NCBI RefSeq assembly: GCF_003966335.1
Contig: NZ_CP034549.1
Coordinates: 180,001 to 212,000 of the forward strand
Direction: 5' to 3'
From: Nonlabens ponticola
Lineage (GTDB): Bacteria > Bacteroidota > Bacteroidia > Flavobacteriales > Flavobacteriaceae
Length of the DNA stretch: 32,000 nt
Shown piece by piece: positions 1-32,000 of this stretch (position 1 is the stretch's first letter; the number at the start of each line of letters is the position of its first letter). The position numbers were made by a program, and so were the translations under genes. A model generated the notes under the pieces. The model searched no databases. It saw only the letters and a program-made list of their open reading frames with translations, and was not told where the DNA came from.

Positions 1-2088
1 TTGTTCATCTATGATCAAACACGTGGTGCATTCCTGTATGATTCTAAGGAGCGTATAGAACTATCTAATTCCTTAGAACAAATGCTTGAAGAGGATGTTC
101 TTAATAAGGTAGAATTTATTGATGATGATAGAATCGCTTTTGGAACTATTAAGAATGGTGTAATAATATATTCTATAGCGAGTCAAAATATTGAGACTAT
201 TAATAGAAAGTCGGGATTACGGAATAATACTGTATTGGATCTTACAGCCCACAATGGAAATTTATGGCTGGCCTTAGATAATGGTGTAAGTCGCATCGCA
301 GTAGATAGCGCTATTTCTTTTTATACTGATGACACTGGCACATTAGGGACTGTATATGATATTGAATTACTTAATGGACAACTTTATCTAGCCAGCAATA
401 CTGGTGTTTATACTTTCATTGATAACCAATTGACCCTTTTGGAAAATTCTGAAGGTCATTGTTGGGGCATCCATAAATCCAATAGTGAGCTATTCTTTGG
501 CCATAATAAAGGAGCACTGATTCTGGCAAATGGAAAGCTTGAATTAATAGAAGGTTCCTACAGCGGCGTCTACGATTACGTTCCTATCCCGAATTCTCAA
601 GACTTTCTATTATCGACCTATTCTGGAATAGGGTATCTATCTATCGATAACGGCAGCTATGAAGTAACAAAACTCGACGGGCTGGACGTGCCTATTGACA
701 ACATCATTTTTGAGAACGAAAAGCTCCTATGGGCGACAGATAATTTCAAAAATCTATTTAAAATAGAGTTTAACACCAACAATAAGACGCTTGAAAGTGT
801 AGTCTTGATGGAAAGCAAGGAGTTAGCAAAGGAGAAAATGGTTGATATCGTCAAAATTGATGATCTACCTTACTTTGTGATAGGTGGATCATGGTTTACC
901 TACTCGCATGGAAAAAGCAGCTTTCAACCTGCTGAAAAATTTGAAGGTAAATTACTGATTGGTCAAGATGATAGCAGTCTTTGGTTTATGAATGAAGATC
1001 GTTCTAGCATCGTCAAGATAGACCGGCAGTCAGGTGAAGTAACAACACTTTCTAATCAAGAATTTTTCTCAAAACTCGTAGACGGTTACTCAAAAGTTTT
1101 CGCGATTGACGAAAACCGCAGCAGCATCAACCTTAAAGACGGATTTGCAATTATTCACAATGATAAAAGCGGTATCAATGATTATGAAAGCATAATCATC
1201 AAGGAAATAACCGCTAGCGATAAGATAATAGAGCGATCTGAGCCGAATGACCTCATATTGAGTTATGAAGAAGCTAGATCTATAAACTTTAAAATTTATT
1301 CTCCTGGTAATTATGATCATAATTTCACATACCAGCTTGAAGGAGAAATGAGTCAATCTGATAAAATTATGGATGGTAGTTTCATGCTGCGCAATCTCAA
1401 AAGCGGCAATTATATTTTATCTATTGTCGATAGTGGGAACGACCAAATAAGAAAAGAACTGAGCATTGAGGTAATGGCGCCCTGGTATCTAAGTTGGTGG
1501 ATGAAGCTGGGTTATTTACTGTTACTTATAGCATTATTGTTCCTTGCAGGTAGATATCAAAAGATCAAAGCCAATAAAGCTCATAACAAGGCTCAAAAAG
1601 AATTACTACAACAAGCCAAGCAAAAGCTTGAAGCTGTGGAAAAAGAGAACCTAATTAAAGAAGTGGAGTCTCGACAAAAGGAATTGATTAACCGCACCGC
1701 GACGATTGTAAGAAAGAATGAGGCGATCATAACTCTAAGAAATGAACTTAGAAAACTTCAGGAAAGCTCGCCTAATAAGATCAGGACAGACAATATTTTA
1801 AAAAGAACTGGTGAACAGCTGGACAGTAAAAATGACTGGCATTTATTTGAGTCAAAATTCAATTCATTGAATGAGGACTTCTTTAATAATCTATCCAGAA
1901 AGTTTCCAAAATTGACCAGTAAAGATCAAAAGCTATGTGCCTATATCAAAATAGGTCTTACTTCTAAAGAAATTGCTCCGTTGTTGGGAATCACTAAAAG
2001 AAGTGTTGAACTACAACGTTATCGATTACGAAAAAAGCTAAATCTAGATACAGATATTACTTTTCCAGAATTTTTGTCCCAGTTATAA
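1..2088 (+). CDS. Transmembrane one-component sensor/regulator: periplasmic beta-propeller plus Y_Y_Y (triple-tyrosine) domain, one TM helix, coiled coil, C-terminal LuxR-type HTH; 5'-truncated by window edge
   Basis: ORF runs to nt 1 with no credible start. Y_Y_Y-like segment (NFKIYSPGNYDHNFTYQLEG...GNYILSIV). Hydrophobic helix WWMKLGYLLLLIALLFLAG, then a long K/E/Q-rich coiled coil. LuxR/GerE HTH (LTSKEIAPLLGITKRSVELQRYRLRKKL). Lies upstream of and co-directional with susC/susD. Confidence 0.8.
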   Translation: MFIYDQTRGAFLYDSKERIELSNSLEQMLEEDVLNKVEFIDDDRIAFGTIKNGVIIYSIASQNIETINRKSGLRNNTVLDLTAHNGNLWLALDNGVSRIAVDSAISFYTDDTGTLGTVYDIELLNGQLYLASNTGVYTFIDNQLTLLENSEGHCWGIHKSNSELFFGHNKGALILANGKLELIEGSYSGVYDYVPIPNSQDFLLSTYSGIGYLSIDNGSYEVTKLDGLDVPIDNIIFENEKLLWATDNFKNLFKIEFNTNNKTLESVVLMESKELAKEKMVDIVKIDDLPYFVIGGSWFTYSHGKSSFQPAEKFEGKLLIGQDDSSLWFMNEDRSSIVKIDRQSGEVTTLSNQEFFSKLVDGYSKVFAIDENRSSINLKDGFAIIHNDKSGINDYESIIIKEITASDKIIERSEPNDLILSYEEARSINFKIYSPGNYDHNFTYQLEGEMSQSDKIMDGSFMLRNLKSGNYILSIVDSGNDQIRKELSIEVMAPWYLSWWMKLGYLLLLIALLFLAGRYQKIKANKAHNKAQKELLQQAKQKLEAVEKENLIKEVESRQKELINRTATIVRKNEAIITLRNELRKLQESSPNKIRTDNILKRTGEQLDSKNDWHLFESKFNSLNEDFFNNLSRKFPKLTSKDQKLCAYIKIGLTSKEIAPLLGITKRSVELQRYRLRKKLNLDTDITFPEFLSQL

Positions 2089-2249
2089 TACATAATTCGC
2101 AATCAAAACCTATAAAACTACCACATCATCCATACATCAAAATGTTAAAACAGATTTTTACGAAAATTATAGTGGATTGATATACAATGTTTTGTGTAAT
2201 GTATTTTAGTCAGCGAGAATTTCATCTACTACATCTTTAACGATTCTTT

Positions 2250-2257
2250 TAAATTTG
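2250..2257 (+). promoter_or_regulatory. Candidate Bacteroidota -7 promoter box (TAnnTTTG) for the susC operon
   Basis: TAAATTTG matches the TAnnTTTG -7 consensus of Bacteroidota sigma-A promoters and lies about 50 nt upstream of the susC ATG. Single motif match only. Confidence 0.3.
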
Positions 2258-2306
2258 AGTGAGCAGGTCTAACGCCTTAATACTTAAACTTTTATAAGAG
2301 TTTCGC

Positions 2307-5300
2307 ATGAGATTTCAGGTCAAATTAACTACCTCAATCCTTTTCTTTTTATTAACTCAGTTTGTTTTTGCACAAAAAACAATCACTGGAGTAGTAGTTG
2401 ATGAAAGTGATGTTCCAATTTTAGGTGCATCCATTTTCATTAAATCTAAAAATCTAGGGACGCAAACAGGCTTTGATGGCGATTTTTCTATAGAAGCTGA
2501 AATAGGTGATTTAGTTTCGGTCAGTTATATAGGGTTTGAAACTCAAGAATTTACAGTAGATAGTCGAGATGAATATCGGATAATTCTTCCAACTAGTATA
2601 AACTCTCTCGAAGAAATTGTAATTGTTGGATATGGTAAACAGAAGAAAGCTATTCTTACCAGCTCTGTCTCGATAGTAGATGGCGATGAAGTTGCAAAAG
2701 AACCGGTTCTTAATGTGACTCAAGCGCTTCAAGGAAAAGCTGCTGGTGTCAACATCATTGCATCTGATGCTCCAGGACAGGCCTCATCAGTAATTATACG
2801 TGGATTGGGAACTGTTCAAGGTGGTAGAGATCCACTTTATGTTGTTGATGGAGTATTGACGGATAACATCAATAATATCAATTCGGCGGACATAGAATCG
2901 ATCAACGTTTTGAAAGATGCCGCTTCACTCGCCATTTATGGTAATAGAGGTGCCAATGGTGTAATCATAGTTACCACCAAACAAGGAAGGAAAGGTGACA
3001 TGAAAGTAAGCTTTGATGCATACTCAGGCTTTAGAGATATTCTTACTAGGGTTGAGCTAGCCAACGCATCAGAATATGTCATTTATAGTAATGAGGCATT
3101 AAGACGCGATTATCTTACTGATAATGACCCTACAAATGATAATAGCACCGTCGGTTTTATTCCTACCGACCAGCAATTTGATACCGACTGGCTAGACGCC
3201 ATAACGCAAATTGGACTGGTCAACAATTTTAATCTTTCCGCTTCTGGTGGATCAGATATGATCACAGCTTTCTTCAGCGCTAGTTTTAACGATGAACGAG
3301 GTGTTTTGCTTAATGATGAGTTCAATCGATTAACCTTAAGAAGTAATGTAGATTATAAAATCTCTGAAAAACTGAGGTTTTCACATAATGTGAGCTCTCA
3401 ATTAGCAACCGGCACACCGCAAAATTATGCTTTGTTTACTTCGGCATATAAGCAAGCACCTATAATTCCGGTGCGTGATGAGAATGGCAATTACGGTTCT
3501 TCCATCAATATCAATAGCGTGGCAAATCCAGCGGTAGATGCGAGTAATGAATTTAAAGAGGACAAGAATAAGTTTTTCAAGATTCAAGGCGCCTTCAAGA
3601 TTGATTATGATGTTCTCGATGATTTGACTTTTACATCTAGATTTTCCATTGAGACAGAGTATGGTAGGTTTTATTCATTTAGGGACAGATTAGGTAACTT
3701 CCTTGCACAAAATCCATTCAATACACCAAGTAGTTTTGAAGGTGATGCTGAAAATCCAGCAAACACGAGACTGACAGTCACACACACAAATACTTATAGA
3801 TGGTTTCTTGATAATTACTTTACCTATGACAAAACATTCAATGATGTTCATGGTATCAATGCCACGCTAGGTATTACGTCAGAAGAAAGTGGCAGTGAAT
3901 TCTTATCTGCAACTAGAAATAATGTTCCCTTAGACACTAACTTAAATTTCAATCTAAATACAGGAGATGAAGACGAGACGCAACTTAATTCGGGTGCGCT
4001 TAGTGTTAGGGATCGATTGTATTCGTACATCGCTCGACTCAACTATGACTATGACAACAAGTATCTTTTTGGAGGTTCTTTCAGGAGAGATGGATCAAGC
4101 AAATTTCAAAAAGGCCAACAATTTGGAAATTTCTTTGCAGTCAGCGCAGGTTGGGTGATTACAGAAGAGAGTTTCATGGACGATAGTGTATTCGACGTAT
4201 TAAAGTTGAGAGCTAGTTATGGTGAATTGGGAAATCAAAATGTTCCGCTCAACGTTTTAAACGCAACGACTGGAGCAGGTGGTTTTTACGCCTTTGGACA
4301 GAACCAACTGCTACAGCAAGGAATTACCATTACAGGTACAATACAGGAAGATCTCACATGGGAGACTACTGAAGAGTACAATTTCGGAGTAGAATTTACA
4401 CTGCTAGATTACCGTCTTTCAGGTGAGCTTGATGTATATCAAAGACTCAACACTAATGCCATTTTACAAATAGAGCTGCCCGACATCATCGGGTTCGATC
4501 CTTTTAATGCTAGCGTAGGGCAAATTCAAAATCGCGGAATTGAGCTTGCGGTAAATTGGAACGATGACATCACAGATGATTTTAAATACTCAATAGGAAT
4601 CAATGCTTCCTACAATGAGAACGAAATTACCGAAGTAACAAATCCTTTTTTCTTGGAGCAATTAGGTGGTTTCATCAACAATGGACAGTACACAAAAAGG
4701 ATTGCGGTAGGCCAGCCGTTGGGTAGTTTCTATTTATATGATGTAGCAGGTATTGATGACAATGGCGACTTGGTTTACAAAGACTTAAACGAGGATGGTG
4801 TTATTGACGAGAGTGACAGAGCGTTTTTCGGGTCTTACCTACCAAAGTTTTTCGGCGGAGTGAATCTTGGTACTCAATACAAACAGTTTGATCTAACAGT
4901 TGACACTTATTTTAATGTAGGTAATAAGGTTTACAATGGTAAAAAGGCCCAACGCTTCGGTAATGAAAATATTGAAGCTGTAGATTTTAATAGTCGATAC
5001 ACTACTGGTCGACCTAGTAACACAACACCTAGGGCATTTAATAATGTTCCTCTCTCATCTACCTATTATTTGGAGGATGGTGATTTTCTACGAATTAACA
5101 ATATAACATTAGGCTATACTTTGCCATTAAAAGAAAACTCAATTTTTGATTCTTTCAGGGTTTATGCTACAGCAAAAAACCCATTTATCTTTCAAAAATT
5201 CTCAGGATTCACTCCTGAGCTTCCTGGAGCACCGCTAGGTAACGCCGGAATTGAGCTAGACGCATTTCCAACTCTTAGATCATTCTATATAGGCTTAAAT

Positions 5301-5312
5301 ACATCTTTTTAA
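2307..5312 (+). CDS. susC: SusC/RagA-family TonB-dependent outer-membrane transporter
   Basis: 1001 aa. Signal peptide, N-terminal carboxypeptidase-regulatory-like domain (ITGVVVDESDVPILGASIF...GDFSI), plug region (IVIVGYGKQKK...NVLKDAASLAIYGNRGANGVIIVTTKQG), long beta-barrel ending in a terminal Phe (LNTSF). Followed 12 bp later by susD. Confidence 0.93.
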   Translation: MRFQVKLTTSILFFLLTQFVFAQKTITGVVVDESDVPILGASIFIKSKNLGTQTGFDGDFSIEAEIGDLVSVSYIGFETQEFTVDSRDEYRIILPTSINSLEEIVIVGYGKQKKAILTSSVSIVDGDEVAKEPVLNVTQALQGKAAGVNIIASDAPGQASSVIIRGLGTVQGGRDPLYVVDGVLTDNINNINSADIESINVLKDAASLAIYGNRGANGVIIVTTKQGRKGDMKVSFDAYSGFRDILTRVELANASEYVIYSNEALRRDYLTDNDPTNDNSTVGFIPTDQQFDTDWLDAITQIGLVNNFNLSASGGSDMITAFFSASFNDERGVLLNDEFNRLTLRSNVDYKISEKLRFSHNVSSQLATGTPQNYALFTSAYKQAPIIPVRDENGNYGSSININSVANPAVDASNEFKEDKNKFFKIQGAFKIDYDVLDDLTFTSRFSIETEYGRFYSFRDRLGNFLAQNPFNTPSSFEGDAENPANTRLTVTHTNTYRWFLDNYFTYDKTFNDVHGINATLGITSEESGSEFLSATRNNVPLDTNLNFNLNTGDEDETQLNSGALSVRDRLYSYIARLNYDYDNKYLFGGSFRRDGSSKFQKGQQFGNFFAVSAGWVITEESFMDDSVFDVLKLRASYGELGNQNVPLNVLNATTGAGGFYAFGQNQLLQQGITITGTIQEDLTWETTEEYNFGVEFTLLDYRLSGELDVYQRLNTNAILQIELPDIIGFDPFNASVGQIQNRGIELAVNWNDDITDDFKYSIGINASYNENEITEVTNPFFLEQLGGFINNGQYTKRIAVGQPLGSFYLYDVAGIDDNGDLVYKDLNEDGVIDESDRAFFGSYLPKFFGGVNLGTQYKQFDLTVDTYFNVGNKVYNGKKAQRFGNENIEAVDFNSRYTTGRPSNTTPRAFNNVPLSSTYYLEDGDFLRINNITLGYTLPLKENSIFDSFRVYATAKNPFIFQKFSGFTPELPGAPLGNAGIELDAFPTLRSFYIGLNTSF

Positions 5313-5324
5313 AATAGTCATGCT

Positions 5325-6764
5325 ATGAAAACAACGTTTAAAAAATTAAAAAGGGTCTTTTTATCATTATTAATATGCACCTTCTTACTTCTTTCCTGTT
5401 CTGAAGATTTTATTGACGTCGACTCAAATCAGGAAACCGAAGAAGCTCTAACCGCTGAAAGAGCTCCAGAACTGGTCAATGCAGTTTACAACAGCTTTCT
5501 TCGATGGGAAGTGAGCTCATTTGCATGGACTGGTATATCAAGTATTGCATCGGATGATGCTGATAAAGGCAGCATACCAAGTGATACTGGTGCAGATAAA
5601 AGTTTATTGGATGCGCTTGAAATAACACCTACAATTATATCAGTCGCTGAGGTATGGAGTGGTCACTATGATGGTATTCAAAGAGCAAATCAAGCTATCT
5701 CTAGAATCTCGCAATTTGAAATGGATGAAGATCTACAAAACAGGTTGTTAGGTGAGGCTAGATTCCTAAGAGCGCTCCTGTATTTCCGATTGGTTCAGGT
5801 TTATGGTGGCGTTCCTTTAATTACTGATATCACATCGGTTGAGGATATCAATTCAGATGTATTATCAAGAAAAACCAAAGAAGAATGCTATGAGTTCATA
5901 GAAAGTGATTTGATGTTTGCAATTGATGCGCTTCCTTTAAAAAGTGAATATCCTCCATCAGAGCTCGGTAGGGCGACCAAAGGTGCTGCCCAAACGCTGC
6001 TCGCGAAAGTAAGTATGTATCAATCCAAATGGGAAGAGGTAATTACACTGACAGATGACGTAATCAACTCTTCAGAATATGCTCTTACTCCAAACTATGA
6101 AGATATATGGAAAGATAGTTTTGAAAACAATGAAGAATCCATATTTGAAATTCAGGCTAGAGGTAATGAACCTGCTGCTGGAATCGATAAGTATAGCACT
6201 ATCCAGGGCGTTCGTGGTGAAAGTGGTTGGGGTTGGGGCTTCAATACACCATCGCAAGATCTTGCGGACGCCTATGAGGATGATGATCTTAGACAAGATG
6301 CAACATTCATACTAGCTGGAGAAACATTGTTTGACGGTAGAGAAATAAGTCCTAACGTACCTAACCCTAGGTACAATCAAAAAGCGTACTCCAGTATTCT
6401 AACTGAATCAGAACAGACTGGTAAAAACGTAAGGATACTCAGGTATGCAGAAGTACTTCTGATGAATGCTGAGGCAAAGTCTATAATAGGCGGTGATGTA
6501 GCAACACCTCTGAATCTAGTAAGACAGCGTGCTGGTTTAGATGACTCTGATGATCTAAGCACCGAGGCTGTATGGAAAGAGAGACGCCTAGAGCTAGCAT
6601 TTGAACATGATAGATATTTTGACCTAGTAAGACAAGGTCGCGCAGAAGAAGTTTTGAATTCAAAAGGAATTCGATTCATAGCTGGAAAACACGAGGTATT
6701 TCCTATACCGCAAGAGCAAATTGATCTAAGTGGTGGAGCGTTGGTTCAGAATCCTAATTACTAA
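5325..6764 (+). CDS. susD: SusD/RagB-family outer-membrane lipoprotein (glycan binding)
   Basis: 479 aa. Lipoprotein signal (LLLSCSEDF). SusD-like motifs (ARFLRALLYFRLVQVYGGVPL, RYAEVLLMNAEA, ERRLELAFEHDRYFDLVR, FPIPQ near the C-terminus). Immediately downstream of susC. Confidence 0.9.
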   Translation: MKTTFKKLKRVFLSLLICTFLLLSCSEDFIDVDSNQETEEALTAERAPELVNAVYNSFLRWEVSSFAWTGISSIASDDADKGSIPSDTGADKSLLDALEITPTIISVAEVWSGHYDGIQRANQAISRISQFEMDEDLQNRLLGEARFLRALLYFRLVQVYGGVPLITDITSVEDINSDVLSRKTKEECYEFIESDLMFAIDALPLKSEYPPSELGRATKGAAQTLLAKVSMYQSKWEEVITLTDDVINSSEYALTPNYEDIWKDSFENNEESIFEIQARGNEPAAGIDKYSTIQGVRGESGWGWGFNTPSQDLADAYEDDDLRQDATFILAGETLFDGREISPNVPNPRYNQKAYSSILTESEQTGKNVRILRYAEVLLMNAEAKSIIGGDVATPLNLVRQRAGLDDSDDLSTEAVWKERRLELAFEHDRYFDLVRQGRAEEVLNSKGIRFIAGKHEVFPIPQEQIDLSGGALVQNPNY

Positions 6765-6774
6765 GAAAGAGAAA

Positions 6775-8142
6775 ATGAGAGAGTACTCAAAAATTATAAA
6801 GACAATGAAATTCACAACGCTTGCAGTAGTCATTTTAGTTGTAACAAATTGTACCAATGAAGACTTTACTGCGCCGCCACCGGATGTTGGATTTGTAGAA
6901 GAACCTGCGGTAGAAAGAATATCGACTGAAGAATTACTGGATATTACCCAAGAAAGAACATTCAATTACTTCTGGGATTTTGCTGAAGAAAACAGTGGAC
7001 TTGCACGAGAAACATCAAGAGATGATGCAATAGGTGGCGATGGAAACCGAGTGGTCACCACTGGTGGTTCTGGATTTGGTATTGCAGCCTTTCCTGCAGC
7101 CGTAGAACGTGGATGGATCACTAGAGCTGAAGCCATTGAAAGGCTAGACAAAATACTCAACTTCTTAGAAAGCTGTGAAACTTATCATGGAGCATTCTCG
7201 CATTGGTATTTAGGCGATACGGGCGTCACGAGAGACTTCAGTGAATTGGACGACGGTGCAGACATCGTGGAGACAGCGTTTCTACTTCAAGGTTTGCTGA
7301 TTAATAAACAATACTTTGATTCGGATGATGATGCTGAAGCCGACATCAGAAGCAGAATTTCAACCATTTATGATAATGTAGAATGGAGTTGGTTTGAAAG
7401 AGGTCAAAATTCAATGACCTGGCACTGGTCACCTGAAAACGAATTTGCTATTGACTTACAAATTCAAGGTTGGAATGAATCGTTGATGGTTTATGTTCTA
7501 GCGGCTGGATCCAATACGTTCCCTATAACCAAAGAGACTTATGACAATGGCTGGTCTAGAAATGGACAAATGGTTAATGGAAATACTTATGTAGGAACTA
7601 GACTGCCTTTAGGTGTAGACTTTGGAGGTCCACTTTTCTATGCACATTATTCTTTCATAGGTCTGGATCCCAGAAATCTGTCGGATCAGTACGCTAATTA
7701 TATGGAGCAAAACACAGCTCACTCACTCATAAATTACGAATACTGCCGCAACAATCCCAATGAATATTTAGGATATGGTGGTGATAGTTGGGGCTTGACT
7801 GCCAGCAATGATTTTAACGGTTATGCAGTTCATGATCCATTGAACGACATAGGTGTCATAACGCCTACTGCTGCACTTTCTTCTTTCCCATACACACCTG
7901 AGGAATCACAAAAAGCGTTGGAATATTTCTATTACAATCTCAACGATAGACTTTGGGGAGAATACGGTTTTTACGATGCTTTTAGCGAAGAGTTCAATTG
8001 GTATGATGACAGTTACCTAGCAATTGATCAAGGTCCAATCGTAGGTATGATTGAGAATTACAGAACTCAACTATTGTGGAATTTATTCATGCAAGACGAG
8101 CAAGTACAGAATGGACTTGATCTTTTAGGATTCACTTATTAA
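6775..8142 (+). CDS. Glucoamylase-like (alpha/alpha)6 family lipoprotein (PF10091 / GH144-like, candidate endo-beta-glucanase)
   Basis: ORF opens at GTG 6730 inside susD. ATG 6775 (or ATG 6805, MKFTTLAVVILVVTNC lipobox) is the more plausible start. Motifs recalled from the 'putative glucoamylase'/GH144 family: TFNYFWDFAEENSGLARE, GGSGFGIAAFPAAVERGWITRAEA, HGAFSHWY. Family assignment is from memory and not searched. Confidence 0.65.
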   Translation: MREYSKIIKTMKFTTLAVVILVVTNCTNEDFTAPPPDVGFVEEPAVERISTEELLDITQERTFNYFWDFAEENSGLARETSRDDAIGGDGNRVVTTGGSGFGIAAFPAAVERGWITRAEAIERLDKILNFLESCETYHGAFSHWYLGDTGVTRDFSELDDGADIVETAFLLQGLLINKQYFDSDDDAEADIRSRISTIYDNVEWSWFERGQNSMTWHWSPENEFAIDLQIQGWNESLMVYVLAAGSNTFPITKETYDNGWSRNGQMVNGNTYVGTRLPLGVDFGGPLFYAHYSFIGLDPRNLSDQYANYMEQNTAHSLINYEYCRNNPNEYLGYGGDSWGLTASNDFNGYAVHDPLNDIGVITPTAALSSFPYTPEESQKALEYFYYNLNDRLWGEYGFYDAFSEEFNWYDDSYLAIDQGPIVGMIENYRTQLLWNLFMQDEQVQNGLDLLGFTY

Positions 8143-8148
8143 GAAACG

Positions 8149-10413
8149 ATGAAGAAAACGATTTATATAACAGTTCTTTTAGCTGGGATTTTGCTGGCAA
8201 GCAGTTTCACACGCCAACAAGATGCAAGTCCCATTGATCCACCTACGGATGCTGAAATAGAGGCCAAAATCGATTCGCTTCTTGCTATCATGACGCTTGA
8301 TGAGAAGATAGGTCAGACGGTGCTTTATTCAAGTATCGAAGATCAAACGGGTCCAATAATGGATCCCAACTATGTGGATTATTTAAAAGCAGGCGAAATA
8401 GGCGCTATTTTCAACGCAACGGGATCTGCGTTTACTAGAGAATTACAAAAAGTAGCGGTTGAGGAAACACGACTAGGCATACCATTGTTATTCGGTTATG
8501 ATGTAATACATGGATATAAAACCATCTTTCCAATTCCTATGGGTGAGGCTTCCAGCTGGGATCTAGACCTTATGGAAAAAACTGCTGCCGTCGCTGCTAA
8601 AGAAGCTGCTGCCGAAGGTCTGCACTGGACATTTGCTCCAATGGTTGACATTGCCAGAGATCCACGATGGGGACGAATCTCAGAAGGTGCTGGTGAAGAC
8701 ACTTATTTAGGAAGTGAAATTGCTCGAGTACGAGTAAAAGGATTTCAAGGGAATGATTTAGCAGACAGATATTCTATTCTTGCTTGCGCGAAACATTATG
8801 CCGCATACGGCGCTGCACAGGCTGGACGTGATTACCATACGGTAGATATGTCCATGAATACCTTATGGGAAACTTATTTACCGCCATTCAAAGCAGCTCT
8901 TGATCAAGATGTAGCCACATTCATGACAGCCTTTAATGAATTGAACGGTGTACCAGCGACAGGTAACGATTACTTGTTGAAAGACATCTTGAGAGACGAA
9001 TGGGGTTTCAATGGATTTGTGGTGACAGACTACACCTCTATCAATGAGATGGTACAACACGGCACCGCTGAGAATTTGGAACACGCTGGTGAGCTAGCCA
9101 TGAATGCTGGCGTTGATATGGATATGCAAGGTGGTGTGTTTAAAGATCACATGAAGAAATCTGTACAAGATGGAAAAATCACTATTTCTAGACTTGACCA
9201 GGCAGTGCGTGATATATTGAGACTTAAATTCAAGCTGGGTCTATTTGATGATCCCTATAAATATTCAAACGAGCAGGCTGAAAAAGAGATAATCCTACAC
9301 AAAGATCACTTAGAGCTTTCCAGAGATGCGGCCAGAAAATCAATGGTCTTGCTGAAAAATAAGAACAATGTTCTGCCACTGAAGAACTCACAAAAGATAG
9401 CACTCATGGGACCGCTAGCAGATGATCAATTTCACATCATAGGAAATTGGGCAGCAAAAGGTGATCGAGATGGTATCGCTGTCAGTGTAAAAGAAGGTTT
9501 TGAAGCTCAGAAGAAAAATTTCTCTTACACCATAGGTTGTCAAATAGAAGACACATCTAAACCAGACTTTACCGATGCTATAAAAATTGCTAAGGAAGCT
9601 GATGCAGTAGTGATGGTCATGGGAGAATCAGAAAGAATGAGTGGCGAGGCTGCCAGTAGAACCAACTTATTATTACCTGGATACCAACAGAAACTGATTG
9701 CAGAAATCAAGAAAACAGGGACGCCAATTGTATTGGTGCTTTACAACGGTAGACCATTGAATTTGACTTATGAAAATCAAGCGGCAGATGCTATTGTAGA
9801 AGCATGGTTCCCAGGTACCAGTGGCGGTCATGCAGTAGTTGATGTGTTATATGGTGATTACAATCCTTCTGGCAAACTTACGGTGACGTTCCCTAGAAAC
9901 GTAGGTCAGGTACCGATTCACTACAATATGAAAAAAACCGGAAGACCAGAAGATATGCCTGGCGCACACGATCGTTATGTTTCAAAATATATAGATGTGG
10001 CTAATTCACCGTTGTATCCATTCGGCTATGGTTTGAGCTACACATCGTTCAGCTATGGAAAACCAGTATTGTCTAGCGCCACCTTATCTGAAGATGAAGC
10101 CATTACTGTTTCAATCACTGTTACCAATACTGGATCACATGATGGCGAAGAAGTGGTACAGCTATACATAAAAGATCGATTTGCCAGTATCACAAGACCT
10201 GTCAAAGAATTAAAAGCCTTTGAAAAAATCTACCTCAAAAAAGGCGAAACAAAAACAGTAGAGTTCACTATAACATCTGAACAATTGAAATTCTACAACA
10301 ATAAATTAGAATTTATCAATGAGGCTGGTGATTACGATCTATTCCTTGCTGGAACCTCAGACCATGAATTCACCAATTCATTCAAACTCGATTATCAAAA
10401 ACCAAAATCCTAA
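8149..10413 (+). CDS. bglX: GH3 beta-glucosidase (BglX-like, periplasmic)
   Basis: 754 aa with a signal peptide and no lipobox. GH3 motifs: GIPLLFGYDVIHG, RDPRWGRISEGAGED, KHYAAYG, GFNGFVVTDY (nucleophile Asp region). C-terminal FnIII-like domain (VVQLYIKD...RPVKELKAFEKIYLKKGETKTVEF). Confidence 0.9.
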   Translation: MKKTIYITVLLAGILLASSFTRQQDASPIDPPTDAEIEAKIDSLLAIMTLDEKIGQTVLYSSIEDQTGPIMDPNYVDYLKAGEIGAIFNATGSAFTRELQKVAVEETRLGIPLLFGYDVIHGYKTIFPIPMGEASSWDLDLMEKTAAVAAKEAAAEGLHWTFAPMVDIARDPRWGRISEGAGEDTYLGSEIARVRVKGFQGNDLADRYSILACAKHYAAYGAAQAGRDYHTVDMSMNTLWETYLPPFKAALDQDVATFMTAFNELNGVPATGNDYLLKDILRDEWGFNGFVVTDYTSINEMVQHGTAENLEHAGELAMNAGVDMDMQGGVFKDHMKKSVQDGKITISRLDQAVRDILRLKFKLGLFDDPYKYSNEQAEKEIILHKDHLELSRDAARKSMVLLKNKNNVLPLKNSQKIALMGPLADDQFHIIGNWAAKGDRDGIAVSVKEGFEAQKKNFSYTIGCQIEDTSKPDFTDAIKIAKEADAVVMVMGESERMSGEAASRTNLLLPGYQQKLIAEIKKTGTPIVLVLYNGRPLNLTYENQAADAIVEAWFPGTSGGHAVVDVLYGDYNPSGKLTVTFPRNVGQVPIHYNMKKTGRPEDMPGAHDRYVSKYIDVANSPLYPFGYGLSYTSFSYGKPVLSSATLSEDEAITVSITVTNTGSHDGEEVVQLYIKDRFASITRPVKELKAFEKIYLKKGETKTVEFTITSEQLKFYNNKLEFINEAGDYDLFLAGTSDHEFTNSFKLDYQKPKS

Positions 10414-10419
10414 ATCATT

Positions 10420-13239
10420 ATGAAACAATTTTTACTTTTTGTTTTAATTCTTTCTGTGTTCACGGGCGCAGCGCAATGCGTTGATCCAGACATCACAGAT
10501 TTTGAATGTGAGAATCCATCACATCCTATCACTGGAGCATTGACCAGCGTGCTCAATCCGTTTCCGCACGATATTAATAGAAGTGAAAACGTAGGTAAGT
10601 ATATAGATAACGGTCAGGCAGGATTTGACGCATTGGTCGTTGATTATGGGTCACCCATTGACTTGTCGGTAAATCCAGTTTTGAAACTTAAATTCTATTC
10701 CACCAATTCAGTTCAGATTTTAGCGAAACTAGAAGGTGGCACGCAACAAGAGCTATTTTCAGACTTCAGTCAGGTAAACACGTGGCAAGAATTTTCTTTT
10801 GATTTTAGCGCCTCGCAAGGAAACGGTAACACACGAGTGGTATTTTTTGTCAATCCTGGAGTTGAAAACGGATCACCTGCAGACGTTTATTATTTGGATG
10901 ACATTCGATTTGACAGCACCGTACTCACGCCTTGTGAAGAACCTTTTATAACCAACTTTGAATGCGCACCATTCTCCAACACTATAAATGGAGCATTGGT
11001 AACTGTAGGCAATTCAGTTTCTGGTGGAACGAATACCAGCCCTAACATAGGTCAATATACTGATGACGGTACACAAGGATTTGATGCTCTTGTGATTGAT
11101 TATGGAGCTCCTATCGATTTATCTGTGAATAGCATTTTTAAGCTCAAATTCTATTCGCCAAGTTCCGTACAAATTTTAGCCAAACTAGAAGGCGGCACGG
11201 TACAGGAAATATTCTCAGACTTCAGTCAAGTAAACACTTGGGAAGAATTCACTTTTGATTTTAGCGCATCTGTTGGTCAAGGTAACACTCGTTTAGTATT
11301 GTTCTTCAACCCATTTGTTGAATCAGGAACACCCAATGATATTTACTTTATCGATGATCTTCAATTTGGAACCCTTGAAAGAACAGTTTATAGCTATAAG
11401 AACGATACCACAGGCTGGACGCCCAACATTCCTAACGATGTAATTGATCCATCAAGTGCCATAGACAACATTGTCATTCAGGCTGGTGCAACGCAAACAA
11501 CAGGTGATTTACTCGCTGCAAATGTGACTGTAGCGTCAGGTGCAATGTTAGATGCTCAAGGGTTGAATGTAACTTCTACTTTAGATAGTCAAGGTGTGAC
11601 TAATGTTTTTGGAACGCTAACACCCAACGCTTCACAGATTACTTCAAATGGTACGCTGACCTTAAAAAGTGATGAGAATGGAACTGCAACGGTAGCTGAT
11701 GCTACCAATGCAACTTTTAACGGCGCGATAGCAGTTGAGCGATACATTCCAGCTTCCAACAGATCTTACAGATTGGTTTCTACCGCTGTTGAAAACGCTG
11801 GGCCTATCAGTTCAAATTGGCAATTGAATACGCACATTACAGGAAATGGTGGTGCTAGCAATGGTTTTGATGAAACAGGAACTAACAATCCATCCATGTT
11901 TACCGTCAACGAGCAAGCTGCACCAGCAAACTATGAAGCTATCACTACCACGGCGACAAATCTAGAACATGGGACAGGATACCTACTGTTTGTACGTGGC
12001 GATCGTTCTGTAGATCTTACAGATAATGAGGCAGCGGCTACAGCAACTACCTTATCAAGTGCAGGAACGTTATTTAGAGGAAATCTAGTACTAGGAAACA
12101 CACAGCTTAACACAGGCGATTTTGAGGCAGGTGGCAATGGATCATCCTTGATTGCCAACCCTTACCAGGCACCAGTCAATATGGAGCAGGTTTTAAATAC
12201 AGCTACAGAAATCAATCAGGAATTCATTCATGTTTATGATCCTACCTTGGGAGATCGCGGTGCTTTTGTAACCGTAGGTTTTGGCGCGGCTACAGATGGT
12301 ACAGATGACATCACCAACTTTTCTCTAGGAGCAAATGCTGGTAATGACGCATCGACTACACAGGCTTCAAGATTCCTACAGCCAGGTAGCGCTGTTTTCA
12401 TCAATACGCTAGATCCTGGAACTGATGGAACTGCAAATCCATCGCTCACATTCAGCGAGGTAGATAAGGCGATCAACAGCCCAGTTTCCATTCCTTTTGA
12501 GACGCCAGATGCTGTAGATGTCAATTCAAGTAATGCATTAGTGAGCATCAATCTCTTTGACACAGCAGCTTTTGCAAACAACGAGAGTCCTAGAGATGCA
12601 CTTGTTGTGAGATTTTCAGACCAGTATAGCAATGCCCTTGAGACAACAGATGCATTGAAAGCCACCAATCTTGATGAAAACATGGCCAGTATGGCAGATG
12701 GCCAACTCTTTAGTATTCAAAGTCGAGCGTTGCCTGTCGATGAGGAAATCATTGATTTGTCCATGACCAATTATACGATGACTGACTATACCATGAAAAT
12801 CAGCATCAATGGACTGGATGATGTCAATGCCTATCTGGTTGACAACTTTACGAACACCTCAACGCTTCTTGAGAACGACTCGGTTACCCTTGTAGAGTTC
12901 TCTGTGGACTCTTCAAATGACTCTAGTAGCAGTGAGGATCGTTTTGATTTAGCTTTCGCGAAAAGCACACTATCAAACACAGATGATCAAGCGACCAGCT
13001 TTAAACTATTCCCTAATCCTGTTAACAATGGGGTTGTTAATGTTGAACTGAGCCAGGTTACTGCTGGTCCAGCGCAGGTACACATTTACAACTCGTTAGG
13101 TCAAAATGTACAAGAAATCAAGCTAGCCGAAATAGCTGGTGTACAAACTCTAGATGTATCTAACCTAAGTCAAGGAATATACATCATGGAGATTATCCAA
13201 GACGGTACATCGACCTCGCAAAAAGTGATCATTCAATAA
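10420..13239 (+). CDS. T9SS-secreted protein: two N-terminal copies of an unassigned ~146-aa Cys-capped module, a ~540-aa Thr/Asn/Ala-rich region and a C-terminal T9SS sorting domain
   Basis: Signal peptide. Modules at nt 10477-10914 and 10933-11370. T9SS CTD at nt 13000-13236 (FKLFPNPVNNGVVNVEL...GIYIMEIIQDGTSTSQKVIIQ). Starts 6 bp after the GH3 stop. Confidence 0.8.
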   Translation: MKQFLLFVLILSVFTGAAQCVDPDITDFECENPSHPITGALTSVLNPFPHDINRSENVGKYIDNGQAGFDALVVDYGSPIDLSVNPVLKLKFYSTNSVQILAKLEGGTQQELFSDFSQVNTWQEFSFDFSASQGNGNTRVVFFVNPGVENGSPADVYYLDDIRFDSTVLTPCEEPFITNFECAPFSNTINGALVTVGNSVSGGTNTSPNIGQYTDDGTQGFDALVIDYGAPIDLSVNSIFKLKFYSPSSVQILAKLEGGTVQEIFSDFSQVNTWEEFTFDFSASVGQGNTRLVLFFNPFVESGTPNDIYFIDDLQFGTLERTVYSYKNDTTGWTPNIPNDVIDPSSAIDNIVIQAGATQTTGDLLAANVTVASGAMLDAQGLNVTSTLDSQGVTNVFGTLTPNASQITSNGTLTLKSDENGTATVADATNATFNGAIAVERYIPASNRSYRLVSTAVENAGPISSNWQLNTHITGNGGASNGFDETGTNNPSMFTVNEQAAPANYEAITTTATNLEHGTGYLLFVRGDRSVDLTDNEAAATATTLSSAGTLFRGNLVLGNTQLNTGDFEAGGNGSSLIANPYQAPVNMEQVLNTATEINQEFIHVYDPTLGDRGAFVTVGFGAATDGTDDITNFSLGANAGNDASTTQASRFLQPGSAVFINTLDPGTDGTANPSLTFSEVDKAINSPVSIPFETPDAVDVNSSNALVSINLFDTAAFANNESPRDALVVRFSDQYSNALETTDALKATNLDENMASMADGQLFSIQSRALPVDEEIIDLSMTNYTMTDYTMKISINGLDDVNAYLVDNFTNTSTLLENDSVTLVEFSVDSSNDSSSSEDRFDLAFAKSTLSNTDDQATSFKLFPNPVNNGVVNVELSQVTAGPAQVHIYNSLGQNVQEIKLAEIAGVQTLDVSNLSQGIYIMEIIQDGTSTSQKVIIQ
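12952..12966. repeat. Imperfect copy of the iterated palindrome (GCTTTCGCGAAAAGC, one extra A)
   Basis: Read directly. Lies inside CDS 10420-13239 and encodes AFAKS. Confidence 0.5.
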
Positions 13240-13256
13240 TCAAAAAACTGAACAAC

Positions 13257-13469
13257 ATGAATAGCAATAAATATTTACAACGATTTGTACTGGTGGCGGT
13301 AATCCTGTTCACCATGACCTTGATTGATGGTGATCTATATGCTCAAATAGGCGTACCAGAAGATGGTGATGTTGAAGACGTGGAAATGGCACCAATAGAT
13401 AGTCTGATATGGATTGCCATGGGCGCTGGAGCATTCATAGGCTACAAAAAACTCAAAAAAGATAACTGA
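13257..13469 (+). CDS. Hypothetical 70-aa mini-protein: N-terminal signal/TM, acidic linker, C-terminal TM helix plus basic tail
   Basis: ORF only. FVLVAVILFTMTLI...LYAQ, then VPEDGDVEDVEMAPID, then SLIWIAMGAGAFIGY-KKLKKDN. Fills the gap between two module genes (17 bp and 62 bp spacers). Coding status is unproven. Confidence 0.45.
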   Translation: MNSNKYLQRFVLVAVILFTMTLIDGDLYAQIGVPEDGDVEDVEMAPIDSLIWIAMGAGAFIGYKKLKKDN

Positions 13470-13531
13470 TTGCTAGCAGTATACAACTCAAGCAACCCCA
13501 AAACACAAACGATTACCTAAATCTACATATC

Positions 13532-14746
13532 ATGAAAAAAATTCTACTCTTATCCTTATGTGCAATATCCTATTTAGGGTATGGACAATGTAATGAACCA
13601 CTTATCACAGACTTTGAATGTGGTGAACCATCTAATCCTATCACGGGTGCGCTGGTTACCGTGGCAAATCCATTTCCTGGTGGCATCAACACCAGTGAAA
13701 ACGTGGGTGAATACACAGATGATGGAACACAAGGTTTTGACAACTTTAGTATTGAATACGGCGAGCCTATTGATCTATCGACAAACAGTGTCTTAACGCT
13801 TAAGCTCTACTCGCCTACTTCGGTTCAAATACTGGCAAAGCTTGAAGGTGGTGGTGGACCAGAAATCTTTTCTGACTTCAGTCAAGTCAACGAGTGGCAG
13901 GAATTCTCTTTTGACTTCAGCGCTTTTGCAGATGGCGGCAACACAAGAGTTGTGGTTTTTGTAAACCCAGCAGTTTCCAGTGGAACAACAACTGACATCT
14001 ATTATGTGGATGATATAGGTTTTGAAGAACCAGAAGAAGAAGCAGTGCCATGTGAAGGTCCTGTGATTACAGATTTTGAATGCTCTGCACCATCGCAGCC
14101 TATTACAGGTGCAATTGTGACTGTTGAGAATCCATTCCAAGAAGGAATCAACACCAGTGAAAACGTAGGACGATACACTGATGATGGAACCAATGGTTTT
14201 GACGCACTAGTCGTAGATTATGGGACAGAAATTGACTTATCTACAAATCCTATTTTCAGTGTGAAGCTTTACTCAACCAGTTCCGTTCAAATTCTTGCAA
14301 AACTTGAAGGTGGAACAGCGCAGGAAATCTACTCTGATTTCAGTGAGGTAAACCAGTGGCAGGAGTTCACATTTGACTTCTCAGATTCACAAGGTAATGG
14401 AAATACACGCCTAGCTTTATTTGTCAATCCAGCGGTAACTGATGGTACAACTACAGATGTTTACTTTCTAGACGATTTGAGTTTTGAGAGCGCTACTGCT
14501 TCCATCGATGAAAATTTCTTGAACAGCATCAAACTATATCCTAACCCAGCTGCTGACATCCTGAATATTTCTTCAGTTGACACTATAGAAAGCTATCAGA
14601 TACTAGACGTTTCAGGTAAGACCATCATGAGCAAAAATGAGAATATCTCTGCTGCGATTGATGTGAATAATCTGACTACAGGTATCTATTTTATCAGACT
14701 TAATTCATCGTCTTCTAAAGCGGTAATCAAGTTTGTAAAACAATAA
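13532..14746 (+). CDS. T9SS-secreted protein made of two copies of the Cys-capped module plus a T9SS C-terminal sorting domain
   Basis: Signal peptide. Modules at nt 13589-14026 and 14051-14488. CTD at about nt 14519-14743 (IKLYPNPAADILNISS...GIYFIRLNSSSSKAVIKFVKQ). Confidence 0.85.
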   Translation: MKKILLLSLCAISYLGYGQCNEPLITDFECGEPSNPITGALVTVANPFPGGINTSENVGEYTDDGTQGFDNFSIEYGEPIDLSTNSVLTLKLYSPTSVQILAKLEGGGGPEIFSDFSQVNEWQEFSFDFSAFADGGNTRVVVFVNPAVSSGTTTDIYYVDDIGFEEPEEEAVPCEGPVITDFECSAPSQPITGAIVTVENPFQEGINTSENVGRYTDDGTNGFDALVVDYGTEIDLSTNPIFSVKLYSTSSVQILAKLEGGTAQEIYSDFSEVNQWQEFTFDFSDSQGNGNTRLALFVNPAVTDGTTTDVYFLDDLSFESATASIDENFLNSIKLYPNPAADILNISSVDTIESYQILDVSGKTIMSKNENISAAIDVNNLTTGIYFIRLNSSSSKAVIKFVKQ

Positions 14747-14764
14747 TGATTAAATAAATTGAAG

Positions 14765-16792
14765 ATGAAAACTCCGTTATTCAAATATTCTCTGCTGGTT
14801 CTAGTAGTAACCTTACTGCATTCTTGTGAACGGGAATTAGAGAGATATGAATTGTTGACTTTTGAAAGATGTGAAACTGAAGATGTTGTTCCAGACCCGT
14901 TTGTGGTAACAGATTTTGAGTGTCAATCAAATGTCAATATCAATGGAGTTGAAGTCATCAGAAATCCCAGTGAGACTGGCGATAACCTATCAAGATTTGT
15001 AGGAGAGTATACCGATGGTGCCAGCGCCACAGATGCACTGGTTATCGAGTTTGACGATGACCTGGATTTATCTACCAACGCTACACTCTCGTTTGCCGTA
15101 AAAACAGATGTTACAGGAACGCTAGAAATTCAATTATTGGGCGATCCAGATGGAACGGTTTCTTATGAAGTCATCATCGCAGGTAACGAGCGCTGGATTG
15201 AGTATGAAGTAGACCTAGTTGATGATCGTGATAAAAGCTTTGATCAAATCAATTTTGTCTTCAATAGCGGTATTGAAAACAACGGTAATGATATTTACTT
15301 GATCGATAATATCAAATTTGAACTTACTATCGATCCTTGCGAGGATGTGGTGGCAGATCTATCCATCATCAGCGATTTTGAATGTCAACAGAATTACTTT
15401 TTGGGCGCAGACCCAGAACAAACCAGTGTTGAACCAGTCGACAATCCCTTTATTGGTGGTATCAATCAAAGCAGTGATGTAGGTAGATACGTGGACAACG
15501 GTACCGAGGCTTTTGACAACTTGCAAATCAATTTTGACGACGCGATTGATCTATCAGAAAAACCATTGTTTACCATGAAGGTTTATGCGCCTACCCCAGG
15601 AATACTTACAGTAAAACTGGAAGGCGGTTCAGAAGCTGTGGAGCAATCAGCAACGGTTACTACCGCAAATCAATGGGTAGAATACTCATTCAATTTTGCA
15701 GATGCCGTCGACAATGACAACGACACCATGATCATCTTCTTCAATGCAGGCAGCATGGATGGAAATGAGGCTGAAGTCTACTTCATCGACGACCTACAAT
15801 TTGAAGAATTTGTAGATCCATGTGAGAGCGTTGACGAGGATCTATCCATCATTTCAGATTTTGAATGCCAGCAGAATTATACCTTGGGTGTGAATCCTGC
15901 CTTGATCAGCACCATTGAAAACTTTGATCCTGACGACGTGAACATGAGTGATCTTATAGGTCAATATTCAGACGATGGCACACAAGGCTTTGATAATTTA
16001 CTCATTGACTTTGAGGACGACATCGACCTGTCAGAGCGTCCCGTGTTTTCCATTAAGGTTTATTCTACACAACAGGCGCCACTCGTGGCCAAAGTAGAAG
16101 GTGGCGACACACCTCTAGAAATTGCCAGAGAAATTACGGCTGTGAACGAATGGGTAGAATACACCTTTGACTTCTCGCCTGTGGCAGATCAAGGTAATGA
16201 CCAGCTGATCCTTTTCTTCAACTTCGGTCAGGAAGATGGTACCACCACAGACCTATATTATATTGATGATCTGCGATTTGTGGAAAATCCATGTGGAGTC
16301 ATTGATGAAGACTGTGAAAATGTCACACCAGACTTGACGATCATCAGCGATTTCAATTGCCAGCAAAACTATCATCTAGGTGCCGTACCTACTGTCGAGG
16401 ATGCGCCAGTCGTGCCTAATCCTGACGTGAGCTGTGAAAACAGAAGTGCCAATGTAGGCCGATACACTGATAATGGTACAGATCCATTTGACAATCTATT
16501 TATAGATCTTGAAGGACCGTTTGATCTTACCAACAACAGCACGCTACGATTAAAGATATTGTCTGATAATCCTGCGCCAGTTCCTGTTCTTGCAAAGCTA
16601 GAAGGTGGCACGCCGCTAGAAGTTTTTGCAGACGTTACGGTCACTGGCGAGTGGACAGAGATCAGCTTTGACTTCAGCGCTGCAATAGGTGCTGGAAACG
16701 ACGCACTTGTCCTATTTGTTAACGCTGGTGAGACCAACACGTCAACCGCAGACATCTACTACCTGGACGACATCAGGTTTGAAGCACCATAA
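14765..16792 (+). CDS. Lipoprotein made of four diverged copies of the Cys-capped module (candidate surface glycan-binding protein)
   Basis: ATG at 14765 (the track starts at TTG 14759). Lipobox LLHSC. Modules at about nt 14870-15322, 15338-15805, 15821-16282 and 16292-16783. No T9SS CTD; the protein ends in YYLDDIRFEAP. Confidence 0.85.
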   Translation: MKTPLFKYSLLVLVVTLLHSCERELERYELLTFERCETEDVVPDPFVVTDFECQSNVNINGVEVIRNPSETGDNLSRFVGEYTDGASATDALVIEFDDDLDLSTNATLSFAVKTDVTGTLEIQLLGDPDGTVSYEVIIAGNERWIEYEVDLVDDRDKSFDQINFVFNSGIENNGNDIYLIDNIKFELTIDPCEDVVADLSIISDFECQQNYFLGADPEQTSVEPVDNPFIGGINQSSDVGRYVDNGTEAFDNLQINFDDAIDLSEKPLFTMKVYAPTPGILTVKLEGGSEAVEQSATVTTANQWVEYSFNFADAVDNDNDTMIIFFNAGSMDGNEAEVYFIDDLQFEEFVDPCESVDEDLSIISDFECQQNYTLGVNPALISTIENFDPDDVNMSDLIGQYSDDGTQGFDNLLIDFEDDIDLSERPVFSIKVYSTQQAPLVAKVEGGDTPLEIAREITAVNEWVEYTFDFSPVADQGNDQLILFFNFGQEDGTTTDLYYIDDLRFVENPCGVIDEDCENVTPDLTIISDFNCQQNYHLGAVPTVEDAPVVPNPDVSCENRSANVGRYTDNGTDPFDNLFIDLEGPFDLTNNSTLRLKILSDNPAPVPVLAKLEGGTPLEVFADVTVTGEWTEISFDFSAAIGAGNDALVLFVNAGETNTSTADIYYLDDIRFEAP

Positions 16793-16800
16793 ATCAATGA

Positions 16801-16837
16801 AAAGTCGCCTAGCAATGCTCTAGGCGACTTTTTTTAT
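16801..16837 (+). terminator. Rho-independent terminator closing the susC-to-16792 operon
   Basis: AAAGTCGCCTAG-caatgct-CTAGGCGACTTT followed by a T-run, 9 bp after the stop codon. Confidence 0.85.
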
Positions 16838-16871
16838 CCAGTCATTAAATTGAAGGAAGGTGGTTATGATT

Positions 16872-16889
16872 ACGCTTTCGCGAAAGCGT
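16872..16889. repeat. Iterated palindrome, 18-bp perfect copy (ACGCTTTCGCGAAAGCGT)
   Basis: Read directly. Intergenic, between the PUL terminator and the GH13 start. Confidence 0.9.
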
Positions 16890-16958
16890 GATTACCACAT
16901 ACCACCTTACATATTGATTAATTTAGTATCTTTTAATTCAATACCAAATAACATTAAA

Positions 16959-18341
16959 ATGAATAAAGTAAGCCGTTGGGCAGCACTTGTTGTGGTTACT
17001 TTTTTGTGCGCATGCCAATCAAGTGATGAAGGAGTGGATGATGACTCCAGCATTCCTGTGGATCCTATTGACGATACAGCATACTCGCAATACGGCACTC
17101 CGTTTGGTCAAATTCCCGATACGGAGGACGTAGTAATGTATGAAGCTAATTTGAGAGCTATGAGTGCTGGTGGCGATTTACGTGGTGTTATCAATCGATT
17201 GGATCATATTGAGGACCTGGGTATCAATGTGATATGGCTCATGCCCATCCATCCACAGGGACAAGAAAGATCTGTCGGGTCGCCTTATGCCATAAGGGAT
17301 TATAAAGAAGTAAGCAATGAGTATGGAGATCTAGAAGATTTAAGGGAATTAACTGATGCTGCTCACTCTCTTGGGATAGCCGTAATTATGGACTGGGTCG
17401 CCAATCATACAGCTTGGGACAACGAGTGGATCGAGAATAAGGACTGGTACACTCAAGATGCAGCTGGTAACATAGTCATTCCATCTGGTACCAATTGGCA
17501 GGACGTGGCAGACTTGAATTTTGACAATCAGGAAATGAGGTCAGCGATGATAGATGCTATGAAATACTGGATCCTAGAAGCAAATATCGATGGCTATCGC
17601 TGCGACTATGCAGATGGCGTCCCAGCAGACTTCTGGGAAGATGCATGGGATGAGCTTGATGCGATTCCTAATAGAAAACTCGTGAAGCTAGCCGAAGGAA
17701 ATCGCGAAGATCATCTACAGTCAGGATTTGATTTAAACTTTGGATTTGAATTCTACGGTGCCATGATCAATGCATTTGAAGGTCAACCGGCAACCAGTAT
17801 CATGGAGAAAAGTGAAGAAGAATATGCTACCGTTCCCGATGGCAAACAAGTGTTGCGTTATACTACAAACCATGATGAGTCAGCATTTGCGGCGACGCCT
17901 ATAGAATTTTTTGGTGGTAAACAAGGAGCGCTCGCTGCTTCAACCATCACTATTTTTATGAATGGCGTGCCACTAATATATAGTAGCCAGGAAGTAGGGC
18001 GATCATCCAACGTGCCATTTTTCTCAAATTCTAGGATCGACTTTGATGCTAATCCAGATATGCTGGAATCTTACCAAAAAATGATTGCGTTTTACAACAG
18101 CTCTGCAAGTGCGAGAAAAGGAAGTACACAAGATTTCTCAAATGATGATGTTGTAAGTTTTAGAAAAACACTCAACAATGACGACGTATTAATAATAGCA
18201 AACATAAGAAACCGTGAAGTCTCATATGCTATACCTTCTAGCTTACAAAATACTGAGTGGAGTAACATCACTACCTCTAATACGGTGAGCCTGACTGGGT
18301 CCATCGATCTACAGCCGTATGAGTTTCTAATACTTGATTAA
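16959..18341 (+). CDS. GH13 alpha-amylase-family lipoprotein
   Basis: ATG 16959 gives MNKVSRWAALVVVTFLCACQ (lipobox). GH13 conserved regions: VIMDWVANHT, GYRCDYADG, KLAEG, YTTNHDE. The ORF-track start at GTG 16860 is a spurious upstream extension that runs through the palindrome. Confidence 0.88.
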   Translation: MNKVSRWAALVVVTFLCACQSSDEGVDDDSSIPVDPIDDTAYSQYGTPFGQIPDTEDVVMYEANLRAMSAGGDLRGVINRLDHIEDLGINVIWLMPIHPQGQERSVGSPYAIRDYKEVSNEYGDLEDLRELTDAAHSLGIAVIMDWVANHTAWDNEWIENKDWYTQDAAGNIVIPSGTNWQDVADLNFDNQEMRSAMIDAMKYWILEANIDGYRCDYADGVPADFWEDAWDELDAIPNRKLVKLAEGNREDHLQSGFDLNFGFEFYGAMINAFEGQPATSIMEKSEEEYATVPDGKQVLRYTTNHDESAFAATPIEFFGGKQGALAASTITIFMNGVPLIYSSQEVGRSSNVPFFSNSRIDFDANPDMLESYQKMIAFYNSSASARKGSTQDFSNDDVVSFRKTLNNDDVLIIANIRNREVSYAIPSSLQNTEWSNITTSNTVSLTGSIDLQPYEFLILD

Positions 18342-18362
18342 GTACTGTTATGATTTAATAAA

Positions 18363-18388
18363 AAAGCCTCTTCAATTGAAGAGGCTTT
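18363..18388. terminator. Hairpin terminator, copy A, flanked by an A-run and a T-run (bidirectional)
   Basis: AAAGCCTCTTC-aatt-GAAGAGGCTTT, 22 bp after the GH13 stop. Near-identical to the hairpin at 18728-18755. Confidence 0.7.
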
Positions 18389-18460
18389 GTGTGGATGACA
18401 GGAACCTGCCTGTCGTGCCTCTGGCAAGCAGGTCGAACATGCACACCTTGCGGCACTAGA
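18389..18460 (-). pseudogene. Degenerate duplicate of the 3' half of tRNA-Leu (anticodon-stem 3' strand to acceptor end) carrying a 28-nt insertion in the T-loop
   Basis: Aligns to 18755-18799 with two substitutions (18393, 18439) and an insertion at 18405-18432. There is no 5' half, so it cannot fold as a tRNA. Confidence 0.8.
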
Positions 18461-18710
18461 ACTTTTTATCCCTTAAATTTCTCAGCTGTCGTTTGCCTGT
18501 GCCACTTTTCCAATATTTTTCACGGATCCTAGCGGCTTGTCTCTCTATTCCAACTTTCTCCACCATCAGAACATCATATGGAGCGTAAGGAGCTATGGTT
18601 TTATTATTACCTGAATTGTGTACGGCAATTCTTTTCTCTACCTCACAAGACATACCTACATAGATATAATTTTTTTCTACACTGGAAATAGCATAAACTG
18701 AGTATATCAT
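18456..18710 (-). CDS. Small stand-alone GIY-YIG (URI-domain, COG2827-like) nuclease-family protein
   Basis: 84 aa: IYSVYAI...NYIYVGMSCEVEKRIAVHNSG...REKYWKSGTGKRQL. This shows the GIY/YIG-type strands, the conserved Arg and His-Asn, and a distal Glu. Its stop codon lies inside the tRNA-fragment homology. Confidence 0.8.
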   Translation of the reverse strand: MIYSVYAISSVEKNYIYVGMSCEVEKRIAVHNSGNNKTIAPYAPYDVLMVEKVGIERQAARIREKYWKSGTGKRQLRNLRDKKF

Positions 18711-18727
18711 AATGTAATAATAACAAA

Positions 18728-18755
18728 AAAAGCCTCTTCAAATGAAGAGGCTTTT
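18728..18755 (-). terminator. Rho-independent terminator of tRNA-Leu (hairpin copy B)
   Basis: AAAAGCCTCTTC-aaat-GAAGAGGCTTTT. On the minus strand it is followed by a T7 run, and it starts 2 nt after the tRNA 3' end. Confidence 0.8.
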
Positions 18756-18756
18756 G

Positions 18757-18838
18757 TGCGGATGACAGGAATCGAACCTGCACACCTTGCGGCACTAGAT
18801 CCTAAGTCTAGCGTGTCTACCAGTTCCACCACATCCGC
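18757..18838 (-). tRNA. tRNA-Leu (anticodon UAG), type II with a long variable arm; CCA not encoded
   Basis: Reverse complement folds by hand. Acceptor GCGGATG/CATCCGC. D arm GTG..AACTGGTAGA..CAC. Anticodon stem CTAGA/TCTAG with loop CTTAGGA. Variable arm TGCCGCAAGGTGT. T arm GCAGG-TTCGATT-CCTGT. Discriminator A. Confidence 0.9.
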
Positions 18839-19009
18839 AGAGTTTTGCTGACTACTTTATGCAAACTAAAACTAGGTTGCTGAGCGTAGCCGAAGCATAC
18901 TGGTTTTCCCTGTTTGGGACGGCAAATATACACACTTTTGAGATATTACAAATTCTTTGCATAAAGAAAAATGCTGCTTGCTATCTTTACCTCAAACCAT
19001 ATCATTTAC

Positions 19010-20395
19010 ATGAATACCAGACCGTATATAGACCAACACAAAGACCGATTTATCAACGAGCTTATTGACTTGCTCAAGATTCCATCCATCAGTGCAGATC
19101 CTGCCTACAAGGACGATGTGATCAAGACAGCACAGGTTGTTCACGACCAGCTCAAGAAAGCAGGCTGTGATCATGTTGAGATTTGTGAGACGCCAGGATA
19201 TCCTATTGTTTATGGAGAGAAAATGATCGATAAGGATCTGCCTACGGTTCTAGTTTATGGTCACTATGATGTGCAACCGCCAGATCCTGTAGAATTATGG
19301 GACAGCCCACCATTTGAGCCAGTCATCAAAAAAACCGACCTGCATCCTGATGGCGCCATCTTTGCGCGCGGCGCCTGTGACGATAAGGGCCAGATGTACA
19401 TGCACGTCAAGGCGATGGAATATATGACAACCAACAACGAGTTGCCCTGTAACGTCAAATTCATGATTGAAGGTGAAGAAGAAGTAGGTAGCGAGTCACT
19501 GGAGTGGTTCCTAGAACGCAATCAGGAAAAATTGGCTAATGACGTGATCCTGATTTCAGACACCGGTATGATTTCTAAGGAAACGCCTAGCATCACGACA
19601 GGCCTGCGTGGCCTTAGTTATGTAGAGGTAGAAGTTACAGGACCCAATCGTGACCTGCACTCTGGATTGTACGGTGGTGCCGTTGCCAATCCCATTAATA
19701 TCTTGTGCGATATGATTGGGCAATTGCATGATGAAAACAATCATATTACCATACCTGGTTTTTATGATAAAGTTGAAGAACTAAGCACAGAAGAACGTGC
19801 CGAAATGGCCAAAGCACCTTTCTCTCAAGAGGCCTACAATAAGGCGCTGGACATCAACGCAGAGCATGGTGAGAAAGGCTACACCACAAATGAGCGCAAC
19901 AGCATAAGACCAACACTAGACGTTAATGGTATTTGGGGTGGATACACTGGTGAAGGTGCCAAAACCGTCATAGCCAGCAAGGCGTTTGCCAAAATCTCCA
20001 TGCGCCTGGTTCCAGATCAGGACTGGAAAGAAATTACAGAGCTTTTCAAGAAACATTTTGAGAGCCTCGCACCAGAAAGTGTCACCGTCAAGGTAATGCC
20101 ACATCATGGTGGTATAGCCTACGTCACGCCTATCGACTCCATAGAATATCAGGCAGCTAGTGCAGCTTATGAAGATACCTTTGGTAAAAAACCTATTCCA
20201 CAACGTAGCGGTGGCTCCATTCCTATTGTCGCGCTATTTGAGAAGCAACTTAATAGCAAGTCTATTTTGATGGGCTTTGGGCTGGACAGCGATGCCATTC
20301 ACTCGCCTAACGAGCACTTTGGCGTCTGGAATTATCTTAAGGGCATCGAGACCATTCCACATTTTTACAAGCACTACACCGCGATGAAGAAGTAG
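19010..20395 (+). CDS. M20-family metallopeptidase (dipeptidase / ArgE-DapE-ACY1-CPG2 family)
   Basis: Start at ATG 19010 (MNTRPYIDQ). M20 metal-ligand motifs: VLVYGHYDVQP, ARGACDDKGQ, IEGEEEVGS, HSPNEH. Confidence 0.85.
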   Translation: MNTRPYIDQHKDRFINELIDLLKIPSISADPAYKDDVIKTAQVVHDQLKKAGCDHVEICETPGYPIVYGEKMIDKDLPTVLVYGHYDVQPPDPVELWDSPPFEPVIKKTDLHPDGAIFARGACDDKGQMYMHVKAMEYMTTNNELPCNVKFMIEGEEEVGSESLEWFLERNQEKLANDVILISDTGMISKETPSITTGLRGLSYVEVEVTGPNRDLHSGLYGGAVANPINILCDMIGQLHDENNHITIPGFYDKVEELSTEERAEMAKAPFSQEAYNKALDINAEHGEKGYTTNERNSIRPTLDVNGIWGGYTGEGAKTVIASKAFAKISMRLVPDQDWKEITELFKKHFESLAPESVTVKVMPHHGGIAYVTPIDSIEYQAASAAYEDTFGKKPIPQRSGGSIPIVALFEKQLNSKSILMGFGLDSDAIHSPNEHFGVWNYLKGIETIPHFYKHYTAMKK

Positions 20396-20414
20396 CAGTA
20401 AATAATACTCTATC

Positions 20415-20448
20415 AAAAAGTCCCATGAGTAGTTCATGGGACTTTTTT
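20415..20448. terminator. Bidirectional rho-independent terminator between convergent genes
   Basis: AAAAAGTCCCATGA-gtagt-TCATGGGACTTTTT, a 14-bp stem flanked by A and T runs. Confidence 0.85.
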
Positions 20449-20453
20449 GTTTA

Positions 20454-20469
20454 CGCTTTCGCGAAAGCG
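20454..20469. repeat. Iterated palindrome, 16-bp perfect copy (CGCTTTCGCGAAAGCG)
   Basis: Read directly. Intergenic. Shares the 20-mer GTTTACGCTTTCGCGAAAGC (20449-20468) with 21359-21378. Confidence 0.9.
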
Positions 20470-20483
20470 GTATAAAAACCAGA

Positions 20484-21224
20484 CTACCTAGCTTTATGAG
20501 TTCTGGTCAACACATAACGTATATCATAGATATCGACTGGCTCTGTGCAGCGTATAAGAACGCGTCCGCCGTTAGCTTCCCAAGTATTTAAGGTGTAGGC
20601 ATTGAAGGAACTCAAGTAATAGTGCTCGATACCATTACCCTTAGTCAACACAAAATCCCTGGTGTAGATGTTTCCTACCGTACCTCCAATGTTGATGGAT
20701 AGAGTAACTCGAGTATCCTCATTTGTACGAGGTCTCATTTTAAATTCAATAACCACATTGAGACCATCGCCGTTGCGTCCAGTGATCGTTTGCGAGGCCA
20801 CATTATAGAATTCAGAAACATCCACGGGCAACTGTGATTCAATCTTACTACCCGCATTGTTAGGTAAGTAGTAGGTAGTATTTGCAGCTACCAGTCCTGG
20901 TGATGTGTCGGTAAATTGCGTATCATTATAAACTGCCCAACCCGTATAATCGCTATTGGTCGTTGTCGATGACATCTCTTGCCATGTATTACCATCATAA
21001 TAATTAAAGGCATCGATATCAGTATCATAGACCAAAAGGCCTTTGGCAGGATTTACAATTGCAGCAATCTGCGCACTAGTCATCCTAGGTGTCAACATAC
21101 CTTGGGTCGTTGAGCTTACATCCAGCAATGATGATGGATCAGGATCGGTAGTACCTATACCTACTTGTGCCATTGAAGTAAGGGAAAAGCACAAGAGAAC
21201 GATAACGATGTAGAGTCTCTTCAT
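20484..21224 (-). CDS. Secreted hypothetical protein with a Bacteroidota-typical N-terminal VGIGT...L(T/I)PRMT...GLLVYDTD...YYDGxxW region
   Basis: 246 aa with a signal peptide (SLTSMAQ). I recall the N-terminal ~65 aa motif from many flavobacterial surface or hypothetical proteins. The C-terminal ~150 aa is beta-rich and unassigned. Confidence 0.6.
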   Translation of the reverse strand: MKRLYIVIVLLCFSLTSMAQVGIGTTDPDPSSLLDVSSTTQGMLTPRMTSAQIAAIVNPAKGLLVYDTDIDAFNYYDGNTWQEMSSTTTNSDYTGWAVYNDTQFTDTSPGLVAANTTYYLPNNAGSKIESQLPVDVSEFYNVASQTITGRNGDGLNVVIEFKMRPRTNEDTRVTLSINIGGTVGNIYTRDFVLTKGNGIEHYYLSSFNAYTLNTWEANGGRVLIRCTEPVDIYDIRYVLTRTHKAR

Positions 21225-21364
21225 TTTTATTCACTTATGGTAATTAAAATTAGATTTTTATTAGTCGAGTAGGGTACTTTTTGAAGATTAAAAATAGTAA
21301 AAATCGATTAAAAGCATGTTTATACTAAAAACTTGGATTTGGATTGAATTGTTTTGAGGTTTAC

Positions 21365-21378
21365 GCTTTCGCGAAAGC
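21365..21378. repeat. Iterated palindrome, 14-bp core copy (GCTTTCGCGAAAGC)
   Basis: Read directly. Intergenic. Confidence 0.9.
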
Positions 21379-21664
21379 TTAATTTCTTTCCGACCGCATC
21401 CATAGCAATCATCTTATAAATATTAGCATCTATCCTGCAAGACGGCATCGTGCTATGGCACCAAGATTGAGAAATACAACAGCTCAGTCACATGATCGTT
21501 AATCGTATATCAACTCTTGATCGACAATTTATCGCAACTTGAGCCTGTTTTGCTGAGTTTTGCTCAACATCTATTACCTATGCCTCACTTGGCATATTTT
21601 GTAGTTTCATCTATTCCAGCGCGAGATGCGGACCTGCGTCAGCATGACAGTACATCTTAGATTA

Positions 21665-21705
21665 TTGAGCTTGGAATTCGAGATTTTGAACTTGGAACTT
21701 GGGTT
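21665..21705 (+). repeat. Degenerate heptad array (TTGGAAT/TCGAGAT/TTTGAAC/TTGGAAC...)
   Basis: Period-7 pattern read directly. Units are diverged. Confidence 0.5.
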
Positions 21706-21747
21706 TTTCCCATTAAAATAGTTCTCGACTTCGCTCGAACAAGCAGT

Positions 21748-21796
21748 TTGGAACTCGGAACTTGGAGCTTGGAGCTTGGAGCTTGGAGCTTGGAAT
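21748..21796 (+). repeat. Heptanucleotide tandem repeat: (TTGGAGC)x4 perfect, flanked by diverged units TTGGAAC, TCGGAAC and TTGGAAT
   Basis: Read directly. Ends about 15 bp upstream of the first BlaI-type operator. Confidence 0.9.
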
Positions 21797-21811
21797 TTGA
21801 AAATTCCACCT

Positions 21812-21825
21812 TCTACACTTGTAGA
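21812..21825. promoter_or_regulatory. BlaI/MecI-type operator 1 (TCTACA-ct-TGTAGA palindrome)
   Basis: TACA/TGTA inverted-repeat dyad, typical of BlaI/MecI/CopY-family operators, upstream of the repressor gene. Confidence 0.6.
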
Positions 21826-21838
21826 ATTGCATTTTTAT

Positions 21839-21852
21839 TCTACATTTGTAGA
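21839..21852. promoter_or_regulatory. BlaI/MecI-type operator 2 (TCTACA-tt-TGTAGA), overlapping a TAnnTTTG -7 box (TACATTTG, 21842-21849)
   Basis: Second copy of the dyad, 27 bp after the first and 22 bp before the ATG at 21874. The overlap with a Bacteroidota -7 consensus suggests autorepression. Confidence 0.6.
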
Positions 21853-21873
21853 TGTGGTTCTAAATACATAGAA

Positions 21874-22239
21874 ATGAAGTTATCAAAGTCAGAAGAAGAA
21901 TTGATGAACATCATCTGGAAAAAGGAAAAAGCCTTTATGAAAGATTTACTAGAAGCCTACCCTGAACCCAAACCTAAAAGTACGACCATCGCTACCATGC
22001 TCAAACGCATGACCGATAAAGGTTTTGTTGGCTACAAATTGTATGGAAATAGCCGTCAGTACCACGCACTTATTGAAAAAAGCGCTTACTTCTCAAAGCA
22101 TGTCAACGGATTGATCAAGAATTTCTTTAACGACAGCGCCTCGCAGTTTGCTTCATTCTTCACCAAAGAAACCAATCTATCACAAAAAGAACTGAAAGAA
22201 CTCAAGAAAATTATTGATGACCAAATTAAAGACGCCTAG
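21874..22239 (+). CDS. BlaI/MecI/CopY-family winged-helix transcriptional repressor
   Basis: Start at ATG 21874 (MKLSKSEEELMNIIWKKEKAFMKDLLEAY...STTIATMLKRMTDKGFV...YHALI). About 121 aa, typical size. The upstream part of the tracked ORF only reads through the heptamer repeats. The stop lies 2 bp before the sensor gene. Confidence 0.85.
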   Translation: MKLSKSEEELMNIIWKKEKAFMKDLLEAYPEPKPKSTTIATMLKRMTDKGFVGYKLYGNSRQYHALIEKSAYFSKHVNGLIKNFFNDSASQFASFFTKETNLSQKELKELKKIIDDQIKDA

Positions 22240-22241
22240 CA

Positions 22242-25019
22242 ATGGAACAGCATCTTATAAATAGCTCTATTTGTCTGTTCAGCTTATGGCTGACTTATAA
22301 ATTATTACTGGAAAATACCAGCTGGCATCGTTTCAAAAGATTTTATTTACTGGGTAGCGTGGTAGCTTCTGCGATAGTTCCACTTATTGTGGTGCGCACA
22401 ATCGTTATACCGGTACAGATATATCAAACACCTGTGATACCAGAGTTTGAGTATGTTGAAACGACAGTAGCAGAAACTGGATTTCAAATAGATTGGATGA
22501 TGGTCCTGATGGCCATTTACATTATCGGCACCTTGATCATGGCAACAAGGCTAGCGCTCAATCTACGCAATCTTAGAGTCCAACCAACGGACGAGATCAC
22601 AGAATACAAAAACTATCAGCTTGTTCTTAGATCATTGATAGAAGTTCCGCATTCGTTTTTAAATAAGATTTATGCTTCCAGAAAAAACTATCATGCTGGC
22701 AGAATTCCTGAAGTAGTTCTAGATCATGAGAAAGCACATCTGGATCAAAAGCACAGTCTGGATATTCTATTTATAGAAGCCCTTATCGTCCTGATGTGGT
22801 TCAATCCGCTGGTGTATTTACTTAAATATTCGGTTAAACTCAATCACGAATTCCTAGCCGATCAAGCCGTGATCGCTGCAGGTGCTAACACACATCAATA
22901 TCAAGAAACGCTGCTTGCATTTACCGCTGGCAAACAGCAACGAGCACTTGCCAACACCTTTAATTTTCCCATCATCAAGAAAAGATTTACCATTATGAAA
23001 ACACAGACAAACCATACTGCTGGACTTTTGAGAAGTCTAGCCATTATTCCAGTTCTTGCTCTTCTTGTGATAAGCTGCGGTCAAGAAGAAACTGTCATGG
23101 AAACAGATGTCATCGAAGAAGAAAAATCTGAGGAATTAGACGAAAAATTTATTGTTATTGAAGCAAAAGCTAACGAAGGCGTCGTTTATGTAAAAGGTGT
23201 TGATTACAAGTATGTACGAGATGATGCCAAAATCAACTTCTATGATTCCGTAGGAAATAAAATTGACTTTGAAAATCAAGGGTATACCTTAATAGAAATA
23301 GAAGAAATCGATGAAGAAATCATTTATGAGCAAATTGATATTACAGCGAAAGAAATCAAAGAGTACGACAATCTAGCTCAAAAACACACCGCTGAACTAG
23401 AAGAAAAAGGAAATTCCATTTTTCTAGGAAAAGAGACTACGAGAATGCAAGCTCTTTGGCATAATATGAATACCCAACAAAAAGCCAAAGCAGAGCCATG
23501 GCCATATGTAGGTGTAGGTGATACCGAAGCCGGTGAAATCGCAGCGCCACCAGTACCTAAGAAAAATGATACTATGTTATCAGGTATGCCATTGTCCAAT
23601 GGAGCCAAAATTATATATGCGCCAGTATCAATGCCTGCTTATGATTTCAATGCCAATTTTTATAATCAATCCGATTTAGCCAAACTCAGAAAACAATACG
23701 GTCAAAATCTTATAGCAATTACTGGTTACACGAACTATGAAGGAAATAGATATGAATATGCCGAAGATTACAAAGGCGGTACGTATTTCAATGAAAATAT
23801 GGAAATGGTCGATCTTGAAAAAAAAGCTAGAGGCAAAATAATTCGCAAAACCATATTGCCACCACCGCCGCCACCGCCGATGCCATCTAATGCAAGCATC
23901 ATTAAAGGTCTGAATAACGGTAGCATGAAGTTATTCATTAAAGGAAATCCTGCTAGCACAAGTGAGGCGGCACGCCTTCCAGAATCTTATAAGAATAATG
24001 AGATGTACATGAAACGTAAGAATGGCGTCTTAAATATTTATTTTGAAGGTGAATTAAACGATAAGGCCGCCACAGAGAAGATATCACCGCAAATAACTAC
24101 CGATAAAGACAAGCAAACAGCAAGTATTCAAAACGGCTCATGGAAAGATGTGAAATACTTTCTACAATCAGGAACAGAAAGTACATCAGAGTCGCAAGCC
24201 AATGAAGATTACCAAAAAAGAATGGCATTTCTAAATTTAGCCGACAAACAATTAAAGCCAGTTAACTATACTATTGATGGCAGAAAGGTAAACCAAGCTC
24301 AAGTGAAGCAATTGATTGCAAGCAATAACTCGGTACCGTTCTCTTTGGTCACTGAAAAAGGTGATCAACATGAGCTAGCTTTCAAAACTTCGAATGAAAG
24401 AATATCAGCCACTGAGCTTCAAAAGATGTATTCGCGCTTATTTGAGACCGTAGATCTTAACAAGAATAGAAAACAGTTTGTACTTGTATCGTCAAATGCT
24501 ACCACAAGACCTCAACAGGATACTCTTTACACGATTACCGATAAAGCCACAAATGAGAAGATGGATGTCAGATTTGTAAGAACAGAAGATCCCTACTCTT
24601 TTTATGAGCTTAATGGTGATAGAGGCGATGGTACTTTTATTCATAATGGCGTCAAATACAAATACAACATGCCCACCGACCTGAGCCTAGAACTTTTTGA
24701 CGAGGATGGAAAAAAACTTACATCTGATCAAATCAAAAAGTTGAAATTAGTACTAACTCCTATCTGGAACAGCAAATCAGAAGAAAAAGTACTTAAAAAT
24801 GACCCAGTAGTACGACAATATTTTGAAAATGGAAATGCCGTATTTTTCCATAGAGACGGCTATACAAACGATTATGCAGAAATGATCGCCTATGATTTTG
24901 GCGACACCTATATTCATAAATTCTTGGAACACGGCAAACTAAGAATTGACCTGATCCCATACAGCTGGAAAAAAACTAATCCAACATTGATTGACTTCTT
25001 TAAAAGAGATAATATTTAA
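22242..25019 (+). CDS. BlaR1-like M56 metallopeptidase membrane sensor with a ~640-aa unassigned extracytoplasmic C-terminal region
   Basis: N-terminal TM helices. HEXXH (DHEKAHLDQKH) and the LNHEFLAD motif of family M56. Last TM at about aa 262-280. Then an acidic stretch, a Pro7 run (nt 23859-23879) and repeated G-x-(K/R)-Y-(K/E)-Y motifs. Confidence 0.8.
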   Translation: MEQHLINSSICLFSLWLTYKLLLENTSWHRFKRFYLLGSVVASAIVPLIVVRTIVIPVQIYQTPVIPEFEYVETTVAETGFQIDWMMVLMAIYIIGTLIMATRLALNLRNLRVQPTDEITEYKNYQLVLRSLIEVPHSFLNKIYASRKNYHAGRIPEVVLDHEKAHLDQKHSLDILFIEALIVLMWFNPLVYLLKYSVKLNHEFLADQAVIAAGANTHQYQETLLAFTAGKQQRALANTFNFPIIKKRFTIMKTQTNHTAGLLRSLAIIPVLALLVISCGQEETVMETDVIEEEKSEELDEKFIVIEAKANEGVVYVKGVDYKYVRDDAKINFYDSVGNKIDFENQGYTLIEIEEIDEEIIYEQIDITAKEIKEYDNLAQKHTAELEEKGNSIFLGKETTRMQALWHNMNTQQKAKAEPWPYVGVGDTEAGEIAAPPVPKKNDTMLSGMPLSNGAKIIYAPVSMPAYDFNANFYNQSDLAKLRKQYGQNLIAITGYTNYEGNRYEYAEDYKGGTYFNENMEMVDLEKKARGKIIRKTILPPPPPPPMPSNASIIKGLNNGSMKLFIKGNPASTSEAARLPESYKNNEMYMKRKNGVLNIYFEGELNDKAATEKISPQITTDKDKQTASIQNGSWKDVKYFLQSGTESTSESQANEDYQKRMAFLNLADKQLKPVNYTIDGRKVNQAQVKQLIASNNSVPFSLVTEKGDQHELAFKTSNERISATELQKMYSRLFETVDLNKNRKQFVLVSSNATTRPQQDTLYTITDKATNEKMDVRFVRTEDPYSFYELNGDRGDGTFIHNGVKYKYNMPTDLSLELFDEDGKKLTSDQIKKLKLVLTPIWNSKSEEKVLKNDPVVRQYFENGNAVFFHRDGYTNDYAEMIAYDFGDTYIHKFLEHGKLRIDLIPYSWKKTNPTLIDFFKRDNI

Positions 25020-25094
25020 ACTGAGCGTAAACTCAAGTTCAAGTCTAATACCATTTCGTTTATCCGCACGTTATAGTCTTCTAATCAAGAGACT

Positions 25095-26195
25095 ATGCAA
25101 TCATTTTTCATCTTCTGCAGCGGCGCAGATGCAGACCTACTGGACCAGTGCAGTGCTGGCGAGCGCAACAAATATGCAGGTATAGGCGCCACGGTATTTT
25201 TTACGGCACTTATGGCGTTTTTTGCGGCTAGCTATGCGTTATTCACTGTATTTGATAGCTATTTAATTGCTAGTGCTTTTGGCTTGGTTTGGGGTTTGTT
25301 AATCTTCAATCTGGATCGCTATATCGTGAGCACGCTCAAGAAAAGTGACAGGAAAATTAATGAGATCTGGCAGGCGACGCCGCGCATTCTGCTGGCGATT
25401 ATCATTGCCGTCGTCATTTCAAAACCGTTGGAGCTCAAGATCTTTGAAAAGGAGATCGATCAGGTGCTGCTGGAACAAAAGAATCAGTTGACATTAGCTA
25501 ATCAGGAACAAGTTGGCTTGCTGTATGCTGGTGACGAGTTAGCTTTCGCGAAAGCTATACAAGAATTAAACAACGAAATTGCGACCAAGGAAGCGCAAGT
25601 CGAGCAACTATACAGCACGTACATCGCAGAGGCCGAAGGAACCGCAGGCACCAACCGCATAGGAAAAGGACCAGTTTATCAAGAGAAACGCGACAAACAC
25701 GACGCCGCACTCGCTGAATTGACATCACTCAAAGCCATCAACGCAGCCAAAATTGCAGACCTTGAATCGCAGCTAGCACAACTGCAAACCCAAGAAGCCG
25801 AACAGCTTGCCGCAACGCAGCCCGTAATTGATAATTTTGATGGATTGATGGCGCGTATTGCTGCGCTCAACTCGCTACCGTTCTTGACTTCGTTCTTCAT
25901 TTTTCTCTTGTTTCTAGCGGTAGAAACCTCACCAATTATTGCCAAACTACTCGCACCGCGCGGTGAGTATGACTACAAGCTAGCCGAGCGTGAGAACCTT
26001 GTAAAATCATGGGTGTTGCAGCAACAGTCACAGCAACAAATCCTCATGCAAACCGATCGTGAACTCAACAACCGAGTTTACAGCGACATCGCCGACGAGG
26101 ACGAACTCTACCAGTACAAAAAGAAAACCGCACGCCAACTCATGCAAAAACAAGCCGATGCTTTCTATGAGAAGCAAAAACGTATTTTGGGGTAG
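25095..26195 (+). CDS. DUF4407-like membrane protein with a central coiled coil
   Basis: N-terminus FFIFCSGADADLLDQCSAGERNKYAGIGATVFFTA, then TM helices and LIFNLDRYIV, as I recall for DUF4407. Long Q/E/A-rich coiled coil and a further TM (LPFLTSFFIFLLFLAVE). Family call is from memory. Confidence 0.6.
   Translation: MQSFFIFCSGADADLLDQCSAGERNKYAGIGATVFFTALMAFFAASYALFTVFDSYLIASAFGLVWGLLIFNLDRYIVSTLKKSDRKINEIWQATPRILLAIIIAVVISKPLELKIFEKEIDQVLLEQKNQLTLANQEQVGLLYAGDELAFAKAIQELNNEIATKEAQVEQLYSTYIAEAEGTAGTNRIGKGPVYQEKRDKHDAALAELTSLKAINAAKIADLESQLAQLQTQEAEQLAATQPVIDNFDGLMARIAALNSLPFLTSFFIFLLFLAVETSPIIAKLLAPRGEYDYKLAERENLVKSWVLQQQSQQQILMQTDRELNNRVYSDIADEDELYQYKKKTARQLMQKQADAFYEKQKRILG
25540..25557. 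repeat. Iterated palindrome, 18-bp perfect copy (TAGCTTTCGCGAAAGCTA)
   Basis: Read directly. Inside CDS 25095-26195, encoding LAFAKAI. Confidence 0.9.
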
Positions 26196-26211
26196 ATGGA
26201 GGATTAAGAGT

Positions 26212-26260
26212 GTGGAGTATGGAGTATGGAGTATGGAGTATGGAGTATGGAGTATGGAAA
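26212..26260 (+). repeat. Heptanucleotide tandem repeat: GTGGAGT, (ATGGAGT)x5, ATGGAAA
   Basis: Read directly. Starts 17 bp after the DUF4407-like stop codon. Confidence 0.9.
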
Positions 26261-26310
26261 CTGAACGATTCTTATGACATCTATGCTTAATTAAAGAACT
26301 CGTACTTGTC

Positions 26311-26331
26311 ATGCTGAGTTCAGCTCAGCAT
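26311..26331 (+). other. 8-bp stem hairpin (ATGCTGAG-ttcag-CTCAGCAT) within a REP-like motif TGTCATGCTGA...GCATC
   Basis: Read directly. No T-run follows, so a terminator role is uncertain. An inverted, related motif lies at 21626-21651. Confidence 0.4.
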
Positions 26332-26435
26332 CTTGCACAGTTTAAATTATACAATAAGCGTGGATTCATAAGCAACGCACATGTTCTATCACCGCAATGC
26401 TCTATCATCTTAGCCGCAAGACGTATCTTGCTACC

Positions 26436-27089
26436 ATGTTTTTTCTACCTAAGGATCTTGATGATTACATAGTGCAGCACTCTCAGGACGAGCCGCAAAT
26501 TTTGCAGGATTTGACACGCGAGACCTATCGCAAGGTATTGCAACCCATCATGCTTTCTGGCGCTTATCAGGGTCGCGTGTTGAGTATGATCTCACAGTTG
26601 CGCGCACCTAAACAAGTTCTAGAAATTGGCACATTCACGGGTTATTCCGCACTGTGTTTGATGGAAGGCATGCCCGATGGCAGTGAACTGCACACTATTG
26701 ATATCAATGAAGAACTTGAGGATATGGCTGCTGGATACTTTGCACGCTTTCGCGAAAGCGAGAACAAAAACATCACCATCCACCAACATATAGGCGATGC
26801 AACTACCATTATACCATCACTGCAAGCTGGCTTTGATTTAGTCTTCATTGATGCAGACAAGCCTAACTACGTCAATTACTACCACCAAGTCATGGAAAAA
26901 GTGACATCTGGCGCCTTGATCATTACCGATAATGTCCTGTGGCACGGGAAAGTTGTGAAAGATGTAAAGCCTAAGGATAGCTCAACACCTATCCTATTAG
27001 AATACAACAAATTGCTTAAGGAAGATCCTAGATTACAAACTGTTTTGTTAAGCGTGCGTGATGGTTTGACACTAAGTCGAGTGCTGTAA
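26436..27089 (+). CDS. Class I SAM-dependent O-methyltransferase (caffeoyl-CoA O-methyltransferase-like, Methyltransf_3 type)
   Basis: Start at ATG 26436. Motif I VLEIGTFTGYSALCL, then FIDADKPNY and ITDNVLWHGKV, typical of cation-dependent O-methyltransferases. Confidence 0.8.
   Translation: MFFLPKDLDDYIVQHSQDEPQILQDLTRETYRKVLQPIMLSGAYQGRVLSMISQLRAPKQVLEIGTFTGYSALCLMEGMPDGSELHTIDINEELEDMAAGYFARFRESENKNITIHQHIGDATTIIPSLQAGFDLVFIDADKPNYVNYYHQVMEKVTSGALIITDNVLWHGKVVKDVKPKDSSTPILLEYNKLLKEDPRLQTVLLSVRDGLTLSRVL
26745..26760. repeat. Iterated palindrome, 16-bp perfect copy (CGCTTTCGCGAAAGCG)
   Basis: Read directly. Inside the O-methyltransferase CDS, encoding RFRES. Confidence 0.9.
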
Positions 27090-27644
27090 TTTCTGGAAAA
27101 TTGCCACCATCGCTTTATAGAATAAAATCCCTAGAAGTAAGCCAACGAGCATGCCCACGATCACATCAAACGGATAGTGAACACCAACCATGATGCGCGA
27201 TAAGGCAAACGTCAAGGGCCATAGGTAAAATAACAAATACCATCGTGACCAGCTGTATTTCCTAAGCAACAACACTACAAAAGTGGTCACTGCAAAGCTT
27301 ACAGCACTATGACCAGACCAGAAGCTAAAGTTCTCTGGCATCTGGAATACATTGATGGCATCTACCAAAGCTGGTTCGTTATTAGGTCGCAGTCGTTGCA
27401 CCTGATCCTTGACTACATTAGTAAGCCACAACGTGACGCTAGCAACAGTAAATACACCAAGAATGGAGGCTAGACCACGACGCCAACGCAGCTTGTAAAT
27501 AAGTATAAAAAAGAAGAGCAAATAGAGCGGTATCCAATTCTCGATTTGCGTGACAAATAACCAAAACTCATTAAATCTACTAATAGGCAATCCATTGATA
27601 AACCTGAAGATGTCCTGATCGATCTGGACGAGTGATTCCCACAT
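27072..27644 (-). CDS. PAP2-family membrane phosphatase (phosphatidic acid / undecaprenyl-diphosphate phosphatase type)
   Basis: Multi-TM. PAP2 motifs: KDQVQRLRP, SGHS, SRIMVGVHYPFDV. Its ATG overlaps the tatA stop (TAATG). Confidence 0.8.
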   Translation of the reverse strand: MWESLVQIDQDIFRFINGLPISRFNEFWLFVTQIENWIPLYLLFFFILIYKLRWRRGLASILGVFTVASVTLWLTNVVKDQVQRLRPNNEPALVDAINVFQMPENFSFWSGHSAVSFAVTTFVVLLLRKYSWSRWYLLFYLWPLTFALSRIMVGVHYPFDVIVGMLVGLLLGILFYKAMVAIFQKLQHST

Positions 27645-27922
27645 TAGCGCATCTTGCGTTTGATAGATCCAGATTCTTCTATCTGGTCTTTTACTTCCTC
27701 GATTTGTTGGGTAATCTTTTTAACGTCTTCATTGAAGCCGTGCTCCTCGGCACTTTTTGTGATCTCATTTTTTAGATCATCGGTAGCGTTACGCACTGTA
27801 CTCATGGCCTTGGCAATACCACGGGCAATCTCTGGCAACTTGTCAGAGCCAAAGACCAATATAATCACCAGGCCGACGATCATCATCTCTGGCGTGCTTA
27901 TAAAAAGTGGTAGTGAAAACAT
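27644..27922 (-). CDS. tatA: Twin-arginine translocase subunit TatA/E
   Basis: Start taken at ATG 27922 (MFSLPLFISTPEMMIVGLVIILVFGSDKLPEIARGIAKAM). This gives one TM helix, the FG-x-KLPE hinge, an amphipathic helix and an acidic tail. The tracked start at 27955 is less likely. Confidence 0.8.
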   Translation of the reverse strand: MFSLPLFISTPEMMIVGLVIILVFGSDKLPEIARGIAKAMSTVRNATDDLKNEITKSAEEHGFNEDVKKITQQIEEVKDQIEESGSIKRKMR

Positions 27923-27960
27923 ATTACAAATATACAATCTTGTATATCGCGGCACTATTT

Positions 27961-28806
27961 TTAGTCGGTGGACTGCGGTAGATAATTAAAATACTCTATG
28001 GTATTTTCAATACCATCAGCATCGTTAGTTTGAACCGTGCGGCTTATAGGGAACATACGATTATCAAGCTCATACTCGTACTCAATCGCTCGCTCCACAA
28101 ATATGGTGCTTGAGGTGCGTACAACATCAATCCTGCGCGTGGGCAAATAACGTGTGTAAGGAACAAAATCTGGAAAGATCAAGAACCGTAAAACATCATT
28201 CATATCCCTAAAAGGATTGTTATTGAACACATAGACAAAATCAGAATATCGTTCTACGGTAAAACCATTTTCCGCTAGCTCATCGATACGTCTCACATTA
28301 AAATTCTCACTGTAATTGTATCGCAAATCGCTTACAAACTCTTCCTCATTATCATTCTCGTCTAGCGTTACCGTTCTTGCGCGGTCAATACGGTTTTGTA
28401 AATCAATTTCCAAGATCGTGCGTTGTCTATCGCCAGTAGGAAAGGTTTTAAGTACCGTTAGCTCGTTAGCATCATAGGAAATATCTTGGGTGATCGTTCC
28501 TTCATCATTTTGCTGCACGATGCGATTAAGTCTATTGTTAGCCGCGTATTCTAATGATACTGTTCTATCGTCCTCACCTCCAAATTCAATACTCTCAATT
28601 AAGTCGAGATCATTGTAGGACAAATCATAGGTCTGGAAGCTATTGGATTCTTCATCGTCACTCACGGCAATATCTGACAGGCGCACCAGATCATCTACTG
28701 GCTCTTCAATACCTACTTGATCATTTTCAAAATTATCGTCGCTATCGTCACAAGACATAAATATCCCAAGACATAGAACAATCGCTATAACGTGAATTGA
28801 CTTCAT
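27961..28806 (-). CDS. Hypothetical acidic lipoprotein with YD-repeat-like beta-hairpin periodicity
   Basis: Lipobox GIFMSCDD. Recurring (L/I)xY(D/N)xxxx(L/R)(I/V) segments: LSYNDLDLIESIEF, LEYAANNRLNRIVQ, ISYDANELTVLKTF, LRYNYSENFNVRRI. No family recognised. Confidence 0.55.
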   Translation of the reverse strand: MKSIHVIAIVLCLGIFMSCDDSDDNFENDQVGIEEPVDDLVRLSDIAVSDDEESNSFQTYDLSYNDLDLIESIEFGGEDDRTVSLEYAANNRLNRIVQQNDEGTITQDISYDANELTVLKTFPTGDRQRTILEIDLQNRIDRARTVTLDENDNEEEFVSDLRYNYSENFNVRRIDELAENGFTVERYSDFVYVFNNNPFRDMNDVLRFLIFPDFVPYTRYLPTRRIDVVRTSSTIFVERAIEYEYELDNRMFPISRTVQTNDADGIENTIEYFNYLPQSTD

Positions 28807-28820
28807 ACTTCTATAAACAC

Positions 28821-28850
28821 AAAAAAGCCAGATTCATTGTGAATCTGGCT
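28821..28850 (-). terminator. Rho-independent terminator of the M1 peptidase gene
   Basis: GCCAGATTC-attgt-GAATCTGGC. On the minus strand it is followed by a T6 run, and it lies about 25 bp after the stop at 28875. Confidence 0.8.
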
Positions 28851-28874
28851 TCAAATTTATGGTTTAAAGAACGG

Positions 28875-31175
28875 TTAGTTCTTCATTTCCTCAAACTTAT
28901 CTACTGTTGCTTCCTGCGGCCATGTGTTATTGGTCACGTCAACATCAGCAGTTTCTAGGTTAGGATCTATAACGATTTTTGTCACCTCTTTCATGGTGGC
29001 TTTACTTATAGTTACTTCCTTGTCATTGTATCTCCAGATTTCCGCTGGGTGCGTTACCATCTCTGTAGAGCCATCTGCATAAGTGTACTCAAGGATGATA
29101 GGCATCACCAATCCACCTGGCTTCTCAACAGTAACCTGATAGAAGTATTTAGGAGACTTCATCATACCACGTTCTTCTGGTGTGAAGTTGTCCATAAGGT
29201 ACTCGTTAAGAGCCACAGCTTCTTCTTTAGGATCTTTTCCCTTGAGATTCTCATCAAATTCTTCACTGCCTTCTTTTACCATAAAAACTAACGGTGGTAA
29301 ACGATCTAGTGGAATTCCTCTTTCTTCAGCGATTTTCTTAGTTTCTGCATTGATCTCATTGGAAACATAAAATCTATCAACCTCACCAATAGCCATATCT
29401 GTATATTGAGTTGTATAGAACCAGCCTCTCCAGAACCAGTCTAGATCAACGGCACTTGCATCTTCCATGGTGCGGAAGAAATCCTCAGGCGTTGGGTGCT
29501 TGAACATCCATCGCTGTGAATACGTACGGAATGCATAGTCAAATAAATCTCTACCCATGATTGTCTCACGCAAAATGTTCAAACCAGTAGCTGGCTTTGC
29601 GTAGGCGTTAGAACCAAATTGGTAGGTATTGATACCCTTTGTCATGATAGGTGCAATAAATCTTTGATCACCGCCCATGTAAGGAACGATGGCAGCTGCT
29701 GGGCCACGACGTGATGGATATTTGTCTAGATCTTGATCACCTTTAAGAGCCTCTGGATAGTTCTCTCCAAAATCCTGCTCTGCCACATACTGTACAAAAG
29801 TGTTCAAACCTTCATCCATCCATGTCCATTGACGCTCGTCACTATTCACGATCATTGGGAAATAATTATGTCCTACCTCGTGGATAATTACCGATATCAT
29901 TCCATATTTAGTACGGTCAGAATAAACGCCGTTCTCGTCTGGACGACCATAGTTCCAGCAAATCATAGGATATTCCATCCCTTGATTTTTTGCATGAACT
30001 GATATTGCTTTAGGATAAGGATAGTCAAAGGTCATTCTAGAGTAAGACTCTAGTGTTTGCTTTACAGCATACGTTGACCACTGCTCCCATAAAGGATTAC
30101 CTTCTGGCGGGTAGATAGAAACGGCCATGATGTCCTTTCCTCCTACTTTTACTGCCATCGCATCGGCGATGTATCTTCTTGAAGAAGTCCAACCAAAGTC
30201 ACGTACATAATCAGCCTTGAGCTTCCATGTTTTAGTCGCTGTTGCATTTCCTTGAGCCATTTTTTCTGCTTCTTCTTGAGTACGCAGGATTACTGGCTTA
30301 TCATAGCTTTTAGTTGCTTGCTCATAGCGGTTCATTTCCGTTTTTGAATAAACGTCTTTCTTGTTTTGGATAACTCCGGTACCGTCTAACCAGTGATCTG
30401 CAGGAACGGTGATGTTTACTTCAAACGTACCAAACGGTAGCGCAAACTCATCACGACCCCAGAACTGACTGTTTTGCCATCCTTCAACATCATTATAAAC
30501 AGCCATACGTGGATAGAACTGTGCAATTACATAAGCTCTATTACCATCAGGGAACTCTTCATAACCACTACGGCCGCGACCGTCAACGTGGTTGTTTATG
30601 TTGTAATCCCATTCAATGTCAAATTCAAATGACTTGCCTGGCTTCAAGGTTTCTGGCAACTCCACTCGCATCATCGTTTGATTGATGGTGTAGGTAAGAC
30701 CTTTTCCTTTGCTGTCAAGAACTTTGGTAATATTAAACCCACCATCAAAAGGCTCTTTCAAGAACGTGCTGGCAAAGTTTGACGGTGTCGTCGCAGACGG
30801 TACACCACTTCCTTCAATCAAAGGTGATTTAGAATCCTTGGCACGTACGTTTTGATCTAGTTGTACCCATAGGTAATCTAGATTGTCTGGTGACTTGTTA
30901 GTATAAGTGATCGTCTCATAACCGTTGATGTGATGATTTGCATCATCCAGTTTGATATCCATCTTGTAGTCAGCACGCTGCTGGTAATACATAGGACCTG
31001 GCGCTCCACTCGCGCTGCGGTACTGGTTAGGAGTTGAGAATTCCTGATACAGTTGACGGAATTTGTTCTCATTGGCATGTTCCTTAGCAGGCTCTTCTTG
31101 CTTCTCTGCTTCCTGTGCAAAGGAACCGTAAGAAACAAGCATCATTCCTAGAAACAGAAATTTAATTGCTTTCAT
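28875..31175 (-). CDS. M1-family zinc metallopeptidase (aminopeptidase N-like), secreted
   Basis: 766 aa with a signal peptide. Gluzincin signature HEVGHNYF...(18 aa)...WMDEGLNTF. Confidence 0.88.
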   Translation of the reverse strand: MKAIKFLFLGMMLVSYGSFAQEAEKQEEPAKEHANENKFRQLYQEFSTPNQYRSASGAPGPMYYQQRADYKMDIKLDDANHHINGYETITYTNKSPDNLDYLWVQLDQNVRAKDSKSPLIEGSGVPSATTPSNFASTFLKEPFDGGFNITKVLDSKGKGLTYTINQTMMRVELPETLKPGKSFEFDIEWDYNINNHVDGRGRSGYEEFPDGNRAYVIAQFYPRMAVYNDVEGWQNSQFWGRDEFALPFGTFEVNITVPADHWLDGTGVIQNKKDVYSKTEMNRYEQATKSYDKPVILRTQEEAEKMAQGNATATKTWKLKADYVRDFGWTSSRRYIADAMAVKVGGKDIMAVSIYPPEGNPLWEQWSTYAVKQTLESYSRMTFDYPYPKAISVHAKNQGMEYPMICWNYGRPDENGVYSDRTKYGMISVIIHEVGHNYFPMIVNSDERQWTWMDEGLNTFVQYVAEQDFGENYPEALKGDQDLDKYPSRRGPAAAIVPYMGGDQRFIAPIMTKGINTYQFGSNAYAKPATGLNILRETIMGRDLFDYAFRTYSQRWMFKHPTPEDFFRTMEDASAVDLDWFWRGWFYTTQYTDMAIGEVDRFYVSNEINAETKKIAEERGIPLDRLPPLVFMVKEGSEEFDENLKGKDPKEEAVALNEYLMDNFTPEERGMMKSPKYFYQVTVEKPGGLVMPIILEYTYADGSTEMVTHPAEIWRYNDKEVTISKATMKEVTKIVIDPNLETADVDVTNNTWPQEATVDKFEEMKN

Positions 31176-31242
31176 GTAAATATTTAATTTTTGACTAATG
31201 GGTGCTAATTTAAGAATAAAGAAATCGTTGTAGGTATCAAAC

Positions 31243-31803
31243 CTAAAACTTTACCTGATCCACAGGCGTATCCTTTGAATTGAGCAAGCTTTTGCGCTTG
31301 TCGTGTAATTTAAAATGTACAAGGTTTTTTTGATCTGGAAATAGCTCAAACAGCGCCTTATAACTCAGCTCAACTGTATTCGGCTCTCTAGCTACGGGTA
31401 ATTCTATGTAGAGTAGTATCTGGTCTGCATCATATTCTGCGCCAATTACCTTGGGATCTATGTCCTTGCCGTCAATGGATGCCGTGAGGCGCTTAGGAAT
31501 ATATTTTTGAAATAGGGCTAGTTGTGACGGCAATGTTTCTGGGTTTCCTAGAATGACTTCCGTTCCAGTTCGAGCTTCCAGCACGTCCTGAAAATCATCA
31601 ATAAAGAATCTGGATACCATTTGCAGCGCTCCAGCCTTCTCACTGTATGCTACATTAGATACTGATAGATAGTATTTGTGGTCTGTGGTGTTTATGCTTT
31701 CGCGAAAGCGTAACTCCAACAAATCAACGTCTTCATGAGTAGAATTGTCAACAGGAATGGCCATACCGACAAGTGCGATCAAACCAAGAAAAAATAATTT
31801 CAT
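31243..31803 (-). CDS. Hypothetical secreted protein (DUF6702-like, commonly next to M1 peptidase genes in Flavobacteriia)
   Basis: 186 aa with a signal peptide. The family name and the adjacency are recalled from memory only. Contains one copy of the palindrome (31695-31708). Confidence 0.5.
   Translation of the reverse strand: MKLFFLGLIALVGMAIPVDNSTHEDVDLLELRFRESINTTDHKYYLSVSNVAYSEKAGALQMVSRFFIDDFQDVLEARTGTEVILGNPETLPSQLALFQKYIPKRLTASIDGKDIDPKVIGAEYDADQILLYIELPVAREPNTVELSYKALFELFPDQKNLVHFKLHDKRKSLLNSKDTPVDQVKF
31695..31708. repeat. Iterated palindrome, 14-bp core copy (GCTTTCGCGAAAGC)
   Basis: Read directly. Inside CDS 31243-31803 (minus strand), encoding RFRES. Confidence 0.9.
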
Positions 31804-31869
31804 AGAATATTAATTACTGGCGCAAAATAAGCGCAGTACTGCTAGCTGCAAAAAGGATGCCTTACTCTT

Positions 31870-32000
31870 TTACTTCTTTTCCAGCGCGATATCTGGATCA
31901 CGTGATTTGAAGATCGTTGCAGTATCATCAAGAAACTTGAGTAATTCCAGCTCATTTTGAGACTCTAACATATCTCTATCAAGCCCACGTTCCTGTGCAA
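31870..32000 (-). CDS. 3' end of an unidentified CDS running off the window (...AQERGLDRDMLESQNELELLKFLDDTATIFKSRDPDIALEKK*)
   Basis: Hand translation of the minus strand, open from the window edge to TAA at 31870-31872. Not in the supplied ORF track (under 60 aa). Function unknown. Confidence 0.4.
   Translation of the reverse strand, partial: AQERGLDRDMLESQNELELLKFLDDTATIFKSRDPDIALEKK

Follow-up and report, generated by a model that had tools for sequence, protein, structure and literature searches.

A marine Flavobacteriaceae polysaccharide utilisation locus predicted to target beta-1,2-glucan, with eight copies of a candidate glucan-binding module

Positions 1-16792 of the window, by which we mean the whole 32,000-nt stretch of Nonlabens ponticola DNA analysed here, probably hold an intact polysaccharide utilisation locus (PUL), specialised for the bacterial glucose polymer beta-1,2-glucan, from a marine member of the Flavobacteriaceae, a reading to which we give a probability of roughly 0.8. 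Homology and gene context point to linear or cyclic bacterial beta-1,2-glucans and sophoro-oligosaccharides as the putative substrate class. The genes, all co-directional, encode a regulator, SusC, SusD, a GH144, a GH3, and 3 non-catalytic proteins (Table 1), giving the adjacent susC/susD pair and co-directional CAZyme genes by which a Bacteroidota PUL is recognized. The first-pass annotation had this order and strand right, and its preference for beta-1,2-glucan over laminarin is supported by the GH144 membership, the branch of the GH3, the missing laminarin enzymes, and related Polaribacter loci that carry SOGP, a 1,2-beta-oligoglucan phosphorylase. The assignment holds up but is not new, the locus type being already recognized (PMC6499787, PMC8072126, PMC10405439, bioRxiv 10.64898/2026.01.10.698779), and earlier publications describe GH144 PULs, including those of marine Flavobacteriia with a BguR-like regulator, as putative loci for beta-1,2-glucan that are abundant (PMC6499787; bioRxiv 10.64898/2026.01.10.698779). 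The under-described part of the locus is the set of predicted surface proteins with 8 copies of a candidate glucan-binding module.

Table 1. Features of the locus and of the gene that follows it, numbered from the first letter of the window
Feature	Coordinates	Strand	Description
Regulator	1..2088	+	Cut by window start, 695 aa present; ~220-235 N-terminal residues outside window
Candidate operator	2120..2139	+	Tandem 11-nt direct repeat ACCACATCAT-CCATACATCA
Third repeat copy	2226..2235	+	CTACTACATC, exact match; just 5' of the -7 box candidate
-7 box candidate	2250-2257	+	TAAATTTG, Bacteroidota-type
susC	2307..5312	+	SusC-like TonB-dependent transporter; TIGR04056 808 bits (cut-off 368); Plug and CarboxypepD_reg domains
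susD	5325..6764	+	SusD-like outer-membrane glycan-binding lipoprotein; PF07980 and PF14322
GH144	6775..8142	+	Predicted endo-beta-1,2-glucanase, probable surface lipoprotein; PF10091 E = 3e-72
GH3	8149..10413	+	BglX-type beta-glucosidase, predicted periplasmic; N-terminal (PF00933), C-terminal (PF01915), and Fn3-like (PF14310) domains
939-aa protein	10420..13239	+	T9SS-sorted; 2 CBM modules (nt 10474-10917, 10930-11373); PF18962 E = 9e-15
70-aa ORF	13257..13469	+	N-terminal signal-like helix; C-terminal PID...TM...KKLKK tail
404-aa protein	13532..14746	+	T9SS-sorted; 2 CBM modules (nt 13586-14029, 14048-14491); PF18962 E = 7e-15
677-aa lipoprotein	14759..16792	+	4 CBM modules (nt 14885-15328, 15335-15808, 15818-16285, 16295-16789); predicted surface glycan-binding protein
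Terminator	16800..16838	+	Intrinsic; 13-pair hairpin, GTCGCCTAG-loop-CTAGGCGAC core, then TTTTTTT; ends operon
GH13	16959..18341	+	Alpha-amylase-type lipoprotein; PF00128 E = 3.5e-39; PDB 4GKL E = 1e-48

The run ends, as had been said, in a strong terminator, the hairpin with its T7 tract being the strongest such site that a terminator scan finds within 1-19000. The gaps of 6-62 nt also claimed for the run stand if the 70-aa ORF is counted; otherwise, one gap is 292 nt.

The protein at 6775-8142 had been called PF10091/GH144-like, and the first-pass annotation had named a place outside GH144 as what would overturn its reading. The protein falls inside, and we regard the membership as firm. It aligns with the founding member CpSGL (PDB ID: 5GZH) with E = 2.4e-132 and 49% identity over 405 aa, residues 64-468 against 24-435 of 5GZH, which takes in the whole catalytic domain. 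All 7 of the CpSGL residues D135, D139, E142, E211, F268, Y330, and D400 are conserved, at ORF positions 174, 178, 181, 250, 303, 365, and 433, respectively. As far as we know, all GH144 enzymes that have been characterised act on beta-1,2-glucosidic chains, and the protein is predicted to hydrolyse beta-1,2-glucan. Published work gives partial support for that activity in the family (PMC12102758, PMC11228985) and assigns the CpSGL roles, with E211 as the general acid, E142 as the candidate base, and F268 and Y330 as clan-defining (PMC12102758). The protein is a single catalytic domain without the extra N-terminal region of the 712-aa chain 5Z06; its N-terminus reads MREYSKIIKTMKFTTLAVVILVVTNC-TNEDF, and it is probably a lipoprotein located at the cell surface.

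A BglX-type GH3 had been placed 6 bp after the GH144 gene, and so it is, with the one ORF ending at 8142 and the other starting at 8149, and with a score of 844.7 bits against NCBIfam BglX NF011678, where the cut-off is 666. An FVVTDY motif, presumably the site of the nucleophile, can be seen in the sequence, as can a signal peptide that is cleavable and has no Cys. Its PDB matches include 3U48 (E = 3e-236), 5XXL (E = 5e-212), and 4ZOA (E = 2e-173), of which we take the last two to be beta-1,2-specific or beta-1,2-glucooligosaccharide-active glucosidases, 5XXL presumably being BT_3567. BT_3567 and Lin1840 prefer the beta-1,2 linkage. The branch of the GH3 fits beta-1,2-glucan use, the comparison being one of overall similarity and the beta-1,2 preference putative; the broad specificity of GH3 BglX enzymes counts against the assignment.

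Comparison with 80 species-level related loci finds the core of regulator, SusC, SusD, 1 or 2 GH144 genes, and GH3 in most of them, and the nearest relatives have no other glycoside hydrolases flanking the locus. In Polaribacter haliotis and P. ponticola, the loci with this gene set have an MFS transporter in addition, along with the GH94 enzyme SOGP, identified by Pfam SOGP_N, SOGP_2nd, and SOGP_4th and by PDB ID: 5H3Z (E = 1e-185). That gene gives an independent pathway link to beta-1,2-glucan. The SOGP pathway of Listeria innocua (Lin1839-1841) and Lachnoclostridium phytofermentans has the same substrate class, but the window holds no GH94 SOGP, ABC transporter, or MFS gene, the SOGP gene being confined to the Polaribacter counterparts, and breakdown here appears purely hydrolytic. 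There is no sulfatase gene in the window either, and with both SOGP and sulfatase genes absent from it, downstream metabolism and possible decoration of the substrate are not visible here. The closest known systems are the GH144 loci of Bacteroidota, namely, the CpSGL cluster of Chitinophaga pinensis, the BT_3567 region of Bacteroides thetaiotaomicron, and the loci that PULDB and Lapebie 2019 list as "GH144 PULs", which share the SusC/SusD pair followed by GH144 and BglX-type GH3. The present locus differs from those in its lack of a sulfatase, its 3 CBM-repeat proteins (2 of them T9SS-sorted), and its BguR-type regulator, and it has one GH144, unlike Christiangramia, Salegentibacter, and similar loci, which have 2 or 3.

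Between the GH3 gene and the terminator lie 3 genes (10420-16792) that are missing from the first-pass annotation. Their products contain 8 modules of ~150 aa. The first module of the 404-aa protein has an AF2 model with pLDDT 96.1, and its best fold match in the PDB is 8QX6, titled "Novel laminarin-binding CBM X584" (Foldseek rank 1, TM 0.73, probability 1.00). The modules have 23-25% identity to 8QX6, and a module profile scores E = 4.8e-12 against the 8QX6 sequence, placing them by sequence as well as fold with the X584 family. From its entry title and the paper of Zuhlke et al., the 8QX6 chain is probably a module of Cf-SGBP, the protein of the Christiangramia forsetii laminarin PUL that has 4 copies of the laminarin-binding "CBMxx" or X584 (preprint 10.1101/2023.09.07.556657). 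Like the proteins here, Cf-SGBP is a multi-module surface protein that has no catalytic function and whose gene comes after susD; the modules share the beta-sandwich fold and detectable homology. The differences are the low identity, the GH144 surroundings instead of GH16/GH17/GH30 loci, an extra N-terminal segment with 2 conserved cysteines (C..DFEC), and the sorting of 2 of the 3 module proteins here as T9SS cargo, not as lipoproteins. The modules also have LEGG, FFN.G, and YY.DD motifs, and the Cys pair marks them as a distinct branch of the X584 family.

Of the 80 related loci, 23 conserve these Cys-pair modules together with GH144, and across those 23 type I loci no partner is more constant than a lipoprotein-sized protein with 3 to 5 modules. 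The modules are also fused to a GH144 domain in a metagenomic protein (P0059/P0178) that is itself inside a GH144 PUL. We consider the chances about evenly balanced that their ligand is the beta-1,2-glucan chain, of which the modules are candidate binders. As for the carriers, the 677-aa lipoprotein has a weak CBM_4_9 match and the signal sequence ...LLHSC-ERELE, and the 939-aa and 404-aa proteins have type A C-terminal sorting domains that exceed the curated threshold, scoring 55 bits to PF18962 and 48-50 bits to TIGR04183. Ahead of that domain, the 939-aa protein has a ~540-aa region with no Pfam, NCBIfam, or PDB match, kept only in loci L001, L006, and L008 and replaced by unrelated sequence in Polaribacter. 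In the same 3 loci, the 939-aa gene is immediately followed by the 70-aa ORF, conserved at 43-47% identity; its match to PID-CTERM is weak, at 17.1 bits (E = 0.004) where the cut-off is 26.

The unexplained ~540-aa region, the unusually heavy CBM load of this locus type, and the sulfatase that marine GH144 PULs often add, for which an unknown sulfated marine polymer was proposed (Lapebie et al. 2019, PMC6499787), might indicate that the locus really serves some unknown marine glycan, perhaps a decorated one, that contains beta-1,2-linked glucose, and not plain bacterial beta-1,2-glucan. We think this unlikely, as neither the window nor any type I locus among the 23 shows a sulfatase, an esterase, or a second family of glycosidases in a crude signature scan plus Pfam, and the two-enzyme set suits an undecorated homopolymer.

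The upstream gene had been described as a Y_Y_Y/LuxR transmembrane regulator. The single transmembrane or hydrophobic helix (near residues 497-520) and the GerE helix-turn-helix (residues 638-682) are there, but a Pfam scan of the window copy, whose N-terminal part is outside the window, gives no Y_Y_Y match. Pfam also finds no HisKA, HATPase, or receiver domain in the 695 residues present, so that these have the one helix, C-terminal GerE, and absence of phosphorelay domains of the BguR type. That type is further defined by a signal peptide at the N-terminus, a beta-propeller sensor, and Y_Y_Y. Full-length homologues are 910-931 aa; among the 3 scanned, 2 (L002 and L012) have a weak beta-propeller plus GerE, and one, the 917-aa L002 protein, has Y_Y_Y below threshold (E = 0.0027). 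The gene lies upstream of susC in most related loci. BguR-regulated beta-glucan PULs (Bartosik et al. 2026 preprint) share the one TM helix, linker, GerE, lack of phosphorelay domains, position directly 5' of susC, and a conserved motif in the spacer, and would also share the periplasmic sensor; the target of the BguR prototype is a laminarin PUL, and the likeness here is one of architecture, the sensor N-terminus being outside the window. GH144 PULs are named expressly in that preprint as associated with BguR, and a consistent association of BguR homologues with them is reported (PMC6499787; bioRxiv 10.64898/2026.01.10.698779). From the architecture and the preprint statement, we class the protein as a putative BguR-type one-component regulator.

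The spacer behind it contains a tandem direct repeat belonging to a family with the consensus ACTAC(A/T)(A/T)CA-TT-ACTACATCA. Allowing up to 5 mismatches, the 20-mer is present in 57 of 63 regulator-susC spacers, compared to <1% of shuffles, at a median of 36 nt past the regulator stop, and CATCA-N6-CATCA occurs twice in the window, where 0.13 occurrences are expected. The Bacteroidota -7 consensus is TAnnTTTG, on which we base the predicted promoter at 2250-2257. Many type II loci have a second conserved site at a position similar to that of the repeat copy at 2226-2235. The repeat at 2120-2139 is a candidate operator to which the regulator probably binds.

Since the modules resemble laminarin-binding X584 in sequence and fold, the BguR prototype of Formosa agariphila (T2KMC4) controls a laminarin PUL, and GH3 is common in laminarin PULs (bioRxiv 10.64898/2026.01.10.698779), one may ask if the target is laminarin or another beta-1,3/1,6-glucan, with a divergent GH144 and with CBMs and regulator acting like their laminarin-specific founding relatives. 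That appears still less likely than a decorated glycan. No GH16, GH17, GH30, GH149, or GH158 domain is present in any window ORF that is 100 aa or longer, in agreement with the absence of GH16, GH17, and GH30 reported at first pass, and GH16_3, GH17, GH30, GH149, and GH158 are also absent from the flanks of the nearest relatives, so that the enzymes of a laminarin PUL are not found. Further points against laminarin are the intact residues implicated in CpSGL activity, the SOGP gene in the Polaribacter loci that share this gene set, the separate Cys-pair branch of the modules at their low identity to 8QX6, and the placement of GH144-PUL regulators in a clade apart from laminarin-PUL regulators (bioRxiv 10.64898/2026.01.10.698779).

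A functional role for the GH13 in the locus, which would then be a joint alpha/beta-glucan system recycling bacterial storage and periplasmic glucans together, is very improbable: the gene adjoins the operon on the same strand and encodes a lipoprotein, and bacterial alpha-glucan recycling by marine Flavobacteriia has been described (PMC11093988), but a 166-nt spacer with the strong terminator inside precedes it, and a match is found in 0 of the 80 related loci within the fetched flank, which barely reaches that position in loci with all 3 CBM genes and so makes the test informative mainly for shorter loci. The start codon of the GH13 is probably the ATG at 16959, 3' of the terminator. Downstream of the GH13 are a GIY-YIG-like ORF and a tRNA-Leu gene, where the genomic context changes. 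The first-pass annotation saw an appended lipoprotein GH13 in an odd alpha/beta-glucan pairing; the lipoprotein GH13 is confirmed, but given the terminator and the 0 of 80 loci, the pairing is most likely mere adjacency and the GH13 a separate, non-syntenic neighbor outside the locus.

For the beta-1,2-glucan PUL, we propose that the four-module lipoprotein and the 2 T9SS-sorted two-module proteins would display 8 beta-sandwich CBMs to bind glucan at the surface, where the lipoprotein GH144 would cut it to sophoro-oligosaccharides. SusC and SusD would import these, and the periplasmic BglX-type GH3 would trim them to glucose. The regulator would activate the susC promoter by way of the ACTACATCA repeats that stand in tandem in the 218-nt spacer.

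If the modules do bind beta-1,2-glucan, they would be the first dedicated beta-1,2-glucan-binding CBMs, as far as searches showed, and marine Flavobacteriia would present them multivalently on T9SS-anchored and lipoprotein scaffolds. These bacteria could then scavenge periplasmic or cyclic glucans that dead Proteobacteria release, which would be a beta-glucan counterpart of the bacterial necromass loop described for alpha-glucans.

The enzyme encoded directly after SusD was compared with all PDB sequences, and its match to CpSGL (5GZH), the founding GH144 endo-beta-1,2-glucanase, covers the whole catalytic domain with E = 2.4e-132 and, in the alignment parsed from that search, 49% identity over 405 columns. 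Chain 5Z06 (BDI_3064; 712 aa), XCC2207, and three "putative glucoamylases" from structural genomics are matched as well. The window protein is a single catalytic domain, and because it is without the N-terminal region of about 280 residues found in 5Z06, which we take to be an exo-acting enzyme of Parabacteroides distasonis, an endo mode would be the better guess. CpSGL residues D135, D139, E142, E211, F268, Y330, and D400 are all kept. In GH144, E211 acts as general acid and E142 most plausibly as general base, and D135 and D139 are needed for activity, while E211, F268, and Y330 define the clan of beta-1,2-glucanases (Nakajima et al. 2025, PMC12102758). On every feature open to comparison the protein is thus a member of GH144, with the activity predicted accordingly from its sequence, and the GH144-like call of the first-pass annotation stands.

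The GH3 that follows has as its closest solved relatives a compost-metagenome beta-glucosidase, 3U48 (E = 3e-236), then 5XXL (E = 5e-212), presumably BT_3567 of Bacteroides thetaiotaomicron, and 4ZOA (Lin1840, E = 2e-173). Work of the Nakajima laboratory has reportedly found BT_3567 and Lin1840 active on sophoro-oligosaccharides as well as on sophorose. In the window GH3 the signal peptide has no cysteine, so a periplasmic location is suggested; the locations of the proteins, like the order in which they would act, we infer.

Features of the GH144/GH3 locus and of the gene after it, in window coordinates
Feature	Position	Strand	Basis or remark
Regulator ORF, truncated by window start	1-2088	+	ORF map, Pfam/NCBIfam scans
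Tandem repeat, window copy	2120-2139		4 mismatches to consensus
Third repeat copy	2226-2235		Just 5' of TAAATTTG (2250-2257)
SusC	2307-5312	+	TIGR04056, 808 bits
SusD	5325-6764	+	ORF map, Pfam/NCBIfam scans
PF10091 protein (GH144)	6775-8142	+	PF10091, E = 3e-72
GH3, three domains	8149-10413	+	NCBIfam BglX, 844.7 bits (cut-off 666)
939-aa protein	10420-13239	+	Two modules, type A T9SS sorting domain
70-aa ORF	13257-13469	+	ORF map
404-aa protein	13532-14746	+	Two modules, type A T9SS sorting domain
677-aa protein	14759-16792	+	Four modules, lipoprotein signal
Terminator-like hairpin	16800-16838		13 pairs, then seven T's; best such site in first 19 kb
GH13	Likely start ATG 16959	+	This start yields a lipoprotein signal; 166-nt spacer before gene

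In the ORF map with its Pfam and NCBIfam scans, everything from the regulator to 16792 is co-directional. The intergenic gaps of 6 to 62 nt proposed from the sequence alone are found if the 70-aa ORF is counted, and a gap of 292 nt arises if it is omitted; the strong terminator said to close the run is there as well. Also confirmed is the absence of GH16, GH17, and GH30 domains, none of which is found by Pfam or NCBIfam in any window ORF of at least 100 aa. The GH13 had been appended to the locus as an alpha/beta pairing. We reject it as a member, since the terminator precedes it and related loci have no GH13 match: a GH13 or M20 match occurs in 0 of 80 such loci in other genomes, with the fetched flank barely reaching that position in the loci that have all three module genes. 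The 70-aa ORF has a hydrophobic helix at the N-terminus and a "PID...transmembrane...KKLKK" tail at the C-terminus, and in three related loci (L001, L006, L008) an ORF of 43-47% identity also directly follows the 939-aa T9SS gene. Its assignment as a PID-CTERM protein was set aside, the match being sub-threshold at 17 bits (cut-off 26).

Farther along the window, near-identical hairpins AAAGCCTCTTCA..TGAAGAGGCTTT at 18363-18388 and 18728-18755 flank an 84-aa minus-strand ORF (18456-18710) that, judged by eye, looks like a GIY-YIG-type protein, and a minus-strand tRNA-Leu gene (18756-18838) comes immediately after the second hairpin. A BlaI-type repressor (PF03965) and a 925-aa sensor of the BlaR1/M56 type, whose long C-terminal part is unannotated, occupy 21748-25019 (+), followed by a DUF4407 protein at 25095-26195; this stretch is unrelated to the polysaccharide utilization locus (PUL).

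The part of the regulator inside the window contains a single hydrophobic helix (near residues 497-520), a linker with charged residues, and a GerE helix-turn-helix, and no phosphorelay domains were found in it. Its full-length homologs are 910-931 aa; 2 of the 3 that were scanned have weak beta-propeller matches, and one (from locus L002) has a sub-threshold Y_Y_Y. In 63 regulator-susC spacers there is a conserved tandem repeat, ACTAC(A/T)(A/T)CA-TT-ACTACATCA, lying at a median of 36 nt past the regulator stop. Allowing up to 5 mismatches, this 20-mer is found in 57 of the 63 spacers, versus less than 1% of shuffled spacers, and it would be the candidate site for regulator binding. The TAAATTTG beside the third window copy agrees with what we take to be the Bacteroidota -7 consensus. 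A second element, GTAGTAG-N-GTGTACTACAACGTTTGCG, is conserved in many type II loci (defined below; among L012-L073), some 50-135 nt 5' of susC. It includes the ACTAC repeat in inverted orientation; at the corresponding place, one CTACTACATC is all that the window has. The architecture, as far as the partial window copy goes, is shared with BguR, the one-component regulator that activates the laminarin PUL of Formosa agariphila, and a motif in these spacers has been presented, as a figure only (Bartosik et al. 2026, bioRxiv 10.64898/2026.01.10.698779).

The first-pass annotation left undescribed the three larger genes after the GH3. These hold eight copies of a module of about 150 aa (2, 2, and 4 copies in the order of the genes), pairwise 28-67% identical with 19 invariant columns, and in most of them the N-terminal part has a C...DFEC cysteine pair. 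The sorting domains of the 939-aa and 404-aa proteins are C-terminal and score about 55 bits each to PF18962. A profile of the eight copies finds one convincing PDB chain, 8QX6, with E = 4.8e-12. The AlphaFold2 model of the module, made with a 74-sequence alignment, is a beta-sandwich with pLDDT 96.1; the whole 404-aa protein folded without an alignment reached only 53.6, and that model was discarded. Foldseek with the module model ranks 8QX6 first at TM 0.73 and 23-25% identity, named "Novel laminarin-binding CBM X584" in the PDB title given in the fold-search output, followed by CBM61, 4BQ2 (an uncharacterized module of a GH50), CBM8, CBM4, and CBM11. This fits the description of "CBMxx", which forms four repeats within a surface glycan-binding protein encoded by Christiangramia forsetii's laminarin PUL and has 4BQ2 as its only remote structural relative, in a preprint whose text does not mention GH144 (Zuhlke et al., bioRxiv 10.1101/2023.09.07.556657). 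An exhaustive profile search of 1.84 billion proteins found 2561 cluster representatives at E <= 0.001, with as many as 16 copies in one protein, and was more useful than a word-indexed search, which yielded only 29 short proteins.

None of the three module genes has a catalytic-domain match, so GH144 and GH3 hold as the sole degradative enzymes, as had been proposed, with a reservation over the middle of the 939-aa protein. This stretch of about 540 aa (window 11380-13000 (+), residues ~320-860) is rich in T, N, G, and S, finds no match in Pfam, NCBIfam, or the PDB, and is kept only in three close relatives. A hidden catalytic domain there was considered and dropped: the middle matches nothing, and the Polaribacter counterpart aligns only in the modules and the sorting domain, for which reason we prefer a variable stalk to an enzyme. 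It may be such a stalk or an undescribed domain.

Scanning one genome per species with the window GH144 protein gave 80 loci, with the best relatives, by identity of the GH144 protein, in a Nonlabens MAG (82%), Aurantibacter aestuarii (81%), Nonlabens xiamenensis (79%), and Tamlana (78%). When all their ORFs were labeled by the window proteins and the module profile, two architectures were seen. Type I (23 of 80) is regulator-SusC-SusD-GH144-GH3 with one to three module-repeat genes, the order varying in a few, and is found for example in Nonlabens, Aurantibacter, Tamlana, Dokdonia, Aquimarina, Polaribacter, Snuella, Gaetbulibacter, Formosa, Lutibacter, and Algibacter, with identity to the window mostly 54-78% for SusC and 55-80% for SusD. 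Type II (the other 57), as in Christiangramia, Salegentibacter, Salinimicrobium, and Gillisia, is mostly regulator-SusC-SusD-GH144-GH144(-GH144)-GH3 without modules, and its SusC and SusD are mostly about 35% and 25% identical to those of the window. A sulfated substrate was set aside, as a crude signature scan within 10 kb found a sulfatase signature in 0 of 23 type I and 2 of 57 type II loci. No glycolytic genes were found beside the locus in the flanks of the nearest relatives.

Modules within the operons score 120-208 bits and have the cysteine pair in 116 of 124 cases; the module-bearing genes found elsewhere in these loci reach 43-54 bits and are without it. The Cys-pair branch accompanies GH144, within loci sampled via GH144 or via similarity to the window modules. 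Two further links were observed. The type I loci of Polaribacter haliotis and P. ponticola extend into an MFS transporter and a 1119-aa protein with Pfam SOGP_N, SOGP_2nd, and SOGP_4th, matching 5H3Z over its full length (E = 1e-185). A 1286-aa metagenomic protein (P0059/P0178), encoded at 8906-12766 of locus L084 (contig ENA ERZ23498707), has a GH144 domain, four modules, and a T9SS sorting domain in one chain; the GH144 domain is 47% identical to that of the window, and two of the modules have the cysteine pair, at 40-44% identity to the window modules. L084 reads SusC-SusD-...-GH144-...-GH144-GH3, with two GH144 genes besides the fusion, one also having a T9SS sorting domain, and the 887-aa neighbor of the fusion consists of five more modules and a sorting domain. 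In P. haliotis, a large protein encoded 3' of the SOGP gene (L081, 18357-20798) combines two F5/8 type C domains (CBM32-like) with a weak six-hairpin (GDE_C/GH15-like) match and could be one more, uncharacterized enzyme connected with beta-1,2-glucan.

The locus is an ordinary one for a marine flavobacterium, and the initial reading of beta-1,2-glucan as the substrate, itself inferred, is correct, though already published for GH144 PULs: these are listed among the abundant PUL types, with marine versions having an added sulfatase (Lapebie et al. 2019, PMC6499787); a Maribacter cluster of GH3, two GH144, and susCD is found in many marine flavobacteria (Wolter et al. 2021, PMC8072126); a Mariana Trench study annotated such PULs as targeting beta-1,2-glucan (PMC10405439); and the BguR regulator type has been tied to them (bioRxiv 10.64898/2026.01.10.698779). 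We found no published statement of what the sequences suggest for the modules, that a distinct branch of the laminarin CBM family is a conserved and sometimes fused partner of GH144. The only case found in the CBM literature touching beta-1,2 linkages is CBM92 (PMC11039641). This beta-trefoil recognizes non-reducing glucose ends, those of sophorose included, its affinities running from sub-millimolar to millimolar, and it differs from the window modules in both fold and binding mode.

PULs with GH144 belong to the commoner types and occur widely in marine Flavobacteriia. Many Gram-negative bacteria make beta-1,2-glucans, periplasmic or cyclic, and to our knowledge the marine fate of these glucans is essentially unstudied. 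Since the basic interpretation was already published, our finding mainly backs existing annotation practice. With a single regulator, a single transporter pair, two enzymes, and a terminator, the window shows such a locus in a clean and minimal form, which makes it well suited to genetic or heterologous study. The module branch gives a reasonable lead that can be tested: if the modules bind beta-1,2-glucan, they would broaden a CBM family for which laminarin is the one ligand known so far, serve as a probe with which to detect beta-1,2-glucan in seawater, and give annotation a marker that separates beta-1,2-glucan loci from laminarin loci.

Follow-up and report, generated by a model that had tools for sequence, protein, structure and literature searches.

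Eight tandem modules of a predicted beta-1,2-glucan PUL in Nonlabens ponticola are members of the 8qx6/X584 family

Three consecutive genes of Nonlabens ponticola carry eight copies of one module directly behind the enzymes of a PUL, and they raise the question whether these copies found a family of their own and which glycan they hold. The window analysed here, a stretch of 32,000 nucleotides (contig NZ_CP034549.1, positions 180,001 to 212,000), had been described in an earlier note that left the module unassigned and proposed it as a new family. Sequence-profile, profile-profile and structure comparisons instead all lead to PDB 8qx6, titled 'Novel laminarin-binding CBM X584', a confident match to an established CBM family that takes away the proposed novelty. 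The eight repeats are new members of this known family, also called CBMxx, which we take to be CAZy CBM102. Overall, we give a probability of about 0.75 to the reading that they form a compact, capped subtype of the 8qx6 family, sit in a predicted beta-1,2-glucan PUL and take part in surface glucan capture. As it stands, the finding is mainly corrective: the family dates from 2023-24 and is not new here.

The locus and its three module-bearing proteins

Based on its GH144, its GH3, the SusCD pair and a BguR-type regulator, the locus is predicted to be a beta-1,2-glucan PUL. Its features, apart from the single modules, are the following.

1..2088, + strand: regulator, 5'-truncated; large N-terminal (periplasmic) part, TM segment, LuxR-type HTH (GerE domain)
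2307..5312, + strand: SusC-like TonB-dependent transporter
5325..6764, + strand: SusD-like lipoprotein
6775..8142, + strand: GH144 endo-beta-1,2-glucanase homolog; PF10091, 243 bits; lipobox VVTNC, then acidic residues
8149..10413, + strand: GH3 beta-glucosidase with an ordinary signal peptide (periplasmic)
10420..13239, + strand: gene 1 (AZQ42843.1), 939 aa; signal peptide, two capped modules, middle region, C-terminal sorting domain (CTD)
11371..13005, + strand: middle region of gene 1, about 545 aa, all-beta, without Pfam or PDB match
13006..13236, + strand: T9SS type A CTD of gene 1; PF18962 at aa 863-938, 55.2 bits
13257..13469, + strand: 70-aa ORF between genes 1 and 2; hydrophobic N-terminal segment, acidic stretch, PID-CTERM-like tail
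13532..14746, + strand: gene 2 (AZQ42845.1), 404 aa; signal peptide, two capped modules, T9SS CTD
14765..16792, + strand: gene 3 (AZQ42846.1), lipoprotein of 675 aa; four capped modules, no CTD
16800..16838, + strand: G+C-rich hairpin followed by seven T, directly 3' of the gene 3 stop

The GH144 matches 5gzh, the endo-beta-1,2-glucanase of C. pinensis, at E 2e-132. The GH3 matches PDB 5xxl (E 5e-212) and Lin1840 (4zoa; E 2e-173), both presumably enzymes acting on sophoro-oligosaccharides. Judged from the sequence, the architecture of the regulator fragment, with its TM segment at aa 497-517, is BguR-like. The enzyme set equals that of GH144 Sus-type beta-1,2-glucan loci (Chitinophaga pinensis SGL, 5gzh; marine Flavobacteriia), and the order regulator, SusC, SusD, GH144, GH3 is common to the window and to GH144/BguR loci. 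This type of PUL, with BguR homologs located at GH144 PULs, is reported in the BguR preprint (bioRxiv 10.64898/2026.01.10.698779). The hairpin with its T run likely marks the end of the PUL transcription unit. A GH13 gene was considered as a further member and rejected: it is absent from 34 of 34 related loci, and the strong hairpin and T run separate it from gene 3.

Genes 1 to 3 thus sit in a susCD/GH144/GH3 PUL, in the slot that the earlier note had reserved for glycan-binding proteins, and the split targeting it had described is also borne out. In genes 1 and 2 the modules start at Cys20, right behind a signal peptide whose end reads ..AAQ in gene 1 and ..GYGQ in gene 2, and both proteins finish in a type A CTD recognized by PF18962 and TIGR04183. 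The latter scores 48.5 bits in gene 1; the domain of gene 2 (aa 335-401) reaches 55.6 bits with PF18962 and 50.0 bits with TIGR04183. With this CTD and, judging by their sequence, an N-terminal Sec signal peptide, both are predicted T9SS type A cargo. Gene 3 has the lipobox LLHSC followed by the acidic motif ERELE, both kept in its orthologs. A lipoprotein signal, a susCD PUL and CBM modules as its sole domains make it a candidate surface glycan-binding protein (SGBP). NCBI and UniProt name it 'carbohydrate binding domain-containing / CBM-cenC'; genes 1 and 2 are publicly annotated as 'T9SS type A sorting domain-containing protein', which could be raised to multi-CBM glycan-binding proteins.

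Apart from their modules, genes 2 and 3 encode only a targeting signal. Gene 1 additionally holds its large middle region, for which a Pfam search gave no match and a Foldseek search of the model against the PDB gave nothing below E 0.1 (AF2 model: pLDDT 78.7, pTM 0.79). It has 46 homologs, almost all with PF18962, and the heads N-terminal to it vary among them, including PF13385, PF03382 and PF11589.

Family membership and the capped subtype

All eight modules translate in frame at the positions given below, as the earlier note had it. Its 'two-thirds identical' for the modules of genes 1 and 2 agrees with the computed pairwise protein identity of 64-67% among M1-M4, and the modules of gene 3 are more diverged, as it had also seen: M5-M8 are 28-49% identical among themselves and to M1-M4, with M5 at 28-36% to the other copies. 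Even the most distant pair, M1 and M5, is recovered by BLASTP at E 2e-16, so the repetition lies well past chance. Nineteen alignment columns are invariant in all eight copies (F9, C11, N27, N34, S36, G40, Y42, D44, G46, D51, D62, L63, G87, W103, E105, N126, Y138, D141 and F145). Each copy starts with the Cys pair that had been noted before, an initial Cys with (D/N)F(E/N)C 10-22 residues on, and this invariant N-terminal pair probably forms a disulfide staple. M8 contains two additional Cys, located in the linker and in the NPDVSCENRS loop respectively; both are also present in the orthologs P0026 and P0032.

The suggestion of the earlier note that genes 1 and 2 go back to a recent duplication is rejected. 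M1-M4 are equidistant in protein, their DNA is only 65-74% identical, and gene 1 has an ortholog of its own in another Nonlabens genome; the duplication is therefore not recent. The modules of gene 3 are positional orthologs across genera.

A profile built from the eight modules finds 8qx6 at E 4.3e-12, and one from 22 sequences finds it at E 5.1e-13. The next PDB sequence match of the latter is 1gui, the CBM4 of a Thermotoga laminarinase, at E 9e-4. As a stand-in for an official CAZy/dbCAN model we used an 8qx6-like HMM made from 89 modules that are at least 38% identical to the 8qx6 fragment and were drawn from proteins retrieved with the window profile. Its scores for the single modules are listed here; lengths are those of the translation.

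10477..10914, + strand: M1, 146 aa, Cys-capped, X584/CBMxx-type; 106 bits
10933..11370, + strand: M2, 146 aa; 102 bits
13589..14026, + strand: M3, 146 aa; 104.7 bits
14051..14488, + strand: M4, 146 aa, the structure-modelled copy; 107 bits
14870..15322, + strand: M5, 151 aa, the most diverged; 44.5 bits
15338..15805, + strand: M6, 156 aa; 119 bits (CBM_4_9: 18 bits)
15821..16282, + strand: M7, 154 aa; 98.5 bits
16292..16783, + strand: M8, 164 aa; 108.8 bits

Seven of the eight modules thus score 98-119 bits (E 1e-26 to 8e-33, Z = 1e6) and cover roughly 90% of the model, about 147 of its 164 positions; only M5 stays at E 7e-10. The criterion for CBMxx assignment in Zuhlke et al. was E ≤ 1e-15 with a coverage of at least 35% (bioRxiv 10.1101/2023.09.07.556657). 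When 83 capped and 89 uncapped modules were compared with hhalign, the two groups aligned with 99.9% probability and E 2.7e-37. A profile made from the window modules alone retrieved P0143 at E 7e-49, a protein that pairs one capped module with an 8qx6-like one. The 8qx6-like module shares 76% identity with the 8qx6 fragment and served as its proxy in the sequence comparison; the 99-aa fragment itself gave no candidates in an index of 5.8 billion proteins. Capped and uncapped modules occur together in 40 proteins.

Structure leads to the same family. The AF2 model of M4, the only copy modelled, has a pLDDT of 92.3 and is all-beta with ten strands, and its best Foldseek match in the PDB is 8qx6_A/B (E 3e-9, TM 0.75-0.77, 24% identity), so that the modelled fold is superposable on the 8qx6 crystal structure. 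The beta-sandwich CBM-type fold anticipated in the earlier note is supported by this model and by its Foldseek matches, which are CBMs. Second-best by TM is the N-terminal module of the Saccharophagus degradans GH50 exo-beta-agarase 4bq2 (TM 0.70-0.73), a structural neighbour of CBMxx according to Zuhlke et al. (bioRxiv 10.1101/2023.09.07.556657); it differs in being attached to an agarase and is only 11-12% identical. CBM4 structures appear among the matches with TM of only about 0.5-0.54.

Could the modules nonetheless stand apart from all named families, as first proposed? Their low identity, 27% to the 8qx6-like module of P0143 and the 24% of the Foldseek alignment, would allow it, and so would Pfam: single modules score 13.8-22.3 bits with CBM_4_9 (PF02018), below its gathering score of 25.9 bits, gene 2 reaches 15.2 bits and gene 1 gives no CBM_4_9 match, leaving both genes without any Pfam CBM call. 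Gene 3 as a whole protein, however, obtains 53.2 bits over three stretches, above the threshold and in line with its public annotation. Together with the three kinds of comparison that tie the modules to 8qx6/X584 and the 40 proteins mixing capped and uncapped copies, this makes a separate family hardly credible. The 8qx6 family is itself remotely related to CBM4 and CBM_4_9. The window modules share a beta-sandwich superfamily with 1gui (CBM4-2 of Thermotoga maritima laminarinase 16A), but singly they remain sub-threshold for CBM_4_9, and the TM values for CBM4 lie well below the 0.75 for 8qx6.

Within the 8qx6 family the window modules are, by their sequences, a compact subtype in which the Cys pair is invariant. 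Like 8qx6/CBMxx they are arranged in tandem on non-catalytic proteins encoded in PULs of marine Bacteroidota, among them lipoprotein SGBPs with four copies, and they share the N, K, W and DD positions. Positions kept in capped and uncapped groups alike are F9, N27, N34, G46, D62, K72, W103, F108, D141 and D142, and nine are kept in the capped group only (C1, C11, Y42, D44, D51, L63, N126, Y138 and F145). The window modules are shorter than the 8qx6 type (146 vs 165 aa), lacking a loop of about 16 residues, present in the 8qx6-like module of P0143, and an insertion of 3-4 residues. Unlike the founder they also occur on T9SS-sorted proteins, they are not accompanied by N-terminal Ig/PKD modules, and their setting is a GH144/GH3 PUL rather than a GH16/GH17/GH30 laminarin PUL. 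The Cys...DFEC cap is not mentioned in the CBMxx preprint (bioRxiv 10.1101/2023.09.07.556657). A simpler marker for GH144-linked modules, the pattern 'GxYTDDGTxxFD', was rejected, as only 44 of the 80 capped modules from GH144 loci matched it, along with nine uncapped ones.

The wider family comprises 2526 clusters. Copies per protein are commonly 3-8 and reach 16, so the 'unusually heavy investment' seen in the three proteins of the window was overstated; up to eight repeats per protein were described for CBMxx by Zuhlke et al. (bioRxiv 10.1101/2023.09.07.556657).

Ligand and proposed role

The co-occurrence of module genes with GH144 and GH3 that the earlier note had brought up was found in each of the 19 related flavobacterial loci whose flank was long enough. 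The capped modules do not lie beside laminarinases there, and SusC/D was also present in 17-18 of these loci. Peptide patterns from M1-M4 were used for this survey and recovered mostly orthologous PULs, so that the count reflects the conservation of one PUL type and not 19 independent associations. The pair of T9SS protein and lipoprotein is a conserved layout of this GH144 PUL type, and in two distant Bacteroidales loci (L025, L028) module proteins also follow a GH144. P0054, the single cluster representative on which the GH144-module fusion rests, joins a catalytic domain of family GH144 (239 bits with PF10091) to four modules, of which two are capped; its C-terminus is weakly CTD-like, at 23.9 bits against a cut-off of 27. 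The four GH16-fused proteins contain 32 modules, none of which is capped. Both uncapped-only loci checked (L022, L023) carry GH16, and L022 additionally has a GH3, a weak GH17 match and an MFS transporter. The GH144/GH3 loci, the GH144 fusion and the uncapped state of the GH16 fusions suggest beta-1,2-glucan rather than laminarin as the likely ligand, an assignment from genomic context to which we give even odds or a shade better. The Cys cap is not confined to GH144 contexts, as the capped module of P0143 stands beside an 8qx6-like one.

[quoted passage not shown] The window modules might likewise bind laminarin or other beta-1,3-glucans, with the PUL serving mixed beta-glucans or laminarin-like substrates and its GH144 incidental. 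This would agree with the ten positions kept in both groups, with the laminarinase CBM4 as next sequence match, with the combination of both module types in P0143, and with GH3 being a frequent PUL partner of CBMxx (bioRxiv 10.1101/2023.09.07.556657). However, the window PUL contains no GH16, GH17 or GH30, GH144 is present in all 19 of the related loci with sufficient flank, and the fusion to GH144 includes capped modules while those to GH16 have uncapped ones only. The nine capped-only positions and the missing loop also speak against it, as do the BguR homologs, which form separate clades for laminarin and for beta-1,2-glucan (bioRxiv 10.64898/2026.01.10.698779). We consider laminarin binding unlikely, if worth keeping in mind. 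Far less probable still is that the repeats act mainly as structural spacers or adhesin-type modules that bind protein or cell surface and lift other parts off the membrane. The recurrence of the large gene 1 region in T9SS proteins with unrelated heads and the elongated shape of multi-CBM proteins stressed by Zuhlke et al. (bioRxiv 10.1101/2023.09.07.556657) would fit such a role, but genes 2 and 3 have no other parts than modules and a targeting signal, the position in the PUL is strictly conserved, conserved polar and aromatic positions are shared with a ligand-bound CBM, and in P0054 the module is attached to a glycoside hydrolase, as is typical of CBMs.

If the modules do capture beta-1,2-glucan, the proteins of the locus may divide the work as follows. 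The GH144 would act as a surface lipoprotein and the GH3 in the periplasm. Gene 3, as an outer-membrane lipoprotein SGBP, would display its four modules beside SusCD. Genes 1 and 2, exported via T9SS with two modules each, would either stay on the cell surface or be released. The three proteins could then capture the glucan, or oligosaccharides released by the GH144, and keep them at the surface for import. More tentatively, and at somewhat less than even odds, the capped subgroup of GH144 PULs is a specificity subfamily for beta-1,2-glucan or sophoro-oligosaccharides, deployed as a conserved pair of T9SS binder and lipoprotein SGBP.

Beta-1,2-glucans are known as cyclic and osmoregulated periplasmic glucans of Proteobacteria, and enzymes degrading them have been described. 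Our literature search found no CBM described for this glucan, so the modules, if the assignment is true, would provide the first one as far as that search reached. Neither the accessible part of the BguR preprint (bioRxiv 10.64898/2026.01.10.698779) nor the other literature searched yielded a description of the CBM proteins of GH144 PULs. The capped modules in the GH144 PULs of many marine Flavobacteriaceae offer a candidate set for a beta-1,2-glucan CBM. Set beside the laminarin-binding modules, they form a natural pair for a change of linkage specificity within one fold, and the pairing of T9SS binder and lipoprotein binder bears on the division of glycan capture in flavobacterial PULs between T9SS proteins, attached or released, and lipoproteins of the Sus type.

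The small ORF that separates gene 1 from gene 2 has a tail of APID, a TM segment and KKLKK. It scores 17.1 bits with NF046080 PID_CTERM, under the cut-off of 26, and is kept at the same position in locus L001 (43% identity, E 3e-16).

Anatomy and targeting of the repeats

Three genes on the forward strand of the window carry eight repeat modules (M1–M8):

10420–13239 (+), gene 1 (AZQ42843.1), modules M1 and M2
13532–14746 (+), gene 2 (AZQ42845.1), modules M3 and M4
14765–16792 (+), gene 3 (AZQ42846.1), modules M5–M8

These open reading frames are present as the earlier note had described them, and all eight modules it delimited are in frame, with translated lengths of 146–164 aa. M1–M4 share 64–67% mutual identity, and M5–M8 are 28–49% identical among themselves and to M1–M4; the weakest pair, M1/M5, still reaches a BLASTP E value of 2e-16. 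Nineteen columns are invariant over the eight modules, including C11 (the second cap cysteine), W103 and the terminal Y..D...F. The proposed Cys cap is found in every copy as an initial Cys followed 10–22 residues on by (D/N)F(E/N)C, and its two cysteines probably form a disulfide. The last module of the gene 3 lipoprotein, M8 (16292–16783), contains two extra cysteines, one seven residues ahead of the cap Cys and one in place of the G-I-N motif (NPDVSCENRS). Because both are also kept in the orthologs P0026 and P0032, found in a representative search with the module profile, they suggest a second disulfide particular to the C-terminal module. Across genera the gene 3 modules are positional orthologs (m1 to m1 through m4 to m4), and the protein is therefore old.

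Genes 1 and 2 end in T9SS type A sorting domains, as had been read from the sequence (PF18962, 55.2 and 55.6 bits; TIGR04183, 48.5 and 50.0 bits), and their signal peptides both finish with Q19, immediately ahead of Cys20. Gene 3 has the expected lipobox, LLHSC, followed by acidic ERELE, and no CTD was seen in the domain search. Its orthologs repeat the lipobox and the acidic N-terminus, a pattern that is compatible with surface exposure according to Bacteroidota lipoprotein export signals.

Relationship to the X584/CBMxx family

The proposal that the repeats form an unassigned, candidate new family does not hold, as profile, profile–profile and structure matches link them to PDB entry 8qx6. 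This entry is the one strong PDB match of the eight-module profile (E 4.3e-12), and a 22-sequence profile recovers it at E 5.1e-13 together with 1gui, the CBM4 of Thermotoga laminarinase 16A (E 9e-4). Pfam CBM_4_9 matches the whole of gene 3 in three stretches (53.2 bits, threshold 25.9); single modules score 13.8–22.3 bits, under that threshold, and genes 1 and 2 also fail it. In public annotation gene 3 is 'carbohydrate binding domain-containing / CBM-cenC', and the names of genes 1 and 2 refer solely to the T9SS domain. A confident AlphaFold2 model of M4 (pLDDT 92.3, pTM 0.87) is built of ten beta strands and its Foldseek neighbours are CBM structures, in agreement with the beta-sandwich CBM-type fold suggested earlier. 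The best PDB matches of the model are chains A and B of 8qx6 (E 3e-9, TM 0.75–0.77), with CBM61, CBM11, CBM8 and CBM4 structures lower down; the N-terminal module of the GH50 agarase 4bq2 gives a TM of 0.70–0.73.

In this context, Zuhlke et al. described a new laminarin-binding family, 'CBMxx', with four repeats in the SGBP of a C. forsetii laminarin PUL, crystallised it with laminaritriose, named 4BQ2 as the sole remote structural neighbour and found the family to be widespread among marine Bacteroidota, a single protein having as many as eight repeats (bioRxiv 10.1101/2023.09.07.556657). From its title ('Novel laminarin-binding CBM X584'), molecule name and release date (2024-09-18), we infer that 8qx6 is the structure from that work.

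With the eight-module profile as query, an exhaustive HMMER search returned 2526 cluster representatives with E <= 1e-3; of these, 1179 have E <= 1e-10 and 307 have E <= 1e-30. One of the hits, P0143 (E 7e-49), has a module that shares 76% identity with the 8qx6 fragment. A reciprocal HMM, built from 89 uncapped modules that are each at least 38% identical to this fragment and were drawn from proteins retrieved by the window profile itself, gives M1–M4 and M6–M8 98–119 bits, with ~90% of the model covered; M5 reaches 44.5 bits. Comparing the profile of 83 capped modules with that of the 89 uncapped ones yields 99.9% probability (E 2.7e-37, 144 columns). In a set of 174 proteins with 686 modules, 167 modules have the cap; both kinds, capped and uncapped, occur together in 40 proteins, among them P0143, whose first module is capped. 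Because of these HMM, profile–profile and mixed-protein results, the capped modules are, as judged from sequence, a subtype within the X584/CBMxx family, which we take to be CAZy CBM102, and not a separate family. The window repeats are real and, by family, glycan-binding modules of the PUL; they are new members of a recent, very large family. The suggestion of an unusually heavy investment is overstated: eight modules per PUL rank high for a locus of this type, yet such numbers are ordinary for the family, in which the HMMER search found up to 16 copies per protein.

Ten positions (F9, N27, N34, G46, D62, K72, W103, F108, D141, D142) are conserved in both capped and uncapped groups, and nine (C1, C11, Y42, D44, D51, L63, N126, Y138, F145) solely in the capped, GH144-linked group. 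Two insertions of the 8qx6-like module are missing from the window modules: one of ~16 residues that separates the WxExxFxF strand from the next strand, and one of 3–4 residues after LE(G/T)G. The preprint reports a deep cleft between two long loops in 8qx6 and a shallow one in a repeat without one loop; it does not refer to cysteines, disulfides, T9SS or GH144 (bioRxiv 10.1101/2023.09.07.556657). Since a loop is also absent here, a more open binding site in the window modules is plausible.

The PUL type and its likely ligand

Five genes precede genes 1–3:

1–2088 (+), regulator, 5'-truncated by the window edge, with one TM segment (fragment aa 497–517) and then a LuxR-type HTH
upstream of genes 1–3, SusC and SusD
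upstream, GH144 homolog (PF10091, 243 bits; C. pinensis endo-beta-1,2-glucanase 5gzh, E 2e-132) with a lipoprotein signal
upstream, GH3 with an ordinary signal peptide, closest to the metagenomic GH3 3u48, with 5xxl and Lin1840 also close

Presumably 5xxl is BT_3567 and Lin1840 the Listeria enzyme, both active on sophoro-oligosaccharides. The regulator agrees with the membrane-spanning one-component BguR architecture; a 2026 preprint places BguR-type membrane-spanning regulators at laminarin PULs and GH144 beta-1,2-glucan PULs of marine Flavobacteriia (bioRxiv 10.64898/2026.01.10.698779).

The co-occurrence survey proposed earlier scanned one genome per GTDB species and returned 34 loci, 21 with a module at least 47% identical to the query and 19 of these with enough flank. 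GH144 and GH3 homologs adjoin the module genes in all 19, which shows conservation of one PUL type and not independent associations because the search patterns were derived from M1–M4. Among the 19, 17 loci have SusC and 18 have SusD, and a T9SS-type protein with one or two modules is followed by a lipoprotein with three or four in 16 of the 21. The PUL type spans MAGs and at least eight named genera (Nonlabens, Sungkyunkwania, Tamlana, Algibacter, Aquimarina, Aurantibacter, Formosa, Polaribacter).

The remaining interest lies in a likely shift of the ligand to beta-1,2-glucan in this Cys-capped, loop-trimmed subgroup. The chief alternative is laminarin binding, as in the founding member. Both loci checked with solely uncapped modules (L022 and L023) contain GH16; L022 adds GH3, an MFS transporter and a weak match to GH17, which makes a laminarin-type set. 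In the four GH16-fused proteins from the same set as P0054, none of the 32 modules is capped. P0054 itself (1286 aa) is a direct enzyme–CBM fusion for a beta-1,2-glucanase homolog: its GH144 catalytic domain (PF10091, 239 bits) shares 47% identity with the enzyme of the window and precedes four X584-type modules, of which two are capped; the C-terminus is weakly CTD-like (PF18962, 23.9 bits, under the cut-off of 27). In two Bacteroidales MAGs, uncapped X584-type proteins (L025 9218–10669, L028 9863–11449; modules 29–36% identical to the query) come after a GH144 homolog and SusC/D, so the link between the CBM family and GH144 PULs extends beyond Flavobacteriaceae and capped modules. These four loci, and the fusion set against the GH16-fused proteins, are more independent support than the survey count of 19/19. 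The literature searched describes no CBM for beta-1,2-glucan.

Taking beta-1,2-glucan as the ligand, we propose a mechanism that builds on the observed module anatomy, family, fold, targeting signals and conserved gene order, and in which ligand, disulfide and T9SS cargo location are predictions. The lipoprotein GH144 would cleave beta-1,2-glucan at the surface, and the four-module lipoprotein of gene 3 would keep polymer or oligosaccharides close to SusCD. The two-module T9SS exports of genes 1 and 2, surface-attached or released, could extend the capture. In the periplasm GH3 would complete the breakdown, and the products would be sensed by the BguR-like regulator.

Locus boundary and neighbouring features

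Two features follow gene 3:

16800–16838, G+C-rich hairpin with a run of seven T, 3' of the gene 3 stop
16860–18341 (+), likely start 16959, GH13 alpha-amylase with a lipoprotein signal and a weak SusG_C match

Because of the hairpin and T-run after the stop, and because a homolog of the neighbouring GH13 occurs in 0 of the 34 related loci surveyed, the PUL most likely ends with gene 3. Lying beyond this strong hairpin, the GH13 probably does not belong to the beta-glucan PUL.

Within gene 1, residues 318–862 (window 11371–13005, +) form an all-beta region of ~545 aa that has no match in a Pfam search and nothing below E 0.1 in Foldseek against the PDB; its AF2 model is reasonable (pLDDT 78.7, pTM 0.79). 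Together with the T9SS CTD, the region recurs in 46 database proteins behind unrelated N-terminal heads (Laminin_G_3, DUF285, DUF3244), and it seems to be a stalk or anchor cassette of T9SS cargo, as yet uncharacterised. Outside the window, proteins of the gene 1 type, with this long middle region, were found only at locus L001, from a Nonlabens MAG, and among Nonlabens-like database entries.

Genes 1 and 2 are separated by 290 bp, in which lies an ORF of 70 aa (13257–13469, +) with an N-terminal hydrophobic segment, an acidic stretch, and APID followed by a TM helix and KKLKK. It resembles a PID-CTERM sorting signal (NF046080, 17.1 bits, under the cut-off of 26) and has a counterpart at the same position in L001 (9684–9893; 43% identity, E 3e-16). 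The accession numbering skips AZQ42844 between genes 1 and 2, which suggests that this ORF is annotated under that number.

Further along, a BlaI-type repressor (PF03965) and a 925-aa BlaR1/M56-domain protein (21748–25019, +) form a sensor–repressor pair unconnected with the PUL, and a tRNA gene lies at 18757–18838 (-).

Follow-up and report, generated by a model that had tools for sequence, protein, structure and literature searches.

Copies of the palindrome in the window

The window, i.e., the whole 32-kb stretch of DNA analysed here, which most likely belongs to Nonlabens ponticola, contains six exact copies of GCTTTCGCGAAAGC, which start at positions 16874, 20455, 21365, 25542, 26746 and 31696. 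Besides these there is a single variant with one extra A (GCTTTCGCGAAAAGC) at 12952-12966. An earlier note on this DNA had claimed that the palindrome is non-random, and we agree. Not one copy of GCTTTCGCGAAAGC appeared in any of 100 dinucleotide-preserving shuffles of the window, and only about 6e-5 copies per 32 kb are expected from composition. The window has ten TCGCGA sites, and the motif accounts for seven of them. The palindrome lengths given previously (18, 16, 14, 18, 16 and 14 bp) are borne out from the flanks, as is the division into three intergenic copies (16874, 20455, 21365) and four coding ones (12952, 25542, 26746, 31696).

Among the intergenic copies, the perfect 18-bp palindrome ACGCTTTCGCGAAAGCGT (16872-16889) has a terminator (16800-16832) on one side and the start of an alpha-amylase gene on the other. 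The real (lipoprotein) start of this gene is at about 16959, and the 3' flank of the copy is A/C-rich (ACCACATACCACC). A perfect 16-bp copy, CGCTTTCGCGAAAGCG (20454-20469), is located between two convergent genes. These are an M20 peptidase gene, which ends at 20395 ahead of a hairpin and T-run of its own, and a gene for a 246-aa protein (20484-21224, minus strand). The perfect 14-bp copy at 21365-21378 is 140 nt upstream of the 246-aa gene, within the divergent region that this gene has in common with blaI (21748-22239). The 20-mer that had been pointed out in both copies flanking the 246-aa gene is real (GTTTAC plus the core, at 20449 and 21359), but it is no sign of a duplication. It is shared because the extended consensus of the motif prefers T, T, A/T/C and C at positions -4 to -1. 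By our own estimate, about one such case is expected by chance, given the 14 half-sites in the window.

The genes that hold the four coding copies have Pfam support. The variant with the extra A is in the gene for a 939-aa protein (10420-13239, plus strand), where it is read as AFAKS and forms part of the linker immediately ahead of the T9SS C-terminal sorting domain. Variants of this type, a half-site plus an A-run, are found again elsewhere. The perfect 18-bp palindrome TAGCTTTCGCGAAAGCTA (25540-25557) is read as AFAKA inside a DUF4407 gene (25095-26195, plus strand), and the same site is occupied in N. marinus (L199 position 9312). Two further copies are read as RFRES. One is a perfect 16-bp copy (26745-26760) in a variable loop of an O-methyltransferase gene (26436-27089, plus strand). 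The other is a perfect 14-bp copy (31696-31709) inside a DUF6702 gene (31243-31803, minus strand), where it falls in the linker downstream of the signal peptide and has a G/T-rich 5' flank (TGTGGTCTGTGGTGTTTAT). For this last copy, the coordinates reported earlier (31695-31708) were off by one nucleotide.

Abundance and distribution

The earlier note had proposed a count against expectation and a survey across the genus, and both support it. In 850 kb of Nonlabens-type DNA, which is not a whole-genome set, we counted 208 perfect copies, and 0.001 are expected. The motif is present in 10 of the 10 Nonlabens isolate or MAG loci examined, among them loci of N. marinus, Ci31, N. spongiae, N. ulvanivorans, N. 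tegetincola, Hel1_33_55, YIK11 and two MAGs, and in about 104 Nonlabens-like metagenome stretches. The isolate genomes, MAGs and metagenomes are independent and come from many projects. Each Nonlabens locus of about 20 kb has 3-6 copies, an unlinked YIK11 locus included, and the density over loci and metagenome stretches is about one per 4.5-10 kb. This value rests on about 200 kb of isolate DNA and on metagenome stretches picked for containing the motif; no whole-genome census was made. By extrapolation from this density, a 3-Mb Nonlabens genome should hold several hundred copies.

Across 1.46 Mb of DNA from other Flavobacteriaceae genera (78 loci), no copy was present, and no comparable dispersed palindrome was found in the other genera examined. 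The motif is thus genus-wide and genus-restricted in the loci examined. Our literature searches gave no description of this palindrome in Bacteroidota, in line with the earlier remark that it had not been described for Flavobacteriia. We conclude that CGCTTTCGCGAAAGCG is a genus-specific, highly iterated palindrome of Nonlabens that acts at the level of DNA.

Coding context and origin by substitution

About 60% of the copies are within conserved genes. Among 207 copies, 121 are clearly coding and 45 clearly intergenic, which is an approximately 2-3-fold enrichment of intergenic copies over the expected non-coding fraction. The clear coding copies use the three reading frames 61, 33 and 27 times, so that the same DNA word gives AFAKA, RFRES or LSRKR, and the codons at motif sites are identical between species. 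Since all three frames are used and the codons are identical across species, the motif acts on the DNA level and not on the protein level.

Orthologues from other genera align with the motif-bearing proteins without gaps. In other genera, the counterpart of the VanY segment PLSRKRY reads PVSIPML, PLSKPYL or PISQNYL. The acetyltransferase segment YAFAKAN corresponds to NWAREKN and NYAKENK, and the PAP2 segment YAFAKAY to LVFYLVY. Because the alignments are gap-free, these copies arose by substitution and not by insertion. New copies form by base substitution at partly motif-like sequences, in genes (in any frame) or between genes.

Conservation, gain and sharpness

Six of eight Nonlabens species have a perfect core at one shared offset of the O-methyltransferase gene, six of eight at the same position of the DUF6702 gene, and four of six at the VanY site, even though identity between these species is only 66-78% (M1 peptidase gene). 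As a control, 0.8% of the 14-nt windows in the region reach conservation in six of eight species, and those windows encode peptidase catalytic motifs. Judged by these three sites against the control windows, conservation between genomes exceeds what coding constraint explains. Copies remain perfect at the same position among species in which neutral sites are saturated.

In three separate clades, the acetyltransferase site matches the motif perfectly or with a single mismatch, and relatives of those clades retain the outgroup-like GAATTTGCAAAGGA. This implies that the site was gained convergently in the three clades, under a strong directional push. The copies are also sharply defined. There are 208 perfect copies, 20 with one mismatch and 25 with two, i.e., a ratio of perfect to one-mismatch copies of 10:1. 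CpG transitions account for 4 of the 20 variants with one mismatch. A motif copy in N. spongiae carries an in-frame insertion of a second palindrome.

Extended flanks and structure

Preferences at individual positions run about 13-20 bp past the core on each side and are two-fold symmetric. T is favoured at -3, -4, -7, -10 and -13. On the 5' side the sequence is rich in T and G and poor in C, and the 3' side mirrors this, being poor in G. This skew is seen in intergenic copies and in all coding phases. In the intergenic copies it resembles C-to-T change on the 5' flank of each strand, and at the acetyltransferase site it arises together with the core. There is no flank-to-flank pairing beyond ±4. 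The core hairpin is weak, with a 5-bp stem, -2.1 kcal/mol and a z-score of -0.2, which is no better than shuffled sequence. As the flanks are symmetric and unpaired and the core hairpin is weak, recognition by a protein is favoured over a folded structure. The motif has no match in Rfam, and neither a flanking sequence common to the copies nor a target duplication was found. The view that the copies are not terminators holds, in that they have no T-run and a terminator scan scores none of them as terminator-like.

Phages and restriction sites

The lytic Nonlabens phages P12024S and P12024L have no copy in 70.7 kb, a small sample for which the motif status of the host, IMCC12024, is unverified. 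Prophage-like IMG/VR contigs have three copies per 11-12 kb, a density like that of the host, and some of these copies lie within genes for a head-maturation protease and for a head-protein/protease-like product. We read this as a sign that DNA acquires the motif only after a long stay in the host gene pool, with the reservation that applies to so few phages and an unverified host strain. Host TCGCGA and CGCG outside the motif are near expectation. The lytic phages have no TCGCGA, yet 11 other 6-bp palindromes are likewise absent from them. The data speak neither for nor against a methyltransferase or restriction system that recognises TCGCGA/CGCG.

Discussion

The earlier note likened the motif to HIP1 of cyanobacteria (GCGATCGC), and the likeness extends to over-representation, a location mostly in genes and in all three frames, origin by substitution and conserved orthologous positions. 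Like the Nonlabens motif, HIP1 is a perfect palindrome that is hugely over-represented and clade-wide, is found within and between genes in any reading frame, and spreads by nucleotide substitution. Its orthologous positions are also conserved beyond codon constraint (PMC5861425). The function of HIP1 was long unknown, as is the case here, and it has now been tied to transformation and recombination (bioRxiv 10.1101/2024.09.10.611283; 10.64898/2026.06.24.733823). However, the sequence CGCTTTCGCGAAAGCG is unrelated to GCGATCGC, and the core is 14-16 bp, or about 40 bp in all with the flanks, compared with 8 bp for HIP1. The density is about one per 4.5-10 kb compared with up to more than one per gene, and the range is one Bacteroidota genus compared with a phylum. 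HIP1 has known cognate methyltransferases, whereas none is known for the Nonlabens motif, and we found no paper on a methyltransferase recognising its core. As sequence and organism differ, the motif is an analogue of HIP1 and not a member of the HIP1 family.

By its length and the structure of its flanks, the motif appears closer to a DNA uptake sequence than to the 8-bp HIP1. The USS of Haemophilus and the DUS of Neisseria are 9-12 bp or more with a weaker, A/T-rich extended flank consensus, and occur in hundreds to thousands per genome in a genus- or family-specific manner. Within genes they use all frames and prefer protein segments under weaker constraint, and they are also enriched in intergenic DNA. 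They originate by point substitution, share orthologous positions, and are scarce in DNA that has not been long in the gene pool. A clade-specific, over-represented word of at least about 10 bp with a weaker flank consensus is one hallmark of such sequences, and the Nonlabens motif has it, with its 16-bp core and a flank signal to about -13 to -20. It also resembles USS and DUS in numbers, in placement in and between genes, in substitution origin and in sharing orthologous positions. The differences are that neither USS nor DUS is palindromic, that both have a pilin or uptake machinery as their reader, in species of proven competence, and that the excess of perfect over near-perfect copies seems sharper in Nonlabens.

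We hypothesize that the motif is a genus-specific tag, similar to HIP1 and USS, which is read by a symmetric DNA-binding protein and has spread via biased uptake or recombination, selection, or both. We give this reading a probability of about one half (0.5), with its mechanism inferred and not shown. A dimeric, sequence-specific protein with two-fold symmetry would recognise the core in double-stranded DNA, although no such receptor has been identified. Motif-bearing DNA might then be favoured in exchange within the Nonlabens gene pool, though natural competence has not been shown, through preferential uptake, more efficient homologous recombination, or both. Such a bias, possibly together with direct selection at each site, could push near-matches to perfect and hold them there. 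Several observations on other systems are relevant here. HIP1 is conserved under selection (PMC5861425), boosts transformation in a methylation-dependent and Chi-like manner (bioRxiv 10.1101/2024.09.10.611283) and has been proposed as a DNA uptake sequence (bioRxiv 10.64898/2026.06.24.733823). Riemerella columbina, also of the Flavobacteriaceae, has natural competence and a preference for its own DNA (PMC7965970); it is the only precedent from the family that we can cite, and an indirect one. Against the tag, no experiment or gene evidence ties Nonlabens to natural competence, and no receptor, methyltransferase or recombination factor has been identified in an analysis that did not extend to whole genomes. 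The known uptake sequences are, to our knowledge, not palindromes and 9-12 bp in length. The 10:1 excess of perfect copies may also be sharper than expected from a simple model of uptake bias, and it fits strong selection at each site, e.g., of architectural binding sites, at least as well.

It is conceivable, if unlikely, that the copies are architectural sites for a dimeric nucleoid, segregation or occlusion-type protein, maintained for chromosome organisation by ordinary purifying selection without any role in DNA exchange. The Noc-binding site (ATTTCCCGGGAAAT), parS, matS and the SlmA-binding site, read by Noc, ParB, MatP and SlmA, are likewise 12-16-bp perfect or near-perfect palindromes with dimeric protein readers, often in genes and conserved, and the TTTC...GAAA outline is common to the Noc site and the Nonlabens motif. 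The symmetric core and flank preferences without hairpin covariation, the very strong orthologous conservation, the scarcity of near-perfect copies and the lack of the motif in lytic phages would all suit such sites, and a role in chromosome structure was inferred for HIP1 by Xu et al. (PMC5861425). However, prophage-like elements bear the motif at host density, and the convergent gains at in-gene pre-sites, seen in three clades, point to strong directional pressure. Architectural palindromes number about 10-100 per chromosome with a regional bias. We know of none that reaches the several hundred per genome estimated here; known cases number in the tens. We also doubt that the motif is a neutral by-product of sequence-biased mutation or repair, e.g., of the very-short-patch type, in which a system tied to a CGCG/TCGCGA methyltransferase keeps converting near-matches to a functionless word, as was once proposed for HIP1. 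The substitution origin, the two CpGs and NruI-type site of the core, the four CpG transitions and the C-to-T-like intergenic flank skew would agree with this, and HIP1 has been linked to orphan methyltransferases (PMC4390886). But no copies exist in the lytic phages, whose replication is confined to Nonlabens cells, the flank signal has discrete T peaks in place of a uniform skew, and TCGCGA and CGCG beyond the motif are not far from expectation. The conservation analysis of HIP1 likewise argued against replenishment by biased repair (PMC5861425). The size of the word is a further difficulty. We know of no repair system that reads 14-16 bp plus flanks.

The remaining explanations fare poorly. 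A role in RNA (terminator, processing site or attenuator hairpin) or as a transcription-factor operator is very improbable. A small hairpin is possible, the copies at 20455, 16874 and 21365 adjoin gene ends or starts, and the G-poor, A/C-rich tract that, in a transcript of either direction, would come after the hairpin loosely recalls a Rho loading site. Nevertheless, the stem is on par with shuffled sequence, neither the terminator scan nor Rfam supports it, and the real terminators of the window look canonical. Most copies are in genes on either strand, a structural role would not require an invariant sequence, and an operator would not be expected at as many as several hundred sites. Spread of a miniature mobile element or REP/REPIN-type family by a transposase (RAYT) has next to no support. 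The motif does share with REP/REPIN, MITEs and Rickettsia palindromic elements, the last of which can sit in-frame within genes, that it is a short, palindromic, dispersed repeat, and the intergenic enrichment and the in-frame palindrome of N. spongiae could be cited in favour. Those families are insertions, and REPs are extragenic and RAYT-dependent, whereas Nonlabens copies replace existing codons, lack common flanks or target duplications, and fill the same sites in species that are 66-78% identical. For the coding copies, whose length is unchanged relative to orthologues, we regard this explanation as refuted. Finally, the recurrence of AFAKA, RFRES and LSRKR is all that could suggest a conserved peptide motif. 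We regard this, and an assembly or contamination artefact, as already refuted by the three different peptides from one DNA word, the 45 of 207 clearly non-coding copies and the independent sources of the data.

A resemblance to the recombination hotspot Chi (crossover hotspot instigator) provides a lead, not a test. Chi occurs about once per 5 kb in E. coli, a density similar to that of the Nonlabens motif, and has a G/T-rich sequence context. It differs in being 5-8 nt, asymmetric and oriented with replication, and a palindromic, bidirectional 16-bp Chi has no precedent known to us. On either strand of the Nonlabens motif, the approximately 20 nt 5' of the core are G/T-rich, and this would be the recombinogenic 3' tail strand.

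Copies of the palindrome in the window

The iterated palindrome is present in the window as six exact copies of the 14-mer GCTTTCGCGAAAGC, starting at 16874, 20455, 21365, 25542, 26746 and 31696, and as a seventh copy with one extra A at 12952. The 14-mer is absent from all 100 of 100 dinucleotide-preserving shuffles of the window, and the palindrome accounts for seven of the ten TCGCGA sites found there. These copies had been listed in an earlier note made from the sequence alone. They are real, though the start of the last one was off by one. According to gene calls and Pfam matches, housekeeping genes follow a Flavobacteriaceae polysaccharide-utilisation region in the window. Four copies are inside supported genes, i.e., those for a T9SS-tailed protein (12952), a DUF4407 protein (25542), an O-methyltransferase (26746) and a DUF6702 protein (31696). 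Those at 20455 and 21365 are intergenic, as is that at 16874, given that the real lipoprotein start of the amylase gene is near 16959. With this start corrected, the split into three intergenic and four coding copies proposed in the note holds. Its view that the copies are not terminators is also supported, since none has a T-run and none is scored as terminator-like, while scoring does pick out canonical terminators at other positions in the window. All of the best relatives of the O-methyltransferase belong to Nonlabens, and the N. marinus protein is 85% identical to it. A foreign origin for the motif-free first 12.9 kb of the window, within the polysaccharide-utilisation region, is not significantly supported (P ~0.06, with similar GC).

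Distribution in Nonlabens and other genera

We compared 80 loci around the O-methyltransferase orthologue (1.5 Mb), taken from among the matches listed in a species-representative genome collection. Each of the two Nonlabens-type loci carries five copies within about 20.5 kb, and the palindrome has no copy in the 78 loci from other genera (1.46 Mb; Olleya, Winogradskyella, Aquimarina, Flavobacterium, Salegentibacter, Leeuwenhoekiella and others). N. marinus, Nonlabens sp. Ci31, N. spongiae, N. ulvanivorans and N. tegetincola each have three to six copies per 20.6 kb. With the window added, the Nonlabens loci considered up to this point average one copy per 4.7 kb (38 copies over 178 kb). An unlinked locus of strain YIK11 has a further five in 21.3 kb. 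The question of distribution across the genus, raised in the earlier note, is thus answered by a presence in every Nonlabens locus examined. A comparable dispersed palindrome was not found among the 78 loci of other Flavobacteriaceae genera. Some of these loci (L150, L166, L180, L187, L193 and L192, the last from Flavobacterium soli) have multi-copy words of their own within 20 kb, such as CCCGAAGCTTCGGG in F. soli. None is as frequent as the Nonlabens palindrome, and these words could be REP-like or tandem elements with no relation to it.

A metagenome scan with the 16-mer CGCTTTCGCGAAAGCG returned at least 120 stretches, which are therefore selected for carrying the palindrome. Among the stretches listed, 104 have 31-46% GC and the other 16 are high-GC singletons at chance level. 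When only the extra copies are counted, the frequency in the listed stretches is still one per 8-10 kb. After perfect copies are masked (about 1 Mb), the commonest 12-mers are still half or near copies of the palindrome. The one contig that was checked, from an Antarctic-lake metagenome, is Nonlabens at 99% protein identity.

Anatomy of the site

We pooled 207 non-redundant copies. Counting flank positions outward from the core, C is found at -1 in 91% of half-sites, giving the core CGCTTTCGCGAAAGCG, and this value is partly inflated as the scan had used the 16-mer. Past the core, base preferences follow a two-fold-symmetric and position-specific pattern. T is found at -3 and -4 in 60-65% of half-sites (68-76% of intergenic half-sites), with further T peaks at -7, -10 and -13. 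The C content of the 5' flank is 8-10% out to about -20, compared with a background of 19%, and the 3' flank mirrors this in being G-poor and A/C-rich. The flank signal is seen in intergenic copies and in all three coding phases. Beyond ±4, the flanks of one copy are no more complementary to each other than are flanks of different copies. The core hairpin reaches only -2.1 kcal/mol and shuffled sequence does as well. Therefore, the palindrome is a symmetric site of about 40 bp and not a long hairpin. As such, it is suggestive of a symmetric protein reading the DNA rather than of a folded nucleic acid, with protein binding being inferred.

Origin by substitution and conservation

The 207 copies comprise 121 that are clearly coding, 45 that are clearly intergenic and 41 that are ambiguous. 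All three frames are used by the coding copies, which encode AFAKA (61), (R)FRES (33) or LSRK(R) (27), and the peptides align without gaps to orthologues from other genera. For example, PLSRKRY of VanY is aligned with PVSIPML, PLSKPYL and PISQNYL, YAFAKAN of an acetyltransferase with NWAREKN and NYAKENK, and YAFAKAY of PAP2 with LVFYLVY. Hence, the copies took the place of existing codons and were not inserted. The O-methyltransferase copy is the sole one in a loop that is also variable in length between genera.

The sites are retained between species that are otherwise well diverged, the neighbouring M1 peptidase gene being 66-78% identical at the nucleotide level among eight Nonlabens species. 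The core is perfect in six of the eight species at the O-methyltransferase site, in six of eight at the DUF6702 site and in four of six at the VanY site. As a control, 0.8% of the ungapped 14-nt windows of this region are identical in at least six of eight species, and these encode catalytic segments of the peptidase. At the acetyltransferase site, the core is perfect in two species and has one mismatch in a third. The three belong to different clades, and their relatives keep an outgroup-like sequence, GAATTTGCAAAGGA, which is five to seven mismatches away. The core was thus gained convergently here, at a pre-site. The flank skew goes with the core here, with 0-1 C and 0-1 G where the core is present and 2-4 of each where it is not. 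Perfect copies number 208 in 850 kb, with a further 20 having one mismatch and 25 having two, compared with chance values of 0.001, 0.06 and 1.4, respectively. Some force drives sequences to the perfect word and keeps them there.

Phages and prophages

No copy of the palindrome is present in P12024S or P12024L, the two lytic Nonlabens phages that have been sequenced (70.7 kb in total). The absence of TCGCGA from them is not specific, because these phages avoid many 6-bp palindromes in general and 12 different ones are wholly missing. Several low-GC IMG/VR contigs among the matches listed have two or three copies with typical flanks, some of them inside a head-maturation-protease gene and a head-protein/protease-like gene. 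The contigs with these intragenic copies also encode portal and major-head proteins. One IMG/VR contig is part of an isolate genome, so it is presumably prophage DNA. The palindrome thus accumulates in DNA that is long resident in the host gene pool and not in DNA that merely replicates there, as far as two lytic phages can tell and with the palindrome unverified in their host strain.

A separate observation concerns TTCGAA, which is nearly missing both from host DNA (six observed vs 65 expected in the pooled Nonlabens loci) and from the lytic phages (two vs 23). Such depletion is suggestive of a TTCGAA-specific restriction system that is widespread in the genus. The centre of the palindrome, TTCGCGAA, is TTCGAA with an extra CG.

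Discussion

Several readings of the palindrome can be set aside. A mobile element or REP family, which the earlier note held would refute its view, is ruled out by the gap-free coding copies and by flanks that are alike in composition but not in sequence. The absence of pairing beyond ±4 excludes a longer hairpin, and the lack of T-runs and terminator calls, the weak hairpin and the lack of an Rfam match at any copy exclude a terminator or a structured or known RNA. An operator would not be expected at several hundred sites (an estimate and not a census), most of them intragenic, and a peptide motif would not use three frames. The data also exclude an artefact.

HIP1, the highly iterated palindrome of cyanobacteria, has been unexplained for about 30 years. 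The DNA uptake sequences (USS/DUS) are long, clade-specific words with extended flanks, which are intragenic in all frames and enriched between genes, and our palindrome has each of these features in common with them. Its behaviour, by analogy, matches both of these known classes of genome-wide iterated words. The likeness to HIP1 proposed in the earlier note is borne out by the substitution origin, the coding and intergenic sites and the conservation across species. HIP1 is likewise a perfect palindrome that is spread by substitution and conserved between genomes (PMC5861425). According to one report, HIP1 enhances natural transformation in a Chi-like way that depends on methylation (bioRxiv 10.1101/2024.09.10.611283), and it has been proposed as a DNA uptake sequence (bioRxiv 10.64898/2026.06.24.733823). 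Within the Flavobacteriaceae, Riemerella columbina is naturally competent and prefers self-DNA, with no uptake sequence defined (PMC7965970).

Based on these likenesses, we suggest as the best explanation that the palindrome is a genus-specific tag of self-DNA. A dimeric protein would read it as the mark of DNA from its own genus, and biased uptake or recombination would spread it, with direct selection on each site possibly adding to the spread. The receptor, the competence of Nonlabens and any methylation are all inferred. The main rival is that the copies are architectural binding sites kept by plain purifying selection. This reading is in keeping with the symmetry of the palindrome and with how sharply perfect copies predominate, but it would need an unusually high number of sites. 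A by-product purely of host repair should build up in any DNA replicating in these cells, and the lack of such accumulation in lytic-phage DNA argues against it, if only modestly. Returning to the self-DNA tag, a more speculative feature is that the flanks put G/T-rich sequence on the would-be 3' tail strand on either side of the core, giving the look of a bidirectional recombination hotspot. In its fullest form, the proposal is that this is the first uptake and/or recombination-hotspot signal of the Bacteroidota, namely a self-DNA tag that is orientation-independent since it is palindromic, with a dimeric receptor and mirror-image G/T-rich flanks that place a RecA-friendly 3' tail on either side, depending on where DNA-end processing starts, i.e., a bidirectional Chi/DUS hybrid. 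We regard this as tentative, with a chance of roughly three in ten.

In the literature searched, neither this sequence nor any iterated palindrome or uptake sequence of Nonlabens or Flavobacteriia is described, in agreement with the earlier note. The kind of phenomenon is known. What is new is a 16-bp perfect palindrome with mirror-skewed flanks in only one genus of Bacteroidota. USS, DUS, HIP1 and Chi are rare cases of sequence evolving under a force on DNA itself, and the palindrome is an independent example of an iterated word in another phylum. It is unusual in its long and perfectly palindromic core, its clear one-genus boundary and its convergent gains inside housekeeping genes. This opens comparative tests of which genes co-occur with the palindrome, whether it is a mark of self-DNA for uptake or recombination, and what the cost to protein sequence is. 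In addition, it is a near-diagnostic marker of Nonlabens DNA in metagenomes, and regions without it could be flagged as recently acquired. If it promotes transformation, these marine polysaccharide degraders could become genetically tractable. If the uptake or hotspot reading is true, Nonlabens would be a second independent system, beside cyanobacterial HIP1, for asking why bacteria fill their genomes with iterated palindromes.

Neighbouring repeats and gene order

A second palindrome family, (G)TCCCGATAGCTATCGGGA(C), is found in N. spongiae (L201, 10311-10338, ~72-105 and 10850-10869) and in one further locus (L304, 5085-5112). In three cases it is joined to one half of the main palindrome, twice as GCTTTCGCGA|TCCCGATAGCTATCGGGA and once in mirror image as TCCCGGTAGCTATCGGGA|TCGCGAAAGCGTAA. 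One of the former inserts 18 nt in frame into the O-methyltransferase gene, giving RFRDPDSYRDT. The fusions look as if a nested palindrome had entered the main one at its TCGCGA centre. At the orthologous DUF6702 site of Nonlabens sp. Ci31 (L200, 15285-15335), a longer imperfect hairpin-like sequence, GCTTTTTCCGGTCGTCCGGATTTCGTCGAAGGAAAAG, takes the place of the main palindrome. Thus, two orthologous sites each have one species with an insertion at the centre or close to it.

The secreted 246-aa protein encoded at 20484-21224 of the window (- strand) has no known function, and a copy of the main palindrome is found on either side of its gene. Its C-terminal 150 residues resemble a protein of phages P12024S and P12024L (25% identity, E = 2e-6; phage CDS 29070-29648). 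The gene is absent from the syntenic N. marinus locus, where divergence of the intergenic sequence is too great for an insertion to be defined. A role of the shared 20-mer around it as a duplication or cassette boundary is unsupported, as the extended consensus accounts for the 20-mer.

Gene order 3' of the O-methyltransferase gene is kept in eight of eight species (PAP2, TatA, an unknown gene, M1 peptidase, DUF6702 and onwards) and breaks immediately upstream of it in most (window ~26200-26436; L199-L204, further Nonlabens loci, ~9900-10000). On this side the window and N. marinus have DUF4407 as the neighbour, and Ci31, N. spongiae, N. ulvanivorans and N. tegetincola each have a different gene. 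Only one locus (L120) has a copy of the palindrome at this break, so the suggestion that copies coincide with rearrangement breakpoints is not upheld.

Other repeats are also present. Just upstream of the O-methyltransferase gene there is an intergenic tandem repeat of GAGTATG with about seven units (26208-26258), which was reported as three copies spaced by 14 nt. A GAGCTTG repeat is found at the start of the blaI ORF (21765-21787), and the M20-blaI spacer of N. marinus has a comparable TTTTGA array (L199, ~1935-1960). N. marinus has three BlaR1-like paralogues vs one in the window. A tRNA gene (18757-18838, - strand) is within a 330-nt segment flanked by near-identical terminator hairpins, AAAAGCCTCTTCAATTGAAGAGGCTTT (18362-18393 and 18724-18755), as inverted repeats that are 91% complementary. 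Between 10476 and 16633, a domain-sized module of ~460-500 nt recurs about six times in diverged form across three consecutive genes, two for T9SS-tailed proteins and one for a CBM_4_9 protein. This is an internally repeated carbohydrate-binding module family downstream of a SusC/SusD pair.

Follow-up and report, generated by a model that had tools for sequence, protein, structure and literature searches.

The locus examined here raises the question of why a very short nuclease gene of Nonlabens ponticola lies between an intact tRNA-Leu gene and a second, partial copy of that gene. The original prediction took the arrangement for a small homing-like element or, alternatively, the last remnant of a decayed island. 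We analysed the whole 32-kb stretch of DNA (hereafter the window) and compared the locus with its relatives in other genomes.

Organization of the locus

All the parts named in the original prediction were found in place, to within 1-2 nt. On the minus strand, the order is an intact tRNA-Leu(UAG) gene, a terminator, an 84-aa GIY-YIG ORF, a tRNA copy running from position 39 to the 3' end, and a second terminator. The features are as follows:

18923-18930, minus strand: putative Bacteroidota-type -7 promoter box (TATATTTG) of the tRNA-Leu transcription unit (conserved upstream block)
18756-18838, minus strand: intact tRNA-Leu(UAG), TAG anticodon (ARAGORN; Rfam RF00005, 60.6 bits, E=3.8e-12)
18728-18755, minus strand: intrinsic-terminator-like hairpin B, immediately 3' of the tRNA and part of repeat copy B, 18726-18799 (terminator scan: 12-pair stem and T-run)
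18456-18710, minus strand: 84-aa single-domain GIY-YIG ORF ("type 1"; EKYWKSG family), its stop overlapping the pseudo-tRNA start (ORF list; Pfam PF01541)
18433-18460, minus strand: pseudo-tRNA-Leu piece 1, with anticodon-stem 3' strand, variable arm, T-stem 5' strand and T-loop to GTTCGA, tRNA positions 39-66 (27/28 identical to 18772-18799)
18405-18432, no strand assigned: 28-nt palindromic hairpin unit (minus strand CCTGCTTGCCAGAGGCACGACAGGCAGG) in the T-loop at GGTTCGA^TTCC (motif match, flank comparison)
18389-18404, minus strand: pseudo-tRNA-Leu piece 2, with the remaining T-loop, T-stem 3' strand and acceptor 3' strand (repeat block 18386-18404, 18/19 against 18753-18771)
18363-18388, minus strand: intrinsic-terminator-like hairpin A, the end of repeat copy A, 18360-18460 (terminator scan; repeat family D1)

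The predicted duplication of the tRNA 3' half together with its terminator was borne out as a direct repeat of three blocks, 18433-18460 matching 18772-18799 (27/28), 18386-18404 matching 18753-18771 (18/19) and 18360-18388 matching 18726-18754 (28/29). In copy A the first two blocks are split by a 28-nt insertion (18405-18432), and the TAG stop codon of the ORF (18458-18456) falls within the repeat, as had been noticed. The terminator hairpins A and B are 97% identical; the terminator scan gave 2 such hairpins against 0.6 expected in shuffled sequences. The DNA between the repeats consists of the ORF only, an insert of about 270 bp. A match of Rfam BTnc231 over copy A was rejected as spurious, since it scored 19 bits against a gathering score of 80.4 bits and covered the terminator hairpin only.

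The neighbouring genes encode a GH13 amylase, an M20 dipeptidase, polysaccharide-utilisation-type proteins and a BlaI/BlaR-like pair. In agreement with the original prediction, the window contains no integrase gene for about 10 kb around the locus, and its ten large ORFs in the interval 8.1-26.2 kb yielded no recombinase domain.

The ORF encodes a minimal GIY-YIG domain

The 84-aa ORF matches the Pfam GIY-YIG family PF01541 (E=2e-12; profile positions 2-74 of 78), the domain spanning residues 3-73 with no accessory domain; no NCBIfam family matched. The family alignment contains 19 invariant columns, among which are Y6, Y17, G19, R27 and E64, and H31 is near-invariant. The AlphaFold model (pLDDT 95.6) shows a three-stranded sheet with helices, that is, the catalytic core alone. 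Its best Foldseek matches were the Slx1 nuclease domain (TM 0.67-0.68), UPF0213 proteins (BH0048, EF2693) and the I-TevI catalytic domain, with E-values that are modest (best 0.016) because the domain is small. Judged by its domain match, catalytic residues and predicted fold, the ORF product is a member of the GIY-YIG superfamily.

Slx1 and UPF0213 (YhbQ-like) proteins are thus the closest in predicted fold. However, Slx1, a structure-specific enzyme acting on branched DNA, works with an Slx4 partner and contains a RING/zinc-finger domain, and UPF0213 proteins give a weak match to the profile of the present family (E=6.5e-5). To our knowledge, no association with tRNA genes or hairpins has been described for either. 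The pN/pS ratio against orthologues is about 0.3, with pS saturated; the ORF is under purifying selection and is not decaying.

The cassette layout recurs beside tRNA genes

The ORF product is one of a large family of GIY-YIG proteins with a single domain. We collected 80 genome loci (L001 etc., phylogenetically related) carrying relatives of the ORF. A same-strand tRNA gene adjoins the ORF in 77 of the 80 loci (76 tRNA-Leu and 1 tRNA-Ser), lying upstream of the ORF in 32 and at its stop codon in 45. The original prediction had proposed examining other GIY-YIG copies for a neighbouring tRNA with a duplicated part. Among these relatives, a significant partial tRNA copy, beating all 30 shuffles, lies across the ORF from the intact tRNA in 68 of the 77 loci, which puts the repeat of the window, being of the same kind, well outside chance expectation. 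In many of them it is the 5' portion of the tRNA that is duplicated instead of the 3' portion, and one intact tRNA copy is always left beside the nuclease gene. In the window and the closest relatives the repeat takes in the terminator; at L008 and L027 it goes no further than the 3' end of the tRNA, and the two terminators are not alike. Cassettes are found at several tRNA-Leu isoacceptors as well as at tRNA-Ser, tRNA-Asn and tRNA-Lys genes, with tRNA-Phe in a sister subfamily, and 2-4 tandem copies are present at 6 of the 80 loci. The layout recurs in Bacteroidota and other bacteria and is not an accident of one genome. A literature search on the arrangement and on the palindrome string described below found no description of this layout.

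The insertion in the pseudo-tRNA is a conserved palindrome

The original prediction had noted the 28-nt insertion in copy A and overlooked that it is a conserved hairpin repeat which co-varies with the nuclease subfamily. The insertion corresponds to a palindrome (CCTGCCTG...CAGGCAGG) with a length of 20-28 nt in the family (type-1 hairpin). In the window the hairpin lies 24 nt 3' of the ORF stop codon and has one stem mismatch against the family consensus, a C-to-T change, because of which the DNA fold of copy A lacks a simple hairpin. A motif search gave a single match in the window, exactly in copy A. Among the related loci, the type-1 hairpin occurs within 400 nt of the ORF in 64 of 80, in most cases flanking the gene on a single side, and 78 of the 99 motif matches in 464 kb fall within 150 nt of an ORF.

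The insertion points in the pseudo-tRNAs, mapped by matching 7+6-nt flanks, are precise, few and fixed, in the D-arm or the T-arm (tRNA positions 9, 15, 23, 62 and 65/67). There is no target duplication, and in 54 of the 92 insertion blocks the flanks, once joined, give the sequence of the intact tRNA exactly. At L001, L002, L003, L005 and L011 the 28-nt unit sits at the identical T-loop point, in either orientation.

The hairpin sequence is conserved across phyla and was found on more than 100 unrelated contigs with 29-71% G+C. Of 120 metagenome copies of the hairpin 20-mer, only 4 have a GIY-YIG gene no more than 400 nt away; the same layout is seen at three of them, with tRNA-Asn, tRNA-Ser and tRNA-Lys, and the fourth (L203) has no tRNA. 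Two landing rules were considered and rejected: insertion into the loops of other hairpins concerns a minority (5/117 with a flanking stem of at least 6 bp; permutations 0.9%), and nesting in GTCAT...ATGAC (SRM-like) repeats is not general (4/115 against 0.8% at control positions).

A second GIY-YIG subfamily carries a different palindrome

A second GIY-YIG subfamily (type 2), found at the orthologous site with the same layout, carries a different palindrome, TCCCGATAGCTATCGGGA. This type-2 hairpin was present at 5/5 type-2 loci and 3/80 type-1 loci, and the type-1 hairpin at 64/80 type-1 loci and 0/5 type-2 loci, a comparison that comprises only five type-2 loci and in which the loci are phylogenetically related. 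The window and L082 share one orthologous tRNA site, and in each the hairpin type agrees with the nuclease type. Type-2 hairpins were also seen at loci without a type-2 ORF nearby. From this distribution, and by analogy with the Ssn family, the GIY-YIG subfamilies and their palindromes look like cognate nuclease-hairpin pairs; the co-variation of hairpin and nuclease subfamily points to the Ssn nuclease/hairpin paradigm.

Comparison with the Ssn nucleases

The Ssn proteins, described in 2025 and corresponding to CDD cd10448, are single-domain GIY-YIG ssDNA nucleases of about 94 aa whose genes are flanked by cognate hairpin repeats of 20-50 nt (PMC11893778). Cleavage by SsnA at the NTS repeat was shown biochemically, the hairpin being recognised in ssDNA and nicked nearby (Chenal et al., Nat Commun 2025; PMC11893778). 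The present family resembles them in being widespread, in its single domain (<150 aa in general, about 80-100 aa, here 84 aa), and in having beside the gene a short hairpin repeat of 20-50 nt that is subfamily-specific and also found elsewhere in genomes. It differs in that mostly only one flank of the gene has the hairpin, which sits at set points in the D-arm or T-arm of a pseudo-tRNA, and in that the module is built into a tRNA/pseudo-tRNA duplication; the Ssn paper makes no mention of tRNA (PMC11893778).

As a stand-in for SsnA we used three GIY-YIG ORFs that have a Neisseria-type NTS core 7-47 nt away. The family and these NTS-linked ORFs were related with an hhalign probability of 96.6% and profile E-values of 5e-8 to 2e-6, and BLASTP gave 35% identity over 31 residues. 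The A2 profile is no closer to the NTS-linked ORFs (about 30 bits) than to UPF0213 proteins in PDB (26 bits). The published SRM pattern HGTCWYN(0-2)YYVSBRHN(0-5)WNVSBRGN(0-2)RNCYNB had 0 matches in the window and the 500-nt flanks of the 80 loci, against 2-3 matches in each of the three NTS-linked control loci. As judged from the profile comparisons, the relationship of the family to NTS-linked Ssn-like proteins is real but distant.

Age and polymorphism of the cassette

Identity among orthologues at this tRNA-Leu(TAG) site is only about 52-65%, and their synonymous sites are saturated, which gives no sign of recent spread. Two copies within one genome (L011 and L054) are 60% identical, the ORFs group by tRNA isoacceptor and configuration, and no near-identical dispersed copies were seen. 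Within each genome, however, the two repeat copies are near-identical, in the window with their terminators, despite these old and diverged orthologues; they evolve in concert and are not the mark of a recent insertion.

A search for sites without the GIY-YIG gene in related strains, as the original prediction had suggested, was productive: at the orthologous Nonlabens site, L083 and L084 lack the ORF, both being scarred, and L082 has a different GIY-YIG gene. The pseudo-tRNAs of the ORF-less L083 carry yet another palindrome. N. spongiae (L081) was discarded as an "empty site", since there an integrase-bearing element of about 99 kb separates tRNA-Leu(TAG) from a three-copy array of type-2 GIY-YIG genes. 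Of the homing-like element originally envisaged, a recurrent tRNA-tied cassette that leaves the tRNA intact and is polymorphic in its presence stands; a recent integration or homing scar does not, in view of the divergence and the saturated synonymous sites.

Promoter and expression of the ORF

A block, TATGTATATTTGCCGTCCC, is conserved 5' of the orthologous tRNA in L001, L003, L011 and L081-L084. The published Bacteroidetes promoter consensus is TAnnTTTG, and by comparison with it we assigned 18923-18930 as the putative -7 box of the tRNA-Leu unit. A sigma-70 promoter scan gave no match on the minus strand of the window. In the 45 of 80 loci where the stop codon adjoins the intact tRNA, it mostly lies no more than 20 nt from the tRNA 5' end, which leaves no room for a separate promoter. 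The original proposal that the ORF may be expressed by read-through from the tRNA promoter fits the family, these 45 loci in particular.

Proposed explanation of the locus

Taking the sequence comparisons and the Ssn analogy together, we consider, with slightly better than even confidence, that the locus is a resident Ssn-type nuclease-hairpin module embedded in a tRNA gene duplication. The 84-aa protein would be a hairpin-directed nuclease that recognises its cognate stem-loop in single-stranded DNA and nicks nearby. The ORF would be transcribed from the tRNA promoter, here by read-through of terminator B; in the other configuration, with the ORF stop at the tRNA, the tRNA transcript would necessarily have the ORF as its leader. 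Nicking at the pseudo-tRNA that bears the hairpin would provoke local recombination, which would account for the tandem amplification, the loss of the ORF and the gene conversion that keeps the repeat copies near-identical over long periods. The intact tRNA copy would preserve host viability, leaving the redundant copy free as landing pad and recognition site. Such a module may be either selfish and mobile (IS-like or REP/RAYT-like) or domesticated.

A bolder reading, which we regard as doubtful, is that the GIY-YIG protein and the palindrome together make up a system that moves hairpins autonomously, the nuclease serving as a minimal "transposase". Such a system would insert its cognate 20-28-nt hairpin precisely, with no target duplication, into the single-stranded D- and T-loops formed by tRNA-gene DNA, and would also trigger partial tRNA duplications of 60-100 bp that let the host survive. 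If true, this would be a new mode of DNA mobility with cloverleaf-forming DNA as landing pad, and would account for the multiplication of Ssn-type repeats.

The locus bears on the role of Ssn proteins outside Neisseria and on how their hairpin repeats multiply, and suggests that Ssn-related mini-nucleases live in tRNA gene duplications in Bacteroidota and in a number of further lineages. At least two nuclease-hairpin pairs with a common layout offer defined substrates, namely hairpins with tRNA-derived flanks, and cross-tests between the pairs. They form a natural system for asking whether such nucleases move hairpins, destabilise tRNA loci or merely gain expression from strong tRNA promoters.

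Alternative explanations

It is unlikely, in our estimate, that the locus is a selfish cassette of the homing type, in which the GIY-YIG enzyme makes a double-strand break in a cassette-free tRNA-Leu gene and repair installs the ORF with a replacement tRNA part. Free-standing homing endonucleases exist among GIY-YIG enzymes, and SegB of phage T4 reportedly acts in a tRNA gene cluster; I-TevI is a weak match in sequence and structure. The occupation of several tRNA-Leu isoacceptors and other tRNAs, the polymorphic presence at the orthologous site, and the tRNA sequence on both sides, which would supply cross-species homology for recombination, are all in keeping with homing, as are the differing terminators at L008 and L027, expected of acquisition from another genome. 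However, the Seg and I-TevI enzymes have a long DNA-binding region and cut double-stranded cassette-free alleles, whereas the present protein is an 84-aa core with no DNA-binding extension and no phage context: only 1 relative was found in 2.9 million viral contigs and none in plasmids. The intact tRNA gene always persists beside the nuclease gene, which argues against its being the target of double-strand cleavage. The divergence of the copies at different tRNAs of one genome, the grouping of the ORFs by tRNA type and the saturated synonymous sites also speak against homing, which leaves the conserved subfamily-specific hairpins unexplained. The decayed-island version, an integrase-mediated island in the 3' end of a tRNA gene that later degenerated, is effectively refuted by the family-wide pattern. 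Tyrosine integrases do produce a duplication of the tRNA 3' part, bracketing the insert with a direct repeat and regenerating the tRNA, and N. spongiae holds a real integrase-bearing element in the same tRNA-Leu(TAG). Here, in contrast, the window has no integrase within 10 kb of the locus, the insert is only about 270 bp, and the ORF adjoins a tRNA in 77 of 80 relatives and is conserved under purifying selection. Moreover, either the 5' or the 3' part of the tRNA may be duplicated, the repeat may take in the terminator (as in the window and its closest relatives) or the 5' flank, and a specific hairpin is present in the dead copy. Such pseudo-tRNA fragments should not be taken for scars of integration.

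The remaining alternatives separate the hairpin from DNA recognition by the nuclease. A domesticated housekeeping gene co-expressed with the tRNA, with the pseudo-tRNA and hairpin acting as an RNA leader or 3'-UTR that controls processing or stability, would suit the long vertical retention under purifying selection, the co-transcription that would be obligatory in the 45 loci with the stop codon at the tRNA, and the location of the hairpins, always in the transcribed leader or trailer and at D- or T-loop points; an insertion there would abolish the elbow of the tRNA, which RNase P and RNase Z recognise. We nevertheless find it distinctly unlikely, because the hairpin is conserved in sequence, not in structure alone, across phyla and on more than 100 unrelated contigs, the 28-nt form, though asymmetric, is seen both ways round at one site, each nuclease subfamily has its own hairpin, and tandem amplification and loss are frequent. 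Very improbable, finally, is that the hairpins are an unrelated, independently spreading REP- or MITE-like repeat accumulating in any dispensable structured DNA, the pseudo-tRNAs being no more than favourable landing sites beside a nuclease with some other role. Most metagenomic copies of the 20-mer lie far from a GIY-YIG gene (116 of 120) or tRNA, so that another agent could spread the hairpin, and the type-2 hairpins away from type-2 ORFs and the further palindrome in L083 agree with this. Against it stand the strong local enrichment of the motif around the ORFs and the match of hairpin type to nuclease type between the window and L082, and copies in trans, far from the enzyme gene, are also typical of NTS/SsnA and REP/RAYT. 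In the IS200/IS605-related REP/RAYT systems, too, a single-copy enzyme gene is flanked by cognate short palindromes with more copies dispersed, but RAYT is an HUH Y1 transposase whose fold and chemistry are unrelated to GIY-YIG, and we know of no REPs embedded in pseudo-tRNAs beside the enzyme gene. The parallel with REP/RAYT has also been drawn by the authors of the Ssn study (PMC11893778).

Annotation of the family in databases

After trimming of miscalled N-terminal extensions, members of the family are about 78-90 aa long. The over-extended database proteins of the family form a broad, independent sample that also speaks for the proposed explanation: 31 of 41 encode translated tRNA or hairpin at the N-terminus. 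Gene callers often extend such ORFs into the adjacent tRNA or hairpin, and spurious N-termini such as AELVD...LPAGRQA result.

Structure of the locus

The original prediction described an intact tRNA-Leu, two terminators, a small GIY-YIG ORF, a partial tRNA copy and an insertion on the minus strand, and ARAGORN, Rfam, Pfam and scans for repeats and terminators recovered every one of these elements at its predicted position. The features of the locus are as follows:

18930-18923, minus strand: conserved TATATTTG box, putative tRNA promoter
18756-18838, minus strand: intact tRNA-Leu(TAG) (ARAGORN; Rfam, 60.6 bits)
18755-18728, minus strand: terminator-like hairpin B, directly after the tRNA (terminator scan)
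18710-18456, minus strand: 84-aa ORF between both terminators (Pfam GIY-YIG, E=2e-12)
18405-18432: 28-nt insertion interrupting copy A
18388-18363, minus strand: terminator-like hairpin A, near-identical to B (terminator scan)

The tRNA-Leu(TAG) is the sole tRNA that ARAGORN detected in the 32 kb of the window. A partial second copy, beginning with the anticodon-stem 3' strand and ending with the acceptor end, lies 3' of the ORF; with hairpin A it forms copy A of a direct repeat whose copy B is the corresponding part of the intact tRNA with hairpin B. The repeat consists of three blocks with identities of 27/28, 18/19 and 28/29, and the ORF's stop codon (TAG) falls within it. The best database protein match to the ORF is from Nonlabens ponticola (99% identity). 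The neighbouring genes encode a GH13 amylase, an M20 dipeptidase, polysaccharide-utilisation-type proteins and a BlaI/BlaR-like pair, and a domain search of the neighbouring ORFs in the window revealed no recombinase near the locus.

The surroundings (1-18341 and 20484-31803) look unremarkable for a flavobacterium, with a polysaccharide-utilisation-type cluster (GH3, GH13, proteins carrying type IX secretion sorting tails and a CBM protein) upstream and a BlaI/BlaR1-like pair and DUF4407 downstream. The leader of the window's tRNA is about 50 nt longer than those of the related loci L001, L003 and L011 and contains GCTTCGGCTACGCTCAGCAAC (18876-18896, minus strand). CTTCG..GCTCAG.. motifs resembling GCTTCGGCTACGCTCAGCAAC are found 5' of the tRNA in the loci L083 and L084 and in a hairpin loop in L036, and may be another short repeat family.

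The tRNA - ORF - tRNA layout recurs across the family

The family is large, and its proteins are about 82 aa in size: clustered at 50% identity, the matches of an exhaustive profile search form 1,578 clusters with E<=1e-10 and 8,956 with E<=1e-3. We inspected a sample of 80 genomic loci encoding relatives 48-66% identical to the ORF, mainly from Flavobacteriaceae, with some from Chitinophagales, Sphingobacteriales and Ignavibacteria. A tRNA on the same strand adjoins the ORF in 77 of the 80 (tRNA-Leu in 76, tRNA-Ser in 1). In configuration A (32 loci, the window's type included) the intact tRNA is upstream of the ORF, with a gap to the start codon of 14-55 nt in about two-thirds of the loci and 99-503 nt in the rest; in configuration B (45 loci) it is 3' of the stop codon, with a gap of mostly 0-20 nt. 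In 68 of these 77 loci, Smith-Waterman alignment against shuffled controls detected a partial copy of the same tRNA at the opposite end of the ORF. This copy is the tRNA 3' part in configuration A, starting variably from tRNA position 6 to about 68, and the tRNA 5' part in configuration B, comprising positions 1-24 exactly and usually continuing to the anticodon loop. The general layout is thus tRNA - ORF - tRNA, with exactly one tRNA copy intact. Among 41 family representatives with an over-long called N-terminus, the extension consists of translated tRNA (AELVD..., GSIP) or translated hairpin (LPAGRQA) in 31, a count that used ad hoc patterns and gives qualitative support.

Many database entries of the family, noted among the proteins P0013, P0065, P0085, P0103 and P0256-P0401, carry false N- or C-terminal extensions (e.g., MAELVDALDSKSS...GSIP and VAELVDLPAGRQA), which arise when a gene caller runs on into the neighbouring tRNA or hairpin.

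A palindrome interrupts the dead tRNA copies

In the 80 loci, the dead tRNA copies are nearly always interrupted by one conserved palindrome family with the arms CCTGCCTG and CAGGCAGG. Its short form is a 20-mer (CCTGCCTGCCGGCAGGCAGG or CCTGTCTGCCGACAGGCAGG) and its long form a 28-mer (TCGTGCCTCTGG) whose centre is asymmetric and of which both orientations occur. The window's 28-nt insertion is the 28-mer with one substitution in the stem, and is the single match of a motif census in the 32-kb window; across the 80 loci, which total 464 kb, the census gave 99 matches, 78 of them within 150 nt of the ORF. The palindrome is inserted precisely and without target-site duplication: joining the 7+6 bases that flank it restores a contiguous 13-mer of the intact tRNA in 54 of 92 insertion blocks. 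Most unmapped blocks share the left flanks of mapped ones, and failed to rejoin because the search pattern ended the palindrome four bases early. The insertion points are at tRNA positions 9, 15, 23, 62 and 65/67 (GTG^GCGG, GGAA^TTGG, GGTAGA^C, GCGGG^TTCGA and GGTTCGA^TT).

An unbiased scan of metagenome contigs with the 20-mer matched at least 120 contigs, with a G+C content of 29-71% among the matches listed. Most of these listed 20-mers lie away from GIY-YIG genes and tRNAs: the distance to a GIY-YIG gene of the window's family is at most 400 nt in 4 of 120, and that to a tRNA at most 100 nt in 8 of 120. Three listed contigs combine 20-mer, GIY-YIG gene and tRNA, all in configuration B at other tRNAs (L141, tRNA-Asn; L147, tRNA-Ser; L178, tRNA-Lys). 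In L141 the duplicated segment also takes in 15 nt of the tRNA 5' flank, so a direct duplication about 60-100 bp long, comprising flank and part of the tRNA, encloses the ORF body.

The exact 20-mer CCTGYCTGCCGRCAGGCAGG of these contigs (L085-L204) lies mostly in intergenic-looking DNA unrelated to tRNAs. It is nested in another copy in L134 and L159 and in terminator-like hairpins in L093 and L106, and L087 and L118 are among the contigs in which it has direct-repeat-like flanks. In L127, L178 and L187 the type-1 palindrome, as we call that of the window's subfamily, sits in the T-arm or D-loop of a pseudo-tRNA beside an intact tRNA-Ala, tRNA-Lys and tRNA-Val, respectively; no GIY-YIG gene is visible on the short contigs L127 and L187. 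In L203 (4900-5538) the GIY-YIG ORF (REKEIKKWRREKK) resembles the NTS-linked Ssn-like proteins described below, and 3' of it are two copies of a composite repeat that starts with TGTCATATCGAGGGAAGC and has the type-1 palindrome nested within.

Nuclease type and hairpin type co-vary

In other Nonlabens-like genomes, the orthologous site is identifiable from the shared dipeptidase neighbour and promoter block. At this site the locus L082 carries a different GIY-YIG ORF of 97 aa (type 2). A different palindrome, TCCCGATAGCTATCGGGA, lies on both sides of this ORF, once within a 5' pseudo-piece (D-loop) and once within a 3' pseudo-piece (T-loop). Four further type-2 loci (L326, N. spongiae; L327, tRNA-Leu(TAA); L328; L329, tRNA-Phe) all contain the type-2 palindrome and none the type-1 palindrome. 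Overall, the type-1 hairpin is present in 64/80 type-1 and 0/5 type-2 loci (Fisher p 6e-4) and the type-2 hairpin in 3/80 and 5/5 (Fisher p 2e-6), p-values that overstate the evidence given the phylogenetic relatedness of the loci. Even so, nuclease and hairpin switch type together at the same chromosomal site, as cognate pairs predict.

In L082 (3250-3900) and L326-L329, TCCCGATAGCTATCGGGA takes the place of exactly three nucleotides of the loop, which are ACT or GTC for the D-loop and ATT or AGT for the T-loop, unlike the type-1 palindrome, which is inserted without base loss.

Relation to known nucleases

The AlphaFold model of the 84-aa protein is confident (pLDDT 95.6) and represents a bare catalytic core with every motif residue present. 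The closest solved structures are the Slx1 nuclease domain (TM 0.67-0.68), UPF0213 BH0048 and the I-TevI catalytic domain; by sequence, the closest solved proteins are UPF0213 EF2693 (E=6.5e-5) and BH0048 (E=5.4e-4). In the literature searched, neither the palindrome nor an association of GIY-YIG genes with neighbouring tRNA-Leu in Bacteroidota is described.

Of the published systems, the Ssn family comes nearest. Its members, assigned to CDD cd10448, have about 94 aa and a single GIY-YIG domain, and they cleave single-stranded DNA adjacent to a cognate hairpin repeat (NTS/SRM). These repeats also flank their genes, an architecture that the authors likened to insertion sequences and REP/RAYT (PMC11893778). 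That paper makes no mention of tRNA, Bacteroid* or Flavobacter*. Scanning viral contigs for the NTS core provided, for comparison, three small GIY-YIG ORFs located 7-47 nt from an NTS, which the profile of the window's family finds at E=5e-8 to 2e-6. The hhalign probabilities were 96.6% for type 1 and 95.9% for type 2 against these ORFs, and 97.6% for type 1 against type 2; the three groups are related, but distantly. The published SRM pattern had no match in the window or the 80 loci, and 2-3 matches in each of the three NTS-linked control loci. By analogy, the window's locus probably works like an Ssn nuclease-hairpin pair, from which it differs in its new hairpin and its new tRNA-embedded architecture.

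Age, instability and proposed mechanism

Among the orthologues at the tRNA-Leu(TAG) site (the window, L002, L003, L005 and L011), non-synonymous differences amount to 0.24-0.32 of sites and synonymous differences are saturated (pN/pS about 0.3). The ORF is under purifying selection, and the gene at this site is old and maintained. A neighbour-joining tree, in which the ORFs group by tRNA isoacceptor and configuration, and the two ORFs of one genome (L011 at TAG and L054 at CAA), just 60% identical, gave no sign of recent copying between sites. The repeat copies, terminators included, are near-identical within each genome of the Nonlabens clade (the window, L001, L002 and L011), and the terminators differ between species; the repeats thus undergo concerted evolution, whether through gene conversion or through cycles of unequal crossing-over, and their near-identity in the window is no evidence of recent insertion. 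In L008 and L027 the two terminators of the locus are not alike. These loci are unstable: tandem ORFs in 2-4 copies occur in 6 of the 80, N. spongiae has three copies, and the ORF is absent from L083, which has two pseudo-3' units, and from L084, which has only an 8-nt tRNA stub.

The locus had been interpreted as a homing cassette or, alternatively, as the last remnant of a decayed island. The data reject the decayed island. The homing idea is right in part, as the cassette proved to be recurrent, tied to tRNAs and polymorphic, and is probably expressed from the tRNA promoter; a long-resident Ssn-like nuclease-hairpin module, however, fits the data better than active homing does.

In such a module, the tRNA promoter would drive the ORF, by read-through of terminator B in the window and within the tRNA precursor in configuration B. 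The predicted nuclease would recognise its own hairpin in single-stranded DNA and nick nearby, and these nicks would drive local duplication, amplification, loss and gene conversion. The redundant tRNA copy would tolerate the hairpin, and the intact copy would keep the cell viable. The 60-100-bp duplications could have originated from staggered nicks, from small-circle integration by homologous recombination or from recombination with foreign DNA via conserved tRNA sequence.

In the two tandem pseudo-3' tRNA units of L083 (3500-3660, minus strand), an orthologous site, a third palindrome (TCTCGGCTGAGCCGAGA-like) takes the place of each T-arm, and the terminator of one unit has the same sequence as the window's. 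In Nonlabens spongiae an integrative element of about 99 kb interrupts the same tRNA-Leu(TAG) (L081, CP019344.1 2885734-2895119; L326, CP019344.1 2989073-2992366); it has ParB/DUF932 genes at one end and, at the opposite one, a tyrosine integrase. The original 3' part of the tRNA, from about position 24 on, has been displaced to the far end, and after it come three type-2 GIY-YIG / pseudo-tRNA units in tandem, so that a textbook case of integrase action adjoins the nuclease cassettes.
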